Shown here: one piece after another, positions 1-64,000 of the stretch | How positions within the stretch are numbered: the first letter of the stretch is position 1 | How the letters are laid out: every line of letters starts with the position of its first letter | Assembly: GCA_963823555.1 (NCBI GenBank) | Contig: CAWGMA010000001.1 | Location: 480,001 to 544,000, forward strand | Source: Candidatus Eiseniibacteriota bacterium | GTDB taxonomy: Bacteria > Eisenbacteria > RBG-16-71-46 > CAVPCR01 | Reading direction: 5' to 3' | DNA length: 64,000 bases | The notes under the pieces: generated by a model | The model's database searches: none | What the model saw: the letters and a program-made list of their open reading frames with translations, nothing else | What the model was told of the DNA's origin: nothing | Position numbers and translations under genes: made by a program

Positions 1-2315
1 CTACACGGCGCAGCAGAACGGCGGATCGAACGCCATGTTCAAGGCGCAGACCGAGTGGGTCATCGCCAACCGGGAGGCGCGGAACCTCGTTCTTGCCCAC
101 CAGCTCGGCGACTGCACCGAGCACGGTGACAATAACGGAGATCCGATCGAGTGGATGCGCGCCGACACGTCGATGACCATCCTCGAGCAGGTGTCCACGA
201 GCCAGCCCGACGGGATGCCCTACGGGATCTGCGTCGGCAACCACGATCAGTCACCGAACGGCGATGCCGACGGCACGACCACCTTCTACAACCAGTACTT
301 CGGGGAGTCGCGCTTCACCGGACGCGCCTACTACGGCGGCCACTACGGGGCGAACAATGACAACCACTACACGCTGTTCAGCGCGAGCGGGATGGATTTC
401 ATCCTGGTGAGCCTCGAGTACGACACGTCGCCCGACGCCGCCGTCCTCGCCTGGGCCGATGATCTCCTCACCACACACAGCGATCGGCGCGCGATCGTGA
501 CCAGCCACTACCTGATCGGTACGGGCAACCCGGGGAGCTTCGGTCCTCAGGGGCAGGCGATCTACGACGCGCTCAAGGACAACCCGAATCTCTTCCTGAT
601 GGTGTGCGGCCATGTTCCGGGTGAAGGCCGTCGCACGGACACGTACAACGGGAGCACCGTCCACACGCTTCTTTCCGACTACCAGAGCCGGACGAACGGC
701 GGCAACGGCTGGCTCCGGATCCTCGAATTCCGCCCCGGCCTGGATCAGATCGCCGTCTTCACCTACTCGCCGTGGCTCGACCAGTTCGAGGCCGACGCCG
801 ATTCATCGAGCCAGTTCATCCTGCCCTACGCCATGGATCCGGCTCCCGACTGGGCGATGATCGGGACGTCGCAGGTGGTGGCGTCGGGAGGCAACGCCAC
901 GGTCGAGTGGACCGGACTCGATCCCCTCACTGAGTACGAGTGGTATGCCACGGTGAGCGACGGCTCGCGCTCGCGGTCGAGCTCGATCTGGACCTTCACG
1001 ACCGGGAGCTCGGCGGTGCCGGCGCCGGTGACCGATCTCGCCGCGGCGCAGGTCACGGCCGGCAACGGCGGGGATGGCACGACCGCGATCACACTCAGCT
1101 TCACGGTGCCGCCGGAGGCCGCGACCGCCGAGGTCTATCGCGCCCCGTTCGGCGTGTATCCCGAGTACGACGACGGTGGGGGAGCGACCCCCGCCGTTCC
1201 CTCCTATCCGCCGGGTGCGCCCTGGGTGCTGACCGCGGTCAACTCGAGCGGCCAGACCGATGATCCGCCCGGCCGCGACTTCTGGCACTACGTCGTCTTC
1301 ACCAAGAACGCGTCGGGGGGGACATCCGCCGTATCCAACATCACGGGAGGAACGCTCAACTATCACCTGGGCGACGTGAGCGACGGTGCGACTCCGGGGC
1401 AGGGCGACAACCTGGTCGGCATGCCAGATGTGAGCCTGCTCGGGGATCACTACTTCGCAAGCCTCGATCCCGGTGATCCCTTCAACTACCTGGATGTGGG
1501 ACCCACCACCGACTACTCGGTCCACGGCCGGCCCACGACGGACAACGTCCTCAACTTCGAGGACCTGATGATGTTCGCCATCAACTATGGAGAGGTGGGG
1601 TTCACTGCGCCCGTGGCTCCGGAGGAGATGCCGGTCGCGAGGCCCGAACTCGTCCTGCGCACGGAGGCGACCGCTGACGGTCTCGTGGCGCGGATCTTCC
1701 TCGAGGCCCATGCCGGCAACGTGAAGGGCATCCGCGCGCGGCTCGACATCGATCCCGAGCTTGCTCTGGTGCAGGTCGAGATGGGGGATCTCCTCGCGGC
1801 GCAGGGAGAGCCGGTGACCTTCCATCCGCTTCCGGCTCCGGTGGTGGGGATCGATGCTGCGGTCCTCGGCCAGGGCTCCGCCATCGTTGGCTCGGGTGAG
1901 GTGGCGCGGATCCGGCTTCGGGGGCGCGGTGACGTACGCATCGTGGTCGCAGATCTGCGCGACCTCCACAACCGTTTCCTCGGCGACGAGCCACAGCCGG
2001 CGGGTGTGGGCGAAGCCCTCGCCGTTCCACTACCGGCGCGCTTCGACCTGCTCGCGGGGCAACCGAATCCGTTCAATCCATCGACCACGCTCCGCTTCCT
2101 CTTGCCCGAGGCGACCATGGTCAGTCTGCGGATCTATGACGTCAGCGGGCAGCTGGTGCGCACGCTCGTCGAGGGTGACTTCGCTCCCGGCGAACATGCG
2201 GCGGTGTGGGACGGACGGAACGGCCGTGGTGGTGTCGGTGGGATCCGGTGTCTATCTGGTGCGGCTCACAGCCGGGGGACACGAGTTCACTCGGAAGATC
2301 CAGCTCGTGAAGTAG
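1..2315 (+). CDS. Calcineurin-like metallophosphoesterase with dockerin-like/cohesin-like modules and FlgD/T9SS-like C-terminal domain; 5'-partial, with an apparent +1 frameshift near 2230
   Basis: Frame is open from the window start (YTAQQNGGSNAM). Phosphoesterase motifs LGD, GNHD, SHY, CGH. The CTD starts PNPFNPST...WDGRNGRG in the 35..2425 frame and finishes VSVGSGVYLVRL...RKIQLVK* in the 1854..2315 frame. Confidence 0.8.
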
Positions 2316-2336
2316 AGCGCGGAGAGCGCGACCAGC

Positions 2337-2372
2337 GGGCGGGGGCACGGCGAAGACCGGCCCCCGCTCTTG
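2337..2372. terminator. Hairpin between convergent genes (probable terminator)
   Basis: GGGCGGGGGC...GCCCCCGCTC inverted repeat between the stop at 2315 and the convergent stop at 2382. Confidence 0.45.
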
Positions 2373-2381
2373 TCGTGTCGC

Positions 2382-3647
2382 TCACAGCTCGCGAATGCCG
2401 GCGAACTCGCGCTCGGGACGCGTGAGTTCGAACACGCCGTCCATCATCCCCCGATAGGCCTCGCTCAGCGTCGCACCTCGCCGGCGCATGACTTCCTGCA
2501 TGGTCTCGAGGGCGCGCATCGGATCGTGCAGCGAGAGCTTGGGGGGCGCTCCCCAGGCGAAGGACGGCACCCACTTGGTGGCCAGGACGGCGCTCCCGCC
2601 ATAGACGTTCGCCGCCACGCCGATCACCGTGCCGGTGTCGATGAGGGAGCCGATCCCGGTCTTCACATGATCTCCGATCATGGCGCCGACCTTCTGCTCG
2701 TTGGTGTCGACGAGCTGGCCGTCGCGCCACACCTTCACCGTCCCGTAGGTGTTCTTGAGGTCGGAGTTCGTGGTCATCGCGCCCAGGTTCACCCACTCAC
2801 CGACGAAGGCGTGACCGATGAACCCGTCATGGTACTTGTTCGAGTTGGCCTGAAAGATCGAGGCTTCGACCTCGCCCGCCACGCGGCAGCCGGGGCCGAG
2901 GGTGGTGCCCGCCCGGATCCGGCCGCCGAGGACCTGCGTGCGGGCGCCGATGGCGGCCGGACCCTCTAGCCGCGTGAGGCCGGCCACCCGGGCGCGACGC
3001 CCGAGGACAATGGGTCCGCCACGGAGATCGAGCACAGTGCCCGGCTCCACTTCCGCGTCGGGCGCCATGTGAATCGGGTGATCTCCGATCACATGCACGC
3101 CGGGTGGGAGTGCGGGGCTCGCCGCGGGGGGCAGCGTCTCCACGTCATGGTGGATGATCGCGCCGTTGGCGAGCACCAGCTCCCAGAGCTGCTCCGCGAT
3201 GTCCGCGGCGGCGACATGGCGCGGCAGACCCGCCACCATGCCGGGATCGAACAGGTAGCCGTTGGCATCGAGATTGTCCAGGAGACCGTTCCCGTCATCG
3301 TCGGGGATCCGTGCCGCGAGGAGCTCGTCACCGTTCCACCACGAGCCGGGACGGGGTTCGGAAGCGACGAGCGCGGCCAGGTCATGAGGAGCGAGCAGGC
3401 GTCCGTTGACGAGCACGAGGGATCCGCTGCCGCGCGGCAGCTCGTTGACGGGGCGCCCCGTCGCCTCCGCCAGGAGCGGGGCGAGATGGGGCCGGCAGAT
3501 GAGCGCCGCTTCTCCTCCGAAAGCCCGCTCGCAGCGCTCGCGCAGGCTCATGAGCCCGCAGAGGAGCTCGTAGACCGGGCGGGTATGGGATAACGGCGCG
3601 AAGTGCCGGTAGGCCATGTCTTCGAACACGATGAGCCGTTGCGTCAT
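2382..3647 (-). CDS. GlmU-like putative sugar nucleotidyltransferase/acetyltransferase (Bacteroidota-type, hexapeptide repeats)
   Basis: N-terminal FED..FAPLSHTRPVYELLCG, SNKYHDGFIGHAFVGEWVNLGAMTTNSDLKNTY, GDHVKTGIG. Start MTQRL at 3647 with GGGAGGGG RBS. Confidence 0.85.
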   Translation of the reverse strand: MTQRLIVFEDMAYRHFAPLSHTRPVYELLCGLMSLRERCERAFGGEAALICRPHLAPLLAEATGRPVNELPRGSGSLVLVNGRLLAPHDLAALVASEPRPGSWWNGDELLAARIPDDDGNGLLDNLDANGYLFDPGMVAGLPRHVAAADIAEQLWELVLANGAIIHHDVETLPPAASPALPPGVHVIGDHPIHMAPDAEVEPGTVLDLRGGPIVLGRRARVAGLTRLEGPAAIGARTQVLGGRIRAGTTLGPGCRVAGEVEASIFQANSNKYHDGFIGHAFVGEWVNLGAMTTNSDLKNTYGTVKVWRDGQLVDTNEQKVGAMIGDHVKTGIGSLIDTGTVIGVAANVYGGSAVLATKWVPSFAWGAPPKLSLHDPMRALETMQEVMRRRGATLSEAYRGMMDGVFELTRPEREFAGIREL

Positions 3648-3766
3648 GATCCCCTCCCTGTAATGAAGCGAGCGTTCCTGTGCGGGAATAGTAAGCTGCC
3701 CCCGCCGTCGCGGCAACGACGCGCCGTTCAGGCGCTGGAGGAGGTCCCCTCCGGGCGCGCGCCGGT

Positions 3767-3796
3767 TTGACAGGTGGCTGAACCTCCGCGTATCCT
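3767..3796 (+). promoter_or_regulatory. sigma70-like promoter for the TPR gene
   Basis: TTGACA(3767-3772)-18 nt-TATCCT(3791-3796). Confidence 0.55.
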
Positions 3797-3869
3797 CAAG
3801 TGCGCTTTATCTGGCCCTTTCCCCCAGGTTTGTTCCGGGATTCCCCGGAGATCCCAGGAGTGTTGTGCG

Positions 3870-4700
3870 ATGCTGTCCATCCGTTCGCTCCGTTCCGCCC
3901 TCGCTGTCCTCGTCTTCGCTGTGGTGGCCGCGGGGGTTGCTCAGGGTCAGGACTCAAACCCGACCGAGAAGGAGCCCACACCCGAGGAACAGGCGGCCAT
4001 CGACCAGAAGAGCGTCGAGATGGAGACCAGGCGCCGCGAGAACCTGCAGACGAGGGCGACCGATCCGCGCGAGCAAGAGATCGATCGGTTGCTCGCCGAG
4101 GTGGAGAAGTCTCCCAACGACTTCGATCTGCGCTACAAGCTGGGCAATGCCTATCATGAGGGCGGCCACCTGTTCTCGGCCCTCGGCGAGTTCGAAAAGG
4201 CAGTGGATATCGATCCCGCCCAGTCGCGCGCCTGGGTGAATCGTGGTGTTGTCCTGAAGGAGCTCGGACGCACCGAGGATGCGGAGGCGTCCTTCCGCCG
4301 GGCGGTGACCGCGAATCCGGAGGACGCTCTGGCGCATATCAACCTGGGGGATGTCCTGCTCACGCAGAAGGACTACCACGATGCCGTGGATGCCTATCGC
4401 ACGGCGATCCGCATCGACCCCGCCTTTCCCAATACCTACTACTCGCTGGCCATCGCCTTTGCCGAGTCGGGTCTCTATCGCGACGCCGCGCGCTCGTGGC
4501 GCCGGTGTGCCGAGCTCGCGGCTGGCGACCAGGGTGATCGGGGCACCGCGGACCGCGCTCTCGAGAACGCCAAGTTGATGGACGAGATCATCGCCGATGC
4601 CGAGAGGGAACTGGCGGAGCGCGAGGCCAAGCGACAGGAACTCCAGGGGTCGTCGGCTCAGCCGGCAGCATCCGGCTCGGAAGCGAAGAAGGGAAGCTGA
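3870..4700 (+). CDS. Exported tetratricopeptide-repeat protein
   Basis: Signal peptide (MLSIRSLRSALAVLVFAVVAAGVAQG) and several TPR units (YKLGNAY, WVNRGVVL, HINLGDVL, YYSLAIAF); GGAG RBS. Confidence 0.85.
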   Translation: MLSIRSLRSALAVLVFAVVAAGVAQGQDSNPTEKEPTPEEQAAIDQKSVEMETRRRENLQTRATDPREQEIDRLLAEVEKSPNDFDLRYKLGNAYHEGGHLFSALGEFEKAVDIDPAQSRAWVNRGVVLKELGRTEDAEASFRRAVTANPEDALAHINLGDVLLTQKDYHDAVDAYRTAIRIDPAFPNTYYSLAIAFAESGLYRDAARSWRRCAELAAGDQGDRGTADRALENAKLMDEIIADAERELAEREAKRQELQGSSAQPAASGSEAKKGS

Positions 4701-4711
4701 GCCGTGAGTGA

Positions 4712-6013
4712 TCAGCGGATCAGGATGACCTTTCCCTCGGCAGCATTGTTTCCTGCGCTCAAGCGCAGGAAGTAGATTCCGGCCGGGACCACGCGTCCAT
4801 TGTCATCCCTCCCGTCCCACGCGGCATTCGTTCCTGTCACGGTGATCCGTCGCCGGAGATGACCGGCCGCGTCGAAGACGCGGAGCTCGGCTCCCGCGGC
4901 CAGCCCGGCCGGGACCTCGAGCAAACGGACCTCCGAGGTGAACGGGTTGGGAGCGGTCACGAGGTGGTGGTCGGTCGAAGGGCCGGGTGGCGCAGCCGCA
5001 TCCGGGGCCAGAACATGATAGGTGCCGTCGGCCGTGCCGACCCCGACCACGTGGTCGGCGAGCACGGGGTCCGACAGGTAGACTCCACCCGTGCCGGCCA
5101 GCGCGTTCTCGCCGACGATCCTCCCGGTCGACCTCTCGATCACGACGAGCCGGTTCGCCATATCCCCGACGACGATGTGGTCGCGCGCGAGGGCGGGCTG
5201 GCTGTAGCAGTCATTGCCGATCGGACGCTGCCAGAGGAGATCCCCGCCGGCGGCCGTCAGGGCCAGAACGGTGGCACCGGTCCCGGTTGCGGCATACACG
5301 ATGCCGCCGGCGACCACCGGTGAAGCGTAGGCCGGATCACCCGCGATCGGGTGCCGCCAGCGCTCCTTGCCGTCGGCATCGAAGGCCATGATGAGGTCGC
5401 GGGTCGCCACCACGACCTGATGGCCATCGCTCGCTGCCCCCGAGAGCAGTCGGCGCGGAAGTTCCACGGACCATACTTCATGACCGTCGGCCAGCGCGTA
5501 GGCATGAAGGCGACCGTCGGCGGCGCCGGCGATGACGAGGTCCTCGAGCAGAGCGGGGCGCGCCAGGGCCGGGCCGCCGGGCAGGCCATCTGCCGTACGC
5601 GGGAAGTCCACTTGCCAGAGCCGAGAGCCTGCGGTGTCGAAGGCGGCGAGCGCGTGCGTCGAGGCGGCGATGAACCCCCAGTCCACGGCGATCGGCGCGG
5701 CGAAGACGCCGCCGAGGCGGATGGCGAAGCGCGGCGCTCCGCTCGCGCGATCGAGCGCCACCAGATCGGGCATACCAGTGGGAGATACGCCGCCGACCAG
5801 AACCAGATCGCGGCACGTCATCGCGCAGCGCGGCGAGAGCGGAGCTACCCCGCGCCGCCACACCACGTCGCCGTCCTGCACCTGCCGGGCTTCGACGGCG
5901 TCGCTCGCCGGCAGGACGAGAATCCCGTCCGTGAGCGGGGCGCGCCACGTCGAGAGGGGCGCCTGACCCGCCTCCATGCGCCAAAGGGCGCGTAGCGGCA
6001 GGGTGAGATCCAC
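4712..6013 (-). CDS. PQQ/BamB-like beta-propeller protein with FlgD/T9SS-like C-terminal domain; true start probably upstream (~6109)
   Basis: Repeated A.D..G...W propeller motifs. C-terminus PNPF...VFDAAG...WDGRDDNG...GIYFLRL...GKVILIR. A signal-peptide-like stretch lies in frame upstream of the GTG. Confidence 0.8.
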   Translation of the reverse strand: MDLTLPLRALWRMEAGQAPLSTWRAPLTDGILVLPASDAVEARQVQDGDVVWRRGVAPLSPRCAMTCRDLVLVGGVSPTGMPDLVALDRASGAPRFAIRLGGVFAAPIAVDWGFIAASTHALAAFDTAGSRLWQVDFPRTADGLPGGPALARPALLEDLVIAGAADGRLHAYALADGHEVWSVELPRRLLSGAASDGHQVVVATRDLIMAFDADGKERWRHPIAGDPAYASPVVAGGIVYAATGTGATVLALTAAGGDLLWQRPIGNDCYSQPALARDHIVVGDMANRLVVIERSTGRIVGENALAGTGGVYLSDPVLADHVVGVGTADGTYHVLAPDAAAPPGPSTDHHLVTAPNPFTSEVRLLEVPAGLAAGAELRVFDAAGHLRRRITVTGTNAAWDGRDDNGRVVPAGIYFLRLSAGNNAAEGKVILIR

Positions 6014-6327
6014 CGCTGGATCGGCGGGTTCACCCGCGCCGGCGCCGGCACCGAACGCGATCGCGAACGCGATCAGGGCCGCGAGACGGAACGCACGCGC
6101 TACGGCAATGCAATGGGTAAAGCCAAGTTCGCGGATCGCGCTCGCACCTCCTCCAGCCCACCGCGGATCACGAGCGCGACGACCACCGCCGCGGCGGAGG
6201 GCAGGATGGGGGTGAGGTGTGCAAGAAGGCGACCCCGTTCCCGGCGTGTCTTTTCCCGCAATACCGTTCCCGGCGAGGGGCGCCGGGCCACCGCCAAGCG
6301 GCTGGCATTCGGGCTCGTTCTCGCGGG

Positions 6328-6356
6328 TTGCGGCCCAGGCGCGCTCTTGATAGATT
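6328..6356 (+). promoter_or_regulatory. Putative sigma70-like promoter for the leuA-like/etfBA genes
   Basis: TTGCGG-17 nt-TAGATT with extended -10 TG. Confidence 0.4.
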
Positions 6357-6411
6357 GACGCAACGCAAGTACACGCAACCGACTACGGCGAAAACGAGGA
6401 GAGGGAGCGCA

Positions 6412-7692
6412 ATGTCGGTCCAGGCCAAGCCCGAGCTCATCTATGACTGGAACATACGCGGCGGGGACGTCCGCGAATGGCCGCGCACCATCGAGTTCGT
6501 GGACGAATCGCTCCGCGACGGGTTGCAGTCGCCGTCGGTGATCGATCCATCCGTCGAGACCAAGATCGAACTGGTCCATCTCATGGATCGCCTGGGGGTG
6601 CAGGCGGTCGATGTCGGACTGCCCGGCGCCGGCCCGCGGCACGCGCAGTCCTGCGAGCATCTCGTCCGCGATATCGTTCAAACCAAGCTCAAGATCCGTC
6701 CCAACTGCGCCGCCCGGACGCTGATCAAGGACATCACGCCGATCATCGAGATCTCGGAGCGGGTCGGCATTCCGGTCGAGGCCTGCACCTTCATCGGCTC
6801 CAGTCCGATCCGGCAGTACGCCGAGGACTGGTCGATCGAGCGCCTGCTGCGGCATACCGAGGAAGCGGTGAGCTACGGGGTGAAACACGAGATCCCGGTC
6901 ATGTACGTGACCGAGGATACGACGCGCGCCCACCCCGAGACTCTGGCCAAGCTCTTCAAGGCCGCCATCCACGCCGGTGCCGGCCGACTCTGTCTGTGCG
7001 ATACGGTGGGTCATGTCACGCCGCGCGGCGTAGAGGCCTTGGTTCGCTTCGCACGCGATTTGATCGATGCCGAGAGCGCCGATGTCAAGCTCGACTGGCA
7101 CGGTCACAACGATCGCGGACTTGGCGTCATCAACTCGATCGTCGCCGTCCGCGCCGGTGTCGACAGGGTGCACGGTACGGGACTGGGGATCGGCGAGAGA
7201 GTCGGCAACACGCCGATCGATCAGCTCATGGTGAATCTCCGGCTCTTCGGCTGGATCAAGAACGATCTCTCGGCTCTGGGCGAGTACTGCCAAACGGTGT
7301 CACGAGCGGTCGGCGTGCCGATTCCGATCAACTACCCGATGGTCGGGCCGGACGCCTTCCGCACCGGGACCGGTGTCCATGCCGCGGCCGTGATCAAGGC
7401 TTTGCGCAAGGGCGATGTCTGGCTCGCCGACCTCGTCTATTCGGGAGTGCCGGCGCACTGGGTGGGTCTCGAGCAGAAGATCGAGATCGGTCCGATGTCC
7501 GGCGAGTCGAACGTCATCTTCTGGCTCGAGCGGCACGGTATCGCCGCCGATCCGGCGCTGGTCGCCCGCATCTTCGCTCAGGCCAAGGAGTCCGCGCGGA
7601 TCCTCGCGGACGAGGAGATTCGCCAGGTCCTGGCCGAGGCCGGGGTCGCGGTCAGCGCCAGCAAGCCGGCCGGCCCGAGTCCGGTCGAGTGA
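6412..7692 (+). CDS. leuA: 2-isopropylmalate synthase-like DRE-TIM Claisen-condensation enzyme (LeuA family), lacking the C-terminal regulatory domain
   Basis: DESLRDGLQ, LCDTVG, HGHND.GLG..NS, GIGERVGN, AF...GVH motifs. Start MSVQAK after GAGGAGAGGGAG. Exact substrate uncertain. Confidence 0.7.
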   Translation: MSVQAKPELIYDWNIRGGDVREWPRTIEFVDESLRDGLQSPSVIDPSVETKIELVHLMDRLGVQAVDVGLPGAGPRHAQSCEHLVRDIVQTKLKIRPNCAARTLIKDITPIIEISERVGIPVEACTFIGSSPIRQYAEDWSIERLLRHTEEAVSYGVKHEIPVMYVTEDTTRAHPETLAKLFKAAIHAGAGRLCLCDTVGHVTPRGVEALVRFARDLIDAESADVKLDWHGHNDRGLGVINSIVAVRAGVDRVHGTGLGIGERVGNTPIDQLMVNLRLFGWIKNDLSALGEYCQTVSRAVGVPIPINYPMVGPDAFRTGTGVHAAAVIKALRKGDVWLADLVYSGVPAHWVGLEQKIEIGPMSGESNVIFWLERHGIAADPALVARIFAQAKESARILADEEIRQVLAEAGVAVSASKPAGPSPVE

Positions 7693-7785
7693 GACGGCGG
7701 TCCGCACCGCTCGAGCTCGTGTTCCGCGCCCGGAGGTCCGGGCGCCATTGTCATCACGGTTTCGTGGAGTGAATGGGGGAGGACG

Positions 7786-8583
7786 ATGATCGCGATCGTC
7801 TGTATCAAGCAGGTGGCTGAGACGCCCAACCAGGTGGAGTGGGACCCGGCGACCCAGGTCCTCAACATCGACAAAGCGACCAAGATCCTGAATCCCTACG
7901 ACCAGTTCGCGGTGGAAGAAGCGATCCGGATGCGCGAGCAGGACGGAGGGAAGGTGGTGGTCCTCGCCATGGGGCCGGAGCGCACCAAGGAGGCGATGCG
8001 CGAGTGTCTGGCGATGGGAGCGGACGAGGCGGTGCTCCTCGATGATCCCGCCTTCGAGGGAGCGGACGGCCTGGCCACGGCGCGCGCCCTGGCCGCCGCC
8101 GTCAAGAAGATCGGCGAGTTCGACGTGATCCTCTGCGGCAAGCGGGCCATTGACGGCGAGATGCATCAGGTTGGCCCGCGACTCGCCGCCATGCTCGGCA
8201 TCCCCGTGATCTCGCTCGTCACCAAGGTGGTCGCCGTCGACTGGAAGGCGCGGACGGTGAAGGCCGAGCGCGTGATCGAGAAGGGGCGCGAGGTGCTGGA
8301 AGCCAGGCTGCCCCTGGTCCTGACCGCCGAGAAGGACATGAACCAGCCGCGATATCCTTCTCTCATCAACATCCGCAAGGCGGCGAAGAAGGACATCCCG
8401 ACCTGGAAACCCGCCGATCTCGGTCTCGACGCCGCAGCCATCGGTCGCAGCGGTTCGGGGGTGCGCGTCGGCGAGATCCAGATGCCGCCGGCGCGTTCGG
8501 CCGGTGAAGTGTTCACAGGCGACGTGGATCACGCCGTCGATCAGCTGGTCGAGCGGCTCGTCGGCACCAAGCTGATCGGCTAG
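7786..8583 (+). CDS. etfB: Electron transfer flavoprotein beta subunit
   Basis: VCIKQV, NPYD..AVEEA, LAMGAD, CGKRAIDG, NQPRYPS motifs. Confidence 0.95.
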   Translation: MIAIVCIKQVAETPNQVEWDPATQVLNIDKATKILNPYDQFAVEEAIRMREQDGGKVVVLAMGPERTKEAMRECLAMGADEAVLLDDPAFEGADGLATARALAAAVKKIGEFDVILCGKRAIDGEMHQVGPRLAAMLGIPVISLVTKVVAVDWKARTVKAERVIEKGREVLEARLPLVLTAEKDMNQPRYPSLINIRKAAKKDIPTWKPADLGLDAAAIGRSGSGVRVGEIQMPPARSAGEVFTGDVDHAVDQLVERLVGTKLIG

Positions 8584-8607
8584 GCCGGGACCGGGGGGAG
8601 TGGAGTC

Positions 8608-9594
8608 ATGAAGATTCTGGTCATCGCTGAGAGGGATGGGGAGAAGCTGGCCCCGATCACGTTCGAGCTCACCGGCAAGGCGCAGGCGCTGGCGGCGTCC
8701 GCCGGGGGCAAGGTGGATTGTCTCGTCTTCGGCGGCGGGGCCGCTGGTCTTGCGCCCGAGCTCTTCGCCCGCGGTGTCGACCGCGTGCTGGCAGCCGATC
8801 ACGCCGATCTGACTGAATACCGCTTCACGCCCTACGTGCGGATCGCCGCCGAGACCGTGAAGCGCGAAGGCCCGGATACGGTGCTCGTGCCCTCGACGCT
8901 ACGGGGCAAGGAGCTGGCGGCCGGACTCGCCGCACAGCTGGACCTTGGTCTCGCTGTGGACGTGGCGGCGATCGAGGCGGACGGTGGTGGTTTTCGCTTC
9001 ACGCGTCCGTGCTTCGGTGGCAACCGCACGGTTGACATCACCGCGGTCGCCAAGCCGGTGATCGCCGCGGTCAGGGCCAAGGCCTTCCCGGCTCCGTCCC
9101 CGGCCGAAGGCAAGAGCGGGGAAGTGGTCCAGATTTCTGCCGACCTGAAGCCCGAGGAGCGGGATCAGGTTCGCGTCATCGAGTTCATCGCCGGCGGCGG
9201 CGAGGGCGAGGTCAACCTGCAGGATGCCGAGATCGTGGTCTCCGGCGGCCGCGGCTTGCAGAAACCCGAGAACTTCTCGGTCGTTCGCGAGCTGGCGCAG
9301 AGCCTGGGGGCCGCGGTCGGTGCCTCTCGCGCGGTGGTCGATGCCGGCTGGATCCCCTACGCGCACCAGGTCGGACAGACCGGCCGCACCGTGACCCCGC
9401 GGCTCTACATCGCCGTCGGCATCTCGGGAGCGATCCAGCATCTCGCCGGCATGCGCAATTCGGACGTCATCGTCGCCATCAACAAGGATCCGGAGGCCCC
9501 GATCTTCAAGGTCGCCAACTACGGGATCGTGGGCGATCTCTTCGAGGTCATGCCCAAGCTGACGGCCAAGATCAAGGAACGGAACGCAGGCTAG
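8608..9594 (+). CDS. etfA: Electron transfer flavoprotein alpha subunit
   Basis: [45 protein letters not shown] motifs. Confidence 0.95.
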
Positions 9595-9601
9595 GCAGGG
9601 C

Positions 9602-9638
9602 CGGGGCCGGGCGCCCTCGATCGGGGTGCCCGGTCCCG
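9602..9638 (+). terminator. GC-rich hairpin after etfA
   Basis: CGGGGCCGGGCGCCCT/GGGGTGCCCGGTCCCG stem with G-U pairs right after the stop; no clear U-tract. Confidence 0.45.
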
Positions 9639-9712
9639 AGGCCCATCCGGGGCCCGCGGCCGCCCCCGCGGCCGCTGCAAGCCTGCTAAGTTCAAGTCAT
9701 ATCAACCATTAG

Positions 9713-9742
9713 TTGACAGCCGCGGGGCTTCTCTGCTATATT
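9713..9742 (+). promoter_or_regulatory. Near-consensus sigma70 promoter for the C25 protease array
   Basis: TTGACA(9713-9718)-18 nt-TATATT(9737-9742), extended -10 TG, AT-rich tract immediately upstream (9686-9712). Confidence 0.7.
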
Positions 9743-10023
9743 TCCGCAGTCGCCCTACTCTTGGACCGTCGGCTCCGCCGCCGGCGACCGCCGCGCACAA
9801 CGCCCCGACCCAACCGAGGTGGCATCCACAGTCCTTGCTACTCCCGCGCCCGTTGCCTGATCTCGACCGATCCATTCCAACATCCTAGGGCTTGCGCGGA
9901 TCCGTTCGCGAGCGGGCTTCGTGGTTGATTCCGTTCAGATTCGTGAACCGAGTGCGTCATGCCTTGCCGGGGATCCCGCCAAGGTGAACGCCATTCATCG
10001 AAGCGCGAGGAGGTCCGGCGGCG

Positions 10024-13000
10024 ATGCGAGGTCGAATGATCGGAACGATGCGTTCTCCGGGGCCGCGGGGAGCCATGACGATTGCGTTCCTGAGCGCGGC
10101 CCTGAGTTGGATTCTCGTCGGGCAGGCCGGCGCCGCGCCCTTCGCCGCGGTGGCCGAGGGCGACGGCTACATCGTTCGCTTCTCTCCCTCCGATCTCAAG
10201 CTCGAGCCGTCCGCTGACGGCACGCGCGTGAGCTTTGGCGATATCATCGGGACGGCCGATGCGCCCGGTGGACCGGGACTCCCCATCGTTCCTGTCGTGC
10301 TCGAGATCCCGGTCACGGAGACCGCCACCGGCGTCGAGGTGATCGCCGTCGAGGAGCAGGTCGTGGCCACTCATCTCGACGTGGCTGCCGCCGAGAAGCC
10401 CGCCTGGGGCGAGACGGTCTATCCATCGCCGGCCCGCAACGCGGAGCTCTACGCCGCGGAGCCGCTGCCGGCGTCGTGGGTCCGCGTCGCCGGGGAAGGC
10501 TTCGCCCGCGGCCACCGCCTGGTCACGGTCCACATCGCCCCGGCCCGCTACGCGCCGAAGACCGGCGAACTCCGGTTCGCGGAGGTCGTTCGCTTCCGTC
10601 TCCAGACCGCCCCGGCCACGGATCGCCCGCGGGAGCAGCGGCGGACCGCTTCCGAGATCGAGGATCGCTTCACCGCGACGCTCGATCGCGCCCTCGGCCG
10701 CACTCCCGCTCCGGTGCTGGCGCGCGCTCTGCCCGCGGCGCCGACTCCGCTCCGGATCACCTTCCCGCCGTCGGTCGATGGCTCCCCGGTGCCCTACGTC
10801 ATCATCACCAGCGAGGCGATGGCTCCCGCCTTCCAGACGCTCGCCGACTGGAAGATGAGGAAGGGACTTCCCGGCAGCGACAATGTGGGGCCCGGCGGCG
10901 CGGCGGTGGTGACGACGGAGTGGATCGACGCCAACTATCCGAACGGCGCCGATCGCGCCGAGCAGGTTCGTTTCTTCCTCGAGGATGCCTATTCGGTGTG
11001 GGGAACGCTCTGGGTCCTGATCGGGGCTGACACCGAGATCGTTCCCACACGCTATGTCTACTCCGACCTCTTCGTCTTGCCCGATGAACCGTCCAAGGTT
11101 CTCCCGACCGATCTCTACTATGCCTGTCTCGACGGCAACTGGAACGCGGACAAGGACGACCGCGTGGGCGAGGCCCTGGTCGATGGGGTGGACCTGATGC
11201 CCGAGCTCTTCGTCGGGCGGGCGCCGGTGACGAACCTCGCCGAGGCTCAGGCCTACGTGCAGAAGACGCTCGACTACGAGCGCACGCCCCCGGTGAGCGC
11301 GCGCTATCCGGCCTCCGTTGTGTTCCTGGCCGAGGATCTCGGCGCCACCGACGGCGCCGCGATCGCCGAGGAGGCCTACGCCCAGGTCCATTCCTGGATG
11401 GGGCGCGTGCGCATGTACGAGAACCATGCGAGCTACCCGGGTGCGATCCCGCTCACCAAGGCCGCTGCTCTCGACTCGATCAATGCCGGCTTCGGCTGGG
11501 TGCATCATGTGGGACACGGCTTCCGCAACACGATGTCGGTGGGACCGACCGGGCAGATCAGCAACCAGGATGTCGACGGACTCACGAACGGCGGCCGGCA
11601 GTCGTTCATCTTCGCCATCAACTGCAGCTCGGCCTCGATCGACTTCAATTCGATCGGGGAGCGCTGGCTCAAGAACGCGCTCGGGGGTGGGGCCGGCTAC
11701 GTGGGGACCACCCGGATCGCCTATCCTCAGGTGTCGCGGCGCTACCAGAACGAGTTCTACCGCCTGGCGTTCGCGGATTCGGTCGACACCGCGGGCGAGT
11801 GCCTGTTCATGTCCCGCCTGCCGTGGGTCGCCGGCTCCGAGTCGGACAACCCGGATCGCTGGACCCAGTTCGCCCTCATTCTCCTCGGGGATCCCGATCT
11901 GCCCCTGTGGACGAACCGGCCCCAGCAGCTCGCCGGCCAGCATCTGGCGGCCATGACCCTCGGCACCGGTAGCTTCACGACGACCGTGAACGCGGGCGGG
12001 GCCCCGGTCAACGCAGCCCGGGTCACGTTGTGGGCGGAGGGCGAGGACTACAAGAGCGGGCTCACGGGGACCGGCGGTGATGTCACCTTGCCCTTCGACC
12101 CGGAGACGACGGGCCAGTTCCTGATCACGGCCACCCGCCGCAACTATCTACCCTATCAGGGGACGGCGACCGTGAACGCCTCGGCAACGCCATTCCTCTT
12201 CGTCGACGGCGTCGAGGTCGATGACGACAACGCGGGGGGATCGGTCGGGAACGGGGATGGGCTCACCAATCCCGGGGAGACTGTCTGGCTCCGTGCGGCG
12301 CTTCGCAACACCGGACTCTCGCCGGCCACGGGGATCACCGCCACGCTGGTCTGCGAGAACGGCGCCGAGTACGTTGATATCTTCACCATCACGGTCACCT
12401 ACGCCAACATTCCGGCGGGTGGCGTGGCGAGCGGTCAGGCGCATGTGGTTCGCATCAAGACGTCGGCCCCGATCGGATTCCTGCCGCGCTTCCGCATCGA
12501 CATCGTCGCCAACGAGGGCACGTGGTCGGACGTCTTCGTGCTCCCGGTCTACGCCGTGGCCATGGACCAGTACGCACATCTGTGGACGGACCCGGCGCCG
12601 GGCGGCAATGGGAACGGGGTCGTCGAGCCCGGGGAGAGCGTGAGCTATGCGGTCGAGCTCCGGAACTCGGGTATCGGGCAGGGGGTCGGGGTCGAGGGAT
12701 GGCTGCGTGTCCTGAACAAGCTCACGGGTCTGCCCGACCCGCAGGTCACGGTGAGCGACAACTTCCATGCCTACGGCACCATGAACCCCGGCGAGCGCCG
12801 GAGCGGCGGCTTCGCGTTCAGCCTGAGTCCGACGGCCGTCCCGGCGAACCTGCGCCTCGAGCTCACGGTGGAGGACAACTACGACACGCTCACCGTCGAG
12901 CGCAGCGATCTCCAGATTCCTGGCGCCGTGGATAGCCTGCGTGCAATCGGATCCACGAGCACGATTCGCATCCTGTGGGAGCGGCCGAGCGACCCTGATC

Positions 13001-14856
13001 TCTATGGCTTCGACGTCTACCGGTCGATCGCCCCTGGTGGGCCGTTCGTGCGCATCAACTCGACGACGGTGGTCGGCATGTCCTTCTATGAGGACTTCCC
13101 CCTGTCGCCGCTCTCGCGCTACTACTATCGAGTGGCCGCGCGCGACTCCTCCTTCAACACCGGGGTGCAGTCGGAGGTGGTGTCGGTATCGACGAACCCG
13201 CCGCTCACCGTGGGCTGGCCGATCGAGATGAGTCAGGTCACGACCGCGGGCGCGCAGGTGTACGACTTCGACCGCGATGGCCGGGCCGAACTGGTGACCG
13301 GGTCGGACTACATCTACGCCTGGCGTGTGGACGGCCTCGAGGTGCGGGACGGCGATAACGACCCGCGCACATCGGGACCCTTCACCACCTGGGGCTACGA
13401 TCGGATCGCCGGCTTCCGCGGCGATCCGGCGATCGCCGATCTCAACCGCGATGGCTCCTTCGAGATCATCTTCGCCGGCTGGGGAGCCGATGCCGGTGAA
13501 GGCAAGCTCCACGTGCTCGCACCCGACGGCAGCCAGCGACCGGGCTGGCCGCGCACCTTCGGCTTTCCCTTCAACTGGGGCTCGGCGGTCGTCGGCCAGA
13601 TCGATGCCGACAATTCGCTCGAGGTCGTCACCATGCAGGGCCAGAACGGTGTCCTCTATGCGTTCAACCATGACGGGACCGAGCTCCTGAACGGAGACAA
13701 CAACCCATCGACGATCGGGCCCTTCTTTCTGACTGGCACCACTTTCGCCTACGGCGGGCCGGCGCTCGGCAACTTCGACGCGGATGCCCTCGACGAGATC
13801 GTGTTCGGGGTCAACTCGGCGAACGGCCGAGTCTATGTGCTCGACGGCAACGGGACGCTCCTCCCGGGCTGGCCCCGGGACACCGGCGGCCAGATCACGT
13901 CGACGCCCGCGGTGGCCGACCTCGACGGGGACGGCCGGGACGAGATCGTGATCGCCGCCGAGGACGATTCGGTCTATGTCTACCGTCATGACGGCAGCCG
14001 CTACACGGGATGGCCGCGGTGGGCGAAGGTCTTCACACCGACTTCGCGCACCTCATCACCGATCGTCGTCGACCTCGACCGCAACGGCCAGCTCGACATC
14101 CTCTTCGCGGCCAACGACGGTCGCCTCCACGCCTGGCGGCGAGACGGCACGGTTCTCCCCGGGTGGTCGAACGTCCTCTTCGCCCAGGATGCGCTCGACG
14201 CGGACGCGACCCAGTCGACGCCTACCGTGGGTGATGTCGACGGCGACAGTCAGTTCGAGGTGCTCCTCGGCGGCGAGGACGGCCGGCTCTACGGGTGGAA
14301 CCACGACGGCACCGAGCTCGCCGGGTTCCCCATCCTCCTCGAGGGCGAGGTGCGGTCGAGTGCCACGATCACCGACTTCGATGGCGACGGGCTCGTCGAG
14401 ATCGTGGTCCCGGGATACGACCAGAAGGTCTATGTGTGGGACATGGCGGGGACCTACGATCCCGCGCTCGTGCCCTGGGGAACCTTCCGCCACGACCTTC
14501 GCAACACGGGCAACGCCGGGACCTCGACCCAGATCGGCATCGACGATCCGGCGGCGGCGGCCGAGTTCGTGAGCTTCAAGCTGTGGCCCGCGCGCCCGAA
14601 CCCGTTCAATCCCTCGACCGAGATCACGCTCGACGTGCCGGCGTTGCCGGCGGATTCGCGAGTGGCGATCCGCATCTACGATGTGAGCGGGCGGCTCGCG
14701 CGCTCCCTTCTCGAAGCGCCCCTCGCGGCCGGACGCCATCGGTTCGTGTGGGATGGACGGGATGGTGAGGGTCAGGCGCTGCCCTCGGGGGTCTACTTCC
14801 TCCGCGCGGATGGTCCCGGTTTCGACGCCGTGCGCAAGCTCGTACTCATGAAGTGA
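10024..14856 (+). CDS. C25 (gingipain-like) cysteine peptidase with Ig/FN3 stalk, FG-GAP repeats and C-terminal sorting domain, copy 1
   Basis: PG.PGLP propeptide, YVIIT, DLYYACLDGNWN, VGRAPV, catalytic HHVGHG and AINCSS, LLGDP, DLDGDG repeats, PNPFNP...SGVYF. GAGGAGG RBS. Confidence 0.9.
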   Translation: MRGRMIGTMRSPGPRGAMTIAFLSAALSWILVGQAGAAPFAAVAEGDGYIVRFSPSDLKLEPSADGTRVSFGDIIGTADAPGGPGLPIVPVVLEIPVTETATGVEVIAVEEQVVATHLDVAAAEKPAWGETVYPSPARNAELYAAEPLPASWVRVAGEGFARGHRLVTVHIAPARYAPKTGELRFAEVVRFRLQTAPATDRPREQRRTASEIEDRFTATLDRALGRTPAPVLARALPAAPTPLRITFPPSVDGSPVPYVIITSEAMAPAFQTLADWKMRKGLPGSDNVGPGGAAVVTTEWIDANYPNGADRAEQVRFFLEDAYSVWGTLWVLIGADTEIVPTRYVYSDLFVLPDEPSKVLPTDLYYACLDGNWNADKDDRVGEALVDGVDLMPELFVGRAPVTNLAEAQAYVQKTLDYERTPPVSARYPASVVFLAEDLGATDGAAIAEEAYAQVHSWMGRVRMYENHASYPGAIPLTKAAALDSINAGFGWVHHVGHGFRNTMSVGPTGQISNQDVDGLTNGGRQSFIFAINCSSASIDFNSIGERWLKNALGGGAGYVGTTRIAYPQVSRRYQNEFYRLAFADSVDTAGECLFMSRLPWVAGSESDNPDRWTQFALILLGDPDLPLWTNRPQQLAGQHLAAMTLGTGSFTTTVNAGGAPVNAARVTLWAEGEDYKSGLTGTGGDVTLPFDPETTGQFLITATRRNYLPYQGTATVNASATPFLFVDGVEVDDDNAGGSVGNGDGLTNPGETVWLRAALRNTGLSPATGITATLVCENGAEYVDIFTITVTYANIPAGGVASGQAHVVRIKTSAPIGFLPRFRIDIVANEGTWSDVFVLPVYAVAMDQYAHLWTDPAPGGNGNGVVEPGESVSYAVELRNSGIGQGVGVEGWLRVLNKLTGLPDPQVTVSDNFHAYGTMNPGERRSGGFAFSLSPTAVPANLRLELTVEDNYDTLTVERSDLQIPGAVDSLRAIGSTSTIRILWERPSDPDLYGFDVYRSIAPGGPFVRINSTTVVGMSFYEDFPLSPLSRYYYRVAARDSSFNTGVQSEVVSVSTNPPLTVGWPIEMSQVTTAGAQVYDFDRDGRAELVTGSDYIYAWRVDGLEVRDGDNDPRTSGPFTTWGYDRIAGFRGDPAIADLNRDGSFEIIFAGWGADAGEGKLHVLAPDGSQRPGWPRTFGFPFNWGSAVVGQIDADNSLEVVTMQGQNGVLYAFNHDGTELLNGDNNPSTIGPFFLTGTTFAYGGPALGNFDADALDEIVFGVNSANGRVYVLDGNGTLLPGWPRDTGGQITSTPAVADLDGDGRDEIVIAAEDDSVYVYRHDGSRYTGWPRWAKVFTPTSRTSSPIVVDLDRNGQLDILFAANDGRLHAWRRDGTVLPGWSNVLFAQDALDADATQSTPTVGDVDGDSQFEVLLGGEDGRLYGWNHDGTELAGFPILLEGEVRSSATITDFDGDGLVEIVVPGYDQKVYVWDMAGTYDPALVPWGTFRHDLRNTGNAGTSTQIGIDDPAAAAEFVSFKLWPARPNPFNPSTEITLDVPALPADSRVAIRIYDVSGRLARSLLEAPLAAGRHRFVWDGRDGEGQALPSGVYFLRADGPGFDAVRKLVLMK

Positions 14857-14863
14857 TGCGGCA

Positions 14864-17800
14864 ATGATGCAATCACCAGGCAAGCTAGCGTTCGCGATCC
14901 TCCTGTTCGCGCTGTCTGCGGCACCCGTGCGCGGCCAGACCCTGCAGGTTGGCGTTGATCTGGGTGCCGGGCCGTGGGAGCTTGCCGGTGACGCGGCCGG
15001 GGTGACCCTGACCCCGCATCCGGCCTCCTGGCCCACCGAAAACGGCGGCATAGCGCAGATCATGATTGGAGAAGACGGACTGCCGCTCCTGGTCCTCGAG
15101 GTTCCGGTGAGCCCGGCGGCGCAATCGATCGCGGCGCAGGTGGCGGCATCGACCGCTGCGCCGCCGATCCCGCTCGCCGGCCCGCTCCTGATACCCGCGA
15201 TGGAGGCCTCGGGCGAGGGCTCGCCGCAAGCGCGCCCGGCGCGCCCCGCAGCCCCGGCCCGGGTCCCGGCCGTCCTTGCCGCCAAGCTCTCCCGGGCGCG
15301 GGATCGGGCCACCGCACAGGTCGTGGCGCGGGTCGCCGGGTTCGACGGCACGCATCTGCTTCCGCTGAGCCGGCTCACCATCGAAGTGACCGTCGATCTC
15401 GGTCGCGACCCGCGTGCCGACCATCGCTCCGAGCCGGACCTCGAGGCGCGCTTTGCCCGGGCGCACGGTGACCTTGCCGTGACCAGCGCAGCTCCGCCGC
15501 TGCGTGTGGATCCCGTGTTCGCTCCAGCGCTCGAGCCAACGCTCGATGGCAGCCCGATCGAGGTCGTCATCGTGACCAGCGAAGCGCTGCGCCCGGAGTT
15601 CGAGCGCCTGGCTCACTACCGTACGAGCTTCGGGCACCGGGCCGTGGTGCGCACGGTCGAGTGGATCGAGTCCGAGTACGCCGGGGCGCCGCATTCCGAT
15701 CTGGCAGCGCGGATCCGTGCTTTCATCGCGGATGCCCGTGCTCGCTGGGGCACGATGTGGGTGCTGCTCGGCGGTGATACCGACATCATCCCGGCGCGCT
15801 ACGCCGTGTCGCGCTACTTCGTCAGCGATTACGAGCTGATCCCCGCCGATCTCTACTATGCGGCTCTCGATGGCGACTGGAATGCCGACGGCGATGCCTT
15901 GATCGGTGAGGCTCCGGGAGGCGAGGGCGATCCCGGGGACGATGTCGATCTGGTGCCCGATGTGTTCCTCGGGCGGGCGCCGGTTTCGACGGCGGCGGAA
16001 GCGCGGCAGTTCGTCGAGCGCCAGATCTCCTACGAGGAGGGTGCAGGCGCCGCCGAGGACTACCCGGCCTCCGTGCTCTTCCTGGCGGAGGTCCTGTTCG
16101 AGTCCCTCGATGGGGCGGAGATCGCCGAGGACACTCGGCAGCACCTGCCCCCGGACGTGTCGGCTACTCGCCTCTACGAGAACACCGCGGCCTATCCGGG
16201 ATCCGAGCCGGAGACCCCGGCCTCGGTGCTCGCCGCCCTCGAGCACGGGTACGGGGTTGTCGAGCACGTGGGTCACGGGTTCCGCAACACGCTCTCCGTG
16301 GGCCCCGGTTCCATCAACAACGCCGACATCGATGGCCTGGGCAACCGGCCGCGGCTGCCCGTGTTCGTCGCGCTCAACTGCACATCGGCGGCCATCGATT
16401 TCAACTCGATCGGCGAGCGGTTGGTCAAGAACCCCGCCGGCGGGGCCATCGCCTATGTCGGGTCCTCGCGCTATGCCTTCCCCGGTCATGCTCGTCTCTA
16501 TCAGGAGGCCTTCTTCCGATCTGCCTTCACCGACAGCCTGCGCACGGTCGGTGAGGTGTTGCAGCGCACGCGGAGCTTGCTCGCCCCGCTTGCCGTGATC
16601 GAGGGGGCGCACCGCTGGACCCAGTTCGCGCTCACGGTGGTCGGGGACCCGATGACGCCGCTGTTCACCCGGCGTCCCGAGCCTCTGGTCCTGCATCACG
16701 ATCCATCGATCGCGCCGGGGACCGAGACGATGGCCATCCAGGTCACGGCCGGCGGCGCGCCGATCGCGGATGCCCCGGTCGCCCTCCTGGGGGCCGACGG
16801 CAGCCTGGCCACCGCGGGAACCGACGCGGCAGGTCTCGTCATGCTCCCGGTCCCGGTGGGGGCCCGGGGTCCCTTCATGGTGGCCGCCAGCTTCCCGGAT
16901 CGCTGGCCCTCGCGTTCGGGGCTGGCGGTCGTCGGAAACGGGGGCTCGTACCTCGTGGTGCGCGATCTCACGGTCGATGACCGAGCCGACGGCGACGGCG
17001 ACGGGAGCGCCGAACCGGGCGAGACCGTGGGTCTCGGGATCACGGTCGAGAATGCCGGCGGGGAAGTGTCATCGGCAGGAGAGGCGCGGATCGCGCTCAG
17101 CTCCGGACCCGGCGCCATGATCGATGGGCAGGCGGCGTTGCCATCTCTCGCGCCCGGTGCCTCGGCCGCCATCGGGTCCTTCAGCCTGGCCGTGGATCGT
17201 GGGGCCGCGGACGGGGACATCCTGGCGCTCGAGATCATCATCGAGGCGGGCCCCGAACGGCGATCGGTGCGTCGCGTGCTGGCGGTGGGCGGGCCGCGGC
17301 TCCGCCTGGCCGGGCACGTGATCGATGGCAACGGGGAAGTGGATCCCAACGAGACCGTGCGCTACTCGCTCCTCCTCACCAACGACGGCGGGGGCCCGGC
17401 ACGGGCCGTGACCGCCGCGGCGCGCGTCCTCGATATCGCGACCGGGGAGCCCGCGGCCGGCGTCACGCTTCTCGATGGTCGCTCGCGCTTCGGCGATCTC
17501 CGGCCGGAGGAGACGACCGCCGGAGATCCCTTCGTTTTCGCGCTCGGTTCCGCGGTCGATCCCGATTCCCTTCATCTCGAGGTGCGGGTGACGACGGCGC
17601 TCGGCGCGGAACCAGCTCGTCTCCTCGATTTCGTGCCCCCGGGGCCGCCGACCGCGCTCCGCACCCGTGGCTCGGAGCGCGCCGTGCTCGTGAGCTGGAC
17701 TGCGCCCCCGGACAGCGACCTCGCTGGCTACGAGGTCGAACGGGCGGAGGATGGTGGCGGGCCGTTCGTTCTCGTGACGCCGCGCCCGGTGGCGCAATCC

Positions 17801-19609
17801 TCGTTCACCGATCGCGCGCTCCCCGAACTCGCCACCTTGACCTACCGGGTGGCGGCCGTCGATTCATCCGGCAATCGCAGCGTGGTGTCGGCCACCGTCG
17901 AGGGCACGACCAATCCGGGGCTCCATCCGGGATGGCCGGTGGTCATGGGCAGCGAGACGCCGTCCTCGCCGGTCCTTGCCGATCTCGACGGCGATGGCGC
18001 CGATGAGATCGTGACCGGAGCCGATGCGTTGTATGCCTGGCACGGCGATGCCACGGAGCTCCGCAATGGTGACAATGATGTGCTCACGAGCGGCGTTTTC
18101 ACCACCGACGGCATTGTTGCGGGGTCTCGCGGGTTTCACGCGGTGCCGGCGATCGCCGATCTCGATGGCGATGGCGAGCTCGACCTTATCGGCGTGGCCT
18201 GGGAGGCGGCCCAGGTGTTTGCGTGGAGGACGGACGGCTCGCTGCTTCCGGGTTGGCCGCAGAGTCTGGGCCGGGCGCCCAACTGGGGGTCGGCGGCGGT
18301 CGGTGATCTCGACGGCGACTCGGATCTCGAGGTGACCGTGCTCGGCGGTGGCGATGGTCAGGTCTATGCCTGGCACCACGACGGGAGCGAGGTGGCCGAT
18401 GGTGACGGGAACCCCGAAACGCACGGCGTCTTGCTCTCGACCGGGGACCGGTTCAGCTTCGGCACGCCGGCGCTTGCCGATCTGGACGGCAATCCTGGGC
18501 TCGAGATCGTGATCGGCATCGACATCTACCCGTTCACCGGGGGGGTCGGAGGATTGCATGCCCTGACGGCGACCGGTGCCGAGGTGCCCGGATTCCCGCG
18601 CTTCCTCGGGAGCAAGATCTCCGCTTCGCCCGCCATCGGCGATCTCGACGGCGATGGCACACTCGAGATCGTGATCGCGGTCGAGGATGACTCGCTCCGC
18701 GTGCTGGAAGCCGATGGTTCGCCGAGGCCCGGCTGGCCGCAGTGGGCTTTCATCAGGAACGCCCCGGCGCGCACTTCTTCGCCCGTCTTGGCGGATCTCG
18801 ACGGCGATGGACGACTCGAGATCGTGTTCGCCGAGAACTCGGGAGCAGCCTCCCATGTCGCGCATCTCAGGGTCTTTCGCGACGATGGCTCCGTGTTCCC
18901 GGGATTCGAGAACGTGACTTTTGCCACCGACCCCGAGGCGGTGAATGCGGGCGCCACGCAGTCGACGCCGGTCATCGGGGATGTCGACGGTGATACCCGC
19001 TTCGAGATCCTGCTCGGGGCCGAGGACGGGCGGCTCTATGGCTGGCATGACGACGGCAGTGTGGCCGGGGGGTTCCCGATCCAGACCGAAGGTGAGATCC
19101 GGGGGGCGGCGGCCCTCGGCGATGTCGACGGGGACGGCCTGCTCGAACTGGTGGTCGCCGGCTGGGACAAGAATCTCTATGTCTGGGATCTCGCCGGAGA
19201 GGCGCTCCCGGATCGGGTGCCCTGGCCCTTCTTCCATCGCGATGTGCGAAACAGCGGAAACGTCACGTTACCCATGCCGCGCGCCACGGAAGGAGGGAGT
19301 CGGGATCTGGATCCCGACGCAGCATTCCATCGTGGACCGCAGTTATTCGCTCCAGAGCCGACGCCGGCCAATCCGGCGACCGAGATCCGCTTCTTGCTGC
19401 CGGAAGGCGGTCCGACCCGGGTCGTCCTCTATGGCGTGGACGGCCGCGCCGTCCGCCGCTTGCATGCCGGTCCCCTGGCTCGTGGCGAGCACCGGATGCG
19501 CTGGGACGGCCGTACCGATTCCGGCGCGCCGGCCCCTTCAGGTGTTTACTGGATCCATCTTGCTGCGCCCGGAGGAGAAGCGACGACCCGTATCGTCGTG
19601 ATCCGCTGA
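14864..19609 (+). CDS. C25 cysteine peptidase / FG-GAP / CTD protein, copy 2 (most divergent)
   Basis: EHVGHG, ALNCTS, VVGDP, DLDGDG repeats, PTPANP...WDGR...SGVYW. Confidence 0.9.
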   Translation: MMQSPGKLAFAILLFALSAAPVRGQTLQVGVDLGAGPWELAGDAAGVTLTPHPASWPTENGGIAQIMIGEDGLPLLVLEVPVSPAAQSIAAQVAASTAAPPIPLAGPLLIPAMEASGEGSPQARPARPAAPARVPAVLAAKLSRARDRATAQVVARVAGFDGTHLLPLSRLTIEVTVDLGRDPRADHRSEPDLEARFARAHGDLAVTSAAPPLRVDPVFAPALEPTLDGSPIEVVIVTSEALRPEFERLAHYRTSFGHRAVVRTVEWIESEYAGAPHSDLAARIRAFIADARARWGTMWVLLGGDTDIIPARYAVSRYFVSDYELIPADLYYAALDGDWNADGDALIGEAPGGEGDPGDDVDLVPDVFLGRAPVSTAAEARQFVERQISYEEGAGAAEDYPASVLFLAEVLFESLDGAEIAEDTRQHLPPDVSATRLYENTAAYPGSEPETPASVLAALEHGYGVVEHVGHGFRNTLSVGPGSINNADIDGLGNRPRLPVFVALNCTSAAIDFNSIGERLVKNPAGGAIAYVGSSRYAFPGHARLYQEAFFRSAFTDSLRTVGEVLQRTRSLLAPLAVIEGAHRWTQFALTVVGDPMTPLFTRRPEPLVLHHDPSIAPGTETMAIQVTAGGAPIADAPVALLGADGSLATAGTDAAGLVMLPVPVGARGPFMVAASFPDRWPSRSGLAVVGNGGSYLVVRDLTVDDRADGDGDGSAEPGETVGLGITVENAGGEVSSAGEARIALSSGPGAMIDGQAALPSLAPGASAAIGSFSLAVDRGAADGDILALEIIIEAGPERRSVRRVLAVGGPRLRLAGHVIDGNGEVDPNETVRYSLLLTNDGGGPARAVTAAARVLDIATGEPAAGVTLLDGRSRFGDLRPEETTAGDPFVFALGSAVDPDSLHLEVRVTTALGAEPARLLDFVPPGPPTALRTRGSERAVLVSWTAPPDSDLAGYEVERAEDGGGPFVLVTPRPVAQSSFTDRALPELATLTYRVAAVDSSGNRSVVSATVEGTTNPGLHPGWPVVMGSETPSSPVLADLDGDGADEIVTGADALYAWHGDATELRNGDNDVLTSGVFTTDGIVAGSRGFHAVPAIADLDGDGELDLIGVAWEAAQVFAWRTDGSLLPGWPQSLGRAPNWGSAAVGDLDGDSDLEVTVLGGGDGQVYAWHHDGSEVADGDGNPETHGVLLSTGDRFSFGTPALADLDGNPGLEIVIGIDIYPFTGGVGGLHALTATGAEVPGFPRFLGSKISASPAIGDLDGDGTLEIVIAVEDDSLRVLEADGSPRPGWPQWAFIRNAPARTSSPVLADLDGDGRLEIVFAENSGAASHVAHLRVFRDDGSVFPGFENVTFATDPEAVNAGATQSTPVIGDVDGDTRFEILLGAEDGRLYGWHDDGSVAGGFPIQTEGEIRGAAALGDVDGDGLLELVVAGWDKNLYVWDLAGEALPDRVPWPFFHRDVRNSGNVTLPMPRATEGGSRDLDPDAAFHRGPQLFAPEPTPANPATEIRFLLPEGGPTRVVLYGVDGRAVRRLHAGPLARGEHRMRWDGRTDSGAPAPSGVYWIHLAAPGGEATTRIVVIR

Positions 19610-19662
19610 AGCGGAAGCAAGAGAGCTTGGATGATCGCTACTAGAGAGAGAACACGCGCGAG

Positions 19663-22600
19663 ATGAACCAGCGACGATCGATCCTCCTTTCCATTCGAGA
19701 ACCGGCCGCGGTGCTGAGTTGTTTGCTCCTTACCTCCGTGATTGCCGCCGGTGTGGTGGCGGCTCTTCCGGCGAGCCTCCGCGAGGAGGTGCGCTTCGCG
19801 GCGAGCGATCTCCGGCTGGAGGAACAGGCGGACGGCACGGTGGTGGTGCGCTACCCGGGAGCGGTAGGGTCGCCGGCCGGGTCGCCGGATCTGCCGCTCG
19901 TGCCGGTGTGGATCGAGGTGCCATCGGGGATGCGGGTGGTGGGGGTCAAGAGCCGGGCGCAGGGGGTGGCGGAGCTGGGAGTGGTGCGGGTGCGACCGGT
20001 GGCGCCGGACGTGCGCGTGGGTGAGGCGGAGAAGGCGGCGGTGGCGGACGCGGAGGTGTACGGGAGCGCGGGGCCGGTGCCTGGGGAGTGGGCGGTGCTC
20101 GCGAGCGAGGGGACGCTCCGCGGTCACCAGCTGGCGGGGGTGCTGGTGTCGCCGGTCAGGTGGTCGCCCGGGACGGGTCAGCTCGAGCGGGCGAGCGTGG
20201 TCGAGGTCGAGCTCGTCCTCGAGCCGGGGCGGCCGGCAGGGATGCCGGAGGCGGTCGAGCGGCGGCGGGTGTCGGCGGCGATCGAGTCGAAGTTCGAGGC
20301 GGACGCATCGAAGTGGATCCGCGGGTTCACCCCGGCGGCGGCGACCGAGGGTGGGGGCGATGCGGGGAGCGGTCCGGCGGGTCCGGGGCCGTACCAGCCG
20401 ACGTTCCGGCCGACGACGGACGGGAGCGCGGTGGAGTACGTGGTGGTGACGTCGGCGGCGCTGGCGGGGGAGTTCCAGCGGCTGGCGGACTGGAAGACGC
20501 AGAAGGGGGTGCAGGCGGCGGTCAGGACGGTCGAGTGGATCGACCAGACGTACCCGAACGGGGTGGACCGCGCGGAGCGGGTCCGGTTCTTCATCCGTGA
20601 CGCGTACCAGAACTGGGGGACGATGTACGTGCTCCTCGGTGGCGACACCGACATCGTGCCGCCCCGCTATGCGCAGATGGTCCTCTTCGACGAGCGGATT
20701 CCCGCCGACTACTACTTCGCGTGTCTCGACGGCAACTGGAACTACGACGGAGATTCGCGCTTCGGCGAGTCGCTTTCCGGCGGTCCCCCTGGGGATCAGT
20801 GCGATCTGCACTTCGAAGTGACGGTGGGTCGGGTTCCGGCGTCGACTCCGGATCAGGTCGCCCGCTTCGTCGATAAGTTGCTCCTCTACGAACAGAACCC
20901 GCCGGTCGAAGCACGCTACCCCGCGTCGATCCTGGTGCTGGCTGAGCGCCTCTTCACCACGCTTCACGGAGCGGATATCGCGGAGGAGGCGCTGGCCCTG
21001 GTGCCGTCCTGGATCCGCAAGGTGCGTCTCTACGAGGAGTCGGCGAGCTACCCCGGATCCATCGAGCTCAACCGGCAGGTGGCGGTCGATTCGATCAACG
21101 CCGGATTCGGCATCGTGCACCATGTCGGCCACGGCTATCGCAACACCATGTCGCTGGGTAGTGGCACGATGTCGAACGGGGATGCGGACAACCTGGTGAA
21201 CGCGCCGCGGAACTCGGTGGTGTTCGCCATCAACTGCAGCTCCGCCTCGATCGACTTCAACTCGATCGGGGAGCGCTGGGTGAAGAACGCGAACGGCGGC
21301 TCGATCGCCTATCTGGGCACCTCCCGCCTGGCCTTCGTAACGGCCTCGCGCGCCTACCAGGGCGAATGGTATGCCACCGTCTTCCAGGATTCGACTCGAT
21401 CGCTCGGTCTCGCCACCGATGAATCGCGTGCCATCTTCATTCCGGCCGCCCAGTTTGATGGCGTTCAGCGCTGGAACTTGCTGGCGACGACGTTGCTGGG
21501 GGATCCGGAGGTGGATCTGTACACGAACGCGGTGGTGCCGCTCGTGGTGACGCATGCCTCGACGACACCGATCGGGGGGGCGCCCTTGTCGGTGACGGTG
21601 ACGGCCGGGGGGTCGCCGGTGGCGGGAGCGACGGTGACGTTGTGGAAGGCGGGGGAGAGCTATGTCAGGGGGGTGACGGGAGCGAACGGTCAGGCGCAGC
21701 TGGCGGTGGGGGCGAACACGCCGGGGGCGATGACGGTGACGGTGCACAAGAGCTACTACCGGCCGTACGTGGGGACGGTGACGGCGACGAGCGCGAGCGG
21801 GCCGTACGTGTACGTGACGGGTCTGGTGGTGGACGACGACAACGTGGGCCAGTCGAGCGGGGACGGGGACGGGCGGGCGGATGCGGGGGAGACGGTGGAG
21901 CTCCGGGTGACGCTCCGGAACGGGGGAGGGGGGCAGGTGACGGGGCTGGTGGGGACGATCTCGGAGAACGATCCGGAGAACGCGCTGACGATCGTCCAGG
22001 CGACGGTGAGTTACGGGACGATCGCTCCGGGGGGTAGCACGCAGGGCAGCGGGGCCTTCGTGGTGACGATCGCGGAGAACGCGCCGGTGGCGTACCAGCC
22101 GGTGCTGACGGTGGTGGCGGCGGGGACGCAGGGGACGTGGGTGGACCCGGTGGTGCTGCCGCTCCGGCGGCCGTACCTGGAGCACTGGGGTCACGTGGTG
22201 GACGACGCGTCGCCGCGAGGCAACGGGAACGGGGTGGTGGAGGCGGGGGAGGAGATCTACTACCGGGTGACGGTGAAGAACACGGGGCAGGACGGATCGG
22301 TGGGGCTCGCGGGATCGCTCCGGGCGCTCCAGGTGTCGGACCGGCAGCCGCACCCCGGGGTGACGGTGGGGGATGGGGCATCGAGCTTCGGGACGCTCAC
22401 GCCGGGTCAGCAGGTGGAGGGGGATCGGTTCGCGTTCACGCTGAGCAGCCTGACCGATCCGACGACGGTGCTCCTCGAGCTCACGCTGACCGACGCGCTC
22501 GGGGTGGCGGCCGTTCAGTATATCGATCTGACTTCACCCTCTCCGCCCGGCACCTTCTCCGCCTTTGGCTCGCCGGGGACGATTCTCTTGACCTGGGAGC

Positions 22601-24495
22601 GAGCGCAGGCAAGCGACATCCGTGGCTATGACGTGCTTCGTTCGATCTCGCCCGGGGGCCCGTTCCAGCGGATCAACGCCTACACGGTGGACGGGACGGC
22701 GGCGTACGAGGATCGTGGGCTGCCGGCGTTGACGCGGTATTACTACCAGGTGGTGTCGCGGGACTCATCGTACAACGCGTCGGTGCCGTCGGCTGTCTTC
22801 TCCGGGACCACCAACCCGCCCGCGGCCGCCGGCTGGCCCCAGGAGCTGGCCCAGCAGAGCTCCTCCTCTGCCGTCATCGCCGATATCGACGGCGGCGCGC
22901 ACATCGAGCTCCTCTGCGGCTCCGATATGATGTATGCCTGGCACGGAGACGGCACCGAAGTCGTCGATGGCGATGATGACTCGCGCACCAACGGGCCCTT
23001 CTCCCTCCACGGGTGGAGCACGGATTCGTTCGGGTTCGCGTCCACCCCCGCCGTCGGCGATGTGGACGGCGACGGCGACCTCGAGGTCGCCAGTGTCGGG
23101 TTCACCTCCGATTCTCTCTTCGTGTGGCAGGGTAACGGACAGCTGTTCCCCGGCTGGCCCAAGTGGGTCATGGATGACCTCAACTGGGGATCGGTGGTGC
23201 TTGCCGATCTGGACCGGGATGGCGACCTGGAGATGATCGTCTGGGCTGCCAATGGCGGTCGACTCTTCGCCTGGCATCACACCGGACAGGAAGTGGTCGA
23301 CGGCGACGCCAATCCCGCCACCGACGGCATCCTGGCTCGTGTCCTCGGCACATCCTTCAACTACGGATCAGCCGCCGTCGGCAATCTCGACCAGGATCCC
23401 GAGCTCGAGATCGTGGCCCCCGTCAACTTCTCCCAGGATGACACGGGTCGCGTATACGCTTTCAACATCGACGGCAGCATGGTAGCAGGATGGCCCTTCA
23501 CGACCGGAAGCGGCACTCCCTCCGAGGTCAGCTCCTCCCCGGTCATCGCTGATCTCGACGGCGATGGAGACGAGGAGGTCATCTTCGCAGCCGAGCGCGA
23601 TTACGGTCGCCTCTACGTCCTCAATGGCAACGGCACCGTGGCCACGGGATGGCCGCAAAACGTGATCGCGCTCTCTGCGGATGCGCGACTGCCATCACCC
23701 GCGGTGGGCGACGTGGATGCCGATGGCGCGCTCGAGATCGTCTACGCCGATACCGAAGGCAAGCTCTTCGTGTTCGAGCGCAATGGCGCCCTGCATCCCG
23801 GATTTCCCCTCTGGTACTATCCCGATCCGCCAGGCGAGGCGACGCAGTCGACCCCGGTGCTCGGTGATATCGACGGGGATCCCGAACTGGAGATCGTGTT
23901 CGGAGACGAGTCGGGTGTGGTGCGTGGCTACAACGCCGATGGCTCGTTGGTCGCCGGGTTCCCCATCCGGCTCACTGGAGAGGTGCGCTCCTCGCCTGCG
24001 CTCTGGGACCTGGATCGCGACGGGCTCCTGGAGATGGCGGTCGTCGGGTTCGATTCCCAAGTCTACGTGTGGGATCTCACTGCCGAGTTCAACCCGCAGC
24101 GGTTGCCGTGGCCCTTCTTCCGCCACGACACGCGGAATACCGGGCGCTTCGTGACCGCGGTGCAGCCGATCGGTATCGCCGAGCCGGCAGCTGCTCCTGA
24201 GGTTGCCAGCGCCGCATTCCATGGCGCTCACCCCAATCCGTTCAATCCAACGACGACCCTCGGATTCGATGTGCCGGGCGAGACCGGTGGCGCTCAGATG
24301 GTGACGCTGGCCATCTACGACGTCGGCGGCCGCCTCTTGCGGCAGTTGATCGATGGACCGATCGCGACCGGATCCCATGCGGTCGAATGGGACGGTCGGA
24401 CGGTCGCCGGAGCTCAGGTGAGCTCGGGGGTCTATTTCGCCCACATCACGATCGGCGACTTTGTTGCCACCCGGAAGCTCGTCGTCGTGCGCTGA
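19663..24495 (+). CDS. C25 cysteine peptidase / FG-GAP / CTD protein, copy 3
   Basis: Signal peptide, HHVGHG, AINCSS, LLGDP, FG-GAP repeats, PNPFNP CTD. Confidence 0.9.
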   Translation: MNQRRSILLSIREPAAVLSCLLLTSVIAAGVVAALPASLREEVRFAASDLRLEEQADGTVVVRYPGAVGSPAGSPDLPLVPVWIEVPSGMRVVGVKSRAQGVAELGVVRVRPVAPDVRVGEAEKAAVADAEVYGSAGPVPGEWAVLASEGTLRGHQLAGVLVSPVRWSPGTGQLERASVVEVELVLEPGRPAGMPEAVERRRVSAAIESKFEADASKWIRGFTPAAATEGGGDAGSGPAGPGPYQPTFRPTTDGSAVEYVVVTSAALAGEFQRLADWKTQKGVQAAVRTVEWIDQTYPNGVDRAERVRFFIRDAYQNWGTMYVLLGGDTDIVPPRYAQMVLFDERIPADYYFACLDGNWNYDGDSRFGESLSGGPPGDQCDLHFEVTVGRVPASTPDQVARFVDKLLLYEQNPPVEARYPASILVLAERLFTTLHGADIAEEALALVPSWIRKVRLYEESASYPGSIELNRQVAVDSINAGFGIVHHVGHGYRNTMSLGSGTMSNGDADNLVNAPRNSVVFAINCSSASIDFNSIGERWVKNANGGSIAYLGTSRLAFVTASRAYQGEWYATVFQDSTRSLGLATDESRAIFIPAAQFDGVQRWNLLATTLLGDPEVDLYTNAVVPLVVTHASTTPIGGAPLSVTVTAGGSPVAGATVTLWKAGESYVRGVTGANGQAQLAVGANTPGAMTVTVHKSYYRPYVGTVTATSASGPYVYVTGLVVDDDNVGQSSGDGDGRADAGETVELRVTLRNGGGGQVTGLVGTISENDPENALTIVQATVSYGTIAPGGSTQGSGAFVVTIAENAPVAYQPVLTVVAAGTQGTWVDPVVLPLRRPYLEHWGHVVDDASPRGNGNGVVEAGEEIYYRVTVKNTGQDGSVGLAGSLRALQVSDRQPHPGVTVGDGASSFGTLTPGQQVEGDRFAFTLSSLTDPTTVLLELTLTDALGVAAVQYIDLTSPSPPGTFSAFGSPGTILLTWERAQASDIRGYDVLRSISPGGPFQRINAYTVDGTAAYEDRGLPALTRYYYQVVSRDSSYNASVPSAVFSGTTNPPAAAGWPQELAQQSSSSAVIADIDGGAHIELLCGSDMMYAWHGDGTEVVDGDDDSRTNGPFSLHGWSTDSFGFASTPAVGDVDGDGDLEVASVGFTSDSLFVWQGNGQLFPGWPKWVMDDLNWGSVVLADLDRDGDLEMIVWAANGGRLFAWHHTGQEVVDGDANPATDGILARVLGTSFNYGSAAVGNLDQDPELEIVAPVNFSQDDTGRVYAFNIDGSMVAGWPFTTGSGTPSEVSSSPVIADLDGDGDEEVIFAAERDYGRLYVLNGNGTVATGWPQNVIALSADARLPSPAVGDVDADGALEIVYADTEGKLFVFERNGALHPGFPLWYYPDPPGEATQSTPVLGDIDGDPELEIVFGDESGVVRGYNADGSLVAGFPIRLTGEVRSSPALWDLDRDGLLEMAVVGFDSQVYVWDLTAEFNPQRLPWPFFRHDTRNTGRFVTAVQPIGIAEPAAAPEVASAAFHGAHPNPFNPTTTLGFDVPGETGGAQMVTLAIYDVGGRLLRQLIDGPIATGSHAVEWDGRTVAGAQVSSGVYFAHITIGDFVATRKLVVVR
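19768..20670 (+). repeat. Near-identical block A, copy 1 (propeptide to start of catalytic domain)
   Basis: Reads almost base-for-base as 24621-25517 and 29614-30502; boundaries approximate. Confidence 0.9.
21484..22510 (+). repeat. Near-identical block B, copy 1 (end of catalytic domain plus Ig-like stalk)
   Basis: Matches 26334-27360 and 31313-32339. The ORF track shows near-identical shadow ORFs at 21642/26492/31471 (131 aa) and 21665/26515/31494 (238 aa). Confidence 0.92.
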
Positions 24496-24545
24496 GGTCC
24501 AATCATGACGAAGTCCCTGCAACAGCGAAACTCTGGAGTCGACTG

Positions 24546-27500
24546 ATGATGAACCGCTGCCACGGCATGCCGCTCTTGATCCTGATGCTCTTGGTATCCG
24601 TCGGCGCCGCCCACTCGAGCCCGGCGAGCCTCCGCGAGGAGGTGCGCTTCGCGGCGGGCGATCTCCGGCTGGAGGAACAGGCGGACGGCACGGTGGTGGT
24701 GCGCTACCCGGGAGCGGTAGGGTCGCCGGCCGGGTCGCCGGATCTGCCGCTCGTGCCGGTGTGGATCGAGGTGCCATCGGGGATGCGGGTGGTGGGGGTC
24801 AAGAGCCGGGCCCAGGGGGTGGCGGAGCTGGGAGTGGTGCGGGTGCGGCCGGTGGCGCCGGACGTGCGCGTGGGTGAGGCGGAGAAGGCGGCGGTGGCGG
24901 ACGCGGAGGTGTACGGGAGCGCGGGGCCGGTGCCCGGGGAGTGGGCCCGGCTCGGGAGCGAGGGGACGCTCCGCGGTCACCAGCTGGCGGGGGTGCTGGT
25001 GTCGCCGGTCAGGTGGTCGCCGGGGACGGGTCAGCTCGAGCGGGCGAGCGTGGTCGAGGTCGAGCTCGTCCTCGAGCCGGGAGCGGTAACTTCGGGTGTC
25101 GTCGAGCGGCGGCGGGTGTCGGCGGCGATCGAGTCGAAGTTCGAGGCGGACGCATCGAAGTGGATCCGCGGGTTCACCCCGGCGGCGGCGACCGAGGGTG
25201 GGGGCGATGCGGGGAGCGGTCCGGCGGGTCCGGGGCCGTACCAGCCGACGTTCCGGCCGACGACGGACGGGAGCGCGGTGGAGTACGTGGTGGTGACGTC
25301 GGCGGCGCTGGCGGGGGAGTTCCAGCGGCTGGCGGACTGGAAGACGCAGAAGGGGGTGCAGGCGGCGGTCAGGACGGTCGAGTGGATCGACCAGACGTAC
25401 CCGAACGGGGTGGATCGGGCGGAGCGGGTCCGGTTCTTCATCCGTGACGCGTACCAGAACTGGGGGACGATGTTCGTGCTCCTCGGTGGCGACACCGATA
25501 TCGTGCCGCCCCGCTATATCGAGAGTTCCTACTACGGCCAGGAGTCGATTCCCGCCGACTACTACTACGCGTGTCTCGACGGCAACTGGAACTACGACGG
25601 AGATTCGCGCTTCGGTGAAGCGCGATTCTATGCCGTGCAGTCCGATTCAGTGGACTTCCATTTCGACGTCTCGGTCGGCCGGGCGCCGGTTTCGACGCTG
25701 ACCGAGGCGGATACTTTCGTCGACAAGACACTCCTCTACGAGCAGAACCCACCCATCCTGGCGCGCTATCCGGCGTCGATCCTGGTGCTGGCTGAGCGCC
25801 TGTTCCCGAGCACCCATGGTGCCGACATCGCGGAGGAGGCGCTGGCCCTGGTGCCGTCCTGGATCCGCAAGGTGCGTCTCTACGAGGAGTCGGCGAGCTA
25901 CCCTGGATCCATCGAGCTAAACCGGCAGGTGGCGGTCGATTCGATCAACGCCGGATTCGGCATCGTGCACCACGTCGGCCACGGCTACCGCAACACGATG
26001 TCGGTGGGCGCGGGAACGCTCAACAATGCCGACTCCGATGCGCTCATGAACGCACCGAAGAACTCGGTGGTGTTCGCCATCAACTGCAGCTCCGCCTCGA
26101 TCGATTTCAATTCGATCGGGGAGCGCTGGGTGAAGAACGCGAACGGCGGCTCGATCGCCTATCTGGGCACCTCCCGCCTGGCCTTCATCGCTGCCTCCGA
26201 GGCGTATCAAAACGCCTGGTACTCGACCGTCTTCCAGGATTCGGTGCGTTCGATCGGGACGGTCTCCAACCTGGGCCGCATGGCCCTCTATCCCAACGCG
26301 GAGTATGAGTCGGCGAACCGCTGGAATCTGATGGCGACGACGTTGCTGGGGGATCCGGAGGTGGATCTGTACACGAACGCGGTGGTGCCGCTCGTGGTGA
26401 CGCATGCGTCGACGACACCGATCGGGGGGGCGCCCTTGTCGGTGACGGTGACGGCCGGGGGGTCGCCGGTGGCGGGAGCGACGGTGACGTTGTGGAAGAG
26501 CGGGGAGAGCTATGTCAGGGGGGTGACGGGAGCGAACGGTCAGGCGCAGCTGGCGGTGGGGGCGAACACGCCGGGGGCGATGACGGTGACGGTGCACAAG
26601 AGCTACTACCGGCCGTACGTGGGGACGGTGACGGCGACGAGCGCGAGCGGGCCGTACGTGTACGTGACGGGTCTGGTGGTGGACGACGACAACGTGGGCC
26701 AGTCGAGCGGGGACGGGGACGGGCGGGCGGATGCGGGGGAGACGGTGGAGCTCCGGGTGACGCTCCGGAACGGGGGAGGGGGGCAGGTGACGGGGCTGGT
26801 GGGGACGATCTCGGAGAACGATCCGGAGAACGCGCTGACGATCGTCCAGGCGACGGTGAGTTACGGGACGATCGCTCCGGGGGGTAGCACGCAGGGCAGC
26901 GGGGCCTTCGTGGTGACGATCGCGGAGAACGCGCCGGTGGCGTACCAGCCGGTGCTGACGGTGGTGGCGGCGGGGACGCAGGGGACGTGGGTGGACCCGG
27001 TGGTGCTGCCGCTCCGGCGGCCGTACCTGGAGCACTGGGGTCACGTGGTGGACGACGCGTCGCCGCGAGGCAACGGGAACGGGGTGGTGGAGGCGGGGGA
27101 GGAGATCTACTACCGGGTGACGGTGAAGAACACGGGGCAGGACGGATCGGTGGGGCTCGCGGGATCGCTCCGGGCGCTCCGGGTGTCGGACCGGCAGCCG
27201 CACCCCGGGGTGACGGTGGGGGATGGGGCATCGAGCTTCGGGACGCTCGTGCCGGGTCAGCAGGTGCAGGGGGATCGGTTCGCGTTCACGCTGGGGGGAG
27301 CGACCGACCCGACGACGGTGCTGCTCGAGCTCACGCTGACCGACGCGCTCGGGGTGGCGGACTTGGAGCTGCTGGACGTGCTGCATCCGGACTCGCCGGA
27401 CACGCTGAAGGCTTTCGGTTCGCCGTCCTCGATCCGCTTGACGTGGAACCGCTCGGCGGCGACGGATGCGAAGGGTTACGACGTGTACCGGTCGAGCTCG

Positions 27501-29345
27501 CCCGGGGGGCCGTTCCAGCGGATCAACGCCTACACGGTGGACGGGACGGCGGCGTACGAGGATCGTGGGCTGCCGGCGTTGACGCGGTATTACTACCAGG
27601 TGGTGTCGCGGGATTCGTCGTACAACGCGTCGGTGCCGTCGGTGGTGATCTCGGGGACCACCAACCCGCCCTACACCCCCGGCTGGCCGATCGAGCTCGC
27701 CCAGCAGAGCGCATCCTCCGCCGTCATCGCCGACATCGATGGTGGCTCACACACCGAGATCATGTGCGGCGGCGACGTGCAATACGCCTGGCATGGGGAT
27801 GGCACCGAGGTCGTCGACGGCGACGACGATGATCGGACCAACGGCCCCTTCTCCCTCTACGGCCGGCGGACCACGACCTCCGGCTTCGCTGCCACGCCGG
27901 CGATCGGCAACATCGACCTCGCCGGTCGTCTGGAGGTGGTCAACATCGGCTTCACAGCCGACTCGCTCTACGTATGGAACAATGTCGGACAGCTGATGAG
28001 TGGTTGGCCCAAGTGGGTCATGGGCGACTTCAACTGGGCCTCGGTCATGCTTCCGGATCTCGATCTCGACGGAGATCTCGAGATCGTGGCCTGGGCGGCG
28101 AATGGCGGTCGCCTCTTCGCCTGGCATCACAACGGGCAGGAAGTGGTCGACGGCGACGCCAATCCCGCCACCGATGGCATCCTGGCCCGGATCCTCGGCG
28201 CGTCGTTCAACTACTCGAGCCCCGCGGTCGCCAATCTGGATGCCGATCCTCAGCTCGAGATCCTCGTTGCGGTCAATCGGTCCACGGACAATACGGGAGG
28301 CGTCTATGCCTTCAACACGAACGGGACCCCGGTTCCCGGCTGGCCCTTCCTGACCGGCAGCGCGCAGAATCCATCGGAGGTCAGCTCATCCCTGGCGGTG
28401 GCCGACCTCGACGGTGACGGAGACGAGGAGATCATCTTCGCAGCCGAGCGCGACGGCGGCCGCGTCTATGTGCTGAATGGCAACGGGACCGTGGTTCCGG
28501 GATGGCCGAAGGCTGCTGCTGCCTATACCCAGGACGCGCGCCTGCCATCTCCCGTGGTCGCGGATCTAGATGACGACACCTCCCTCGATGTCGTCTTTCC
28601 CGATACCGACGGCAACCTCTGGGCCTGGAACCGCAACGGCGCGGTCCTGCCCGGATATCCGGTCGTCTACTATCCCAACGCCCAGACGCAGACGACGCAG
28701 TCGACACCGGCCGTGGGAGACGTCGACGGCGATCTCGACCCCGAGGTCATCTTCGGTGACGAGGCCGGTTTCGTTCACGGCTACAACGGTGACGGCACAC
28801 TGGCGGCGGGCTTCCCCATCCAGGTGGGGGGCGAGGTCCGTTCGACTCCGGCGATCTGGGATCTGGACCGGGACAACCGGGTCGAGGTCGTCGCCGTCTG
28901 CTACGACTCCAATGTCTATTCCTGGGATCTCCCGGGACGCTTCAATCCACAGCGCATCCCGTGGCCATTCTTCCGCCATGACATCCGCAACACGGGACGC
29001 TTCCTCACTTCGGTTCAGATCGGAATCGACGAGCCGGATGCGGTGCCGGTGCCGGGCGTGGCCGCTTTCCACCTGGCGCGACCCAACCCGTTCAATCCGG
29101 CGACCACGCTGGCCTTCGACGTGCCTGGCAAGGCAGGCGGCGCGCGACCGGTGACCCTCGACATCATCGATGTCTCGGGACGTCTGGTGCGTCGCCTCCT
29201 CGACGGCCCCGTCGAGACCGGTTCCCATGCCCTGGTCTGGGATGGGCGCCAGTCGAGCGGAGGCATGTCTCCCTCCGGCGTTTACTTCGCCAGGATCGCG
29301 ATCGGCAGCTTCACCGCCACCCAGAAGCTCACGCTCGTGCGATGA
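24546..29345 (+). CDS. C25 cysteine peptidase / FG-GAP / CTD protein, copy 4
   Basis: Start MMNRC after GGAG, signal peptide, HHVGHG, AINCSS, FG-GAP repeats, PNPFNP CTD. Confidence 0.9.
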   Translation: MMNRCHGMPLLILMLLVSVGAAHSSPASLREEVRFAAGDLRLEEQADGTVVVRYPGAVGSPAGSPDLPLVPVWIEVPSGMRVVGVKSRAQGVAELGVVRVRPVAPDVRVGEAEKAAVADAEVYGSAGPVPGEWARLGSEGTLRGHQLAGVLVSPVRWSPGTGQLERASVVEVELVLEPGAVTSGVVERRRVSAAIESKFEADASKWIRGFTPAAATEGGGDAGSGPAGPGPYQPTFRPTTDGSAVEYVVVTSAALAGEFQRLADWKTQKGVQAAVRTVEWIDQTYPNGVDRAERVRFFIRDAYQNWGTMFVLLGGDTDIVPPRYIESSYYGQESIPADYYYACLDGNWNYDGDSRFGEARFYAVQSDSVDFHFDVSVGRAPVSTLTEADTFVDKTLLYEQNPPILARYPASILVLAERLFPSTHGADIAEEALALVPSWIRKVRLYEESASYPGSIELNRQVAVDSINAGFGIVHHVGHGYRNTMSVGAGTLNNADSDALMNAPKNSVVFAINCSSASIDFNSIGERWVKNANGGSIAYLGTSRLAFIAASEAYQNAWYSTVFQDSVRSIGTVSNLGRMALYPNAEYESANRWNLMATTLLGDPEVDLYTNAVVPLVVTHASTTPIGGAPLSVTVTAGGSPVAGATVTLWKSGESYVRGVTGANGQAQLAVGANTPGAMTVTVHKSYYRPYVGTVTATSASGPYVYVTGLVVDDDNVGQSSGDGDGRADAGETVELRVTLRNGGGGQVTGLVGTISENDPENALTIVQATVSYGTIAPGGSTQGSGAFVVTIAENAPVAYQPVLTVVAAGTQGTWVDPVVLPLRRPYLEHWGHVVDDASPRGNGNGVVEAGEEIYYRVTVKNTGQDGSVGLAGSLRALRVSDRQPHPGVTVGDGASSFGTLVPGQQVQGDRFAFTLGGATDPTTVLLELTLTDALGVADLELLDVLHPDSPDTLKAFGSPSSIRLTWNRSAATDAKGYDVYRSSSPGGPFQRINAYTVDGTAAYEDRGLPALTRYYYQVVSRDSSYNASVPSVVISGTTNPPYTPGWPIELAQQSASSAVIADIDGGSHTEIMCGGDVQYAWHGDGTEVVDGDDDDRTNGPFSLYGRRTTTSGFAATPAIGNIDLAGRLEVVNIGFTADSLYVWNNVGQLMSGWPKWVMGDFNWASVMLPDLDLDGDLEIVAWAANGGRLFAWHHNGQEVVDGDANPATDGILARILGASFNYSSPAVANLDADPQLEILVAVNRSTDNTGGVYAFNTNGTPVPGWPFLTGSAQNPSEVSSSLAVADLDGDGDEEIIFAAERDGGRVYVLNGNGTVVPGWPKAAAAYTQDARLPSPVVADLDDDTSLDVVFPDTDGNLWAWNRNGAVLPGYPVVYYPNAQTQTTQSTPAVGDVDGDLDPEVIFGDEAGFVHGYNGDGTLAAGFPIQVGGEVRSTPAIWDLDRDNRVEVVAVCYDSNVYSWDLPGRFNPQRIPWPFFRHDIRNTGRFLTSVQIGIDEPDAVPVPGVAAFHLARPNPFNPATTLAFDVPGKAGGARPVTLDIIDVSGRLVRRLLDGPVETGSHALVWDGRQSSGGMSPSGVYFARIAIGSFTATQKLTLVR
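24621..25517 (+). repeat. Near-identical block A, copy 2
   Basis: Direct repeat of 19768-20670 with short substituted patches (ARLG, AVTSGV). Confidence 0.9.
26334..27360 (+). repeat. Near-identical block B, copy 2
   Basis: Direct repeat of 21484-22510 (offset 4850). Confidence 0.92.
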
Positions 29346-29488
29346 GGCGACGCCGCGATCGGGGTCCAGTCAGTATTTGCAGTCGGTCCTCGGGGCCGAC
29401 CGCGGGCTACGAGAACAGGGCCGGGAGAGACCGGCCGGTCATCGCGCACCGCCTGCCATGAACGGCGATGCGTTGAAGGAGCACAGAC

Positions 29489-32400
29489 ATGAAGGGGCGC
29501 CGTAAGCCGCGCACGGGTTGCAATCGCTCGATTCTCACTCTGCTGCTCTGTCTCTCTGCGCTGGGATCCTCCGCCTCCATGGAGGCGATCGAGGCCGAGG
29601 CGGCGACAAGGGTCGAGGAGGTGCGCTTCGCGGCGAGCGATCTCCGGCTGGAGGAACAGGCGGACGGCACGGTGGTGGTGCGCTACCCGGGAGCGGTAGG
29701 GTCGCCGGCCGGGTCGCCGGATCTGCCGCTCGTGCCGGTGTGGATCGAGGTGCCATCGGGGATGCGGGTGGTGGGGGTCAAGAGCCGGGCCCAGGGGGTG
29801 GCGGAGCTGGGAGTGGTGCGGGTGCGGCCGGTGGCGCCGGACGTGCGCGTGAGCGACGAAGAGAAGGCGGCGGTGGCGGACGCGGAGGTGTACGGGAGCG
29901 CGGGGCCGGTGCCTGGGGAGTGGGCGGTGCTCGCGAGCGAGGGGACGCTCCGCGGTCACCAGCTGGCGGGGGTGCTGGTGTCGCCGGTCAGGTGGTCGCC
30001 GGGGACGGGACGGCTCGAGCGGGCGAGCGTGGTCGAGGTCGAGCTCGTCCTCGAGCCGGGGCGGCCGGCAGGGATGCCGGAGGCGGTCGAGCGGCGGCGG
30101 GTGTCGGCGGCGATCGAGTCGAAGTTCGAGGCGGACGCATCGAAGTGGATCCGCGGGTTCACCCCGGCGGCGGCGACCGAGGGTGGGGGCGATGCGGGGA
30201 GCGGTCCGGCGGGTCCGGGGCCGTACCAGCCGACGTTCCGGCCGACGACGGACGGGAGCGCGGTGGAGTACGTGGTGGTGACGTCGGCGGCGCTGGCGGG
30301 GGAGTTCCAGCGGCTGGCGGACTGGAAGACGCAGAAGGGGGTGCAGGCGGCGGTCAGGACGGTCGAGTGGATCGACCAGATGTACCCGAACGGGGTGGAT
30401 CGGGCGGAGCGGGTCCGGTTCTTCATCCGTGACGCGTACCAGAACTGGGGGACGCGCTACGTGCTCCTCGGTGGCGACACCGATATCGTACCCCCGCGCT
30501 ACGCGCAGATGGTCGTCTACAATGCCGAGCAGATTCCCGCTGACTACTACTACGCGTGCCTCGACGGGAACTGGAACGCCGATGGGGATTCGCGCTTCGG
30601 AGAATCGCTCTTCGGCGGTGGGGATGAGTGCGACTTCTATGCCGAGGTGAACGTCGGGCGGGCGCCGGTGTCGACGCTGGCCGAGGCCGATACCTTCGTC
30701 GACAAGACGCTCCTCTACGAGCAGAACCCGCCGCTCTCCTCCCGTTACCCGGCCTCCTTCCTCGCCCTCGCCGAGCGCCTCTTCACCGATATTCACGGTG
30801 CCGACATCGCCGAGGAGGCGATTGACTTCCTGCCGCCATGGATGCGCGTCGTCCGGCTGTACGAGGAGTCGGCGAGCTATCCGGGGTCGATCGAGCTGAC
30901 GAAGGACGCAGCGATCGACTCGATCGACGCCGGGTTCGGGATCGTGCACCATGTCGGCCACGGCTATCGCAACACCATGTCGCTGGGTAGTGGCACGATG
31001 TCGAACGGGGATGCGGACAACCTGGTGAACGCGCCGCGGAACTCGGTGGTGTTCGCCATCAACTGCAGCTCCGCCTCGATCGACTTCAACTCGATCGGGG
31101 AGCGCTGGGTGAAGAACCCGAACGGCGGCTCGATCGCCTATCTGGGCACCTCCCGTCTCTCCTTCGTGGCGGCTGCCGAGACCTACCAGGGCGAGTGGTA
31201 TGCCCGGGTGTGGCAGGACTCGGTGCGAAGCCTCGGTCCTGTCACTGATTTTGCCCGCCAGTCCCTCATCCCGGGTTCCGACTACGACTCGGCGAACCGC
31301 TGGAACTTGCTGGCGACGACGTTGCTGGGGGATCCGGAGGTGGATCTGTACACGAACGCGGTGGTGCCGCTCGTGGTGACGCATGCCTCGACGACACCGA
31401 TCGGGGGCTCGCCCTTGTCGGTGACGGTGACGGCCGGGGGGTCGCCGGTGGCGGGAGCGACGGTGACGTTGTGGAAGGCGGGGGAGAGCTATGTCAGGGG
31501 GGTGACGGGAGCGAACGGTCAGGCGCAGCTGGCGGTGGGGGCGAACACGCCGGGGGCGATGACGGTGACGGTGCACAAGAGCTACTACCGGCCGTACGTG
31601 GGGACGGTGACGGCGACGAGCGCGAGCGGGCCGTACGTGTACGTGACGGGTCTGGTGGTGGACGACGACAACGTGGGCCAGTCGAGCGGGGACGGGGACG
31701 GGCGGGCGGATGCGGGGGAGACGGTGGAGCTCCGGGTGACGCTCCGGAACGGGGGAGGGGGGCAGGTGACGGGGCTGGTGGGGACGATCTCGGAGAACGA
31801 TCCGGAGAACGCGCTGACGATCGTCCAGGCGACGGTGAGTTACGGGACGATCGCTCCGGGGGGTAGCACGCAGGGCAGTGGGGCCTTCGTGGTGACGATC
31901 GCGGAGAACGCGCCGGTGGCGTACCAGCCGGTGCTGACGGTGGTGGCGGCGGGGACGCAGGGGACGTGGGTGGACCCGGTGGTGCTGCCGCTCCGGCGGC
32001 CGTACCTGGAGCACTGGGGTCACGTGGTGGACGACGCGTCGCCGCGAGGCAACGGGAACGGGGTGGTGGAGGCGGGGGAGGAGATCTACTACCGGGTGAC
32101 GGTGAAGAACACGGGGCAGGACGGATCGGTGGGGCTCGCGGGAGCGCTCCGGGCGCTCCAGGTGTCGGACCGGCAGCCGCACCCGGGGGTGACGGTGGGG
32201 GACGGGGCATCGAGCTTCGGGACGCTCGCGCCGGGTCAGCAGGTGGAGGGAGATCGGTTCGCGTTCACGCTGAGCGGACAGGCGGATCCGACGACGGTGC
32301 TCCTCGAGCTCACGCTCACCGACGCGCTCGGGGTGGCGGCCGTCGAGCTGCTGGACGTGCTGCATCCGGACTCGCCGGACACGGTGAAGGCATTCGGTTC

Positions 32401-34312
32401 GCCGTCCTCGATCCGCTTGACGTGGAACCGGGCGGAGGCGGGGGACGCGAAGGGGTACGACGTCCTGCGGTCGAGCGCGCCGGGAGGACCGTTCCAGCGG
32501 ATCAACGCCTACACGGTGGACGGGACGGCGGCGTACGAGGACCCGGGTCTGCCGGCGCTGACGCGGTACTACTACCAGGTGGTGGCGCGGGACTCGTCCT
32601 ACAACGCATCGGTGCCGTCGGCGGTGATCTCGGGCACCACCAACCCGCCCAACACCCCCGGCTGGCCGATCGAGATCGCCCAGCAGACCCAGTCCTCGGT
32701 CGTCCTCTCCAACACCGCCGGCGGATCCGACTACGAGATCTTCACCGCGGCGGACTTCCAGTACGGCTGGCACGCCAACGGGACCGAGATCCTCGATGGC
32801 GACGACGATCCGCGCACCAATGGTCCCTACTCCCGCTACGGCTACAATTCAATCAAGGGATTCTCTGCCACCACCGCGATCGGGGATCTGGACGACGACG
32901 GCGACTTCGAGATCGTCAATGTCGGCTGGACGGCAGACACGCTCTACGTCTGGGACCACCAGGGTCAGCTCGCTCCGGGCTGGCCCAAGTGGATCATGGA
33001 TGACTTCAACTGGCCGTCCCCCGTCCTCTTCGACCTCGATGGCGACAGCGATCTCGAGATCATCCTCTGGGCGGGGAACGGCGGGCGCCTCTTCGCCTGG
33101 CATCACGATGGGACCGAGGTCGCCGACGGCGACAACAATCCCGCGACGGACGGCATCCTCTACCGCGTGCTCGGCACCTCCTACAACTACTCGAGCCCGG
33201 CGGTGGGGGATATCGACGGCGATCTCCGCCCGGAGATCGTGTTCGCCGTGAACCTGTCCTCGGACATGAGCGGCATGATCTACGCCGTGAACGACAACGG
33301 GACGCTCCTGTGGTCGCGCGCCACGGGGAACGCGAGCGAGCCGTCGCAGATCACGTCGTCACCGGCCATCACTCAACTCGATGGCGCCTTCACCAACGAT
33401 GTCATCTTCGCCGCCGACCGCAACGGGGGCCGCATCTATGCGCTCAATGGCCTCACCGGTGCCGATCTCCCGGGATGGCCGCGCTCGGCTCCGAGCGCCT
33501 CCGGCCAGTCGCGCGTGGGCTCGCCCGCGCTCGGGGATCTCGACAGCGATGGCTACCTCGATATCGCCTACCCGGCCTCGGATGGGCGGCTCTTCGCCTT
33601 CAAGCGCGACGGCACGCCGGTTTCGGGTTTCCCCGTGGTCTATGCCGCCGGCCTCACCGAGGCCACGCAGTCCACACCATCCATCGCCGACATCGACGGC
33701 GACGGCAGACTCGAGATCCTCTTCGGCGACGAGACCGGGAAGCTCCACGGGTACAATCATGACGGCACCCTCGTTGCCGGCTTCCCCATCCAGCTCGGGG
33801 GCGAGGTGCGCTCGACCCCGGTCGTGTGGGACATCGACCAGGACACGATGGTCGAGGTCGCCGTCGCCGGCTGGGACGGCCAGATCCACATCTGGGATCT
33901 GCCCGGCGAGTTCAACCCCCTGCGGACCCCCTGGCCCTTCTTCCGCCACGACGTGCGCAATACCGGATGGACGCAGACGGCGCCCCTGGCCGTCGGCATC
34001 GCCGAGCCGGACGCCGCACCCCAGCCGCCCACAGCACGTGTCTGGCCGGCGCATCCCAATCCCTTCAATCCCGCGACCACGATCGCCTTCGACGTTTCCG
34101 GACAGGGGGCGGTGCCGGTGGCGATCGGCGTGTATGATGTCGCTGGACGGCTCGTGCGCCAGCTCATCGATGCCCCGGTCGAGGCGGGCCATCATGCTCT
34201 CGTCTGGGATGGGCGCGGCCGGAACGGCACGGTGCTCGGATCAGGGATCTACTTCGTCCGGGTCGAGATCGGCAACCACGCGTTCAACCAGAAGGTGACG
34301 CTGATCAAGTGA
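29489..34312 (+). CDS. C25 cysteine peptidase / FG-GAP / CTD protein, copy 5
   Basis: AAGGAG RBS, signal peptide, HHVGHG, AINCSS, FG-GAP repeats, PNPFNP CTD. Confidence 0.9.
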   Translation: MKGRRKPRTGCNRSILTLLLCLSALGSSASMEAIEAEAATRVEEVRFAASDLRLEEQADGTVVVRYPGAVGSPAGSPDLPLVPVWIEVPSGMRVVGVKSRAQGVAELGVVRVRPVAPDVRVSDEEKAAVADAEVYGSAGPVPGEWAVLASEGTLRGHQLAGVLVSPVRWSPGTGRLERASVVEVELVLEPGRPAGMPEAVERRRVSAAIESKFEADASKWIRGFTPAAATEGGGDAGSGPAGPGPYQPTFRPTTDGSAVEYVVVTSAALAGEFQRLADWKTQKGVQAAVRTVEWIDQMYPNGVDRAERVRFFIRDAYQNWGTRYVLLGGDTDIVPPRYAQMVVYNAEQIPADYYYACLDGNWNADGDSRFGESLFGGGDECDFYAEVNVGRAPVSTLAEADTFVDKTLLYEQNPPLSSRYPASFLALAERLFTDIHGADIAEEAIDFLPPWMRVVRLYEESASYPGSIELTKDAAIDSIDAGFGIVHHVGHGYRNTMSLGSGTMSNGDADNLVNAPRNSVVFAINCSSASIDFNSIGERWVKNPNGGSIAYLGTSRLSFVAAAETYQGEWYARVWQDSVRSLGPVTDFARQSLIPGSDYDSANRWNLLATTLLGDPEVDLYTNAVVPLVVTHASTTPIGGSPLSVTVTAGGSPVAGATVTLWKAGESYVRGVTGANGQAQLAVGANTPGAMTVTVHKSYYRPYVGTVTATSASGPYVYVTGLVVDDDNVGQSSGDGDGRADAGETVELRVTLRNGGGGQVTGLVGTISENDPENALTIVQATVSYGTIAPGGSTQGSGAFVVTIAENAPVAYQPVLTVVAAGTQGTWVDPVVLPLRRPYLEHWGHVVDDASPRGNGNGVVEAGEEIYYRVTVKNTGQDGSVGLAGALRALQVSDRQPHPGVTVGDGASSFGTLAPGQQVEGDRFAFTLSGQADPTTVLLELTLTDALGVAAVELLDVLHPDSPDTVKAFGSPSSIRLTWNRAEAGDAKGYDVLRSSAPGGPFQRINAYTVDGTAAYEDPGLPALTRYYYQVVARDSSYNASVPSAVISGTTNPPNTPGWPIEIAQQTQSSVVLSNTAGGSDYEIFTAADFQYGWHANGTEILDGDDDPRTNGPYSRYGYNSIKGFSATTAIGDLDDDGDFEIVNVGWTADTLYVWDHQGQLAPGWPKWIMDDFNWPSPVLFDLDGDSDLEIILWAGNGGRLFAWHHDGTEVADGDNNPATDGILYRVLGTSYNYSSPAVGDIDGDLRPEIVFAVNLSSDMSGMIYAVNDNGTLLWSRATGNASEPSQITSSPAITQLDGAFTNDVIFAADRNGGRIYALNGLTGADLPGWPRSAPSASGQSRVGSPALGDLDSDGYLDIAYPASDGRLFAFKRDGTPVSGFPVVYAAGLTEATQSTPSIADIDGDGRLEILFGDETGKLHGYNHDGTLVAGFPIQLGGEVRSTPVVWDIDQDTMVEVAVAGWDGQIHIWDLPGEFNPLRTPWPFFRHDVRNTGWTQTAPLAVGIAEPDAAPQPPTARVWPAHPNPFNPATTIAFDVSGQGAVPVAIGVYDVAGRLVRQLIDAPVEAGHHALVWDGRGRNGTVLGSGIYFVRVEIGNHAFNQKVTLIK
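29614..30502 (+). repeat. Near-identical block A, copy 3
   Basis: Direct repeat of the block A sequence. Confidence 0.9.
31313..32339 (+). repeat. Near-identical block B, copy 3
   Basis: Direct repeat of the block B sequence (offset 4979 from copy 2). Confidence 0.92.
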
Positions 34313-37300
34313 TGGCTCGTCGAATCCGCACGACGGCGGCCTGCATCGCCGGGTTCATGGCCCTCGCCTCGGTGGCCAGGGCCGGACCGCATTCCACTGA
34401 GACGATCCTCGATTTCCCGGCCGATCGTCTCGTGCTCTCCGTCGAATCCGGTGAGACGCGCATCGACTACCCGGGCGGGTTTCGCGCCGCACCCGAGGGT
34501 GCTCCCGATCTGCCGCGCATCGCCGTGTTGCTGGAGGGCCCGCCGGCGTCGACCGTGATCGCGGTGGAAGTCGATGTGCTCGAGGTCGAGGAGCTGGGAG
34601 TGCACCGGATCGCGAGGGCCGCGGCCGATCGGTCGGCTGACGGTCAGATCGCGGTCGCCCCGCCCGCGGCCCCATCTTCGCTCGCCGACGGCTTCTTCCC
34701 CGCGGCGATCGCCACCTTCGAAGGTTCCGGAGCCATGCGCGGGCGCCATCTCTTCCAGTTCGTCGTGAACCCGGTGCGCTGGAACCCGGAGAGCGGCCAG
34801 CTCGTGCTCCTGACCCGTATCCGCCTGCGCTACGAGCTCGGCCCATCATCCCAGGAAATCCTGCCGCGCCACCGCGTCATGCCCGAGACCGAGGTCAAGT
34901 TCGGGCGCGGGCTGGCGCACGTGCTCGGCGCCGGCGGGCGTGCTGCCGGAGCGGATGCGGGCGGTGCGGACGCGGTCCTCCCCGACGGCGCGACGCCGGC
35001 GGGTCCCGGCCCCTACCAGCCCACCTTCCGCCCGACGACGGACGGCAGCGCGGTCGAGTACGTCGTCATCACCTCGGAGGCCCTGGCCGGCGAGTTCGAG
35101 CCGCTCGTCCAGTGGAAGACGGAGAAGGGCGCTCAGGCCGTGGTGCGCACGGTCGAATGGATCGATGCGACCTACCCCAATGGCGTCGATCGGGCCGAGC
35201 GGGTGCGCTTCTTCATCCGGGACGCCTACCAGAACTGGGGCACGCTCTTTGTCCTCCTGGGCGGCGACACCGATGTGATCCCGGTTCGGTATGCTGAAGC
35301 CAACATCCTGGGCGGCGAATCGATTCCCACCGATTACTACTACATGTGTCTGGAGGGCAACTGGAACGCCGACGGGGACGCCCGTTTCGGGGAGGCCTTC
35401 GAGGGGCCGGAGAACCCGGGGGACAACGTGGATCTGATGCCCGAGGTCTATGCCGGGCGCGCCCCGGTCTCGACCCCGGAGCAGGCAGCGGTCTTCGTCG
35501 CCAAGACCATCGCCTACGATCGCAATCCCGCGACAGGCAACGGCGGCTACCCGGCGTCGATCCTCTATCTCGCCGAGCGTCTCTTCACCAACATCGACGG
35601 CGCCCTGATCGCGGAGGAGGCGAATGCGCTCGTGCCGCCCTGGTTCAAGCGGGTCAAGCTCTACGAGGAGTACGCGAGCTGGCCGCAGGCGTTGCCGGAG
35701 ACCTACTCGGCGGTCATCGATTCGATCAACAACGGCTTCGGCATCGTGTATCACATCGGCCACGGCTACCGCAACACGATGTCGATCGGCGACGGCGTGC
35801 TCATCAACGCCGATGCCGATGCCCTGGTGAACGGCGCTCGTCAGTCCGTTGTCTTCGCCATCAACTGCAGCGCAGCCTCGATCGACTTCAATGCGATCGG
35901 AGAGCGGTTCGTCAAGAATCCGGATGGCGGCTCCATCGCCTACATCGGCACCTCCCGGCAGGCCTTCGTCAGCGCATCGCGCGAGTACCAGGAGGAGTGG
36001 TTCTCGGCGATCTTCGCCAGCCCCGACTCGTTGCGTAGCCTGGGAGAGGTCTGCGCCGTGTCGCGTCTCCCCTTCGTGCCGTTCTCCGGTTACGAGAGCA
36101 GCTTTCGCTGGACGCTGTTCGCTGTCACGTTGCTCGGGGATCCGGAGGTCGACCTCCACACCCATGGCATCGCGCCGATCGCGGTGAATCATGCGCCGAC
36201 GATCGCGCTGGGTGCGGGGTCCTTCGCGCTGGCGGTGACGAGCGCGGGCGCGCCGCTTGCTGGCGCCCAGGTGACCCTGTGGAAAGAGGGCCAGGCCTAC
36301 GCCCGCGGTGTCACCGATGCCGGAGGGGTGGCCGCTCTCGCCTTCGCGCCGGAGACAACGGGTCCCGCCACGCTCACCGTATCGCGGCCGGGATATGCCG
36401 TGTATCAGGCCACCGTGACGGTGACCGCGGCGAGCGGGCCGTATCTCCACGTGCAATCGGTCCTCGTCGATGACGACATCATCCCGCCCTCGAGCGGCGA
36501 CGGCGACGGGCGCGCCGACGCCGGCGAGACGGTGGAGATCGCGGTGACGCTCAAGAACGCGGGTGGCGCGGGCGCCACCGGGGTCAACGCCGTGCTGCGC
36601 GTGGCCGATGCCGGTGGGTTCGTGACCCTCGTCGATTCGACGGTGAGCTACATCGCGATCGGGGCCGGCGGCTCATCGAGCGGAGCAGGGCGCTTCGTCA
36701 TCGCCATCGCGCCCGATGCGCCTTATGCCCTCCAGCCCGTCTTCACGCTCCGCGCCGCCACCGATCAGGGCATCTTCTCGGATGTCTTCGTCCTGCCGGT
36801 ACGGCGCTCCTTTCTCGAGCACGTGACCCACGTGATCGATGACGCCGTTCCGCGCGGGAACGGCAACGGCGTGATCGAAGCCGGAGAGGAGATCTGGTAC
36901 TCGATCTCGCTCAGGAATTCGGGGCAGGATGCAGCCGAGGCGGTGGCGGCCACGCTGGCGGCGGTCAAGGCCCGTACGCTCGACCCCGAACCCCTGGTCA
37001 CGGTGAGCGACGGGAACTCGAGCTTCGGGAGCGTCGCGGTGGGGGCCACGCTGACCGGGGACCGCTTCGCATTCGCCCTCGATCCGGGGCTCGATCCGGA
37101 CTCGCTTCGTCTCGCGGTGTCCTATGACGACGCCGACGGACCGGTTCGCACCGAGTACCTCGATGTCGTACCGCCAGGCGCGGTGGATAGCCTCGTCGTC
37201 TTCGGGGCGCCCAGCTCGCTCCTCATCAAGTGGAAGCGGCCAGCGGATCCCGATGTGCTCGGCTACGAGATCTTCCGCGCTCCGAGTCCGGGCGGGCCCT

Positions 37301-39129
37301 TCGTCCGGGTGAACGATTATCTGGCGGAGGGGGCCGCGGTGTTCGAGGATCCGGATCTCATGCCGCTCACCCGTTACACCTACAAGATCGCGCCGCGAGA
37401 CTCGTCGTTCAATGCGGGACCGCTCTCGACAGCGGTCTCCGGATCCACGAACCCGCCACTCGCGGTGGGATGGCCGATCGAGCTCGGCCAGCAGGCCCAG
37501 TCCTCTCTCCAGCTCGCCGATGTGGCCGGAGGCAGCGATAACGAGGTGTTCACCGCGGCCGACTACCAGTTCGGCTGGCACGCCGACGGCAGCGAGATCG
37601 TCGACGGCGACGGGGATCCACGCACGAGCGGGGTCCTCGCCCCGGATGGTTATTCGTCCTCGAAATCGTTCAGCGCTACCTGTGCGCTCGGTGACATGAA
37701 CGGAGACGGCAACGTGGAGATCGCTAATGTGGGCTGGATGCTGCCCGAGGCCTACCTCTGGAACGCGGACGGCGAGCTGCTATCGGGGTGGCCTGAGCCG
37801 GTGTTCGGTGATTTCAACTGGCCGTCGCCCCTGATGGCCGATATCGACGGCGATGACGATCTCGAACTCGTCGTGTGGGCGGCACAGGGTGGACGTCTCC
37901 TCGCCTGGCACCATGACGGCAGCGAGGTTGCCGACGGCGACAACAATCCCTCGACGCACGGCATCCTCTACCGCGTTACCGGAGCGTCATACTGCTATTC
38001 ATCTCCTGCGGCGGCCAACCTCGATGCGGATCCGGAGGCGGAGATCGTCTTCTGCCTCAACTTTGCGACCGACAATGCCGGCCCGATCTACGCCGTGAAC
38101 GGCGACGGCACCCTCGTCCCCGGCTGGCCGGTCGCGACCGGTGACCCCGCCAACCCTTCCGCCATCACGGCCTCACCAGCGATCGGCGATCTCGATCGCG
38201 ATGGCGTGAACGAGGTCGTGGTCGCCTCGGAGCGGGGTGGTGGGCGCGTGCATGTGTTCAGGGCCAACGGTACGGTGTTCCCGGGATGGCCGAAGAGCAT
38301 TCCCGCCGTGACGGCGCAGGTGCGGACCGGCTCCCCGGTCCTCGCGGATGTCGACGACGACACCTACCTCGATGTCGTCTTCCCCAGCTCGGACGGTCAG
38401 CTCTGGGTCTGGAACCGAAATGGCGCGACGCTTCCGGGATTCCCGGTCCGGTTCTACTCCGGGGCCGGCGAGGCGACGCAATCGTCACCGACGGTGGGGG
38501 ATCTCGATGCCGACGGAAGGATGGAGATTCTCATCGGGGACGAGACCGGAAGGCTCCACGCCTTCAACCACGACGGCGCTCCGGTCGCCGGCTTCCCGAT
38601 CCAGCTCGGCGGGGAGGTTCGAGGCTCGTCGATCATCTGGGACATCGACAATGACGGCCTGGTCGAGGTCGGCCTGGTGTGCTGGGACGCCAACGTCTAC
38701 ATCTGGGATCTACCCTATGCCTGGAACCCGACGCGCATCCCCTGGCCCTTCTTCCGCCATGATGTCGCCAATACGGGCTATGTCGGGAGCGAGATCCTCC
38801 CTGTCGCCATCGCCGAACCCGGGGCGGCCCCGGATAATGGCCCCCGTCTCGCGGTGATTCACCCGGCCCGGCCGAACCCATTCAATCCGCGCACCACGCT
38901 CTCCTTTGATGTGCCCGGATCAGGACAGATCCCGGTGAGCCTGTCGATCTATGATGTGGACGGCCGTCTCGTGGCGCGCATCCTGGACGGCCAGCTCCCG
39001 CCCGGCCGTCACGCGGTGGATTGGGACGGGCGCGGAGAAGGCGGCCGGGGTCTTGCGGCCGGGGTCTATTTCTACCGGGTCACGATCGGGGATTTCACCG
39101 CATCCCGCAAACTGACCCTCGTCAAGTAA
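34312..39129 (+). CDS. C25 cysteine peptidase / FG-GAP / CTD protein, copy 6
   Basis: TGATG overlap with copy 5, signal peptide, YHIGHG, AINCSA, LLGDP, FG-GAP repeats, PNPFNP CTD. Confidence 0.9.
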   Translation: MARRIRTTAACIAGFMALASVARAGPHSTETILDFPADRLVLSVESGETRIDYPGGFRAAPEGAPDLPRIAVLLEGPPASTVIAVEVDVLEVEELGVHRIARAAADRSADGQIAVAPPAAPSSLADGFFPAAIATFEGSGAMRGRHLFQFVVNPVRWNPESGQLVLLTRIRLRYELGPSSQEILPRHRVMPETEVKFGRGLAHVLGAGGRAAGADAGGADAVLPDGATPAGPGPYQPTFRPTTDGSAVEYVVITSEALAGEFEPLVQWKTEKGAQAVVRTVEWIDATYPNGVDRAERVRFFIRDAYQNWGTLFVLLGGDTDVIPVRYAEANILGGESIPTDYYYMCLEGNWNADGDARFGEAFEGPENPGDNVDLMPEVYAGRAPVSTPEQAAVFVAKTIAYDRNPATGNGGYPASILYLAERLFTNIDGALIAEEANALVPPWFKRVKLYEEYASWPQALPETYSAVIDSINNGFGIVYHIGHGYRNTMSIGDGVLINADADALVNGARQSVVFAINCSAASIDFNAIGERFVKNPDGGSIAYIGTSRQAFVSASREYQEEWFSAIFASPDSLRSLGEVCAVSRLPFVPFSGYESSFRWTLFAVTLLGDPEVDLHTHGIAPIAVNHAPTIALGAGSFALAVTSAGAPLAGAQVTLWKEGQAYARGVTDAGGVAALAFAPETTGPATLTVSRPGYAVYQATVTVTAASGPYLHVQSVLVDDDIIPPSSGDGDGRADAGETVEIAVTLKNAGGAGATGVNAVLRVADAGGFVTLVDSTVSYIAIGAGGSSSGAGRFVIAIAPDAPYALQPVFTLRAATDQGIFSDVFVLPVRRSFLEHVTHVIDDAVPRGNGNGVIEAGEEIWYSISLRNSGQDAAEAVAATLAAVKARTLDPEPLVTVSDGNSSFGSVAVGATLTGDRFAFALDPGLDPDSLRLAVSYDDADGPVRTEYLDVVPPGAVDSLVVFGAPSSLLIKWKRPADPDVLGYEIFRAPSPGGPFVRVNDYLAEGAAVFEDPDLMPLTRYTYKIAPRDSSFNAGPLSTAVSGSTNPPLAVGWPIELGQQAQSSLQLADVAGGSDNEVFTAADYQFGWHADGSEIVDGDGDPRTSGVLAPDGYSSSKSFSATCALGDMNGDGNVEIANVGWMLPEAYLWNADGELLSGWPEPVFGDFNWPSPLMADIDGDDDLELVVWAAQGGRLLAWHHDGSEVADGDNNPSTHGILYRVTGASYCYSSPAAANLDADPEAEIVFCLNFATDNAGPIYAVNGDGTLVPGWPVATGDPANPSAITASPAIGDLDRDGVNEVVVASERGGGRVHVFRANGTVFPGWPKSIPAVTAQVRTGSPVLADVDDDTYLDVVFPSSDGQLWVWNRNGATLPGFPVRFYSGAGEATQSSPTVGDLDADGRMEILIGDETGRLHAFNHDGAPVAGFPIQLGGEVRGSSIIWDIDNDGLVEVGLVCWDANVYIWDLPYAWNPTRIPWPFFRHDVANTGYVGSEILPVAIAEPGAAPDNGPRLAVIHPARPNPFNPRTTLSFDVPGSGQIPVSLSIYDVDGRLVARILDGQLPPGRHAVDWDGRGEGGRGLAAGVYFYRVTIGDFTASRKLTLVK

Positions 39130-39133
39130 TCAG

Positions 39134-40261
39134 GTGGCAGGATTCACGGCGCATGGCCCCAGGCAACGACGACGAGCCGGGGGCTTGGTTGCCAATCTCT
39201 TTCTCCTTCTTGCGAGCATCCTCTTCACGCTCGTGGCTCTGGAGATGGCGCTGCGCCTCGTGGAGCGCCGCGAGACCGGACGCCCGCCGGCGGTGGCAGC
39301 GGACGCCGATGCGGATTCGGCCGCCCGGGATGTCACTCCCGAGTATGTGCCGTCCGACCTTCTGGGCTGGACGCTCCGCCCCGCGAGCGTGCAGCGTTTC
39401 CGGCGGCGGGGATTCGACACCACCGTCCGCTCGAATGATCTCGGCTTCCGCGGTCCCGTGGTGGAGCCCAAGGCTGCGGACGTGAAACGCTGGGCCGTGC
39501 TCGGCGATTCGTACGGCTTCGGCTGGGGGGTCGAGGAGAGCGAGACCTATGCCGCGGAGTTCGAACGCCTGCTGAATGCCGGTCCGGATCACGGGGTGCG
39601 CTACGAGGTCGTGAACGCGGCCTTGCCTGGATTCGGCACCTATCAGCGTCTGGCGGCGCTCGAATGTCTCCGGCCCTATGGGCTCGACGGCATCATCGTC
39701 GAATTCAGCGCCTCCAATGATGTGGTCGATGACTGGCGGGCTGCTCCCTACGTTCCCGATCGTCTCGGTGAGTACCAGGCGCGGGGGACGCAGTTCACGG
39801 CATTCGAGCGCTTCTTGAACGCACACAGCCGCTTGTTCACGCTGCTCTGGAATCGTGCCATGCCGCTCCGGTTGTGGCTCGAGGCCCGTTCCGGGAAGAA
39901 CCTCGAGCGAAGCGAGCGGTTGTGGGAGCAGATCCTCGCCCGTGCCGATGCGCTCGATCTCGACGTCCTGGTGGTGGTCAACGCCTCGCGCTACCAGGTG
40001 CTCGGGGATGGAGGCGGTGTGATGAGCTGGCTGGCACACACCGGCTTCGGCCTCAGGCCCAACACGATGATCCGCCGGGTCATCGAGCGCCATCGACTGC
40101 CATGGGTCGATGGAGAGCAGGTGTTTCGGGCGGCCCCGGCCGGCGATCTCTTCCTCGGCGGGGATGTGCACTGGACCAGGAAGGGCCACCGGCTCGTGGC
40201 CGAGGCCCTCGCAGACCGGATCGAGGAGGTCTCGCCGCCGCCGCCGGCCGGCGCGAACTAG
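39134..40261 (+). CDS. Membrane-anchored SGNH/GDSL hydrolase-family protein
   Basis: N-terminal TM helix (NLFLLLASILFTLVALEMALRL), N.LGFRG, LGDSYGFG, VVNAALPG, SND, DVHWT..GH. Confidence 0.8.
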   Translation: MAGFTAHGPRQRRRAGGLVANLFLLLASILFTLVALEMALRLVERRETGRPPAVAADADADSAARDVTPEYVPSDLLGWTLRPASVQRFRRRGFDTTVRSNDLGFRGPVVEPKAADVKRWAVLGDSYGFGWGVEESETYAAEFERLLNAGPDHGVRYEVVNAALPGFGTYQRLAALECLRPYGLDGIIVEFSASNDVVDDWRAAPYVPDRLGEYQARGTQFTAFERFLNAHSRLFTLLWNRAMPLRLWLEARSGKNLERSERLWEQILARADALDLDVLVVVNASRYQVLGDGGGVMSWLAHTGFGLRPNTMIRRVIERHRLPWVDGEQVFRAAPAGDLFLGGDVHWTRKGHRLVAEALADRIEEVSPPPPAGAN

Positions 40262-40353
40262 CCAAGGCGACCTGGACACCGCCCACCAGGCGGCGCCTGG
40301 CCCTATGGATTAATTTATTGTCTGGCAAGATTTTGTAGGCTTGGAGCAGAGTG

Positions 40354-40383
40354 TTGCCGGGGCCATGGCGGGTCTGCTAGCAT
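40354..40383 (+). promoter_or_regulatory. Putative promoter of the tRNA pair
   Basis: TTGCCG-18 nt-TAGCAT with extended TG; AT-rich tract at ~40305-40340 upstream. Confidence 0.45.
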
Positions 40384-40457
40384 CGTTCTTCGCCCGAGGG
40401 GTGCCGGGACGGCGCCCCGGCGCGTGGCTGGTCACGACGCTCGCTTTCATGACGCGT

Positions 40458-40531
40458 TGGGGAGTCGTCCAGTGGTAGGACACGTGGCTCTGGACCACGG
40501 TACCGGGGTTCGAATCCTCGCTCCCCAGCCA
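40458..40531 (+). tRNA. tRNA-Gln (anticodon CTG)
   Basis: Acceptor TGGGGAG/CTCCCCA, anticodon arm CGTGG-CTCTGGA-CCACG, T-loop GTTCGAATC, encoded CCA. Confidence 0.95.
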
Positions 40532-40599
40532 GATTTTGCTGCTCGGAGTCATGGACGCTTCGCGGCAGCGCGGATCATCGAGTCAGGTCCTGACGGAGT

Positions 40600-40674
40600 G
40601 GCGCTATCGTCTAGGGGTTAGGACGGATGGTTCTCAGCCATCAAACCGGGGTTCGAATCCCCGTAGCGCTACCA
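40600..40674 (+). tRNA. tRNA-Glu (anticodon CTC)
   Basis: Acceptor GGCGCTA/TAGCGCT, anticodon arm GATGG-TTCTCAG-CCATC, GTTCGAATC, encoded CCA. Confidence 0.95.
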
Positions 40675-40682
40675 GCCTGAGC

Positions 40683-40727
40683 GGAAGCCCTCGCCGCCAT
40701 CACCGCGCGGCGAGGGCTTCCCTCTTT
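40683..40727 (+). terminator. Intrinsic terminator after tRNA-Glu
   Basis: 15-bp stem GGAAGCCCTCGCCGC/GCGGCGAGGGCTTCC followed by CTCTTT. Confidence 0.7.
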
Positions 40728-40746
40728 CACCCTCGAGAGTCGGTTC

Positions 40747-41499
40747 ATGAAAGTCCTCGTACACGCCGTGACCGACCGCGGCCTCCGCCGGTCGCGCAAT
40801 GAAGACAGTCACGGCGTGTGGGTGCCGGAGGACCCAGCCGAGATCGAGCGCCGCGGCGTGTTCCTCGTCGTTGCCGATGGCATGGGCGGTGGTCGAGCCG
40901 GAGATGTGGCGAGCCGTCTCGCGGTCGAGACCACGATGCGCGCCATGCGCGAAGCGCCGGGCCTGGACTTGCTGGCCGAACTGAGCGCGGCCCTGGCCGC
41001 GGCGAACCGGGCGCTCTATGTCGAGAACGTGCGCGTGGCGGAGCCACCTGGCATGGGGACCACGCTGACCGCCGCTGTGGTGCGAGGTCCGGATATCTTC
41101 CTGGCTCACGTCGGCGATACGCGCGTCTATCTGCTCCGCGCCGCCCGCCTGACGCAGGTGACCGAGGACCACTCGCTCGTCGCCCATCTGGTTGCGGAGG
41201 GGGAGATCACGGCCGACGAGGCGCGCGTCGATCCCAGGCGCAACCTGCTCACGAGGAGCGTCGGCCTCACGCCCGAAGTCCGGGTGGACGCCGGGCACCT
41301 GAAATGGACGTTCATGCCGGGCGATGTCCTGATCCTCTCCACCGATGGGTTGCACGGTCTCGTGAGCAACGAGGAGATGGCCCGGGCGGTGGGGGCGGCC
41401 GCCTCTCTCGAAGAAGCCGGCGCCGCTCTCGTCGCGCTCGCGCTCGAGGCCGGAGGGATCGACAACATCACGGTGATCCTGGCTCGGGCCGAGGCCTAG
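40747..41499 (+). CDS. PP2C-family Ser/Thr protein phosphatase (Stp1/PrpC-like)
   Basis: TD.G..R..NED, VADGMGG, GMGTT, HVGDTR.Y, TEDHS, LSTDGL, GG.DNITV. Confidence 0.93.
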   Translation: MKVLVHAVTDRGLRRSRNEDSHGVWVPEDPAEIERRGVFLVVADGMGGGRAGDVASRLAVETTMRAMREAPGLDLLAELSAALAAANRALYVENVRVAEPPGMGTTLTAAVVRGPDIFLAHVGDTRVYLLRAARLTQVTEDHSLVAHLVAEGEITADEARVDPRRNLLTRSVGLTPEVRVDAGHLKWTFMPGDVLILSTDGLHGLVSNEEMARAVGAAASLEEAGAALVALALEAGGIDNITVILARAEA

Positions 41500-41536
41500 G
41501 CCGCGCCGGTCATGTCCTGACCGGAGCTCCTTCCGG

Positions 41537-42370
41537 TCAGGTGCCCTGGGCCTTCTGCCGCCAGCGCAGGTAGATCATCCCGACGACGATCGTGCCCAGG
41601 AGATAGGCGATCACGAGGGCGAGCGTGCGCCGACTGGGAGATCCCGCCGCCACGAGCAAGGCCAGCCCGATGTGGCGTGTCGTGCAGGACACGGCGAGCG
41701 AGGTGCGGTGGGAGGGGTCGGGACCGCCGAGGAGGTGGCCGACGACGATCGCCATCAAGGCAAATGCCGCGAAGCCGAGGAACGACGGCCATCCCAGGGC
41801 GAGGACGTCCTTCCTCAGGGCCACGAGCAGCACGATCGCGCACAGGCCAAGGGCGATGGTTGCCAGCTTGAGCAGCAGATCGTCGATCCTGGTGGCGATT
41901 CCAGGCAGGACGGCGCGGATGAGAATGCCCGCACCGATCGGCAGAAGGAAAGAACTGAAGAGGAGCGCGGCGACTTCTCTTGGCAGCACGATGTCCTCGC
42001 TGCCGATCCAGGTCCGGATGACGGTCAGCCAGGCGGGAACGGCCACGATCGCCAGGAGCGAGGTGGCCACGACCAGGCTGATCACGTAGTGCGGGTCGCC
42101 GCCGAATTTGAGGAGCTTGCGCGGAAGCAAAGGTGCCCCGGCGCAGATAGCGAGGACCAGGATCGCGATCTCCGTTCCCCGCGGCAGATCGAGTATCTCG
42201 ACCATCCCGATCGCGACCAAGGGAACCGCGACGTACATCGCCAGGAGCGATCTCACGAGCAGGCCGGGGCGCTTCCACAGCCAGGCCACATCCTCCAGCC
42301 TGGCCTTGAGCCCGGTGGCGAGGACGAGCACCGCGACCGATGCCTTCAAGACCAGGGCGAGCATCTGCAT
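41537..42370 (-). CDS. Bile acid:sodium symporter-family (BASS-like) membrane protein
   Basis: Multiple TM helices; RPGLL.RSLLAM...VP, ICAGAPLLP, LGGP...R..LAV....RHIGLAL. Confidence 0.7.
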   Translation of the reverse strand: MQMLALVLKASVAVLVLATGLKARLEDVAWLWKRPGLLVRSLLAMYVAVPLVAIGMVEILDLPRGTEIAILVLAICAGAPLLPRKLLKFGGDPHYVISLVVATSLLAIVAVPAWLTVIRTWIGSEDIVLPREVAALLFSSFLLPIGAGILIRAVLPGIATRIDDLLLKLATIALGLCAIVLLVALRKDVLALGWPSFLGFAAFALMAIVVGHLLGGPDPSHRTSLAVSCTTRHIGLALLVAAGSPSRRTLALVIAYLLGTIVVGMIYLRWRQKAQGT

Positions 42371-42433
42371 GGTGCGGGAGGGTAGCACCACGGGGTCAGG
42401 GAGGGTAGATGAGATGCCCTGCCCGGCTGGAGC

Positions 42434-42880
42434 CTAGCCCTCGGTTCCGGTTCCGGCCCGGCGGAGGGCGCGCAGGAGTTCGTCCGGCTCGTCGGTGCCG
42501 ATGCGGAAGGTCCGGCCGTTCTTGAACTCGAGTTCGACCGCGTCGCGTCCGGAGACGTTGTAGAGCCAGCCCGATCCAGCCCAGCGGACGCCGTAACCCG
42601 TGAACCAGGAGTTCTTGACCGCCCGGGCCCTCGCGATCTGATCCAGCGGAATCGTCCGGCGCGGCAGACCGAGGCCGAAATGCACCTCGATGGTGCCGTC
42701 ACCGATACGGACCGTGAGGGTGGTGAAGAGGATCACGCAGGCGGCGACCGCGAGGAGGACGCCGACGACGCCAGCCGGCCAGCCTTCCCGCGCTCCGACC
42801 CAGATGAGAGCGGCGAAGGCCACGGCGAATGTGATGACCATCACCTTACCGACCTGCGTGTGGTGATAGTTCTCACTCAT
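42434..42880 (-). CDS. Small membrane protein with two TM helices and a PH-like C-terminal domain
   Basis: Start MSENYHHTQ after GGAGGA; G.G.R....GWLYNVSG..AVEL, FRIGTDEP. Confidence 0.75.
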   Translation of the reverse strand: MSENYHHTQVGKVMVITFAVAFAALIWVGAREGWPAGVVGVLLAVAACVILFTTLTVRIGDGTIEVHFGLGLPRRTIPLDQIARARAVKNSWFTGYGVRWAGSGWLYNVSGRDAVELEFKNGRTFRIGTDEPDELLRALRRAGTGTEG

Positions 42881-42945
42881 GACAGTTCCTCCGCCGGCAA
42901 GCATATCATTGCTCAGCCCCGCGAGCACCGAGACTGGGGCTTCGA

Positions 42946-42954
42946 TGCTATATT
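42946..42954 (+). promoter_or_regulatory. Extended -10 element just upstream of the fusion gene start (possible leaderless promoter)
   Basis: TGCTATATT ends 8 nt before the ATG at 42963; no SD sequence in between. Confidence 0.4.
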
Positions 42955-42962
42955 CGGCCGCC

Positions 42963-44888
42963 ATGAACCGACGCCGTATCGAGCAGCTCCTGGTTCCGGC
43001 CCGCGCCCGAGTCGAGCGTGTCCTCGGCGGGGGGGCATCCCGCCTTGTCGTTGTCGACGTCGCGGCGCAGCGTCTCCATCTGGTCGAGGGCGATGGTGTC
43101 GTCCTCGATCTGCCCGTCTCCACCGCGGCCGCCGGGGTCGGCGGGGCCGAGGGCTCGCACAAGACGCCGCCCGGTGTGCACACGATCGCCGCGCGCATCG
43201 GCGAAGGCCAGCCGCTCGGTGCCATCTTCGAGAGCCGTGAACCGACCGGGACCCTGTGGCGAGGGGAACCGACCGACGAGGACTTGATCCTGACCCGGGT
43301 CCTCACCCTGGATGGCAGGGAAGACGGAGTGAACCGCGGCCCGGGTCGGGACTCGCTCGCACGATACATCTACATCCACGGCACCAGCCACGAGCACGAG
43401 CTCGGTCGACCGGCTTCCCATGGCTGCATTCGCCTCGCCAACCACGAGATAGTGAGCCTCTTTGACCGCGTCCGGGAGGGCGATCCGGTGGTGGTCCTCG
43501 ACGGTCCGTCGACGCTTCCCGATCCACGAGAGAGTCGCTTCCATTACGCCGGGGTTGCCGGAAGCGGAATGAGCGCGCTCGCCCAGTTCCAGGGCATGCT
43601 CGGCGGGCGGGCCACAGGGAGCGATCGTGCTCTCGACCGCGGCGGAGTGCCGGCCATCCGCGCGGCCCTCGAGCGGGCTGAGGTGGCCATCGTGCCCCAG
43701 GACGGGAGCGGCATCCTCCCGGATACCGACGCCCTCATCGTCTCGACCGCGGTCGAGGACACGGTGCCCGACGTGCGGGCGGCGCGGGCGGCCGGCGTGC
43801 CCATCTTCCATCGCTCGGAGCTCCTGGCCGCGCTCATCGCATCGCGACGCACGATCGCCGTTGCCGGCACCAGCGGCAAGTCGACGGTGGTGGCGATGAT
43901 CTTCGAGCTCCTGCGCGGCGCCGGACGCGACCCATCCCTGGTGACGGGGGGCGATCTCCTGGTCCTGGGCGATGAGGGTTACCTGGGAAATGCCTGGGTC
44001 GGAGGTTCCGATCTCCTCGTGGTCGAGGCCGATGAGAGCGATGGCTCTCTGGTCCGCTACGAGCCGGCGACGGGAGTCGTCCTCAACCTCCAGAAGGACC
44101 ACAAGGAAGAACGCGAGGTGCGCGCGATGTTCGAGACCTTCCGTGCCCGCTGCCGCGAGTCGTTCGTCGTCGGCGAGGGCGAGAACCTGGCGCCGATGCG
44201 CGCCGGAGCGCTCGTCTTCGGCTGCGGCGAGGCTGCGACCCTGCGGGGCGAGGAGATCGAGCTGGGTGCTGAGGGGAGCGCGTTCACGGTCGAGGGCGTA
44301 CGCTACCGGCTCCCGGTCCCGGGCCGGCACAATGTCGAGAATGCGCTCGCCGCGCTTGCCGCGTGTCGCGCCGCGGGCCTCGAGATCTCGGATCTCGCCG
44401 GCCCGCTCGCGCGTTTCAGGGGCGTGGGACGCCGTTTCCAGGTGCTCGGCGTGGCCGGCGAGGTCACCGTCGTCGATGACTTCGCGCACAATCCCGCCAA
44501 GATCCGGGCGGCGCTCGCGACCGCGCGTCTGCGGGAGCCCGGGCGCATCCTCGCCGTCTATCAGCCCCACGGTTTCGGTCCGACGCGGTTCCTCGAGCAG
44601 GATCTCATTCAGGCCTTCGCCGAGTCGCTCGAGCCGCGTGATCACCTCTGGCTCCTCGACATCTTCTATGCGGGCGGCACGGCGACCAGGGACATGAGCT
44701 CCGCCGACCTCGCCGCCGGCATCGCCGCCCGCGGCATCGCCGCCATGGTGGCCCCTGATCGCCAGGCGCTCGTCGCGAGCATCGCTGAGGCCGCCGCACC
44801 GGGAGATCTCGTGCTCGTCATGGGGGCGCGGGATCCCTCGCTCACCGAGCTCTGCCAGGACATCCTCCTTGCCCTGGCCGCGGCCTAG
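42963..44888 (+). CDS. Fusion of an L,D-transpeptidase/carboxypeptidase (YkuD, ElsL-like) domain and a MurC/Mpl-like Mur ligase
   Basis: N-terminal TPPG.H.I..RIG, RYIYIHGT...ASHGCIRL. C-terminal GVAGSGMSALA, AGTSGKST, VEADESD, HNVENA, DDFAHNP, YQPH. Confidence 0.88.
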   Translation: MNRRRIEQLLVPARARVERVLGGGASRLVVVDVAAQRLHLVEGDGVVLDLPVSTAAAGVGGAEGSHKTPPGVHTIAARIGEGQPLGAIFESREPTGTLWRGEPTDEDLILTRVLTLDGREDGVNRGPGRDSLARYIYIHGTSHEHELGRPASHGCIRLANHEIVSLFDRVREGDPVVVLDGPSTLPDPRESRFHYAGVAGSGMSALAQFQGMLGGRATGSDRALDRGGVPAIRAALERAEVAIVPQDGSGILPDTDALIVSTAVEDTVPDVRAARAAGVPIFHRSELLAALIASRRTIAVAGTSGKSTVVAMIFELLRGAGRDPSLVTGGDLLVLGDEGYLGNAWVGGSDLLVVEADESDGSLVRYEPATGVVLNLQKDHKEEREVRAMFETFRARCRESFVVGEGENLAPMRAGALVFGCGEAATLRGEEIELGAEGSAFTVEGVRYRLPVPGRHNVENALAALAACRAAGLEISDLAGPLARFRGVGRRFQVLGVAGEVTVVDDFAHNPAKIRAALATARLREPGRILAVYQPHGFGPTRFLEQDLIQAFAESLEPRDHLWLLDIFYAGGTATRDMSSADLAAGIAARGIAAMVAPDRQALVASIAEAAAPGDLVLVMGARDPSLTELCQDILLALAAA

Positions 44889-45899
44889 CTAGACGTAGGG
44901 GCAGGCGACGAAATGCTCAGCGCCGCGATCGACGAGCGGTGGCACGGTGTCGGCGCAGTCGGGGCGCGCGATCGGGCAGCGCGTGCGGAAGGCGCATCCG
45001 GAAGGCTTCGCCAGGGGATTCGGGACCTCGCCCGTCAGGCGAATGCGGCGGCCGCGCCCGCCGGAGCGCGGCACCGGTTGCGGTACGGCGGACAGCAGTG
45101 CCACCGTGTAAGGGTGAAGCGGGCGGCGGATGACTTCGTCGGCTTCACCGAGCTCGATCACGTTCCCCAGGTACATGACGGCGATGCGGTCGGCGATGTG
45201 ATGCACGACGTTCAGATCGTGGGCCACGAAGAGGTAGGAGAGGCCGAACTCCTCGCGCAGCTCGGCGAGAAGATTCAGGACCTGGGCCTGGATCGAGACG
45301 TCGAGCGCGGAGACGGGCTCGTCGGCGGCGATCAGCCGGGGATGGGTGGCGAGGGCGCGAGCGATACCGATCCGCTGGCGCTGCCCGCCCGAGAACTCGT
45401 GCGGGTAGCGGTTGATGTGATCGGGTTGCAGACCGCAGCGGGCAAGGAGCTCGCGTACCCGCTCCTCGCGCTCCGCCCGGCCTAGCTTCGTGTGCAGGCG
45501 CAGCGGCCCGTCCACGATCTCGCGCACGGTGAGGCGCGGATTGAGCGAGGAGAAGGGGTCCTGGAAGATCATCGAGATCTCGGCCCGGTAGGGCCGCATG
45601 GCCTTGGCCCCCAGCGTGAGCAGGTCCACCACACCGCTCTCCGCCAGGTAGCTGATCGTGCCGGAGAGGTGGATCCCGGGCACCATGGCCCGGAGCAGGT
45701 TGACGATCGCGCGGGCCACCGTCGTCTTGCCGCAACCCGATTCGCCCACGAGGCCGAGCGTCTCGCCCGGAGCCAGGGCGAAGGAGACGCCGTCGACCGC
45801 ATTCACGGCCCCCACCTTGCGGCGCAGGAGCCCGCCATAGATGGGGAATGAAACGCGGAGATCCTCGACCGCGAGCAGGGGTGTCACCGGCGTGATCAT
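44889..45899 (-). CDS. oppF: Oligopeptide ABC transporter ATP-binding protein
   Basis: [48 protein letters not shown] overlap with the upstream ATPase. Confidence 0.92.
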
Positions 45900-46897
45900 C
45901 GTCCGCTGTCCTCGACCAGATGACATCGCGCCCAGTGCCCGGGTCCGACTTCGAGGAGCTCTGGCTCCTCGGTCTCGCAGCGGGCGAAGACCTCGTCGCA
46001 GCGTGTCCAGAACTTGCAGCCTCGCGGCAGCTCGAGGATCCCTGGCACGATGCCCGGGATCGGATTGAGCCTTCCGCCCTTCGTATCAAGACGTGGCAGG
46101 GAGCGCATCAGGCCGCGCGTGTAGGGATGGGCTGGATGCTCGAAGATGGCCTCCACCGGGCCCATCTCCTGCACCTTGCCGCCGTACATCACGATCACGC
46201 GCTCGCAGGTCTCGGCGACCACGGCGAGGTCGTGCGTGATGAGGAGGAGCGCTGATTCGGGTCGCGCAGCCTTGAGCTCGAGCATCAGGTCGAGGATCTG
46301 GGCCTGGATGGTGACGTCGAGGGCGGTGGTCGGCTCGTCGGCGATGAGCAGCAGCGGGTTGGAGGCGAGCGCCATCGCGATCATGACGCGCTGCCGCATG
46401 CCGCCCGAGAACTGGTGCGGGTAGTCGCGCATGCGCGAGCGCGCCGCCGGGATGCCGACCCGCTCGAGGGCCGTGACCGCGCGCTCGAAGGCTTCAGCCT
46501 CGCTCATCCCCTCGTGCTCGCGCAGCGTCTCCATGACCTGCATCCCGATCGTGAACACGGGATTGAGCGAGGTCATCGGCTCCTGGAAGATCATCGAGAT
46601 CTGCTTGCCGCGGACCTCGCGCATGGCGGTGGTATCGAAGGTGAGGAGATCGCGATCCTTGAACCAGATCTCCCCGCTCGCGATGCGTCCGGGCGGGCTG
46701 GGGATGAGCCGCAGCATCGATAGCGCGGTCACCGACTTCCCCGAGCCCGATTCGCCGACGATCCCGAGAACCTCGCCGGTCATGATGTCGAAGCTCACGC
46801 CGTCGACGGCCGGAGCCTCGCGCCCGTCGAGGTCGAAGACCGTGCGCAGATTCCTCACCGAGATGAGTGGAGTGCCCATGACGCCGCTCGTCGTCAT
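45896..46897 (-). CDS. oppD: Oligopeptide ABC transporter ATP-binding protein
   Basis: [39 protein letters not shown]. Confidence 0.92.
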
Positions 46898-48001
46898 CTA
46901 GCGCAACCTCGAGAAGGCGCGCGGGTCGAACGCCTCGCGCACGGCCTCACCGATGAAGACCACCATGATCAGGGTCCCGAACAGGGCGCCGAGGGGGAAG
47001 ATGACCAGGTGCCAGGCGGTGATGTGGGCGAGCCCCTGCCCGACCATCTCGCCCCAGCTGGGTGTCGGGGCCGGGAGCCCGAAGCCCAGGAAGTCGAGGG
47101 CGACGAGCGCCGAGATGTAGCCGACGATGGCGAAGGGAGCGAAGGAGATCACAGGCGTCAGCGCGTTGGGAAGAATGTGGCGGAACATGACGGCCCGCTG
47201 GTTCTCGCCTTGAACGATCGCAGCTGCCACGTAGTCCTTGGCCTTCTCCCGGTAGAACTCGCCGCGGATGTAGAAGGACATGCCGACCCAGCCGAAGAGC
47301 GAGAGCAGCACCGCCAGGAGTGCGATATTCGGTCGCACCAGTGAGCTCACGATGATCATCGTGTAGAGGAACGGGAGGGCGGCCCAGATCTCGACCAGGC
47401 GCTGGCCGAGCACGTCGACCCGGCCCCCGAAGAATCCGAGGATCGAGCCGACCGTGATGCCGAACGAGTAGGCGAGGACAACGACGGCCAGCGCGAAGGT
47501 GATCGAGATGCGGAAGCCGTAGGAGAGGCGGGCAAAGACATCACGCCCGCGGTCATCCGTCCCGAGCCAGTGCCGGTGGCTCGGGGCGTGGGGTGGCTCA
47601 CCCTGGAGATCGGGTTCGAGGAGGAGCGATTCGTTGGGATGGAAGGGGTAGGGCGGCATGATCACCCAGTCCCCTTGCCCTTCGCGGCGGTACTTCGCGG
47701 CGAGGTCGCGGTAGCGGGCCTCGCCCAGTCCCGCCTGGCCGAAGGTCGACGCATCGTAGTACTTGAAGGTGGGGAAGTAGAGCTTGCCCGCGTGACGAAC
47801 CATGATGGCGCGGTTGTTGATCAGGAACGGATTCAAGAAGCTCAGGAGGTAGAGACTGGCGATGATGAGGAACGAGTAATAGCCGCGCTTCAAGTGTCGG
47901 AAACGCCGGAGCCGCCGGCGAAACACCGACTCGGAGCGTGGAGCCGCGGCGGGCGCGGTCGTGCTCTCAGCTGAAGCGGATGCGTGGGTCGATGAGGACA
48001 T
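46898..48001 (-). CDS. Peptide ABC transporter permease (YejE/OppC-like)
   Basis: RRFR..KRGYYS, HWLGTDDRGRDV, FRHILPNALTP, LDFLGFGLP...PSWG. Start uncertain (48001 or 48010). Confidence 0.9.
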   Translation of the reverse strand: MSSSTHASASAESTTAPAAAPRSESVFRRRLRRFRHLKRGYYSFLIIASLYLLSFLNPFLINNRAIMVRHAGKLYFPTFKYYDASTFGQAGLGEARYRDLAAKYRREGQGDWVIMPPYPFHPNESLLLEPDLQGEPPHAPSHRHWLGTDDRGRDVFARLSYGFRISITFALAVVVLAYSFGITVGSILGFFGGRVDVLGQRLVEIWAALPFLYTMIIVSSLVRPNIALLAVLLSLFGWVGMSFYIRGEFYREKAKDYVAAAIVQGENQRAVMFRHILPNALTPVISFAPFAIVGYISALVALDFLGFGLPAPTPSWGEMVGQGLAHITAWHLVIFPLGALFGTLIMVVFIGEAVREAFDPRAFSRLR

Positions 48002-49007
48002 AGAAGACATCCGAGATGATGTTCCCGGTCAGGGTCAGGAAGGTGTTGATGACCAGGATGCCCATCACCACCGCATAGTCGCGCTCGACCACCGCATCGA
48101 AACCCAGGTAGCCGATGCCGTTGATGTTGAACACTTTCTCGATCAGGTACGAGCCGGCCATGACCAGCGAGATGGCGTGGCCGAGGCCGGTGGCGATCGG
48201 GATCAAGGAGTTGCGCATGGCGTGCAGGAAGACGACCCGCTGCTCGCTCAGCCCCTTGGCGAAGGCGGTGCGCACGTAGTCCTGGCCCAGGTTCTCGAGC
48301 AGCGAGTTCTTCATGAGCACGGTGAGGGTGGCGAAGCTCCCCACCATGTAGCAAAGAACCGGCAGGAAGGTGTGGTGCAGCTGATCGGTGATCTTGCCGA
48401 TGAGGTTCATCTCGCTCCAGCCCTCGGAGCGGAAGCCTCCGAGCGGAAACACGTCGAAGAAGCTGCCGCCGCCGAAGAGCACGAGGAGCACGGCCCCGAG
48501 TGCCCATCCTGGAATCGAGTAGCCGATGAAGACGATCGCACTCGTCACGAAATCGAAGCGCGAACCGTGGCGCAGCGCCTTCAGGACTCCGAGTGGGACG
48601 CATACCAGGTAGGACAGCGTGAAGCCGATGAGCCCGAAGTAGATCGAGACCGGAAAGCGGGAGCGGATCACGTCCCATACCGGTTCGTTGTACTTGTACG
48701 ACTTCCCCAGATTGAGATGGAGCAGGTCGTTGAGCCAGAGCATGTAGCGGACCGGGATCGGCTTGTCGAAGCGGAACTGCTTCTTGAGCTCGGCGATGGC
48801 TTCAGCCGGCATCTCGACCGATGCCATTCCAGGGCCGGCCCCGCCGCCCGCGGCGCCCCCTTCGCCGGCAGCTGCCATCTTCATCTTCATGATCGCCTGC
48901 TCGATCGGCCCGCCGGGCACGAATTGCATGATCATGAAAACGAGAATGGTGATCCCAAGGAAGGTCGGGATCATGAGCAGGAGGCGGCGGAGGAAGTAGG
49001 TTCCCAT
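47967..49007 (-). CDS. Peptide ABC transporter permease (YejB/OppB-like)
   Basis: YFLRRLLLMIPT, QFVPGGP, DYVRTAFAKGL, HAMRNSLIP, IDPRI. Confidence 0.92.
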   Translation of the reverse strand: MGTYFLRRLLLMIPTFLGITILVFMIMQFVPGGPIEQAIMKMKMAAAGEGGAAGGGAGPGMASVEMPAEAIAELKKQFRFDKPIPVRYMLWLNDLLHLNLGKSYKYNEPVWDVIRSRFPVSIYFGLIGFTLSYLVCVPLGVLKALRHGSRFDFVTSAIVFIGYSIPGWALGAVLLVLFGGGSFFDVFPLGGFRSEGWSEMNLIGKITDQLHHTFLPVLCYMVGSFATLTVLMKNSLLENLGQDYVRTAFAKGLSEQRVVFLHAMRNSLIPIATGLGHAISLVMAGSYLIEKVFNINGIGYLGFDAVVERDYAVVMGILVINTFLTLTGNIISDVFYVLIDPRIRFS

Positions 49008-49022
49008 CTTCGATCGCCGGTT

Positions 49023-51023
49023 CTAGAGCGAGGCCGTCGCCTTCTCGGTCGCCTGCTTGTAGGCCTCCCAGAAGTGGATCTCAGTCGGTCCCTGCGGCAT
49101 CGTCACCTGGGGGTTCGTCTTTCCGCCCTCGACGACCTTCTCCTTCTCCGGGTCGACCCACCATGAGTAGAGGATCTGATCGAAGTCCTCGACGCGACTC
49201 AGGTACCAGCGGGGCTGCCCGAGCTTGTTCCAGTAAGCGAACCTCTGGCTCGGTAGATACCATTCCATGACATAGTGGTGCTGGTTGTAGGCGATGCCGT
49301 CGATCTCCCGGATGATCGCGATCCGCTCCTTGATATCGAAGGACCTGTCATAGGCCTCGCAGAGCTCGTCCACCCTGGCGTCCTTGAATCCGGTGATGTT
49401 GTTGTTGTCCTTGAGATCGGCGAGCCGCGAGTGGAGGCTCGTTTCCGGATTGGGGAAGACGAGACCGCCCCAGGCGGTGGAAGTGAGCGCGAACTTGCGA
49501 TCCATCAGGTTCTTCCAGCGCGTCGAGCGGTTGAGGAGCTGGAGGTCGATCTGGATACCGGCCCGCCGGCAATCCTCCTGGAAGATGGTGAGGCTGCGCT
49601 CGGAGAGCTTGGATTCGTACTGGATCTCCAATTGGAGCTTTTGACCATCCTTGACCAGGATGCCGTCGGACCCGCGTTCGGTCCAGCCCGCCTCGGCCAG
49701 GAGCTCCACCGCTTGTTCCGGATCATAGGGGATGGGCTCATTGTCGGGGTTCTGGTAGATCCCCCCCTGGTACATCGAGCACTGGACCTTGTACTCGTTG
49801 TAATACAGCTTCTCGATCATGAGCTCGCGGTTCATGAGGTAGCAGAGAGCCTTCCGCACCCGGAGGTCGTCAAGCGGCGGCCGGCGCGTGTTGATGGCGA
49901 GCCCGCTCACCCCGATCGGTGCATCGGTGAAGACCTTTCGCTTCTGGATCAGGCCGCGCTGGACGCCGTCGATCTTGTCCACCTCCTCGGCCCACCACTG
50001 CGCCTTGGGGATCTGGAGGATGTCGATCTCCCCCTTCTTGAACTTCTCGAAGGCGAGGTTCTCGTCCTTGACGACGACGAACTTGATCTTGTCGATGTTG
50101 CCGCGGCCCTGGGCCAGGCAATCGTCCTGGCCCCAGTAGTCCGGGCGCCGCGTCAGCGTGATCGAGACACCCTTCTCGATGTCCTCAGGGAGCACGATGT
50201 AGGGCCCGCTCACCGCCGTGTACTTGAACTGATACTCGTCGAGGTAGGTCTTGCCGTCGATCTTCCCGATCTCGTGCGCGGGGAAGATGGAGGTGCCGCC
50301 GAAATACTGGAAGTTCCGCCAGTTCCGTTCCTTGACCCTGACCTCCACGATGTACTTGGAGATGGCCCGCGGCTTCTCCATCTTGCCGAAGGTGAAGGCC
50401 GCCGAAGGATCCTGAACGCCCGGATCGGTCTTGAGACGGATGGTGGCGATGACATCCTCCGCGGTCACCTCGTGACCGTCCGACCAGCGGGCCGCAGGGT
50501 TGATGCGGAAACGATACGTCACTTGATCGTCGGAGATCTGCCAATGGGTGGCGAGCCCAGGGACGAACTCGAGGGTGACCGGGTGGATCGAGATCAGGGA
50601 CTCGTAACAGAGGCCACTGATCAGGTAGTTGACATAGTCGTTCCATCCCTGACCGCACTGGCGGAGAGTGGCGGGCCAGTCGTAGATGACCTGCCGGACC
50701 GTGCCGCCCTTGATGGCATTGGGGTCGCCGATGAGCGGATATTCGCTTGCCGTCTGCCAGCCCTCGCCGGTGAAGCCGGGACCGCCGAGCTCCGCGGGGA
50801 CGCTGGCGTCGCCCGCCTGGGGGTCGAAGCTGGGAGTGCAGGTCTCGAGAACGAGGTCCTCGGTGCTGAACGCGGCCCTCTCCTTCCCGGCTCCCGCACT
50901 TTCCGTGGCTTCTCCGGACTTGCCCCTGCCGCATCCCGTAAGCGCCACAGCGACGGCGAGGCTCGCGAGGACCAGTCCGTGACCGAGCGGCGAATAGATC
51001 TGCTTGGAAAGCCGAAGCGTCAT
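49023..51023 (-). CDS. Peptide ABC transporter substrate-binding lipoprotein (family 5, YejA-like)
   Basis: Start MTLRL after AAGGAG, lipobox ALTGC, DPNAIKGG, PGLA..W, ARWSDG..VTAEDV, N.RRPPL.D.RVR.AL. Confidence 0.9.
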   Translation of the reverse strand: MTLRLSKQIYSPLGHGLVLASLAVAVALTGCGRGKSGEATESAGAGKERAAFSTEDLVLETCTPSFDPQAGDASVPAELGGPGFTGEGWQTASEYPLIGDPNAIKGGTVRQVIYDWPATLRQCGQGWNDYVNYLISGLCYESLISIHPVTLEFVPGLATHWQISDDQVTYRFRINPAARWSDGHEVTAEDVIATIRLKTDPGVQDPSAAFTFGKMEKPRAISKYIVEVRVKERNWRNFQYFGGTSIFPAHEIGKIDGKTYLDEYQFKYTAVSGPYIVLPEDIEKGVSITLTRRPDYWGQDDCLAQGRGNIDKIKFVVVKDENLAFEKFKKGEIDILQIPKAQWWAEEVDKIDGVQRGLIQKRKVFTDAPIGVSGLAINTRRPPLDDLRVRKALCYLMNRELMIEKLYYNEYKVQCSMYQGGIYQNPDNEPIPYDPEQAVELLAEAGWTERGSDGILVKDGQKLQLEIQYESKLSERSLTIFQEDCRRAGIQIDLQLLNRSTRWKNLMDRKFALTSTAWGGLVFPNPETSLHSRLADLKDNNNITGFKDARVDELCEAYDRSFDIKERIAIIREIDGIAYNQHHYVMEWYLPSQRFAYWNKLGQPRWYLSRVEDFDQILYSWWVDPEKEKVVEGGKTNPQVTMPQGPTEIHFWEAYKQATEKATASL

Positions 51024-51212
51024 CGGAGCACTCCTTGATTTCTGCTCGCTGGGGAATCCGAGTTCAGAACGGTGGGAGACTGTGCTGGGGCGATGATGGT
51101 AACACAGCCCACGCGGGAGAGGCGCGGGAATCGCCCAGGCGATATACTCGATCCAGGTTCCGGAACCGTCCCGGTCCCGCCCCCATCCCCCCCTCGCAAG
51201 GAGAGGCACGCT

Positions 51213-52616
51213 ATGACCAAGTGCCGGTTGGCTGTGTTCTTCGCGCTCGCCACGGCCGGGCTCGCCGTGACACCGGCGGTTGCGCAGCACCCCCCGGAAA
51301 ACGTCGTTCTCCTGAGCCACCTCGATCGCGGCGAGGAGTACTCGGGCAACTGGGGCTACACCGCGCCCGACGGGACCGAGCTGGCCATCTCGGGCACGAT
51401 TGCCGGGACCACGTTCATCGATGCCACCGTGCCCACGGCCGCCGTCGAGGTGGCCTTCATCCCCGGGCCGGGCTCGATCTGGAGGGAGATGGCGGTCTTC
51501 GGCCACTACTGCTACATCGTCACCGAGGCGGAGGGGGCCGCGCTGCAGGTCGTCGACCTCAGCGATCCGTTGAGCCCCAGCCTGGCCGCGACCCTCAATC
51601 CACCGGCGCTGCCCTTCAGCCGCGCCCATGAGATCAAGATCGACCAGACCACGGGACTCTGCTATGTCGCGGGCACCCGCAATGGCTCGACCTACACTGG
51701 ACTCATCATCCTCGATCTGAACGTCAACCCGCTCCAGCCGGTCCATCTTGGCAGCTGGCCGATTTCGGGGGCGAGTACGGACAACTACGTGCACGACCTG
51801 TCCATCCTCGACGGCAAGGCCTACTGCGCCAACATCTATGCCGGCGAGGTGGTCGTGCTCGATGTCACGCAGCCCGGTGCTCCGCCCGTGCTGCAGAGCT
51901 GGACGTATCCCAGCGCCTTCACCCACAACACCTGGCCGAGCGCGGATGGGTCCTTTCTCGTCACCACCGACGAGAACGCAGGCGGCCATCTCCGGATGTG
52001 GGATGTGAGCGACCTGGATCAGATCCAGCAGACGGACGAGTGGGTCTCGCCGACGGGGGGCCTCGTTCACAACGCCTACCTGCGCGGGAGTCTGTGCTTC
52101 ATGTCGCACTACCAGGATGGGCTGCGCGTGGTGGACGTGTCCGATCCCTACGCCCTCCGGCCCGTGGGCTGGTATGACACGCACCCGGCCGATGGAGGGA
52201 CATCACGCGGCGCCTGGGGCTGCTTCTGCTTCGCCGCCGACTCGACGATCGTCTACATCAGCGACCGGGACACCGGGACCTATATCCTCCGCTACGTGGC
52301 TCCGCCGGTCGCCGTTCTCGACCCCGAGGCGATCGCCCCCAGCGCTCCGGGCAGTATCAGCTCTCCCAACCCCTTCCGGGCCATGACGCGAATCCGCTTC
52401 ACCCTGGCCGAGCCCGGGCCGGTGAGCCTCCGTATCTACGACTCGTCGGGGCGACTCGTCCGTACCCTGGCCGATCGCTCCATGGCGACGGGCCTGCAGG
52501 CCGTGACCTGGGACGGCCGCGATGGGGCCAGTCGCCGGGTGGGAAGCGGCGTGTACTACTACCGTCTCGATGCCCCTGGACTCGGAACCAGCGGGCGGTT
52601 GGTGGTTACTCCATAG
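51213..52616 (+). CDS. Choice-of-anchor-B-like (LVIVD repeat) secreted protein with FlgD/T9SS-like CTD
   Basis: Signal peptide, YSGNWGY, WREM, YVHD, THNTWPS.DG..L.TTDE, VHNAY, GAWG, PNPF...WDGRD...GVYYY. Confidence 0.8.
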   Translation: MTKCRLAVFFALATAGLAVTPAVAQHPPENVVLLSHLDRGEEYSGNWGYTAPDGTELAISGTIAGTTFIDATVPTAAVEVAFIPGPGSIWREMAVFGHYCYIVTEAEGAALQVVDLSDPLSPSLAATLNPPALPFSRAHEIKIDQTTGLCYVAGTRNGSTYTGLIILDLNVNPLQPVHLGSWPISGASTDNYVHDLSILDGKAYCANIYAGEVVVLDVTQPGAPPVLQSWTYPSAFTHNTWPSADGSFLVTTDENAGGHLRMWDVSDLDQIQQTDEWVSPTGGLVHNAYLRGSLCFMSHYQDGLRVVDVSDPYALRPVGWYDTHPADGGTSRGAWGCFCFAADSTIVYISDRDTGTYILRYVAPPVAVLDPEAIAPSAPGSISSPNPFRAMTRIRFTLAEPGPVSLRIYDSSGRLVRTLADRSMATGLQAVTWDGRDGASRRVGSGVYYYRLDAPGLGTSGRLVVTP

Positions 52617-52689
52617 AGGAGGTAGTGCTGGGAGCAGGTGGTGAGGGGAGGCAGGAGGGTCCCCCCAAGGAGAGCGGGAGAATCGGCGG

Positions 52690-52718
52690 TTGACACCTGT
52701 CCGGGTGGCCTGTAGCCT
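52690..52718 (+). promoter_or_regulatory. sigma70-like promoter of the PstS-like/TPR/ExbBDD/TonB operon
   Basis: TTGACA-17 nt-TAGCCT. Confidence 0.55.
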
Positions 52719-52932
52719 TCTGCGGGCCAATCCTCGAGGTTCCGGACCATGCATTTGGCCCGTCCCTCAGGCCGGATAAACGCCTGTCAAAATGCAACTT
52801 AGGCGAGCCAGGCGTTCACTGCGGGATGATCCCCGGCAGGCGCGCGGTCGGCGCTGGCCCGGCCGTACCGGGCGGGCTATTCCCGCCAAACACTGTCTAA
52901 CCATACCGTTGCATGTAGCTGTGAGACTGGGA

Positions 52933-53841
52933 ATGCCCAGGGTGGGGAGGTGGTGTCTCAGGAGCCGGGCGGCAGCCCTCCTCGCGGCAGGCGCATGCCT
53001 GCTCGGCGGGGTCGCGGGTTGCGAGCCTTCCCATCGCGGTGTCACCGCCGGGACGCTCCGGGTTGTGGGATCCGAAGCGGCTCGCCCCATGGTGCAGGCC
53101 GCAGCGGACACATTCGTTTCCTACTACAAGCGAGCACAGGTCACGGTCGAGGGAGGAGGCACCGTGGCCGGGCTCGAGGCCCTGATCAACAAGCAGGCCG
53201 AAATCGCAGTTCTCTCCCGCGAGCCGCTGGAGAGCGAGCGGAAGGCAGGCGCCGAGGTCGGGGTCGAGATCGCACTCTATCCCTTTGCCTATGATGGGCT
53301 GGCCATCATCGTCAACCGCGATAACTCGGCCTATGCCCTCAGCTTCCGCGAGGCGCGGACGCTCTTCACCGGTGAGACGACGGACTGGTCGGTCATTGGA
53401 GCCGACCCAGGATGGATCCGCGTCTACACGACCGGTGTTGAAAACGGCGCTACCGAGTTCGTCCGCCGGGTCCTGCTCGGCGGAGCGGACTTCGTCGCAG
53501 GGGCGGGGAGGGCAACCACGACCCGAGGGATCGTCGACTCGGTGGCCCAGCACGTTGACGCCATCGGCTACGCCAGCATGGCCGAGCTCGACGACCGCGT
53601 GAAAGCGCTGCCTCTCTCTCCGCCCGAGGGTGGGCCACTCAGGGTTCTCAACAGGGAAACGGTCTATCGGAAGGAGTACCCTCTAGTCCGTACCTTTTAC
53701 TTTGGCACCCGGGGCATCCCGCGGGACGACCTGATTTCCGGTTTTGTCAGCTTCGTCATGGGTAACAGCGGCCAGAAGGTCGTCGCCGAGATGGGTTTCG
53801 TCCCCGCCACCGTGCCCGTCCGGTTTCGGACCGAGGGCTAG
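52933..53841 (+). CDS. PstS-like periplasmic binding-protein lipoprotein (no cognate permease here)
   Basis: Lipobox VAGC; L.V.GS, V.GGG...G, SRE, AYDGLAIIVN, AIGY.S, YPL.R. Confidence 0.8.
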   Translation: MPRVGRWCLRSRAAALLAAGACLLGGVAGCEPSHRGVTAGTLRVVGSEAARPMVQAAADTFVSYYKRAQVTVEGGGTVAGLEALINKQAEIAVLSREPLESERKAGAEVGVEIALYPFAYDGLAIIVNRDNSAYALSFREARTLFTGETTDWSVIGADPGWIRVYTTGVENGATEFVRRVLLGGADFVAGAGRATTTRGIVDSVAQHVDAIGYASMAELDDRVKALPLSPPEGGPLRVLNRETVYRKEYPLVRTFYFGTRGIPRDDLISGFVSFVMGNSGQKVVAEMGFVPATVPVRFRTEG

Positions 53842-53873
53842 CCCCGCCAGCCGAAGAGCCCTGGATCCAGATC

Positions 53874-55571
53874 ATGACTGAGAGAAGAATGGAGAAAGTC
53901 ATCACACGCCACAGCCGCGGCTTCCTCGGGATCCTCGTCGCTGCCGGGTGCCTCCTGGCGCTCGGTGCCGGAAGTGAAGTCCGGGCTGCCGACGCCGACC
54001 CTCAAGTCCCCTACGCCCTCGCAGCTGCTGGGGATTCACTGTTTGCCCTGAACAAGATCGACCAGGCCGAGGCCGAGTACCAGAAATCCTATGAGGCCGC
54101 CAAGAGCTTCCAGGCCGGGACGGCGCCCCGCGAGGAGGGGCTCTGCCTGGCCAACTACGGGCTCGCCCGCGTGGCCCTGGTGCGCGGCGAGACCAAGGAT
54201 GCCGGGAAGCTCCTCAAGTCCTGCAAGGACAAGCCCCAGTACGAGGGCATCTACATGCTCGGCATGGGGCTTACGGCGTACAAGGAAGGCAATCTCGACG
54301 AATCCGAGAGGCTTCTCCTGCAGGGCGCGAGCCGACTCGACCTGGCCCGGGGCGATAGCCCCGCAGACGAGGTTCGGCTGGAGATGGCGGACTCACTGGT
54401 CTCCATCGCCCTCGCCAAGGACCTGCCTCTCATTGCCGTCGAGCGGCTCAACGAACGTGCCAAGCTCGTTCCTGGAGATCCGGCTCCTCATGTTCGCCGG
54501 GGGCGCATTCTCGAGGACTCGAAGCAGTACGAGGAGGCCGTGGAGGCCTATGGCCAGGCGATCGCCGTCGACTCGACCGCGGTCGAGGCCTATCGCGGCA
54601 TCGCCGGAATCTATTCTCGCGCCCAGGGCGGCAAGCCGGTTGCGGCCAAGACGTTGGAGCGACTGGCGATCGCGCAACCAACGGCAGAGAACTGGGCCGC
54701 GGCGGGCGAGGCCTGGATGGAGGCCGGACAGCCGCAGAGCGCGGCTCCGCTCTTCGAGAAGGCCGTGGCAGCCGGAGGCCCGGCCAAGGCGCAGGTCGGA
54801 CTCGCCCGCGCCATCTACGCCAGCGGCGATCGGGAAAAAGCCGTCACCATCTTCCAGGGCATCGACCCATCGGCGCTCAGCGCCGACGACTGGGACGCGA
54901 TCGGGAAGGCGCTCCTCGAGCAGAAGGACTACCCTCAGGCCCGCAACGCCTTCCTGAAGGAGTCCGAGCTCGATCCGACCCGGGCCGACGCGCTGTTCTA
55001 CGCCGGCTACACCCACTACGTGTCGCGCGAGTACGCGGAGGCCATCCCGTACTTCGAGCGGCGGATCGCGATCGACTCGAAGTCGACGGCGGCGTTCTCG
55101 AACCTGGGCCTCTGCTACCTGCAGGTCGGAAAGCCGGAAGAAGGGATCGCCATGCTCCAGAAGGCGGTCGATCTCGATCCCGACGACTCGCGGAGCCGGA
55201 TCTGGCTGGCTCAGGCCTATGCCGTCCAGTCCAAGTGGGGCGAGTCGGCGGCCGAGTACGAGAAGGTCATCGCGATGGATGCCGAGAGCGCCGAAGCCTG
55301 GCGTGGCCTCGGTTTTGCCCAGCTCAACCAGAATCGCTATGGCGAAGCCATCGATTCCCTGACCAAGGCCGATCAGCTCGAGCCCAACAACGTGCAGGGG
55401 CTCGTCTGGCTCGCCCAGGGCCACGGCATGGTCGAGCACTACGATACGGCCGCATCCTTGTTCCGGAAGGCCCTGAGCGTGGATCCCAGCTCGCAGGAGG
55501 CGCGGCAGGGATTGCAGATGATCGATGAAGTAACGAAGAAGCAGAAGAAGCGCAGGCCCTCTGCTTCGTGA
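53874..55571 (+). CDS. Exported multi-TPR protein
   Basis: Signal peptide followed by many TPR units (FSNLGLCY, WRGLGFAQ, ALFYAGY). Confidence 0.85.
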   Translation: MTERRMEKVITRHSRGFLGILVAAGCLLALGAGSEVRAADADPQVPYALAAAGDSLFALNKIDQAEAEYQKSYEAAKSFQAGTAPREEGLCLANYGLARVALVRGETKDAGKLLKSCKDKPQYEGIYMLGMGLTAYKEGNLDESERLLLQGASRLDLARGDSPADEVRLEMADSLVSIALAKDLPLIAVERLNERAKLVPGDPAPHVRRGRILEDSKQYEEAVEAYGQAIAVDSTAVEAYRGIAGIYSRAQGGKPVAAKTLERLAIAQPTAENWAAAGEAWMEAGQPQSAAPLFEKAVAAGGPAKAQVGLARAIYASGDREKAVTIFQGIDPSALSADDWDAIGKALLEQKDYPQARNAFLKESELDPTRADALFYAGYTHYVSREYAEAIPYFERRIAIDSKSTAAFSNLGLCYLQVGKPEEGIAMLQKAVDLDPDDSRSRIWLAQAYAVQSKWGESAAEYEKVIAMDAESAEAWRGLGFAQLNQNRYGEAIDSLTKADQLEPNNVQGLVWLAQGHGMVEHYDTAASLFRKALSVDPSSQEARQGLQMIDEVTKKQKKRRPSAS

Positions 55572-55598
55572 GCCAGTTAGCCTAGGAGGAAGCCGAAC

Positions 55599-56339
55599 GT
55601 GAGACAGTCGTGGTTCTTCATAATCGTGCTGACCATCGCGATCATCATCGCGTGGGTCGTCTTCAACTACTTCCTGCCGGAGTACGTCAAGGCCGGTGGT
55701 CCGCTCGTCATGTCGCTCATCGTGCTCCTCGTGCTGACGATCACCTACGTCTTCGAGCGCACCATCACGATCAAGAAGGCCGAGGGTCGCGGCAGTCTGC
55801 ATACCTTCGTGCGCAAGTTCCGCCAGGAAGTGCAGGCGGGAAACATGGACCAGGCGATCGCCGCGTGCGAGAAGCAGGGCGGTTCACTGGCCAACGTGTT
55901 GCGGGCTGGTCTCTCGAGCTTCCAGGATGCGCTCCACTTCAACCTCTCGGACTACGAGCGGACGGACTACACCCGGCGTGCTGTCGAGGAGGCGAACGCT
56001 CTCGAGTCGCCGATTCTCGAGCGAAACCTGATCGCGCTCTCCACGATCGCATCGATTGCGACCATGGTCGGCCTCCTCGGTACCACCATCGGCATGATCC
56101 GCGCCTTCAGGGCCATGGCCACCACCGGGGCGCCGGATGCCATCCAGCTCGCCCTCGGGATCTCCGAGGCTCTGATCAACACCGCCGGCGGTCTGACGGT
56201 GGCCATCCTGGCCATCGTTGGCTACAACTACTTCGTCAACAGGGTCGATTCGTTGAACAACACGATCGACGAGGCAGCCCACGAGATGCTGGATCAGGTC
56301 ACGGCCATGGGGAAGGGGCGAAAGGTTGCGCAAGCCTAA
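55599..56339 (+). CDS. exbB: MotA/TolQ/ExbB proton channel protein
   Basis: AGGAGGA RBS with GTG start; L.TIAS.A...GLLGT..GMI.AF, GISEAL..TAGGL.VA. Confidence 0.9.
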   Translation: MRQSWFFIIVLTIAIIIAWVVFNYFLPEYVKAGGPLVMSLIVLLVLTITYVFERTITIKKAEGRGSLHTFVRKFRQEVQAGNMDQAIAACEKQGGSLANVLRAGLSSFQDALHFNLSDYERTDYTRRAVEEANALESPILERNLIALSTIASIATMVGLLGTTIGMIRAFRAMATTGAPDAIQLALGISEALINTAGGLTVAILAIVGYNYFVNRVDSLNNTIDEAAHEMLDQVTAMGKGRKVAQA

Positions 56340-56892
56340 GCGAATCGGAGTCAGTATCGACATGACCCCGATGGTCGATATTGCCTTCCTGCTCTTGATC
56401 TTCTTCATGACGACGACGACCTTCAAGCCGCCGGAAGAGGTCACGATCGACCTGCCGCGCTCGAGCGCCGAGTACAAGGTGCCGGAGTCGAACGTGCTCA
56501 TCCTGACCATCACCAGGACCGGTGACCTCTTCGTGCAGAACGATCCGCGCAGCTCGGTGCAGAAGATCGACATGAGCCAGCTCGGAGGCTGGGTCCGGAG
56601 CGAGCGTTCGCGGAACCCGCGCGTGCGCATGATCGTGAAGGCCGACAAGAACTGCGAGTACGGGGTCATGCAGGACGTGATGGATGTCCTGCAGGTGGAA
56701 CGGACCAACCGTTTCGTGCTCATGACCGAGGGCGAAGGAGCGGAACAGGGGGAGAAGACGCTTCCCGAAGCCCTTGAGGGCGAGCCGCTCGAAGGCTACG
56801 GCGTCGGCGCCGGGCACCAGCTGGCCCAGGCCGGTTCGGACGCCGTGCGCCCGGAGGCGGCCGCGAGTGGAGGTGAGCCATGGGTGCGGTAG
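56326..56892 (+). CDS. exbD: ExbD/TolR protein 1
   Basis: IDMTPMVDIAFLLLIFFM, IVKADK...YG...DVMD. Confidence 0.9.
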   Translation: MRKPKRIGVSIDMTPMVDIAFLLLIFFMTTTTFKPPEEVTIDLPRSSAEYKVPESNVLILTITRTGDLFVQNDPRSSVQKIDMSQLGGWVRSERSRNPRVRMIVKADKNCEYGVMQDVMDVLQVERTNRFVLMTEGEGAEQGEKTLPEALEGEPLEGYGVGAGHQLAQAGSDAVRPEAAASGGEPWVR

Positions 56893-57368
56893 ACGTCGGC
56901 GCCCCGAAAGGCAAGGGCAAGAAGAAGACCCGCCGTGGCGGGATTCGCATCGACATGACCCCCATGGTTGACATCGCGTTCCTGCTCCTCATCTTCTTCA
57001 TGGTCACGACCGTCTTCCGCCGGCCGCAGGCGCTCGAGATCACGCTGCCCGGCGAGAAGAACGAGGTCGAGGTCCCCGAGCGGAACGTGATGTCGATCCT
57101 GGTCGACCAGGACGGCAAGGCGTACTGGCATCTGGGGCTCGACCTGCCGACCCCGGTCGAGGTCGACAAGGTAAACGAGATCGTCTATCAGGAACGCAGC
57201 CAGAACCCGGCGCTCGCGGCGGTGATCAAGATCGATCGCGCCGCTCCCTACCACTACATGGTGGATGTGCTGGACGAGGTCACCCTCGGCAAGCTCGAGC
57301 GCTTCAGCCTGGCCCCGCTGACCGAAGACGACAAGCTGGCCCTGCAGGGCGGGGGAACTGGATCGTGA
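56880..57368 (+). CDS. exbD: ExbD/TolR protein 2
   Basis: IDMTPMVDIAFLLLIFFMV, IKID..A.Y..MVDVLDE. Confidence 0.9.
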   Translation: MGAVDVGAPKGKGKKKTRRGGIRIDMTPMVDIAFLLLIFFMVTTVFRRPQALEITLPGEKNEVEVPERNVMSILVDQDGKAYWHLGLDLPTPVEVDKVNEIVYQERSQNPALAAVIKIDRAAPYHYMVDVLDEVTLGKLERFSLAPLTEDDKLALQGGGTGS

Positions 57369-58150
57369 GCTTCCGCACATACATCCTGCAGCGTCCTCTG
57401 ATCGAGAGTCTCGGTCCGTCGGCGCGACGGCTGGCCCGAGGCCGCTACCAGCGGCATTTCGCCACCGCTCTCATGCTGTGCATCGTGCTGCTCTTCTCAG
57501 TGATGCTGGGAGGAATGGGCTATTCACGGCTCAAGGAACGCGCTGAGGCGCACCAGGCGACGCGCCAGGTGAAGCTCGTGCCCTACCGCGACCTGGCCGC
57601 CCCGCCCTCGCTCCAGCAGGCACCGGCCGAGCCGCCCAAGTTCTCGTTCAAGGCCCCGACCTTCAAGGCGCCGCCGACCGGTATTCCGGTGCCGGTGCCC
57701 CAGGAGGAAGCGGCAGTGACGACGATCGCGAGTCAGGCACAGATCCCGTTCGCTGGGACCGAGGGCGATACCGGCCTCGGCTCCGATCTGAGCGAGGGGG
57801 TACCCTGGGGCGTGGAGGGCGGCGGTGACATCGTCATCACGGACGAAGAGGCAATGCCCTCGCCGGACGAGTTCGTCCCGGTGGAAGAGCAGCCGGTGCT
57901 GATCGAGAAGCAGCCTCCGGTCTATCCGGAACTGGCCCAGATGGCGAAGATCGAAGGTACGGTCATCGTCAAGGTGCTCGTCGGCAAGGACGGCAAGGTC
58001 AAGGACGCGATCATCGGCAAGGGAGTCAACGGGATTCTCGATCAGGCCGCTCTTGACGCCGCACAGAACTACGTCTTCAAGCCGGCCATGCAGAACAAGA
58101 AGCCGGTGGCGGTCTGGGTGGCGATCCCGTTCAGATTCCAGCTCTACTAG
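57365..58150 (+). CDS. tonB: TonB-family energy transducer
   Basis: TM helix, Pro-rich spacer, C-terminal P.YPE.A....IEG.V.V...V..DG.V, LD.AA, F.PA...KPV.VW..IP..F. Confidence 0.88.
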   Translation: MSFRTYILQRPLIESLGPSARRLARGRYQRHFATALMLCIVLLFSVMLGGMGYSRLKERAEAHQATRQVKLVPYRDLAAPPSLQQAPAEPPKFSFKAPTFKAPPTGIPVPVPQEEAAVTTIASQAQIPFAGTEGDTGLGSDLSEGVPWGVEGGGDIVITDEEAMPSPDEFVPVEEQPVLIEKQPPVYPELAQMAKIEGTVIVKVLVGKDGKVKDAIIGKGVNGILDQAALDAAQNYVFKPAMQNKKPVAVWVAIPFRFQLY

Positions 58151-58270
58151 AAGGGCCGGCACTGGCGCTCAGGATGGCAAGCGCCGCGGCGGAGAGCGCG
58201 CCGTTGTCTGCTGACATATGGCCTGCGCGGCCGGGCGTGGGTCACGCTAAGGAGAAACCGGAGGGAGCGA

Positions 58271-58618
58271 ATGGCAGTCAAGACCGTCATGCATGGGTCC
58301 GTTGCGGTGGTTACTCCTGAGGGCACTCTGTGGGGCGGCAACGAGACCTCCCAGCTCAAGGAGGCGATCGACAACCTCATCAAGCAGGGGAATCAACACC
58401 TCGTGCTGGACCTCGGCAAGGTAAATCATCTGAACTCGACCGCGCTCGGTCTCCTGGTCTCGACTCACTCGAACTACACGAAGCGCGGCGGGTCTGTGAA
58501 GCTCTGCGCGCTCGAGAACAAGATCAGGAACCTGCTCCTCATCACCAAGCTGTCCATGGTCTTCGAGTCATACGAAACCCTCCAGGATGCCCTGGCCAGC
58601 TATGCGGGGACGAGCTAG
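58271..58618 (+). CDS. STAS-domain anti-sigma factor antagonist
   Basis: LVLDLGKVNHLNSTALGLL, GG.VKL, LL.ITKL..VF. Confidence 0.88.
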   Translation: MAVKTVMHGSVAVVTPEGTLWGGNETSQLKEAIDNLIKQGNQHLVLDLGKVNHLNSTALGLLVSTHSNYTKRGGSVKLCALENKIRNLLLITKLSMVFESYETLQDALASYAGTS

Positions 58619-58697
58619 CGGAAGATCCTGCCCGCCGTCCCCTGCCGGTGAGAAGGCTCCTCCCAAGCCAGGCCCAGCGGAGCGACCGCCAAGATGA

Positions 58698-58731
58698 GGG
58701 CCGTCCAGGTCTCTGCCTGGACGGCCCATTT
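58698..58731 (+). terminator. Hairpin terminator after the STAS gene
   Basis: Perfect 12-bp stem GGGCCGTCCAGG/CCTGGACGGCCC followed by ATTTCT. Confidence 0.65.
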
Positions 58732-58732
58732 C

Positions 58733-58741
58733 TGCTATAAT
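58733..58741 (+). promoter_or_regulatory. Extended -10 promoter for the second choice-of-anchor-B-like gene
   Basis: TGCTATAAT consensus, ~125 nt upstream of the ATG. Confidence 0.5.
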
Positions 58742-58865
58742 TACTGGGTTCCGGTGTCGCAGCGAGCTGGATGGCTGCTGCGGCTTGAGCCACGGTCCTC
58801 CTCCAACCCTGTCCACCACCCGACCCCCCGGTCCTAACTGACATTGTTGAAAGGGATTGAGCGCG

Positions 58866-61310
58866 ATGCGTGGATCAACCTCGTTCTTACTCGTCCTGGC
58901 TGCTCTGCCTGCCCTCATCGGCGCTGGGGACCCGGCAAGCGCCCAGGTCAACCCCCCTGAGAACGTGGTTCTCCTGAAGAACCTCGATCGTGGCGACACC
59001 TACAGCGGCAACTGGGGCTACACGGCGCCCGACGGCACGGAGCTCGCCATCTCCGGGACGACCACCGGGACCGCCTTCATCGACGCCACCGACCCCGCCA
59101 ATGCCTACGAGGTGGCCTTCATTCCCGGCCCCAACTCGACCTGGCGCGAGATGGCGACCCTCGGGAACTACTGCTACATCGTGACCGAGGCCACCGGCGC
59201 CGCGCTCCAGGTCGTGGACCTCTCGAATCCCCTGAGCCCGGCCCTCGTTGCCACGCTCAATCCGCCGAGCTTCTTCTATGCGACCGCTCACGAGATCAAG
59301 GCGGATCCCACGACCGGCTTCCTCTATGTCTGCGGCACCAGCCCGGGCTCGGGCCAGCCCAGCCGCGGGCTCGTCATCCTCGATTGCAATGCCAGCCCGA
59401 CCAACCCGACGCTGCGCGGCGACTGGAACGTGAACTACGTCCATGACATCTCGATCAAGGACGGCCGGGCTTACGCCGCGTCCATCTACGACGGGATCGT
59501 CTACGTCCTCGACGTCACCAACTCGGGAACGCCGCCCATCCTCGCCCAGTGGACCTACCCGCAAGCGTCGACGCACAACACCTGGCCCAGCGCGGATGGC
59601 CGCTACCTGGTGACGACCGACGAGGTCACCGGCTTCGGCATCAAGATCTGGGATGTGAGCAACCTCCAGAACATCACGCTGACGGACGAGTACTACTCGC
59701 CCACGGGATCGATCGCGCACAATGCCTACATCCGGGGCAACCTCGTGTTCGCCTCGTTCTACCGGGACGGTCTCCGGGTCTTCGATATCAGCGATCCCTA
59801 CAACATCCAGCCGGTGGGCTGGTACGACACGCACCCGCAGAGCGGACAGAGCTATTCCGGGGCCTGGGGTTGCTACGCCCTGGCCACGGACCCCAACATC
59901 GCTTACATCACCGATATGCAGACCGGGACCTACATCCTGCGCTACTCCAACGACCTCGGGACGCTCTCGGGGACGGTGCGCGACGCCCAGAACCAGCAAC
60001 CGCTGGCGGGGGCGTCGGTGGAGGTCCTGGAGGCGAGCTCGACGCGGACCACCAACGCCCAGGGGACCTACACTTTCTCCCTGCAGCCCGGCATCTACAA
60101 CGTGAACTGCTCGATCTTCGGCTACACCCCGGGGTCGGCCCAGGCCACGATCACGACCCAGCAGACGACGACTCTCGATTTCAACCTGAACCCGATTCCG
60201 GCCGGTGGCTTGACCGGTGTCGTGCGCGACTCGAACCAGACTCCGATCGCCGGGGCGACCGTGACGATCGATGGCACTCCGCTCAGCGCCGAGACCAACG
60301 GGAGCGGGGTCTACACCTTCGCTTCAGTGCCGATGGGCAGCTACAGCGCGACGGCATTCAGGTTCGGGTACGCATCCCAGACCGCGCCGGTCACCATCGT
60401 CGCCTCCCAGCAGGCGAGCCATGACTTCGTGCTCCAGGCCGCGTACTTCGCCAGCGACATGGAGACGAGCCCCGGCAACTGGACGGTGTCGGGGAACGCC
60501 ACCTCGGGCCAGTGGGTGCGCGTCGATCCGGTCGGCACGTTCAACGGGGGCGACCCCGTGCAGCCCGAGGATGATCACACCCGGGCTCCCGGCGTCCTGT
60601 GCTGGGTGACGGGAAACGGAGTCCCCGGCGGGGCCATCGGGGACAACGATGTCGACAACGGATCCACCATCCTCACCACCCATGTCTTCGATCTCAGCGC
60701 TCTCTCGGATCCGGTGCTGGATTACTGGCGCTGGTTCTCGAACGATGCCAATGGCAACGCCGACGACCCCTGGGTTGTCGAGGTGAGCTCGAACGGCGGA
60801 GCGACCTGGGTCGCGATCGAGAGCACGCTCGCCGCCCGGGCTTCCTGGATCCAGATCTCACGGCGTCTGGGCGACTACCTGACGCTTCCGCTGTCCCAGT
60901 TCCAGGTGCGATTCACCGCCAGTGACCTGACTCCGGGATCGATCGTCGAGGCAGCCATCGATGACTTCCAGATCTTCGACAGCGGGGCGACGACGGGTGT
61001 CGAGGAACCCGACGAGGGTCCGGTTACAGCGCCGGTTGCTCTCCGCGGCAATTTCCCCAATCCGTTCAATCCCACGACGGAGATCCAGTTCGAGCTATCG
61101 CGAGAGATGCCGGTGAAGCTGCGCATCTTCGATGCGTCGGGTCGCATCGTGCGCGTGCTCGTGGATGAGAGGCCGTTCGGTGCGGGAGCGCAGTCGGTGA
61201 CATGGGACGGCCGCAACGATGCGGCTCAGCCGGTGGCGAGTGGCGTCTACTACCTCCGGCTCGAGACGCCGGGCTCCTCGCAATCCAGGAGCATGGTGCT
61301 CGCCAAGTAG
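58866..61310 (+). CDS. Choice-of-anchor-B-like protein with two carboxypeptidase-regulatory-like domains, a jelly-roll domain and FlgD/T9SS-like CTD
   Basis: Same N-terminal domain as the 51213 gene; two G.L.G.VRD...P..GA.V...T...G.Y repeats; DVDNG.T.L, AAIDDF; PNPFNP...SGVYY. Confidence 0.82.
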   Translation: MRGSTSFLLVLAALPALIGAGDPASAQVNPPENVVLLKNLDRGDTYSGNWGYTAPDGTELAISGTTTGTAFIDATDPANAYEVAFIPGPNSTWREMATLGNYCYIVTEATGAALQVVDLSNPLSPALVATLNPPSFFYATAHEIKADPTTGFLYVCGTSPGSGQPSRGLVILDCNASPTNPTLRGDWNVNYVHDISIKDGRAYAASIYDGIVYVLDVTNSGTPPILAQWTYPQASTHNTWPSADGRYLVTTDEVTGFGIKIWDVSNLQNITLTDEYYSPTGSIAHNAYIRGNLVFASFYRDGLRVFDISDPYNIQPVGWYDTHPQSGQSYSGAWGCYALATDPNIAYITDMQTGTYILRYSNDLGTLSGTVRDAQNQQPLAGASVEVLEASSTRTTNAQGTYTFSLQPGIYNVNCSIFGYTPGSAQATITTQQTTTLDFNLNPIPAGGLTGVVRDSNQTPIAGATVTIDGTPLSAETNGSGVYTFASVPMGSYSATAFRFGYASQTAPVTIVASQQASHDFVLQAAYFASDMETSPGNWTVSGNATSGQWVRVDPVGTFNGGDPVQPEDDHTRAPGVLCWVTGNGVPGGAIGDNDVDNGSTILTTHVFDLSALSDPVLDYWRWFSNDANGNADDPWVVEVSSNGGATWVAIESTLAARASWIQISRRLGDYLTLPLSQFQVRFTASDLTPGSIVEAAIDDFQIFDSGATTGVEEPDEGPVTAPVALRGNFPNPFNPTTEIQFELSREMPVKLRIFDASGRIVRVLVDERPFGAGAQSVTWDGRNDAAQPVASGVYYLRLETPGSSQSRSMVLAK

Positions 61311-61357
61311 GCGGCGCCGCCGGAGCGCCCACGATCCGCAGGTGGGCCGGCGGTAGA

Positions 61358-62344
61358 TCAGGCGGCCAGCGGCCCCAGCACGGCGCGTGGGGCAACAGCG
61401 CCCTCGGCGACCCCGAACAGGGTGAGCGTGCGCTGGACCCCTGACTCTGCGGCGGCGATCAAGCGCTGGCGGTCCGTCGTCCAGCGAGTGACCGGAAGAT
61501 CGGGGGGAGGGGCCACCACGGCGAGGCGGGCCTCTTCCCCTCTTTCGTGTCGCCCGGCGCGCAGGAGTCTCAAGCCCTCGTGGAGTCGCGCCATCCCGGC
61601 GGCGTAGGAGGCGGCCAGGGCACCGGCCCGCCGATGGTCGATCGTCCGCCACACGAGCGGCATCAGGAAGCTCTGGGGTGTCGTCTCGGCGCTGGCCAGC
61701 GGCCGGCTCAAGAGGACGAGGACATCGCTGCAACCGTCCGCTATCGCCTCGAGGATCGGTACCGGAAGGAAGAGGGCGCCGTCCACGTATCGCGAGCCGC
61801 GGTGGACGATGGGGCGGCGGTAGACGAGTGGCATGGCCCCCGAGGCCTTGAGCAGGGTCAGCAGGTCGCGCGGCCCATCCATCTCGTTCTGGGTAAAGCA
61901 CTCCGTTCTGGCCCGCTCGACATTCGTCACGTAGACGTGAAGTCGAGTGGAACTGGCCAGCACTTGCTCCATCGCCAGCCGCTTTCTCCTGCCCACCACT
62001 TCTTCGTAGCAGAAGTCGATATCAACCGCTGTACCGCGGAGGATGCGCCGCCAGTCGATGAAGTTGCGGTTGTTGATGTCGCTGTAGTAGATCGAAGTAC
62101 CCAGCGTTACCTGACCGGAGAGGAAGTAGCTCGCGTTCACGGCTCCCGCCGAGGATCCATAGACCGCATCGAAGATGCTCCTGAGCCCGAGCTCCTCGAG
62201 CGCGCACAGGGCGCCCGCCGTGAAGACGCCCCGCATCGCCCCACCCTGGACGACGAGCCCGATGCGACGACCGTCACTCCATTTGCCGGCAGGCGCTCTC
62301 CTCCGGGCGAGAAGATGTTCGATGAGTGGTGCGGGCAAATTCAC
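61358..62344 (-). CDS. Patatin-like phospholipase
   Basis: GLVVQGGAMRG, GSSAG nucleophile elbow, YVDGA. GTG start after GGAG. Confidence 0.88.
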   Translation of the reverse strand: MNLPAPLIEHLLARRRAPAGKWSDGRRIGLVVQGGAMRGVFTAGALCALEELGLRSIFDAVYGSSAGAVNASYFLSGQVTLGTSIYYSDINNRNFIDWRRILRGTAVDIDFCYEEVVGRRKRLAMEQVLASSTRLHVYVTNVERARTECFTQNEMDGPRDLLTLLKASGAMPLVYRRPIVHRGSRYVDGALFLPVPILEAIADGCSDVLVLLSRPLASAETTPQSFLMPLVWRTIDHRRAGALAASYAAGMARLHEGLRLLRAGRHERGEEARLAVVAPPPDLPVTRWTTDRQRLIAAAESGVQRTLTLFGVAEGAVAPRAVLGPLAA

Positions 62345-62411
62345 TCTCCATGGGATTGGAGATGCCGCGGCCTGTGCGCTGCGGTTATCGTAGCAGCTGG
62401 AGGGAGGCGCG

Positions 62412-62657
62412 ATGCCAGCAGAAGCGAACGGTGGGGGCGAGGACGCCAGGGCCGAACGGGACCTGGCTGGTGTGATGAAGCTCGACCAGTTCCTCAAATG
62501 GTCGGGCATCACCGCCACCGGCGGTCAAGCCAAGGTCCTCATCCAGGGCGGTCAAGTGCGCGTCAACGGGGTGGTCGAGACACGCCGGGGGCGAATGCTC
62601 CGCTGCGGGGATCGGGTCGAGGTCGAGGGCCGGGTCTACCCGGTCGAGCGCTCCTGA
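62412..62657 (+). CDS. S4-domain RNA-binding protein (YaaA/YbcJ-like)
   Basis: MKLDQFLK..G...TGGQAK..I..G.V.VNG.VETRRGR.L..GD.V. Start may be 62475. Confidence 0.88.
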   Translation: MPAEANGGGEDARAERDLAGVMKLDQFLKWSGITATGGQAKVLIQGGQVRVNGVVETRRGRMLRCGDRVEVEGRVYPVERS

Positions 62658-62777
62658 GATCGGGACCCCGGCGGGGGTGCCGATGGATCTCGGGCGGCCC
62701 CGGCTCGGGCGTTGGGGGCTCTCCACCCACGCTCCCGGTGGGAGAGGCGGGTCCGGGTCCGTCCCGCCCTTCGGGGC

Positions 62778-62807
62778 TTGCCAAGGCGGCCGAGGCGGTG
62801 CTAGGCT
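62778..62807 (+). promoter_or_regulatory. Putative promoter of the act operon
   Basis: TTGCCA-18 nt-TAGGCT with extended TG. Confidence 0.4.
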
Positions 62808-62884
62808 GCGCCGTTCATTTTAATTAGCCTCCGTGTAGCCCTAGTCCGCCCTCGGCGGCCCGACCCCCAAACCGTGCTGTCTAC

Positions 62885-63535
62885 ATGGCCCAGCTCTTCC
62901 CTCGCAGCTCCAACGCGCTCGCGAAGGCGTCGATCGTCGTCGCCGCGGCACTCGTCGCTGGTCTCCTCTACGTCGTCTACGCCCTTGATCGCTCGAGCTA
63001 CACGACGGGCAAGGACGTCATCCTGAGCCAGCCCGTGCCGTTCAGCCACGACCACCACGTCGCCTCGATCGGGATCGACTGCCGCTATTGCCACACCTCG
63101 GTCGAGACCGCCTCGTTCGCCGGGATGCCGCCGACCGCGACCTGCATGAACTGCCATTCGCAGATCTGGTCGGACAGCCCGATGCTCGAGCCGGTGCGGG
63201 AAAGCTACCGCACCGGGAAGCCCATCGAGTGGACCCGGGTCCACAACCTCGCCGATTTCGTCTATTTCGATCATTCCATTCACATCGCCAAGGGCATCGG
63301 CTGCGCTACCTGCCATGGGCGTGTGGACAAGATGCCGCTCATGTGGCAGGAGGAATCACTGCGCATGGAGTGGTGCTTGAACTGCCATCGTAACCCCGAG
63401 CGCTACGTGCGGCCCCGGGAGGAAGTGTTCAACCTGGCGTGGGCGCCGCCGGCCAATGCCGACAGCCTGGGGCGAGCGCTCGTCGAGAAGTACAAGATCC
63501 AGAGCCTGACGCATTGTTCGGTCTGCCACCGCTAG
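62885..63535 (+). CDS. actA: Alternative complex III pentaheme cytochrome c subunit
   Basis: TM anchor, QPVPFSH..H, five CxxCH motifs (CRYCH, CMNCH, CATCH, CLNCH, CSVCH). Confidence 0.9.
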   Translation: MAQLFPRSSNALAKASIVVAAALVAGLLYVVYALDRSSYTTGKDVILSQPVPFSHDHHVASIGIDCRYCHTSVETASFAGMPPTATCMNCHSQIWSDSPMLEPVRESYRTGKPIEWTRVHNLADFVYFDHSIHIAKGIGCATCHGRVDKMPLMWQEESLRMEWCLNCHRNPERYVRPREEVFNLAWAPPANADSLGRALVEKYKIQSLTHCSVCHR

Positions 63536-63592
63536 TTGCCGCTGCCTGCTCACGCTGACGGAGCGGGCGAGATCGAGAGAGGAACTCGAGCC

Positions 63593-64000
63593 TTGTCGCA
63601 CGGATCCCAACACCCCGCCTTCGATCCGGAAGCCGGGACGGACCACGGTCACGATGATGATCTGGCGCCCGTCGCCGAGCCGATCGATATCGCTCGCCTG
63701 CGCCGCGAGCTGGCCGCCGCGCGCGGGCCGGAGTACTGGCGGAGCCTCGAGGAACTGGCCGGCACCGAGGCCTTCGCCGATCTCCTGCATCGCGAGTTCC
63801 CGCGCGAAGCTGCCGTCTGGGACGAGAGCGTGTCGCGGCGCAGTTTCCTCTCTCTCATGGGTGCCTCCCTGGCGCTCGGTGGACTCGCTGCCTGCAGCCC
63901 GCGCCCGATCGAGAAGATCGTTCCCTATGTGAAGCAACCCGAGGAGCTGGTTCCCGGGAAACCCCTCTACTTCGCCTCGGCCATGGTGCTGGGCGGTATC
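63593..64000 (+). CDS. actB: Alternative complex III subunit B (TAT-variant molybdopterin-oxidoreductase-like), 3'-partial; absent from the ORF track
   Basis: TTG start after GAGAGGA. Translation includes YWRSLEELA...EFP...SRRSFLSLMGASLALGGLAAC..RP.EKIVPYVKQPEE..PG.P.YFAS. Open to the window end. Confidence 0.88.
   Translation, partial: MSHGSQHPAFDPEAGTDHGHDDDLAPVAEPIDIARLRRELAAARGPEYWRSLEELAGTEAFADLLHREFPREAAVWDESVSRRSFLSLMGASLALGGLAACSPRPIEKIVPYVKQPEELVPGKPLYFASAMVLGGI

Follow-up and report, generated by a model that had tools for sequence, protein, structure and literature searches.

The window, a 64,000 nt stretch of a Ca. Eisenbacteria genome, carries six intact ORFs of about 1,600 aa each, all on the forward strand and coding for proteases of family C25 (Table 1). 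The gaps between them are, in order, 7, 53, about 50 and 143 nt, and copies 5 and 6 overlap at a TGATG stop/start; the tandem layout with short gaps, as given in a preliminary description of this DNA, is borne out by the ORF coordinates. The GHG and NC motifs reported for every copy are likewise kept in 6/6 (as H[VI]GHG and [IL]NC), and the near-consensus promoter said to precede the first gene corresponds to a sigma70-type TTGACA-18-TATATT match, a pattern that occurs once, against a mean of 0.0 in shuffled sequence. The start chosen for copy 4 fits the length of a 1599-aa database protein (P0002) from the same contig. Pairwise protein identities are 39–53%, rising to 77–80% among copies 3–5. 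Three further full-length paralogs lie outside the array (C1:81-86, 339-344 and 1318-1323 kb), and the genome holds 21 C25 matches in all. Other features of the window include a strong G+C hairpin, lacking a T tail, in the gap that separates copy 4 from copy 5 (29346-29488), possibly a processing or stability element; a L,D-transpeptidase/carboxypeptidase-like domain fused to MurC/Mpl (42879-44888); and a PstS-like/TPR/ExbD/TonB cluster flanked by two choice-of-anchor B proteins (51072-52616 and 58857-61310), both of which have T9SS tails.

Table 1. Features of the C25 protease array (positions in the window unless marked aa).
Feature	Position	Strand	Basis and remarks
Promoter-like site, sigma70-type TTGACA-18-TATATT	9713..9742	+	Consensus match only; ~280 nt 5' of copy 1
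Copy 1, C25 protease, 1610 aa, unconverted	10024..14856	+	ORF call, Pfam; counterpart in G001 70% identical
Copy 2, C25 protease, 1581 aa, most divergent, unconverted	14864..19609	+	ORF call, Pfam; counterpart in G001 66% identical
Copy 3, C25 protease, 1610 aa	19663..24495	+	ORF call, Pfam, structure models
Copy 3 domains: propeptide; catalytic; IgSF; two Ig-like; FN3; propeller (likely 8-bladed); C-terminal sorting domain	aa: propeptide ~39-245; catalytic ~259-618; propeller ~1050-1505		Alignment and models
Copy 3 tract 1 (propeptide, linker, start of catalytic N-subdomain), G-skewed	19776..20662	+	Identity, skew, trees
Copy 3 dyad codons, His490 and Cys525	21130-21132 and 21235-21237 (21130..21237)	+	Aligned to GHG and AC motifs of RgpB
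Copy 3 tract 2 (IgSF and Ig stalk), G-skewed	21467..22449	+	Identity, skew, trees; 99% identical to copies 4 and 5
Copy 4, C25 protease, 1599 aa	24546..29345 (ORF 24387-29345; likely start ATG 24546)	+	ORF call, Pfam
Copy 4 tract 1	24631..25620, edges approximate	+	Duplicated-region scan
Copy 4 tract 2, reaching into FN3	26311..27720, edges approximate	+	Duplicated-region scan
Copy 5, C25 protease, 1607 aa	29489..34312	+	ORF call, Pfam
Copy 5 tract 1	29611..30570, edges approximate	+	Duplicated-region scan
Copy 5 tract 2, reaching into FN3	31291..32670, edges approximate	+	Duplicated-region scan
Copy 6, C25 protease, 1605 aa, propeptide and stalk unconverted	34312..39129 (ORF from 34309/34312)	+	ORF call, Pfam

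The C25 fold claimed in the preliminary description was upheld by the Pfam scan and the structural comparison with RgpB that it had proposed. Peptidase_C25 scored 206–229 bits in all six copies (cut-off, 23), FG-GAP_3 was far above and FlgD_ig above cut-off in all six, and Propeptide_C25 fell slightly under cut-off in five of the six. An AlphaFold2 model of residues 39-722 of copy 3 (59 sequences; pLDDT 90.9) gave RgpB (1cvr, E 2e-27) as the top Foldseek match, followed by Kgp and the RgpB/Kgp prodomains. The propeptide was also matched in profile searches (5mun, E 3e-14; 4ief_A, E 2e-6) and its model resembles the 4ief prodomains, so that profile and predicted fold point to an N-terminal propeptide of the inhibitory type, inhibition being assigned by likeness. 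A signal peptide was recognized by eye in copy 3. The model of residues 717-1610 (52 sequences; pLDDT 90.8) comprises two Ig-like domains, FN3, a propeller and the tail, and the closest structure to the propeller is the 8-bladed Cake8 (TMt 0.86). The FN3 and FG-GAP propeller that had been placed in the adhesin position therefore stand, with the refinement that an IgSF root of the gingipain type and two more Ig-like domains lie between the catalytic domain and FN3. All clusters retrieved from the ESM Atlas have this same architecture.

His490 and Cys525, which align with the catalytic pair of RgpB as first proposed, are kept in 111/111 aligned family members, Glu428 in 110/111 and Glu441 in 104/111; these two glutamates are candidate S1 residues. 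An arginine at position 555, after the last core strand, is kept in 96/111 and aligns with an arginine of PorU. Taken with the Pfam scores, the dyad and the predicted caspase-like fold followed by an IgSF domain place the copies in peptidase family C25 (clan CD). RgpB and Kgp of Porphyromonas gingivalis (MEROPS C25, clan CD; PDB 1cvr, 4ief, 4rbm, 5mun) have the propeptide, caspase-like His-Cys domain, IgSF root and T9SS-type C-terminal domain in common with them. However, RgpA and Kgp carry cleaved-adhesin/haemagglutinin domains, for which no Pfam match was found here and whose place is taken by a further two Ig domains, an FN3 domain and a propeller; the array genes are further set apart from gingipains by their tandem arrangement and free-living lineage. 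In RgpB, Asp163 acts as the anchor and Trp284 as the lid (according to the available text of PMC4357240 and PMC9559808), and neither is conserved in the array family: by sequence alignment only, the Asp163-equivalent position is A, E, D, D, D and L in copies 1–6 and acidic in 58/111 members, and the Trp284 position is mostly P or V. Since the anchor position varies and the lid is absent, the copies are classed as C25 proteases but not as Arg/Lys gingipains. Their P1 preference is not readable from the sequence; covariation with the S1 position was tried for this purpose, and the inhibitory loop of the propeptide aligns poorly. The T9SS sortase PorU (NF033707, PDB 6za2) also shares the C25 fold, the dyad and the aligned arginine. 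PorU identity was rejected, the copies scoring at most 114 bits on a model with a cut-off of 420.

The preliminary description regarded the proteins as secreted, and this is supported by an export tail on all six copies and by SprA, PorV and a separate PorU in the genome. The C-terminal Ig-like sorting domain (PF13860) is over cut-off in 6/6 copies and TIGR04183 in 3/6. At least 150 proteins of the genome have the same FlgD_ig tail (150/150 scored were over cut-off, from 257 candidates). SprA is over cut-off at C1:1.89 Mb, the PorV family has at least five loci, and PorU is over cut-off at C1:701907 with 475 bits; this true porU is followed by a porV-family gene at C1:701034-706546. By their tails, and with translocon, shuttle and sortase genes present in the genome, the copies are likely to be T9SS type A cargo. 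The GldM profile had no match in the genome (92.5% complete), where its control was also blank, and GldK gave only a score below cut-off, which suggests a T9SS with an unrecognised motor.

A survey of 151 phylum genomes with the catalytic domain as query (E 1e-60) found the family in 85, counted as matches rather than copy numbers. Of the 84 other positive genomes, 60 have one match, and outside this order the maximum is four; within the order the genomes have 9, 10, 2 (a fragmented genome), 9 and 11. The family is thus widespread in the phylum, mostly single-match, and expanded to 9–11 matches in this order. In a congeneric genome (G001), etfA and an SGNH-family gene enclose six genes that correspond 1:1 to the array in unchanged order, and a further genome (G003) has four copies at the same locus, which answers the synteny check suggested at the outset. 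Two of the G001 genes, copies 3 and 4, carry one frameshift each in that assembly (G001:C1:271541-281240). An SGNH/GDSL-family gene (39134-40261) begins 4 nt after copy 6 and is kept downstream of the array in both genomes. Neighborhoods were compared at 18 loci of other genomes, hand-picked for long contigs, mostly from one family and so non-independent: a UvrD+PD-(D/E)XK helicase-nuclease adjoins the family gene in 11/18, a gltX-like gene, named from a motif, in 11/18 and a CapD-type gene in 10/18, and an SBP_bac_5 gene lies directly upstream in 6/18. A protein search scored 7,999 candidates, of which 395 are relatives; the 120 of these that were listed all have the C25/FG-GAP make-up, with names that are generic at most. 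No paper on this array was found in the non-subscription literature on Eisenbacteria, gingipains, the T9SS and C25 metagenomes, nor any that pairs Eisenbacteria with gingipain, in agreement with the preliminary description, which knew of no such array. What that description had overlooked was the spread across the phylum, the three extra full-length paralogs, and a domain-restricted conversion with G skew.

Copies 3–5 are 95.9–98.0% identical in DNA sequence over propeptide and linker and 98.5–99.1% over the stalk; their catalytic cores are 75–79% identical, with short identical patches, and their propellers 65–72%. The end of tract 1, near residue 333, lies just ahead of the first copy-specific loop, and the start of tract 2, near residue 601, just past the last one. 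The distant paralog at C1:81-86 kb has tract 1 in common with copies 3–5 (95–96%) but is only 73% identical in tract 2, and the G001 orthologs are only 70–79% identical in the same tracts.

Such near-identity could in principle be produced by long-read assembly or polishing, or the copies might have duplicated very recently instead of being old paralogs subject to conversion. The assembly consists of four contigs, is likely long-read, and has neighboring assemblies that carry frameshifts. Nevertheless, the tracts differ at 1–5% of sites, all in frame, their synonymous G bias is beyond what an assembler can create, the propellers pair with orthologs of another species, and independent short-read contigs agree with the tracts, so we regard this explanation as very improbable. 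The contigs, from runs X1 and X2, cover parts of both tracts with 0–2 differences (one with 10); one joins the unique start of copy 3 to tract 1 with two differences, and a contig from a related strain crosses the copy 2/3 junction. They are fragmentary (32 listed of 517, none of those listed spanning the array), their depth cannot count copies and their joints are unreliable. That G001 has these six genes too, in unchanged order, confirms together with the short-read contigs that the array is real and not an assembly artefact.

Trees were built from ten sequences, with positional orthology taken from synteny. In the stalk tree the copies cluster by genome (100/100) and ortholog pairing is rejected (p-AU 5e-38 or lower), and in the propeller tree a 3+4+5 clade is rejected (AU p 9e-100), the groups tested having already been seen in the identity comparison. 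Propellers of copies 5, 6 and the distant copy pair with their orthologs (100/100), and pairing by position has weak support for copies 3 and 4 (76/95 and 55/48). Because stalks group by genome whereas propellers group by position, the homogenization appears to be restricted to domains, and because the propellers pair with orthologs in another species, the copies are judged to be old and not recent duplicates. From these patterns we infer that the propeptides and stalks of copies 3–5 have been homogenized by gene conversion. In G001 the stalks of copies 4 and 5 were homogenized separately (95%), and two database proteins (P0010 and P0012), compared irrespective of genome origin, show the same conflict between stalk (89%) and propeller (54%). 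No conversion was seen among the five copies compared in G003, where the best stalk identity is 42–54%.

Orthologous catalytic cores are under purifying selection (pN 0.12–0.22 and pS 0.43–0.52), as are the propellers (pN 0.12–0.21), and paralog-diagnostic positions show no clear concentration in core or propeller (core, 9/270; propeller, 16/455; stalk, 8/311). Catalytic loops and propellers kept distinct under purifying selection, on a homogenized scaffold, lend indirect support to the earlier suggestion of diversified targets. A plausible history would have tandem duplications before the split from the congener, and since then recurrent conversion that made the scaffold identical in copies 3–5, reached the propeptide of the distant copy and shuffled portions of the catalytic core in patches. 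Gingipain genes have been described as undergoing domain rearrangement and allelic exchange (in the accessible part of PMC5266723). For RgpA and RgpB the shared portion is 97% in the catalytic domain and 76% in the propeptide (PMC10319874, as far as its text was available), the reverse of the pattern in the array.

The converted tracts are strongly G-skewed. Their G/(G+C) at fourfold sites is 0.81–0.92, compared with 0.32–0.52 in cores and propellers of the same genes and a genome-wide mean of 0.43 (sd 0.07); a value of 0.75 is exceeded in only 1 of 6,914 single-copy windows but in 23 of 111 multi-copy ones. The remaining top scorers are tufA and tufB (0.85 and 0.90; G000:C3:538366-539557 and 555231-556421), and in four other Eisenbacteria genomes the tuf share is 0.70–0.97, a fifth genome searched having no tuf match. 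The G001 tracts show weaker homogenization with weaker skew (0.56–0.70). Expression-driven codon bias was rejected as the cause, since fusA, pieces of rpoB/C and ribosomal protein genes lying between and beside the tuf copies have values of 0.25–0.61 against 0.85–0.90 for tuf. The genome has 69 duplications of 500 bp or more; in 34 of them the mean |GC skew| is above 0.15, and eight of the 34 also pass for TA. Of the 34, 32 carry G on the strand taken as leading from the overall skew of the contig, many of these regions being copies of the same mobile elements and therefore non-independent. The distant paralog's tract, missed by the scan, is a counter-example (giving 32/35), as might be expected had it been copied out of the array. 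The G-rich strand of G001 is likewise probably its leading strand. Coding-strand skew was rejected as a general rule, since in several duplicated genes C prevails on the coding strand and G on the inferred leading one. The skewed regions include HNH/DUF222-like repeats and transposases, named by eye from sequence. At C3:475185-480604 are tandem BNR/sortilin-like propeller proteins with T9SS tails whose N-terminal ~870 bp are 98% identical and C-rich on the coding strand, likely a second converted pair.

A similar phenomenon is known from GRINS, recoded converted repeats in PKS genes with correlated GC and TA skews, both signs occurring on one strand (Nivina et al. 2021, PMC8256042, whose text was available in part). 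The array resembles what is described there in its domain-sized repeats of about 1 kb, over 80% identical within a genome and much less so between orthologs, in third-position recoding and in intense GC skew. GRINS are defined by duplications of >500 bp at >80% identity, with mean |GC skew| and |TA skew| both >0.15; the tracts here are 0.9–1.4 kb at 95–99%, with a |GC skew| of 0.30–0.33 but a |TA skew| of 0.091–0.146 in 7/7 tracts. The stalk of copy 5 in G001 barely passes both (0.177/0.153). Compared with the GRINS described in the available text, the skew is GC-only, with G mostly on the inferred leading strand rather than in both signs, the converted part is the scaffold and not the specificity domain, and the hosts are a protease family and tuf instead of PKS. 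One supplement of that paper has no entry for tuf, peptidase, MutS or NucS, and the non-subscription literature on GRINS and on conversion with skew yielded no GRINS-like tracts in proteases or tuf. The array combines known kinds, C25 T9SS cargo and GRINS-like concerted evolution.

We infer a link between G skew and conversion. The genome has MutS, its gene being split into two frames in the assembly (C1:1421967-1424611; a frameshift or sequencing error), and no NucS match was found in the genome. As a hypothesis, the skew could arise from C:C heteroduplex mismatches escaping MutS, as G:G mismatches would not, during replication-polarised conversion. More speculatively, and on balance doubtful, the two identical, G-skewed tracts on either side of the variable core may act as recombination arms by which cores and propellers are swapped like cassettes, the GC-only skew of the leading strand being the footprint of strand-polarised conversion under MutS. 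If true, the array would be a self-diversifying protease battery, GRINS-type recoding would be explained generally, and combined GC and TA skews would be predicted in NucS organisms.

As to function, we consider it somewhat favored (probability roughly 0.55) that the array specifies a T9SS-exported battery of C25 proteases, borne on an Ig stalk and FG-GAP propeller, that cuts extracellular proteins into peptides, with the scaffold of copies 3–5 homogenized by conversion and loops and propellers kept distinct. The N-terminal signal would direct Sec export, and the propeptide, going by its predicted fold, would hold the enzyme latent as in RgpB. SprA and PorV would then recognize the C-terminal sorting domain, which PorU possibly removes. 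With the propeptide off, the His/Cys dyad would cleave with a P1 preference specific to each copy. The propeller probably binds substrate or surface. Extracellular protein breakdown is favored because of the secretion signal, the 19 S8 and 21 C25 peptidase matches in the genome, the oligopeptide ABC genes near the array (44889-48010), the SBP_bac_5 gene found at 6/18 loci of other genomes and the reading of the many secreted C25 paralogs of Thermoprofundales and similar sediment microbes as protein-degradation tools (PMC6461988). Those peptidases belong to another lineage, and the available text of that paper describes no such array or architecture.

Against breakdown, the family is conserved across the phylum and mostly single-match, and its usual neighbors are gltX, a helicase-nuclease gene and genes for polysaccharides, not for peptide uptake; envelope housekeeping fits both observations at least as well. 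For this reason the main rival is envelope processing or transpeptidation, in which the proteases mature, release or re-anchor the cell's own T9SS cargo and the paralogs serve different cargo sets. The position often just upstream of gltX and CapD/Wza genes (10–11/18 loci), the abundance of sorting-domain cargo and the PorU-like Arg555 would suit such a role, but the PorU model gives the copies only 66–114 bits, the genome has a true PorU of its own next to porV, the propeptide is of gingipain type and the tail of cargo type, and Foldseek puts RgpB and Kgp far above PorU. We consider it a possible but less probable role. Less probable again is a use as weapons in predation or competition, directed at the surfaces of other cells with propellers as target recognition. 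The expansion specific to this order, the very large secretome and propellers that are distinct and lie outside conversion would be expected of weapons; however, immunity-like or lytic partner genes were not found beside the array, and selection on propeller orthologs is of the ordinary purifying kind rather than the rapid change of an arms race.

The architecture represents an uncharacterised, phylum-wide type of C25 protease that is expanded in an uncultured lineage and is a candidate for specificities other than Arg/Lys. The array would be a natural case of bacterial gene conversion shaping a gene family. It also offers a natural test case for a question left open in the available text of the GRINS paper, namely how converted repeats gain intense skews, since the skew here is GC-only, tracks the degree of homogenization, extends to tufA/tufB in five genomes of Eisenbacteria, and is for the most part aligned with the replication strand.

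Follow-up and report, generated by a model that had tools for sequence, protein, structure and literature searches.

Background

GC-biased gene conversion and the Hex marker efficiency of pneumococcal transformation are fixation biases that come from unequal handling of heteroduplex mismatches; both are strand-symmetric and make no choice between G and C on one strand. GRINS, described in 2021, are duplicated coding regions of more than 500 bp and more than 80% identity which undergo conversion, whose GC skew is intense, above all at third positions, and has abrupt edges, and which are enriched in Gly and Val (PMC8256042). Their origin and maintenance were left open by that paper, and mismatch, MutS, NucS and tuf are not mentioned in its text. 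Concerted evolution of tufA and tufB likewise proceeds by conversion between copies (Paulsson et al. 2017, PMC5485169; Wang and Chen 2018, PMC6053082). In Salmonella, tufA/tufB conversion is 200-1000-fold lower when mismatch repair is active, and the mismatches that convert most readily are those that are repaired poorly (PMC5485169). A directional compositional outcome is not described in the available portions of these two papers, and the words 'skew', 'strand' and 'biased' do not occur in PMC6053082. The Borrelia vls system has converting cassettes of high G + C content with GC skew and coding-strand G-runs, which are read as functional (G4) (PMC8001052). Our literature search, in which subscription journals were largely missing and some of the GRINS supplementary tables may have been, found no paper in which GRINS, or the skew of tuf, is tied to MutS or NucS.

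The C25 gene array

The window, that is, the whole stretch of DNA analysed here (64,000 nucleotides, G000:C1:480001-544000), belongs to an assembly of 4.62 Mb with 67% G + C, four contigs and 92.5% completeness. Six genes of about 1600 codons lie in it in tandem, all on the plus strand, and each encodes a gingipain-like Peptidase_C25 domain (family C25; PF01364, PF08126), FG-GAP repeats forming a propeller, and a FlgD-Ig tail. Genes c1 (10024..14856) and c2 (14864..19609) are diverged and unskewed; c3 (19663..24495), c4 (24546..29345) and c5 (29489..34312) are the putative participants in conversion; and c6 (34309..39129), again diverged and unskewed, served as outgroup for the direction of substitution. 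The likely start of c4 is the Met at 24546, past the end of c3, though its ORF opens at 24387. A seventh close paralog, c7, is located on the minus strand at C1:81146-86053. PF01364 scored 206-229 bits in all six genes of the window (gathering cut-off 23). GHG and NCS motifs, which we take to be the His-Cys catalytic pair of the C25 family, were found in c3-c6, and the products are predicted proteases. The C25 proteins gave weak sequence matches to PDB 5mun and 1cvr, and a cluster with identical architecture (C25/FG-GAP/FlgD-Ig) was found in the ESM Atlas with a score of 0.99. C25 family matches were present in 33/33 relatives.

Skewed blocks in c3, c4 and c5

Composition was expressed as fG, the fraction G/(G + C) at third positions of fourfold codon boxes, with the expected fG derived from a codon-context model and with blocks A and B defined by alignment. 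Block A of c3 (19815..20631, 144 G of 170) covers the propeptide and the start of the C25 domain, and block B (21483..22470, 195 G of 214) the end of the C25 domain and the Ig-like linker; at 22473-22680 c3 departs from c4 and c5 in a diverged gap free of skew, beyond which lies a block B' (22686..22791, 22 G of 22). The corresponding blocks, also on the plus strand, are A at 24668..25478 (141 G of 169) and B at 26300..27656 (260 G of 288) in c4, and A at 29647..30454 (144 G of 169) and B at 31312..32632 (250 G of 281) in c5. In blocks A and B fG was 0.82-0.90, where the model expected 0.45-0.46 (z +9.6 to +15.1). The strong G-ending usage reported in the preliminary description of this DNA is thus borne out, and the codons it quoted for copies 3-5 and copy 6 were exact. 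In place of the single span that it drew, 19768..32640, the skew forms two blocks per gene and is broken by the gap in c3. The rest of the 64-kb window, which it called C-ending, is near-balanced (fG about 0.45); an excess of C over background was seen in the N-terminal part of the propeller (z -5.1, -2.3 and -2.3). Genome-wide, 10/9089 non-overlapping 60-site windows reach an fG of 0.9 (mean 0.43, sd 0.085).

The protein sequence does not explain the skew, as had been stated. All eight fourfold codon boxes move to G in the blocks (log2 odds +1.1 to +4.2), and at the equivalent columns c1, c2 and c6 show nothing unusual (fG 0.41-0.54, z -1.2 to +2.0). Block B of c7, a closer control with about 72% DNA identity, has an fG of 0.38-0.68 per window. 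At conserved codons of block B, C>G changes outnumber G>C by 45 to 5 from c7 to c5 and by 45 to 3 from c6 to c5, whereas outside the blocks the corresponding counts are 18 vs 35 (c7) and 19 vs 25 (c6). T was not raised in the blocks, its fraction at NAY codons being 0.10-0.19 vs 0.31. Gly and Val are enriched, with 47 Gly and 47 Val residues in block B vs 37-41 and 30-37 in c1, c6 and c7.

The blocks of c3, c4 and c5 are 97-100% identical, while the flanking segments are 55-75% identical, and the partners change along this mosaic; such a pattern points to gene conversion among the c3, c4 and c5 copies. The skew had been tied to the common segments in general. This holds for the blocks but not for the c3 tract 20863..21402 (plus strand; mean identity 0.92), which is common with c4 (25707-26246; mean identity 0.87) and c5 and is unskewed, perhaps through recent or rare conversion.

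Comparison with GRINS

GRINS were not named as a published element class in the preliminary description. At the 80% threshold the blocks are 1020-1500 bp long, with a mean identity of 0.954-0.981 as measured by codon alignment and not by the authors' pipeline, and conversion is suggested by the changing partners. Mean absolute GC skew in 150-nt windows was 0.248-0.295 in six blocks and 0.08-0.10 outside, the threshold for GRINS being 0.15. The same threshold applies to TA skew, which at 80% identity was 0.090-0.134, as in non-duplicated windows (0.09-0.13); one sub-block reached 0.151 at the 95% threshold. The positive correlation of GC and TA skew expected of GRINS was not seen (r = -0.02 to -0.65 in six blocks), and anticorrelated cases exist among GRINS (PMC8256042). 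The c3-c5 blocks therefore resemble GRINS in being duplicated, apparently converting, GC-skewed at third positions, abruptly edged and enriched in Gly and Val, but they differ in having no TA skew, in one sign per replichore in the source genome, and in their occurrence in secreted protease genes and in tuf of a MutS-bearing lineage. Because the TA test failed, we file them as a G-only variant of GRINS and not as a member.

Skew in other converting repeats

Skew of this kind marks converting repeats across the whole genome. When 2805 genes of the source genome were scanned, the top outliers after c3-c5 were both tuf copies, followed by c7. The fG of the tuf copies was 0.85 and 0.90, whereas the unrelated genes fusA (0.44), groEL (0.45) and recA (0.43) were at background, as were dnaK and atpD, and ribosomal-protein and housekeeping ORFs near tuf were mostly at 0.25-0.59.

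Twenty relatives with both tuf copies on one contig were picked from 121 searched. In 20/20 of these phylum relatives tuf lies above its neighbours (0.56-0.91 vs 0.41-0.50), and pooled T at NAY codons is not shifted (0.13 vs 0.14). Homogenised leading-strand PKD arrays in G007 and G084 were skewed (0.81 vs 0.49; 0.73 and 0.71 vs 0.50), and diverged C25 and PKD arrays in relatives were unhomogenised and unskewed. No homogenised skewed sub-array was seen in the C25 stretches fetched from relatives (5 in G083, 11 in other genomes), in which respect they differ from the present array.

A survey of one-copy against two-copy tuf across bacteria, with copy number checked for 50/80 loci and 41 passing a site-count filter, gave a median tuf-minus-neighbour difference of -0.02 in 19 single-match genomes vs +0.14 among the 22 with two matches (p=0.027). 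Of the single-match values, that of L103 comes from the unpublished genome G142. A refined survey (15 vs 19) gave p=0.0007, but its exclusions were made after the values had been seen, so the raw p=0.027 is the fair figure; those dropped were the single-match loci L093, L103, L107 and L143 (doubtful status; d +0.13 to +0.45) and the pairs below 95% identity, L081, L086 and L129. The shift to G depends on a near-identical partner, here and in other genomes, which supports the earlier suggestion of a strand-biased conversion acting on repeated DNA. The locus C3:531261 is G-skewed and has no near-identical partner in the assembly.

Replication strand and the sign of the skew

The skew minimum (C3:101769) has dnaA (C3:94920) beside it, and the skew maximum at C1:1501489, the terminus, is sharp. 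At unique sites fG is 0.449 for the leading strand and 0.405 for the lagging strand. In co-oriented repeats it is 0.70 and 0.61 (leading) and 0.35 and 0.23 (lagging), and in counter-oriented repeats 0.39 / 0.49. Twenty-seven repeat families were built automatically, of which 22 are mainly co-oriented. Among these, 9/11 leading families are positive (6 with z>2, none <-2; 5/11 have z<2) and 9/11 lagging families are negative (4 with z<-2, 1 with z>2), p=0.002. Seven lagging non-mobile families are C-rich on the non-template strand (z -1.3 to -4.4). Lagging examples resemble real secreted proteins, such as C1:27586-30402, with an fG of 0.14 in the repeats and 0.46 outside; the lagging pair C3:475182/477887 has 0.23 vs 0.42.

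There are exceptions. A lagging-strand IS256-like pair is G-ending (z +8.3), and the counter-oriented c7 bears a skewed block A (z +10), common to c3 and c7, from three leading-strand partners; the five leading families with z<2 and the partnerless C3:531261 are others. The counter-oriented tuf pair of Sphaerotilus is unskewed, but its leading strand is ambiguous from the flanking genes and the pair was left out of the supporting evidence. No homogenised lagging-strand array was found among 20 PKD loci when 15 relatives' genomes were searched. The skew sign tracks replication and not transcription, a strand rule that comes from one genome.

GC3 is higher in repeats of both strands of the source genome, a likeness to GC-biased gene conversion and Hex.

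Edges of the skew

A two-state HMM placed the switches at 22791/22797, 27656/27659 and 32632/32635, in agreement with the sharp boundaries earlier reported at ~22800, ~27657 and ~32636. The switch had been assigned to the start of the propeller; its location stands, but it comes about 17 codons before the homology ends. Skew in blocks A and B begins at the leading-strand 5′ edge of the homology and ends about 13-17 codons before the 3′ edge. The last 52 nt of c4/c5 homology (27657..27708 in c4 and its counterpart 32636..32687 in c5, plus strand) contain 2 mismatches and have 2 G / 8 C. A lagging repeat pair mirrors this pattern (11G/1C, 95G/24C, 5G/5C).

The same edge is seen in tuf. Across the 20 phylum genomes fG is 0.75-0.95 until codon 380 and then 0.17, so that the last 17 codons are unskewed although the copies match through the stop; tuf of NucS lineages has the same unskewed tail (15G/40C). 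A reversed skew at the 3′ edge was considered and dropped: the tail value of 0.17 is not clearly lower than the 0.24 of single-copy genes, and the claim is therefore an absence of skew. The 3′-edge effect was not found in the HNH and IS families.

Mismatch repair and the type of skew

MutS does not see C:C, and NucS acts on G:G, G:T and T:T but misses C:C, A:A and A:C (PMC11551744). These blind spots lead to the prediction of a G-only skew with MutS, a G+T skew with NucS and no skew without repair, the NucS part of which was set down ahead of testing. MutS1 and MutL are encoded in the source genome, where no NucS match was found; the tuf skew of its MutS-bearing phylum is G-only in 20/20 genomes.

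A sample of 136 Actinomycetota genomes contained 30 with two-copy tuf (13 with NucS, 9 with MutS and 8 with neither), and sequence was obtained for 13, 7 and 6. The NucS group showed G skew in 13/13 (fG 0.58-0.93 vs 0.24-0.45) and T skew in 12/13 (T at NAY-type codons 0.15-0.73 vs 0.01-0.29); copy identity was checked in 9/13, and the G343 stretch is without a neighbour gene. None of the six with neither system was skewed (0.18-0.33 vs 0.43-0.52), and 3/7 of the MutS clade were clearly skewed (0.30-0.76 vs 0.44-0.51). Single-copy NucS genomes showed skew in 0/5 (fG 0.33-0.37, T 0.00-0.05). The class of G125, in the same phylum, was searched in 124 genomes, among which the 20 two-copy tuf genomes gave no NucS match and 1 MutS match; 14 tuf pairs of 98.8-100% identity had an fG of 0.30-0.40 vs 0.40-0.49 in their neighbours. 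Homogenised tuf was thus free of G skew in 20/20 genomes (6 + 14) with neither MutS nor NucS found, where gene absence from MAGs is soft evidence; a mild C shift was seen in tuf where repair genes are missing. The class of G121 was left out, with 8 genomes only.

MutS presence is not sufficient for skew. Near-identical two-copy tuf pairs of other phyla exceed their neighbours by >0.1 in only 11/19 cases, with a MutS match in 18/19. Since 38/40 two-copy genomes have MutS, its presence is also uninformative as a discriminator among them and was abandoned for that use. An A-shift, present in the actinobacterial MutS clade, was rejected as a general MutS effect, being absent in the source phylum (T/(A+T) 0.71 vs 0.67). 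Labels change on the tuf tree 3 times for NucS, 4 times for 'neither' and once for the MutS clade, which amounts to a handful of independent contrasts and not dozens. The skew type of duplicated tuf goes with the repair system across genomes, in few lineages.

Proposed mechanism

We consider it rather probable that tracts held identical by repeated conversion are subject to a per-base, replication-oriented bias, set by a mismatch-repair veto on the recipient's leading-sense strand. This strand would pair with the donor's opposite strand, and could be exposed where the lagging-strand template is left with a single-stranded gap or where a fork has collapsed to a 3′ end; the source genome encodes RecO and AddAB-type nuclease domains, so both gap repair and break repair are possible. 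A recipient C facing a donor G would form C:C, which is invisible to MutS, and the change would pass, whereas a recipient G facing a donor C would form G:G and be rejected or restored. Over many rounds, leading-strand C would become G. NucS, acting on G:G, G:T and T:T, would protect recipient G and T and give the G+T skew of classical GRINS, and without mismatch repair nothing would be filtered and skew would not arise. The final ~50 nt of the homology would be spared, plausibly since strands that pair or re-anneal there form no heteroduplex, or a reversed one.

The escape of C:C does not account for the raised GC3 of repeats. The MutS-bearing genomes without skew (8/19 and 4/7) and the mild C shift without repair genes are likewise unaccounted for by the proposed mechanism. 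In GRINS of Streptomyces a single strand can carry skew of either sign within 1 kb (PMC8256042), which counts against a pure replication rule.

Alternative explanations

A tract-level donor advantage, as put forward by the GRINS authors, would make the skewed tract a better donor or pairing substrate through RecA preference or D-loop stability, with no mismatch filter. Being also a model of biased conversion, it fits the need for near-identical partners and could be replication-oriented, and the skew of block A did enter the counter-oriented c7. The absence of skew from homogenised tuf where neither MutS nor NucS was found, the change of skew type with the repair enzyme and the lack of any excess of G clustering nevertheless make this explanation unlikely in our view. 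We give no more credence to a mutagenic origin, in which repair synthesis during recombination, or damage to the DNA that is then single-stranded, would produce C>G (in some lineages C>T and A>G) on one strand and conversion would spread it. Such a process is replication-oriented and would yield an equal substitution excess, and an error-prone polymerase has been proposed for GRINS (PMC8256042). T at NAY codons is not raised in the blocks, however, which is contrary to leading-strand cytosine deamination, and the loss of skew without repair genes would need a separate explanation, as repair loss should expose more errors.

The other interpretation of the preliminary description was that a G-rich non-template strand is selected, its R-loops priming recombination; G4 can be added to this reading, and a comparable role has been suggested for vls (PMC8001052). 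The blocks and tuf are indeed G-rich on the non-template strand, and the blocks carry 22/40 of the plus-strand G4-like motifs of the window. It is rejected because lagging-strand repeats are C-ending, and we hold it very improbable: a switch-type region should be G-rich on the non-template strand whatever the replication direction and should cluster G beyond composition, but the c4 blocks have 47 G-runs vs 47.7 +/- 2.6 and 8 G4-like motifs vs 7.7 +/- 1.3 after codon shuffling, and single-copy tuf, equally transcribed, is unskewed. The likeness to vls ends here, since its G-runs are read as functional and those of the blocks equal codon-shuffled expectation, with a sign set by replication. The earlier observation is confirmed, and its interpretation partly supported.

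As no gene is more highly expressed than tuf, translational selection might be invoked, favouring G-ending codons where expression is high or gene dosage amplified. Conversion can moreover spread optimal codons (PMC6053082). Ribosomal-protein genes, fusA, groEL, dnaK and atpD at background and the reversal of sign on the lagging strand rule out expression-level codon bias, the unskewed last 17 codons of identical tuf copies argue in the same direction, and its likelihood is slight. That the blocks were imported from a donor genome with a preference for G, or are an artefact of assembly or polishing, is the least credible of all. The assembly does have indel errors (rpoB/rpoC, and one tuf copy in pieces), and repeat identity could be inflated. 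Both are contradicted by contigs from public runs, one of which may be the source sample, that match the blocks and copy-specific junctions (for example 31109-31829 with 5 differences in 721 nt, and 19673-19988 with 2 in 316), and by recurrence of the effect in tuf of 20 relatives; nor can errors favour synonymous G.

Implications

This locus adds to GRINS a G-only form, a replication strand rule, a ~50-nt edge rule and a repair-linked pattern across genomes; by offering a repair-linked cause, it makes the cause of GRINS genetically testable. More speculatively, and at a level we would still place short of probable, replication-polarised biased conversion may be general in prokaryotes, with its direction set by repair blind spots (G with MutS, G+T with NucS, no drive with neither). 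It would then cause GRINS, act on any concertedly evolving gene including tuf, and could push Gly and Val changes against selection and add to the chromosome-wide leading-strand G excess via inter-strain recombination. If this is true, the silent-site and some of the amino-acid composition of duplicated genes would reflect drive and not selection, and tuf-based codon-usage indices, phylogenies using tuf and the reading of PKS recombination hot spots would be affected.

For the C25 family, conversion may maintain a common propeptide and linker while the loops of the catalytic domain and the propeller diverge. One chassis with different specificities would suit a secreted protease family, and the skew in the array would then be a footprint of copying between genes, a by-product and no adaptation of the protease genes.

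Repeat families and the strand rule

In the source genome, co-oriented repeats are mostly G-ending in leading-strand genes and mostly C-ending in lagging-strand genes. One HNH-like family has five copies (C1:466351, 1648587, 2028880 and 2282048, and C2:612850), every one of them G-ending and in leading-strand position; in a second HNH-like family, each of the three copies (C3:345846, C4:667800 and C2:268432) is C-ending and in lagging-strand position. The rule is broken chiefly by a pair of IS256-like transposase genes (C3:594150-595358 and 624141-625349; 99.5% identity between copies), which is G-ending (0.67) despite its lagging-strand position, possibly as a result of recent insertion.

The gene at C3:531261-534326 encodes a secreted FlgD-tailed protein and is strongly G-ending over residues ~130-300 (z 6.5). 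No near-identical partner was found within the assembly, the best match being 73%; a partner may have been lost or left unassembled. The region C3:411176-416348 carries several repeats of 400-650 bp with 93-99% identity, whose inverse-core/core motifs we take to resemble integron attC sites. In the window, genes for tRNA-Gln(CTG) and tRNA-Glu(CTC) were found directly downstream of the C25 array (40458-40674).

Contig ends of the assembly are duplicated (C1:1-8345 versus C3:843900-852207; C2:713925-723326 versus C4:1-9414), and were masked in the strand comparison of unique and repeat sites and in the strand test of repeat families. Like these duplicated ends, the frameshifts that interrupt rpoB/rpoC and one of the tuf copies near its 3′ end (C3:538366-551717) are assembly defects.

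Duplicated tuf in other lineages

The two tuf copies of Sphaerotilus mobilis (L170 and L171, on G141:C3) are convergent, 68 kb apart and 99.4% identical; the pair has no skew. Across 20 two-copy genomes of the class of G125 (L250-L289), NucS matches were found in none and a MutS1 match in one, and six of the 20 tuf pairs are no longer homogenising (85-90% identical).

In a MutS-bearing actinobacterial clade (L293, L294, L297, L301, L306 and L308), duplicated tuf is A-enriched at fourfold sites compared with its neighbours (21-64 A per gene), an enrichment that was not observed in the phylum of the source genome. T:T mismatches are repaired more weakly than A:A mismatches, and the A enrichment in this clade is consistent with that difference.

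What the first reader, a model, noticed from the sequence alone, without database searches (positions are those of the whole stretch)
19768..32640. Constant/variable mosaic in copies 3-5: patchwork consistent with gene-conversion shuffling
Seen: ~0.9-1 kb near-identical blocks A and B flank the catalytic domain, and inside it the sharing partner changes every few dozen codons. YAQMV: copies 3+5. NWNYDGDSRFG: 3+4. GRAPVSTL.EADTFVDKTLL: 4+5. EEALALVPSWIRK...NRQVAV: 3+4. MSLGSGTMSNGDADNLVNAPRN: 3+5 (identical DNA at ~21121-21220 and ~30950-31050). ELLDVLHPDSPDT.KAFGSPSS: 4+5. A single duplication tree cannot give this pattern, and all frames remain intact. Inference: ongoing intergenic recombination generates new combinations of substrate-contacting loops on a fixed scaffold, i.e. 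a protease-diversification system.
Basis: partly seen in the sequence, partly recalled or inferred. Interest (0 to 1): 0.82.

Follow-up and report, generated by a model that had tools for sequence, protein, structure and literature searches.

The report
Gene-converted protease copies with G-skew footprint
Four of nine related, likely secreted protease genes of an uncultured bacterium share kilobase-long near-identical stretches and short patches with changing partners, likely because DNA is repeatedly copied between them and mostly makes them more alike; these stretches, like the bacterium's two elongation-factor genes, are strongly G-rich on one strand, likely a footprint of how the copying is repaired.

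Summary
The mosaic is real. A sister species keeps the same array. The C-terminal part groups by gene position and the blocks group by genome, so this is gene conversion, not one duplication tree. Contigs from a public sample carry a different copy-4/copy-5 mix, so exchange is likely ongoing. The 'diversification system' reading is only partly supported: most variable loops are old and copy-specific, and the converting copies are more alike than in the sister species; only copy 3 looks rebuilt from its neighbours. New here: the long converted blocks have G at 82-90% of G-or-C silent sites (about 45% expected). The same bias marks both tuf genes but not their neighbours, and it turns to C in repeats of lagging-strand genes. 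This resembles GRINS but lacks the TA skew. Likely cause (untested): strand-polarised conversion in which C:C mismatches escape MutS. The scan noted GRINS-like mosaics before in other genomes.

The parts
9713..9742 (+). sigma-70-like promoter match (11 of 12, extended -10) ahead of the six-gene array; co-transcription is inferred
   Evidence: 1 found, shuffle mean 0.0; gene gaps are short or overlapping
10024..14856 (+). copy 1, C25 peptidase; not in the converting set
14864..19609 (+). copy 2, C25 peptidase; not in the converting set
19663..24495 (+). copy 3; the most overwritten copy (catalytic region 0.67 to own orthologue, 0.73-0.77 to paralogues)
19771..20730 (+). block A in copy 3 (propeptide and start of catalytic domain), G-skewed; shared with copies 4, 5 and the distant copy G000:C1:81146-86053
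   Evidence: fourfold sites G147/C32
20720..20760 (+).
   Evidence: p=0.0006
20974..20976 (+). Asp438, likely equivalent of the gingipain R S1 residue Asp163; outside the recent tracts
   Evidence: weak sequence alignment to 1cvr, helix start in the model, role of Asp163 from PMC4357240; inferred
21123..21270 (+).
21343..21462 (+). least-shared catalytic segment (57-59% DNA identity among copies 3-5): loop and helices after the strand that follows the catalytic Cys; likely lines the substrate site
   Evidence: placement inferred
21451..22500 (+). block B in copy 3 (Ig-like and linker domains), G-skewed; shared by copies 3-5 only
   Evidence: fourfold sites G198/C23
24546..29345 (+). copy 4 (likely start near 24546; the listed ORF from 24387 overlaps copy 3)
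24631..25590 (+). block A in copy 4
29489..34312 (+). copy 5
29611..30540 (+). block A in copy 5
31261..32730 (+). block B in copy 5 plus the 4+5 patch
32185..32344 (+). place where contigs of public sample S2 interleave copy-4 and copy-5 letters 15-23 nt apart: an alternative mosaic within the species
   Evidence: X2 record 16, X3 record 24
34309..39129 (+). copy 6; not in the converting set, no skew

Best explanation
Copies 3, 4, 5 and a distant fourth copy of an old family of likely secreted C25 peptidases share long near-identical blocks and short partner-switching tracts, likely through recurrent ectopic gene conversion that mostly makes them alike, while selection likely keeps the copy-specific loops and C-terminal propeller different. 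Shown: the array is older than the split from the sister species; blocks A and B were equalised afterwards within this genome; short tracts moved between changing partners; a different mosaic exists in a public sample. Inferred: long identity invites more conversion (self-reinforcing), divergent parts resist it, and rare short tracts into the catalytic domain give new combinations as a by-product, mainly in copy 3. The long-converted DNA carries a G-over-C bias whose sign follows the replication leading strand in most repeat families of this genome (shown as a correlation). Likely mechanism (inferred, untested, about 0.4): donor DNA pairs with the exposed lagging-strand template; a C:C mismatch escapes MutS and a G:G mismatch is repaired, so G accumulates on the leading strand each time a G/C difference is converted.
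For: Trees: C-terminal part gives orthologue pairs (97, 75, 100, 100), block A a G000 clade of four (100), block B a clade of copies 3-5 (100) and a separate G001 pair (100); AU rejects the exchange of these trees. Flanking genes are syntenic for the array and for the distant copy. The distant copy is on the opposite strand about 410 kb away and has block A only, which unequal crossing-over inside the array cannot give. G001 equalised block B between its copies 4 and 5 (197/220 silent sites) but not block A (102/146). Alternative haplotype in sample S2. Skew: block A G147 vs 81.5 expected of 179, block B 198 vs 99.8 of 221, C-terminal part 96 vs 125 of 273; the distant copy is skewed in A (141/37) and not in B (94/87); in block B 23 of 31 reference-C sites read G and 2 of 35 reference-G sites read C, against 12 of 63 and 11 of 31 in the C-terminal part. 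Two tuf genes +0.80 and +0.70, neighbours fusA -0.12, rplC -0.03, rplB -0.15; none of 2,664 repeat-free genes exceeds +0.4. Repeats in Pfam-confirmed lagging-strand genes are C-rich: -0.72, -0.52, -0.45, -0.39, -0.35. 31 of 34 duplicated regions with mean GC skew of at least 0.15 (of 70 found) have G on the leading strand (hand count; copies are not independent). MutS and MutL present, NucS not found. Lagging-strand annealing bias and C-C escape versus G-G repair are reported in E. coli recombineering (PMC5021808, passages).
Against: No raw reads and no contig spanning a whole gene were available. Copy 3's catalytic domain is closer to its paralogues than to its orthologue, so functional reassortment does occur. 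Selection on the loops was not measured and no substrate is known. For the skew mechanism: the distant copy is a lagging-strand gene with a G-rich block A (it fits only if the three array copies dominate); short converted tracts in the catalytic domain have no skew (mean absolute GC skew 0.05); 36 of 70 duplicated regions are weak or unskewed; mobile HNH copies in G001 are C-rich on the coding strand in both orientations, a 24-bp minisatellite in G001 goes the wrong way, and no native lagging-strand example turned up in 1.64 Mb of G001. The lagging-strand bias in PMC5021808 needed phage recombinases and was absent without them. Residual single differences in the blocks show no C-to-G excess (few sites). 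Outside this class tuf skew is patchy: 15 of 37 GC-rich loci exceed their flanks by more than 0.3. Leading strand was inferred from weak gene-strand differences.
Confidence: 0.7

Rival explanations
1. Selected diversification system: constant G-rich blocks act as recombination handles, possibly through G-quadruplexes or R-loops, so that active-site segments are shuffled to give new specificities.
For: Four significant partner-switching tracts, one across both catalytic residues. Copy 3 has lost similarity to its orthologue around the active site. Loose four-G-run motifs cluster in blocks A and B. The Borrelia vls cassettes combine conversion with G-rich coding strands (PMC11499132, passages). 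GRINS were proposed to speed diversification (PMC8256042).
Against: Loops of copies 4, 5 and the distant copy track orthology; within-genome diversity is lower than in G001. The likely S1 residue is Asp in all four converting copies here but Thr, Asp, Asp, Glu in G001. The same skew marks tuf, which is not a diversifying gene, and it turns to C in lagging-strand genes. The one alternative haplotype found lies at the end of block B, while the catalytic segment covered in that sample equals the assembly. No near-identical tracts among the fetched C25 copies of G003.
Confidence: 0.17
2. Conversion is real but the skew has another cause: error-prone, strand-specific DNA synthesis or damage during recombination, or codon selection spread quickly by conversion.
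For: The GRINS paper proposes error-prone replication. Concerted evolution can spread favoured codons (PMC6053082, passages). All skewed tuf genes are highly expressed (general knowledge).
Against: Ribosomal-protein genes and fusA next to tuf show no G preference, and lagging-strand repeats prefer C, which codon selection does not predict. A mutational cause is not excluded by any search here.
Confidence: 0.25
3. Assembly artefact: collapsed repeats or mixed strains were polished into identical blocks and chimeric patches.
For: The genome is an assembly of 4 contigs with end overlaps; no read-level data were available; no short-read contig spans a gene.
Against: Short-read contigs of two studies match copy-specific junctions, e.g. 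25569-25927 with 0 differences across 79 sites that separate it from copy 3 and 97 from copy 5. G001 shows its own equalised block. Polishing would not shift silent codons to G. All frames are intact.
Confidence: 0.04
4. Recent tandem re-duplication by unequal crossing-over produced the chimeras.
For: Copies 3-5 are adjacent and in one orientation.
Against: Copy number and order are the same in G001, C-terminal parts pair by position, partners switch many times within a gene, and the inverted distant copy takes part.
Confidence: 0.04

Closest known systems
[quoted passage not shown] 2021, PMC8256042; parts 1-4 of 5 of the text read, supplements not read)
   Same: About 1-kb repeats inside paralogous coding sequences, near-identical within a genome and divergent from orthologues, skew strongest at third codon positions, more Val and Gly, linked to gene conversion.
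   Different: Here only the GC skew is intense (0.25-0.31); the TA skew (0.08-0.14) is at background (0.135) and not positively correlated; no abrupt sign flips; the sign follows the leading strand; the host has MutS/MutL and no NucS was found; the genes are peptidases and tuf, not polyketide synthases.
Porphyromonas gingivalis gingipains RgpA/RgpB/Kgp (family C25; PDB 1cvr, 4rbm; PMC5266723 and PMC4357240, passages)
   Same: Same fold (Foldseek E=4e-20, TM 0.76 to 1cvr), His/Cys dyad, propeptide, Ig-like domain; paralogues with near-identical parts and domain rearrangements.
   Different: In RgpA/RgpB the catalytic domains are nearly identical and the propeptides differ; here the propeptide and Ig-like regions are identical and the catalytic loops differ. 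C-terminal FG-GAP repeats and FlgD-type tail instead of adhesin domains; 18% sequence identity; environmental host.
Concerted evolution of tufA/tufB and other bacterial paralogues (PMC6053082, passages)
   Same: Paralogues more alike within a genome than orthologues between species, with fixed genomic contexts.
   Different: Here it is segmental and recent (genus level; none seen in G003). The word 'skew' does not occur in that paper's main text.
Borrelia vlsE/vls cassette antigenic variation (PMC11499132, passages)
   Same: Segmental gene conversion, constant and variable regions, G-rich coding strand.
   Different: vls has one expressed locus and silent cassettes at about 90% identity; here all copies are full genes, variable parts are about 57-75% identical and old, and the G-rich strand is not always the coding strand elsewhere in the genome.

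Membership tests
Peptidase family C25 (gingipain) | Pfam PF01364 over the curated cut-off | tested here: met
   206-229 bits vs cut-off 23 in 6 of 6 copies
Peptidase family C25 (gingipain) | Gingipain fold with His/Cys dyad | tested here: met
   Model pLDDT 95.5; best matches RgpB and Kgp; His and Cys invariant in 72 aligned sequences
Peptidase family C25 (gingipain) | Proteolytic activity with Arg or Lys specificity | not testable with these tools
   Likely S1 residue varies among paralogues; no assay
GRINS | Duplicated region longer than 500 bp at more than 80% identity | tested here: met
   Blocks of 900-1,470 bp in four copies (blastn used in place of the paper's aligner)
GRINS | Mean absolute GC skew above 0.15 | tested here: met
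   0.25-0.31 in 7 of 7 long blocks; background 0.087
GRINS | Mean absolute TA skew above 0.15 | tested here: not met
   0.08-0.14 in 7 of 7 blocks; background 0.135
GRINS | Correlated GC and TA skews with abrupt sign changes (typical, not required) | tested here: not met
   r from -0.05 to -0.68; GC skew nearly one-signed within blocks
Concerted evolution by gene conversion | Paralogues cluster by genome in converted parts and by orthology elsewhere, with synteny kept | tested here: met
Concerted evolution by gene conversion | Non-reciprocal transfer seen directly | not testable with these tools
   Only an alternative haplotype in contigs
Cassette antigenic-variation systems (vls, pil type) | Silent donor cassettes and one expression locus | tested here: not met
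   All 9 full-length paralogues have intact frames of about 1,600 aa; expression itself was not tested
Cassette antigenic-variation systems (vls, pil type) | High-rate variation concentrated in variable regions under positive selection | tested here: inconclusive
   Loops mostly track orthology; no population sample of the catalytic domain beyond short contigs

The most novel reading that the evidence does not exclude
Bacterial gene conversion has a replication-polarised G-over-C drive: donor strands pair at the lagging-strand template and the mismatch-repair system filters which alleles survive. With MutS this writes a GC-only, leading-strand skew into any DNA under concerted evolution (these peptidase blocks, tufA/tufB, internal domain repeats) and even recodes protein; with NucS, which cuts G/G and T/T but hardly C/C and A/A, the same process would give the correlated GC+TA skews of GRINS. 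The skew would then be a single-genome marker of long-term conversion and an explanation for the unexplained origin of GRINS.
Probability: 0.3. Interest if true: 0.78.

Novelty: new variant of a known kind. Interest (0 to 1): 0.5.

Why it matters
Gene conversion between paralogues is known, and this locus is a clean new example with an outgroup and a within-species variant, not a new diversity generator. The added value is the composition footprint. GRINS were described in 2021 with cause unknown. This genome shows a GC-only form whose sign tracks the replication strand and which also marks tufA/tufB, a standard model of bacterial gene conversion, in 17 of 17 relatives where tuf was found. That gives a specific, cheap hypothesis (fork polarity plus mismatch-repair specificity) that can be tested in laboratory strains and across complete genomes. 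If true, silent-site composition in repeats would report recombination history, and conversion would be a force that changes codons and amino acids against the genome's normal preference.

Tried and rejected
Codon selection for high expression as cause of the skew: rejected, neighbours of tuf lack it. Amino-acid composition as cause: rejected, per-codon-box expectation used. Filing as GRINS: TA criterion failed. G-quadruplex handle: strict motif only once per block B and also elsewhere in the window on both strands; not decisive. X1 record 6 (copy-5 unique part joined to copy-3/4 letters in block B) and X1 record 2 were not counted as alternative mosaics, because identical stretches longer than a 31-mer lie between the marker sites. 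No RNA holder listed. Runs X6 and X7 gave contigs with more differences, likely relatives; not used. A planned table of identity per named segment was not produced, so segment-to-orthologue assignments rest on sliding windows, tract tests and alignments read by eye. The structure tools return no coordinates, so distance of each loop to the active site was not measured. G003 (4 loci) had no near-identical C25 tracts of 80 nt or more; G004 (8 short contigs) only 82-93% matches and one likely contig overlap. Two short-period minisatellites, one for and one against the strand rule, are treated as uninformative. Literature searches for a leading-strand skew in converted repeats or in tuf and for C25 arrays in Eisenbacteria listed no paper whose title or abstract start reports it; only openly licensed papers are covered, most hits were seen as listings only, and the GRINS supplements were not read and may bear on this.
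Full report
What is there. The window holds six tandem genes of about 1,600 codons at 10024-39129. Each has a C25 peptidase domain, FG-GAP repeats and a FlgD-type tail; a weak propeptide match shows in four. A model of copy 3's catalytic domain (pLDDT 95.5) matches gingipain R and K best (E=4e-20, TM 0.76), and the catalytic His and Cys are invariant in 72 aligned homologues. Homologues that carry a name are mostly from Candidatus Eisenbacteria, so the host is likely of that phylum. The genome has three more full-length paralogues. A strong promoter match precedes copy 1; co-transcription and secretion are inferred.

The observation. Blocks A and B are near-identical among copies 3-5, silent sites included: 180/188 and 229/231 fourfold sites for copies 3/4, against 111/218 in the C-terminal part. 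The other two are not, and are also present in orthologues. The last patch lies outside the catalytic domain.

Conversion, not duplication. The sister species G001 has the same six genes in the same order and the distant copy, with syntenic flanks. On ten sequences (copies 3-6 and the distant copy of both species; copies 1, 2 and two far paralogues left out) the C-terminal part gives orthologue pairs, block A gives a clade of the four G000 copies, and block B a clade of copies 3-5 plus a separate pair of G001 copies 4 and 5. AU tests reject the C-terminal tree for A and B and the reverse. The catalytic region fits none of the other trees well (p=0.002, 0.044, 0.048) and its own tree is poorly supported. 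G001 equalised block B but not block A; the fetched copies of G003 share no near-identical tracts. So the constant blocks are a recent, lineage-specific state and not a conserved scaffold.

Artefact check. No raw reads were available and no contig spans a gene. Short-read contigs from two studies match junctions between copy-specific and shared DNA, for example 25569-25927 with no difference. Contigs of sample S2 (two runs of one sample) carry copy-4-only and copy-5-type letters 15-23 nt apart at 32185-32344, closer than the 31-mers that build such contigs, at depth about 4. This is a different mosaic within the species. It shows reassortment; it does not show which form is older. Other apparent mosaics were set aside because long identical stretches separate their marker sites.

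Diversifying or homogenising. Over the variable catalytic region copies 4, 5 and the distant copy are 0.80, 0.74 and 0.81 identical to their own orthologues, and their most variable loops look orthologue-specific by eye. Within G000 the four converting copies are 0.73-0.77 identical there; the four G001 pairs computed are 0.65-0.75. The residue that likely corresponds to the S1 Asp163 of gingipain R (weak alignment; role from PMC4357240, passages) is Asp in all four here and Thr, Asp, Asp, Glu in G001. The segment after the catalytic Cys strand is the least shared (57-59%). Against this, copy 3 is only 0.67 identical to its orthologue, shares one tract with copy 4 and the tract across both catalytic residues with copy 5. 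The net effect is likely loss of difference, with copy 3 as a real chimera. There are no silent cassettes. A selected diversification system stays possible (0.17) but nothing here requires it.

The skew. The long blocks have G at most G-or-C silent sites: 147 of 179 in A and 198 of 221 in B, against 81.5 and 99.8 expected from codon boxes; the C-terminal part has 96 of 273. The distant copy is skewed only in the block it shares; G001 copies 4 and 5 are skewed in their shared block (+0.33, +0.37) and its other copies are not. Reference-C sites turn to G (23 of 31) far more than the reverse (2 of 35) in block B (the reference is a consensus of diverged copies, so polarity is approximate). Val and Gly rise (49 and 50 in block B of copy 4, against 32-38 and 36-43 in six other copies). 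None of 2,664 repeat-free genes exceeds +0.4 (genes called with my own script, which covers about 71% of the genome). Both tuf genes are at +0.80 and +0.70 while fusA and ribosomal-protein genes beside them lie mostly between -0.3 and +0.2. tuf is G-skewed in 17 of 17 genomes with a match, of 41 searched. In 80 other bacteria it is patchy: 30 of 44 loci with enough flank exceed their flanks, 15 of 37 GC-rich ones by more than 0.3.

Which strand. Repeat-free genes average -0.11 on the inferred leading strand and -0.19 on the lagging strand. Repeats in lagging-strand genes confirmed by Pfam are C-rich (-0.35 to -0.72). Of 70 duplicated regions, 34 have a mean skew of at least 0.15 and 31 of these have G on the leading strand (hand count; families are not independent and some are mobile). 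Exceptions and blanks: the distant peptidase copy, two more regions, 36 weak or unskewed duplicates, and the short tracts inside the catalytic domain. In 1.64 Mb of G001 two native families fit (both leading-strand), mobile copies are C-rich in both orientations, a minisatellite goes the wrong way, and no native lagging-strand case was found. The strand rule is therefore well supported in one genome and only weakly replicated.

Mechanism. In E. coli, single strands with the lagging-strand sequence recombine best when phage recombinases are present, C-C mismatches are not repaired and G-G are (PMC5021808, passages). If a donor strand pairs with the exposed lagging-strand template, a donor C opposite a template C survives and puts G on the leading strand, while the reverse case forms G:G and is removed. 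This predicts the sign seen and no strong TA skew. The genome has MutS and MutL; NucS was not found in a 92.5% complete assembly. NucS cuts G/T, G/G and T/T but hardly C/C, A/C and A/A (PMC4838380, abstract) and serves in an actinobacterium (PMC6159515, abstract), so the same logic would give the paired GC and TA skews of GRINS. All of this is inference. The same paper saw no strand bias without the phage recombinases, and a strand-specific mutational cause is not excluded.

Known kinds. An earlier scan note (e1-2078432) pointed me to GRINS (PMC8256042, parts 1-4 of 5 read; PMC10394414, passages). The blocks meet its length, identity and GC criteria and fail the TA criterion, so they work like GRINS but are not filed as such. 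That paper raises replication-strand bias and notes that it does not explain the sign flips, which are absent here. tuf conversion is well known (PMC6053082, passages). In P. gingivalis RgpA and RgpB share the catalytic domain and differ in the propeptide, the mirror image of this case (PMC5266723, passages). Borrelia vls pairs conversion with a G-rich coding strand but uses silent cassettes (PMC11499132, passages). Eight searches for a leading-strand skew in converted repeats or tuf listed no paper that reports it; coverage is limited to open papers and the GRINS supplements were not read.

Verdict. Observation confirmed; interpretation partly supported. New variant of a known kind. Interest 0.5: the mosaic itself is ordinary concerted evolution, while the GC-only, replication-polarised footprint makes an open question about GRINS directly testable.

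Noticed in passing
G000:C3:538366-539511 and C3:555231-556424 (L021, L020): Two near-identical tuf genes with fourfold G-over-C skew of +0.80 and +0.70, neighbours near zero. tuf skew is +0.23 to +0.90 in 17 of 17 genomes with a match (of 41 searched) and above the flanking genes in 14 of 15 with flank data.
   Followed up: yes
L047-L126: tuf skew outside this class is patchy: strong in 2 of 3 Gemmatimonadota loci and many beta/gamma-proteobacterial loci, absent in 4 of 4 GC-rich actinobacterial loci and many alphaproteobacterial ones; copy number and repair genes not checked.
   Followed up: partly
G000:C1:27586-30006, C3:475182-480439, C3:746003-750799, C4:655722-660533, C2:698759-700435: Likely secreted proteins with near-identical internal or tandem repeats on the lagging strand, all C-rich on the coding strand; PKD repeats are +0.56 and +0.08 in leading-strand genes and -0.45 in a lagging-strand gene.
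   Followed up: yes
G000:C1:466135-467713 and four more copies; C3:345846-348327 and C4:667800-670287: Two multi-copy families that look like HNH-type mobile genes: one G-rich on its coding strand with all five copies oriented G-rich strand leading, the other C-rich and on the lagging strand.
   Followed up: partly
G001:C1:1517682-1522066 (L213): Tandem pair of PAS histidine kinases with near-identical, G-skewed parts (+0.43) on the leading strand of the sister species.
   Followed up: partly
L001, L002 (G001 array): The G001 orthologues of copies 3 and 4 each have one extra base that breaks the frame; likely read errors, not checked.
   Followed up: no
whole genome G000: More than 100 places match the FlgD-type C-terminal tail of copy 4, a large set of likely secreted proteins with a shared sorting tail.
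   Followed up: no
G000:C1:1-8348 with C3:843900-852211; C2:713925-723326 with C4:1-9414: Contig ends overlap at 90% and 98.6% identity: assembly overlaps or strain mixture; these duplicates show no skew.
   Followed up: partly
window 42879-44888: Long ORF matching both an L,D-transpeptidase (YkuD) domain and Mur ligase domains; a fusion or an artefact of the ORF start was not checked.
   Followed up: no
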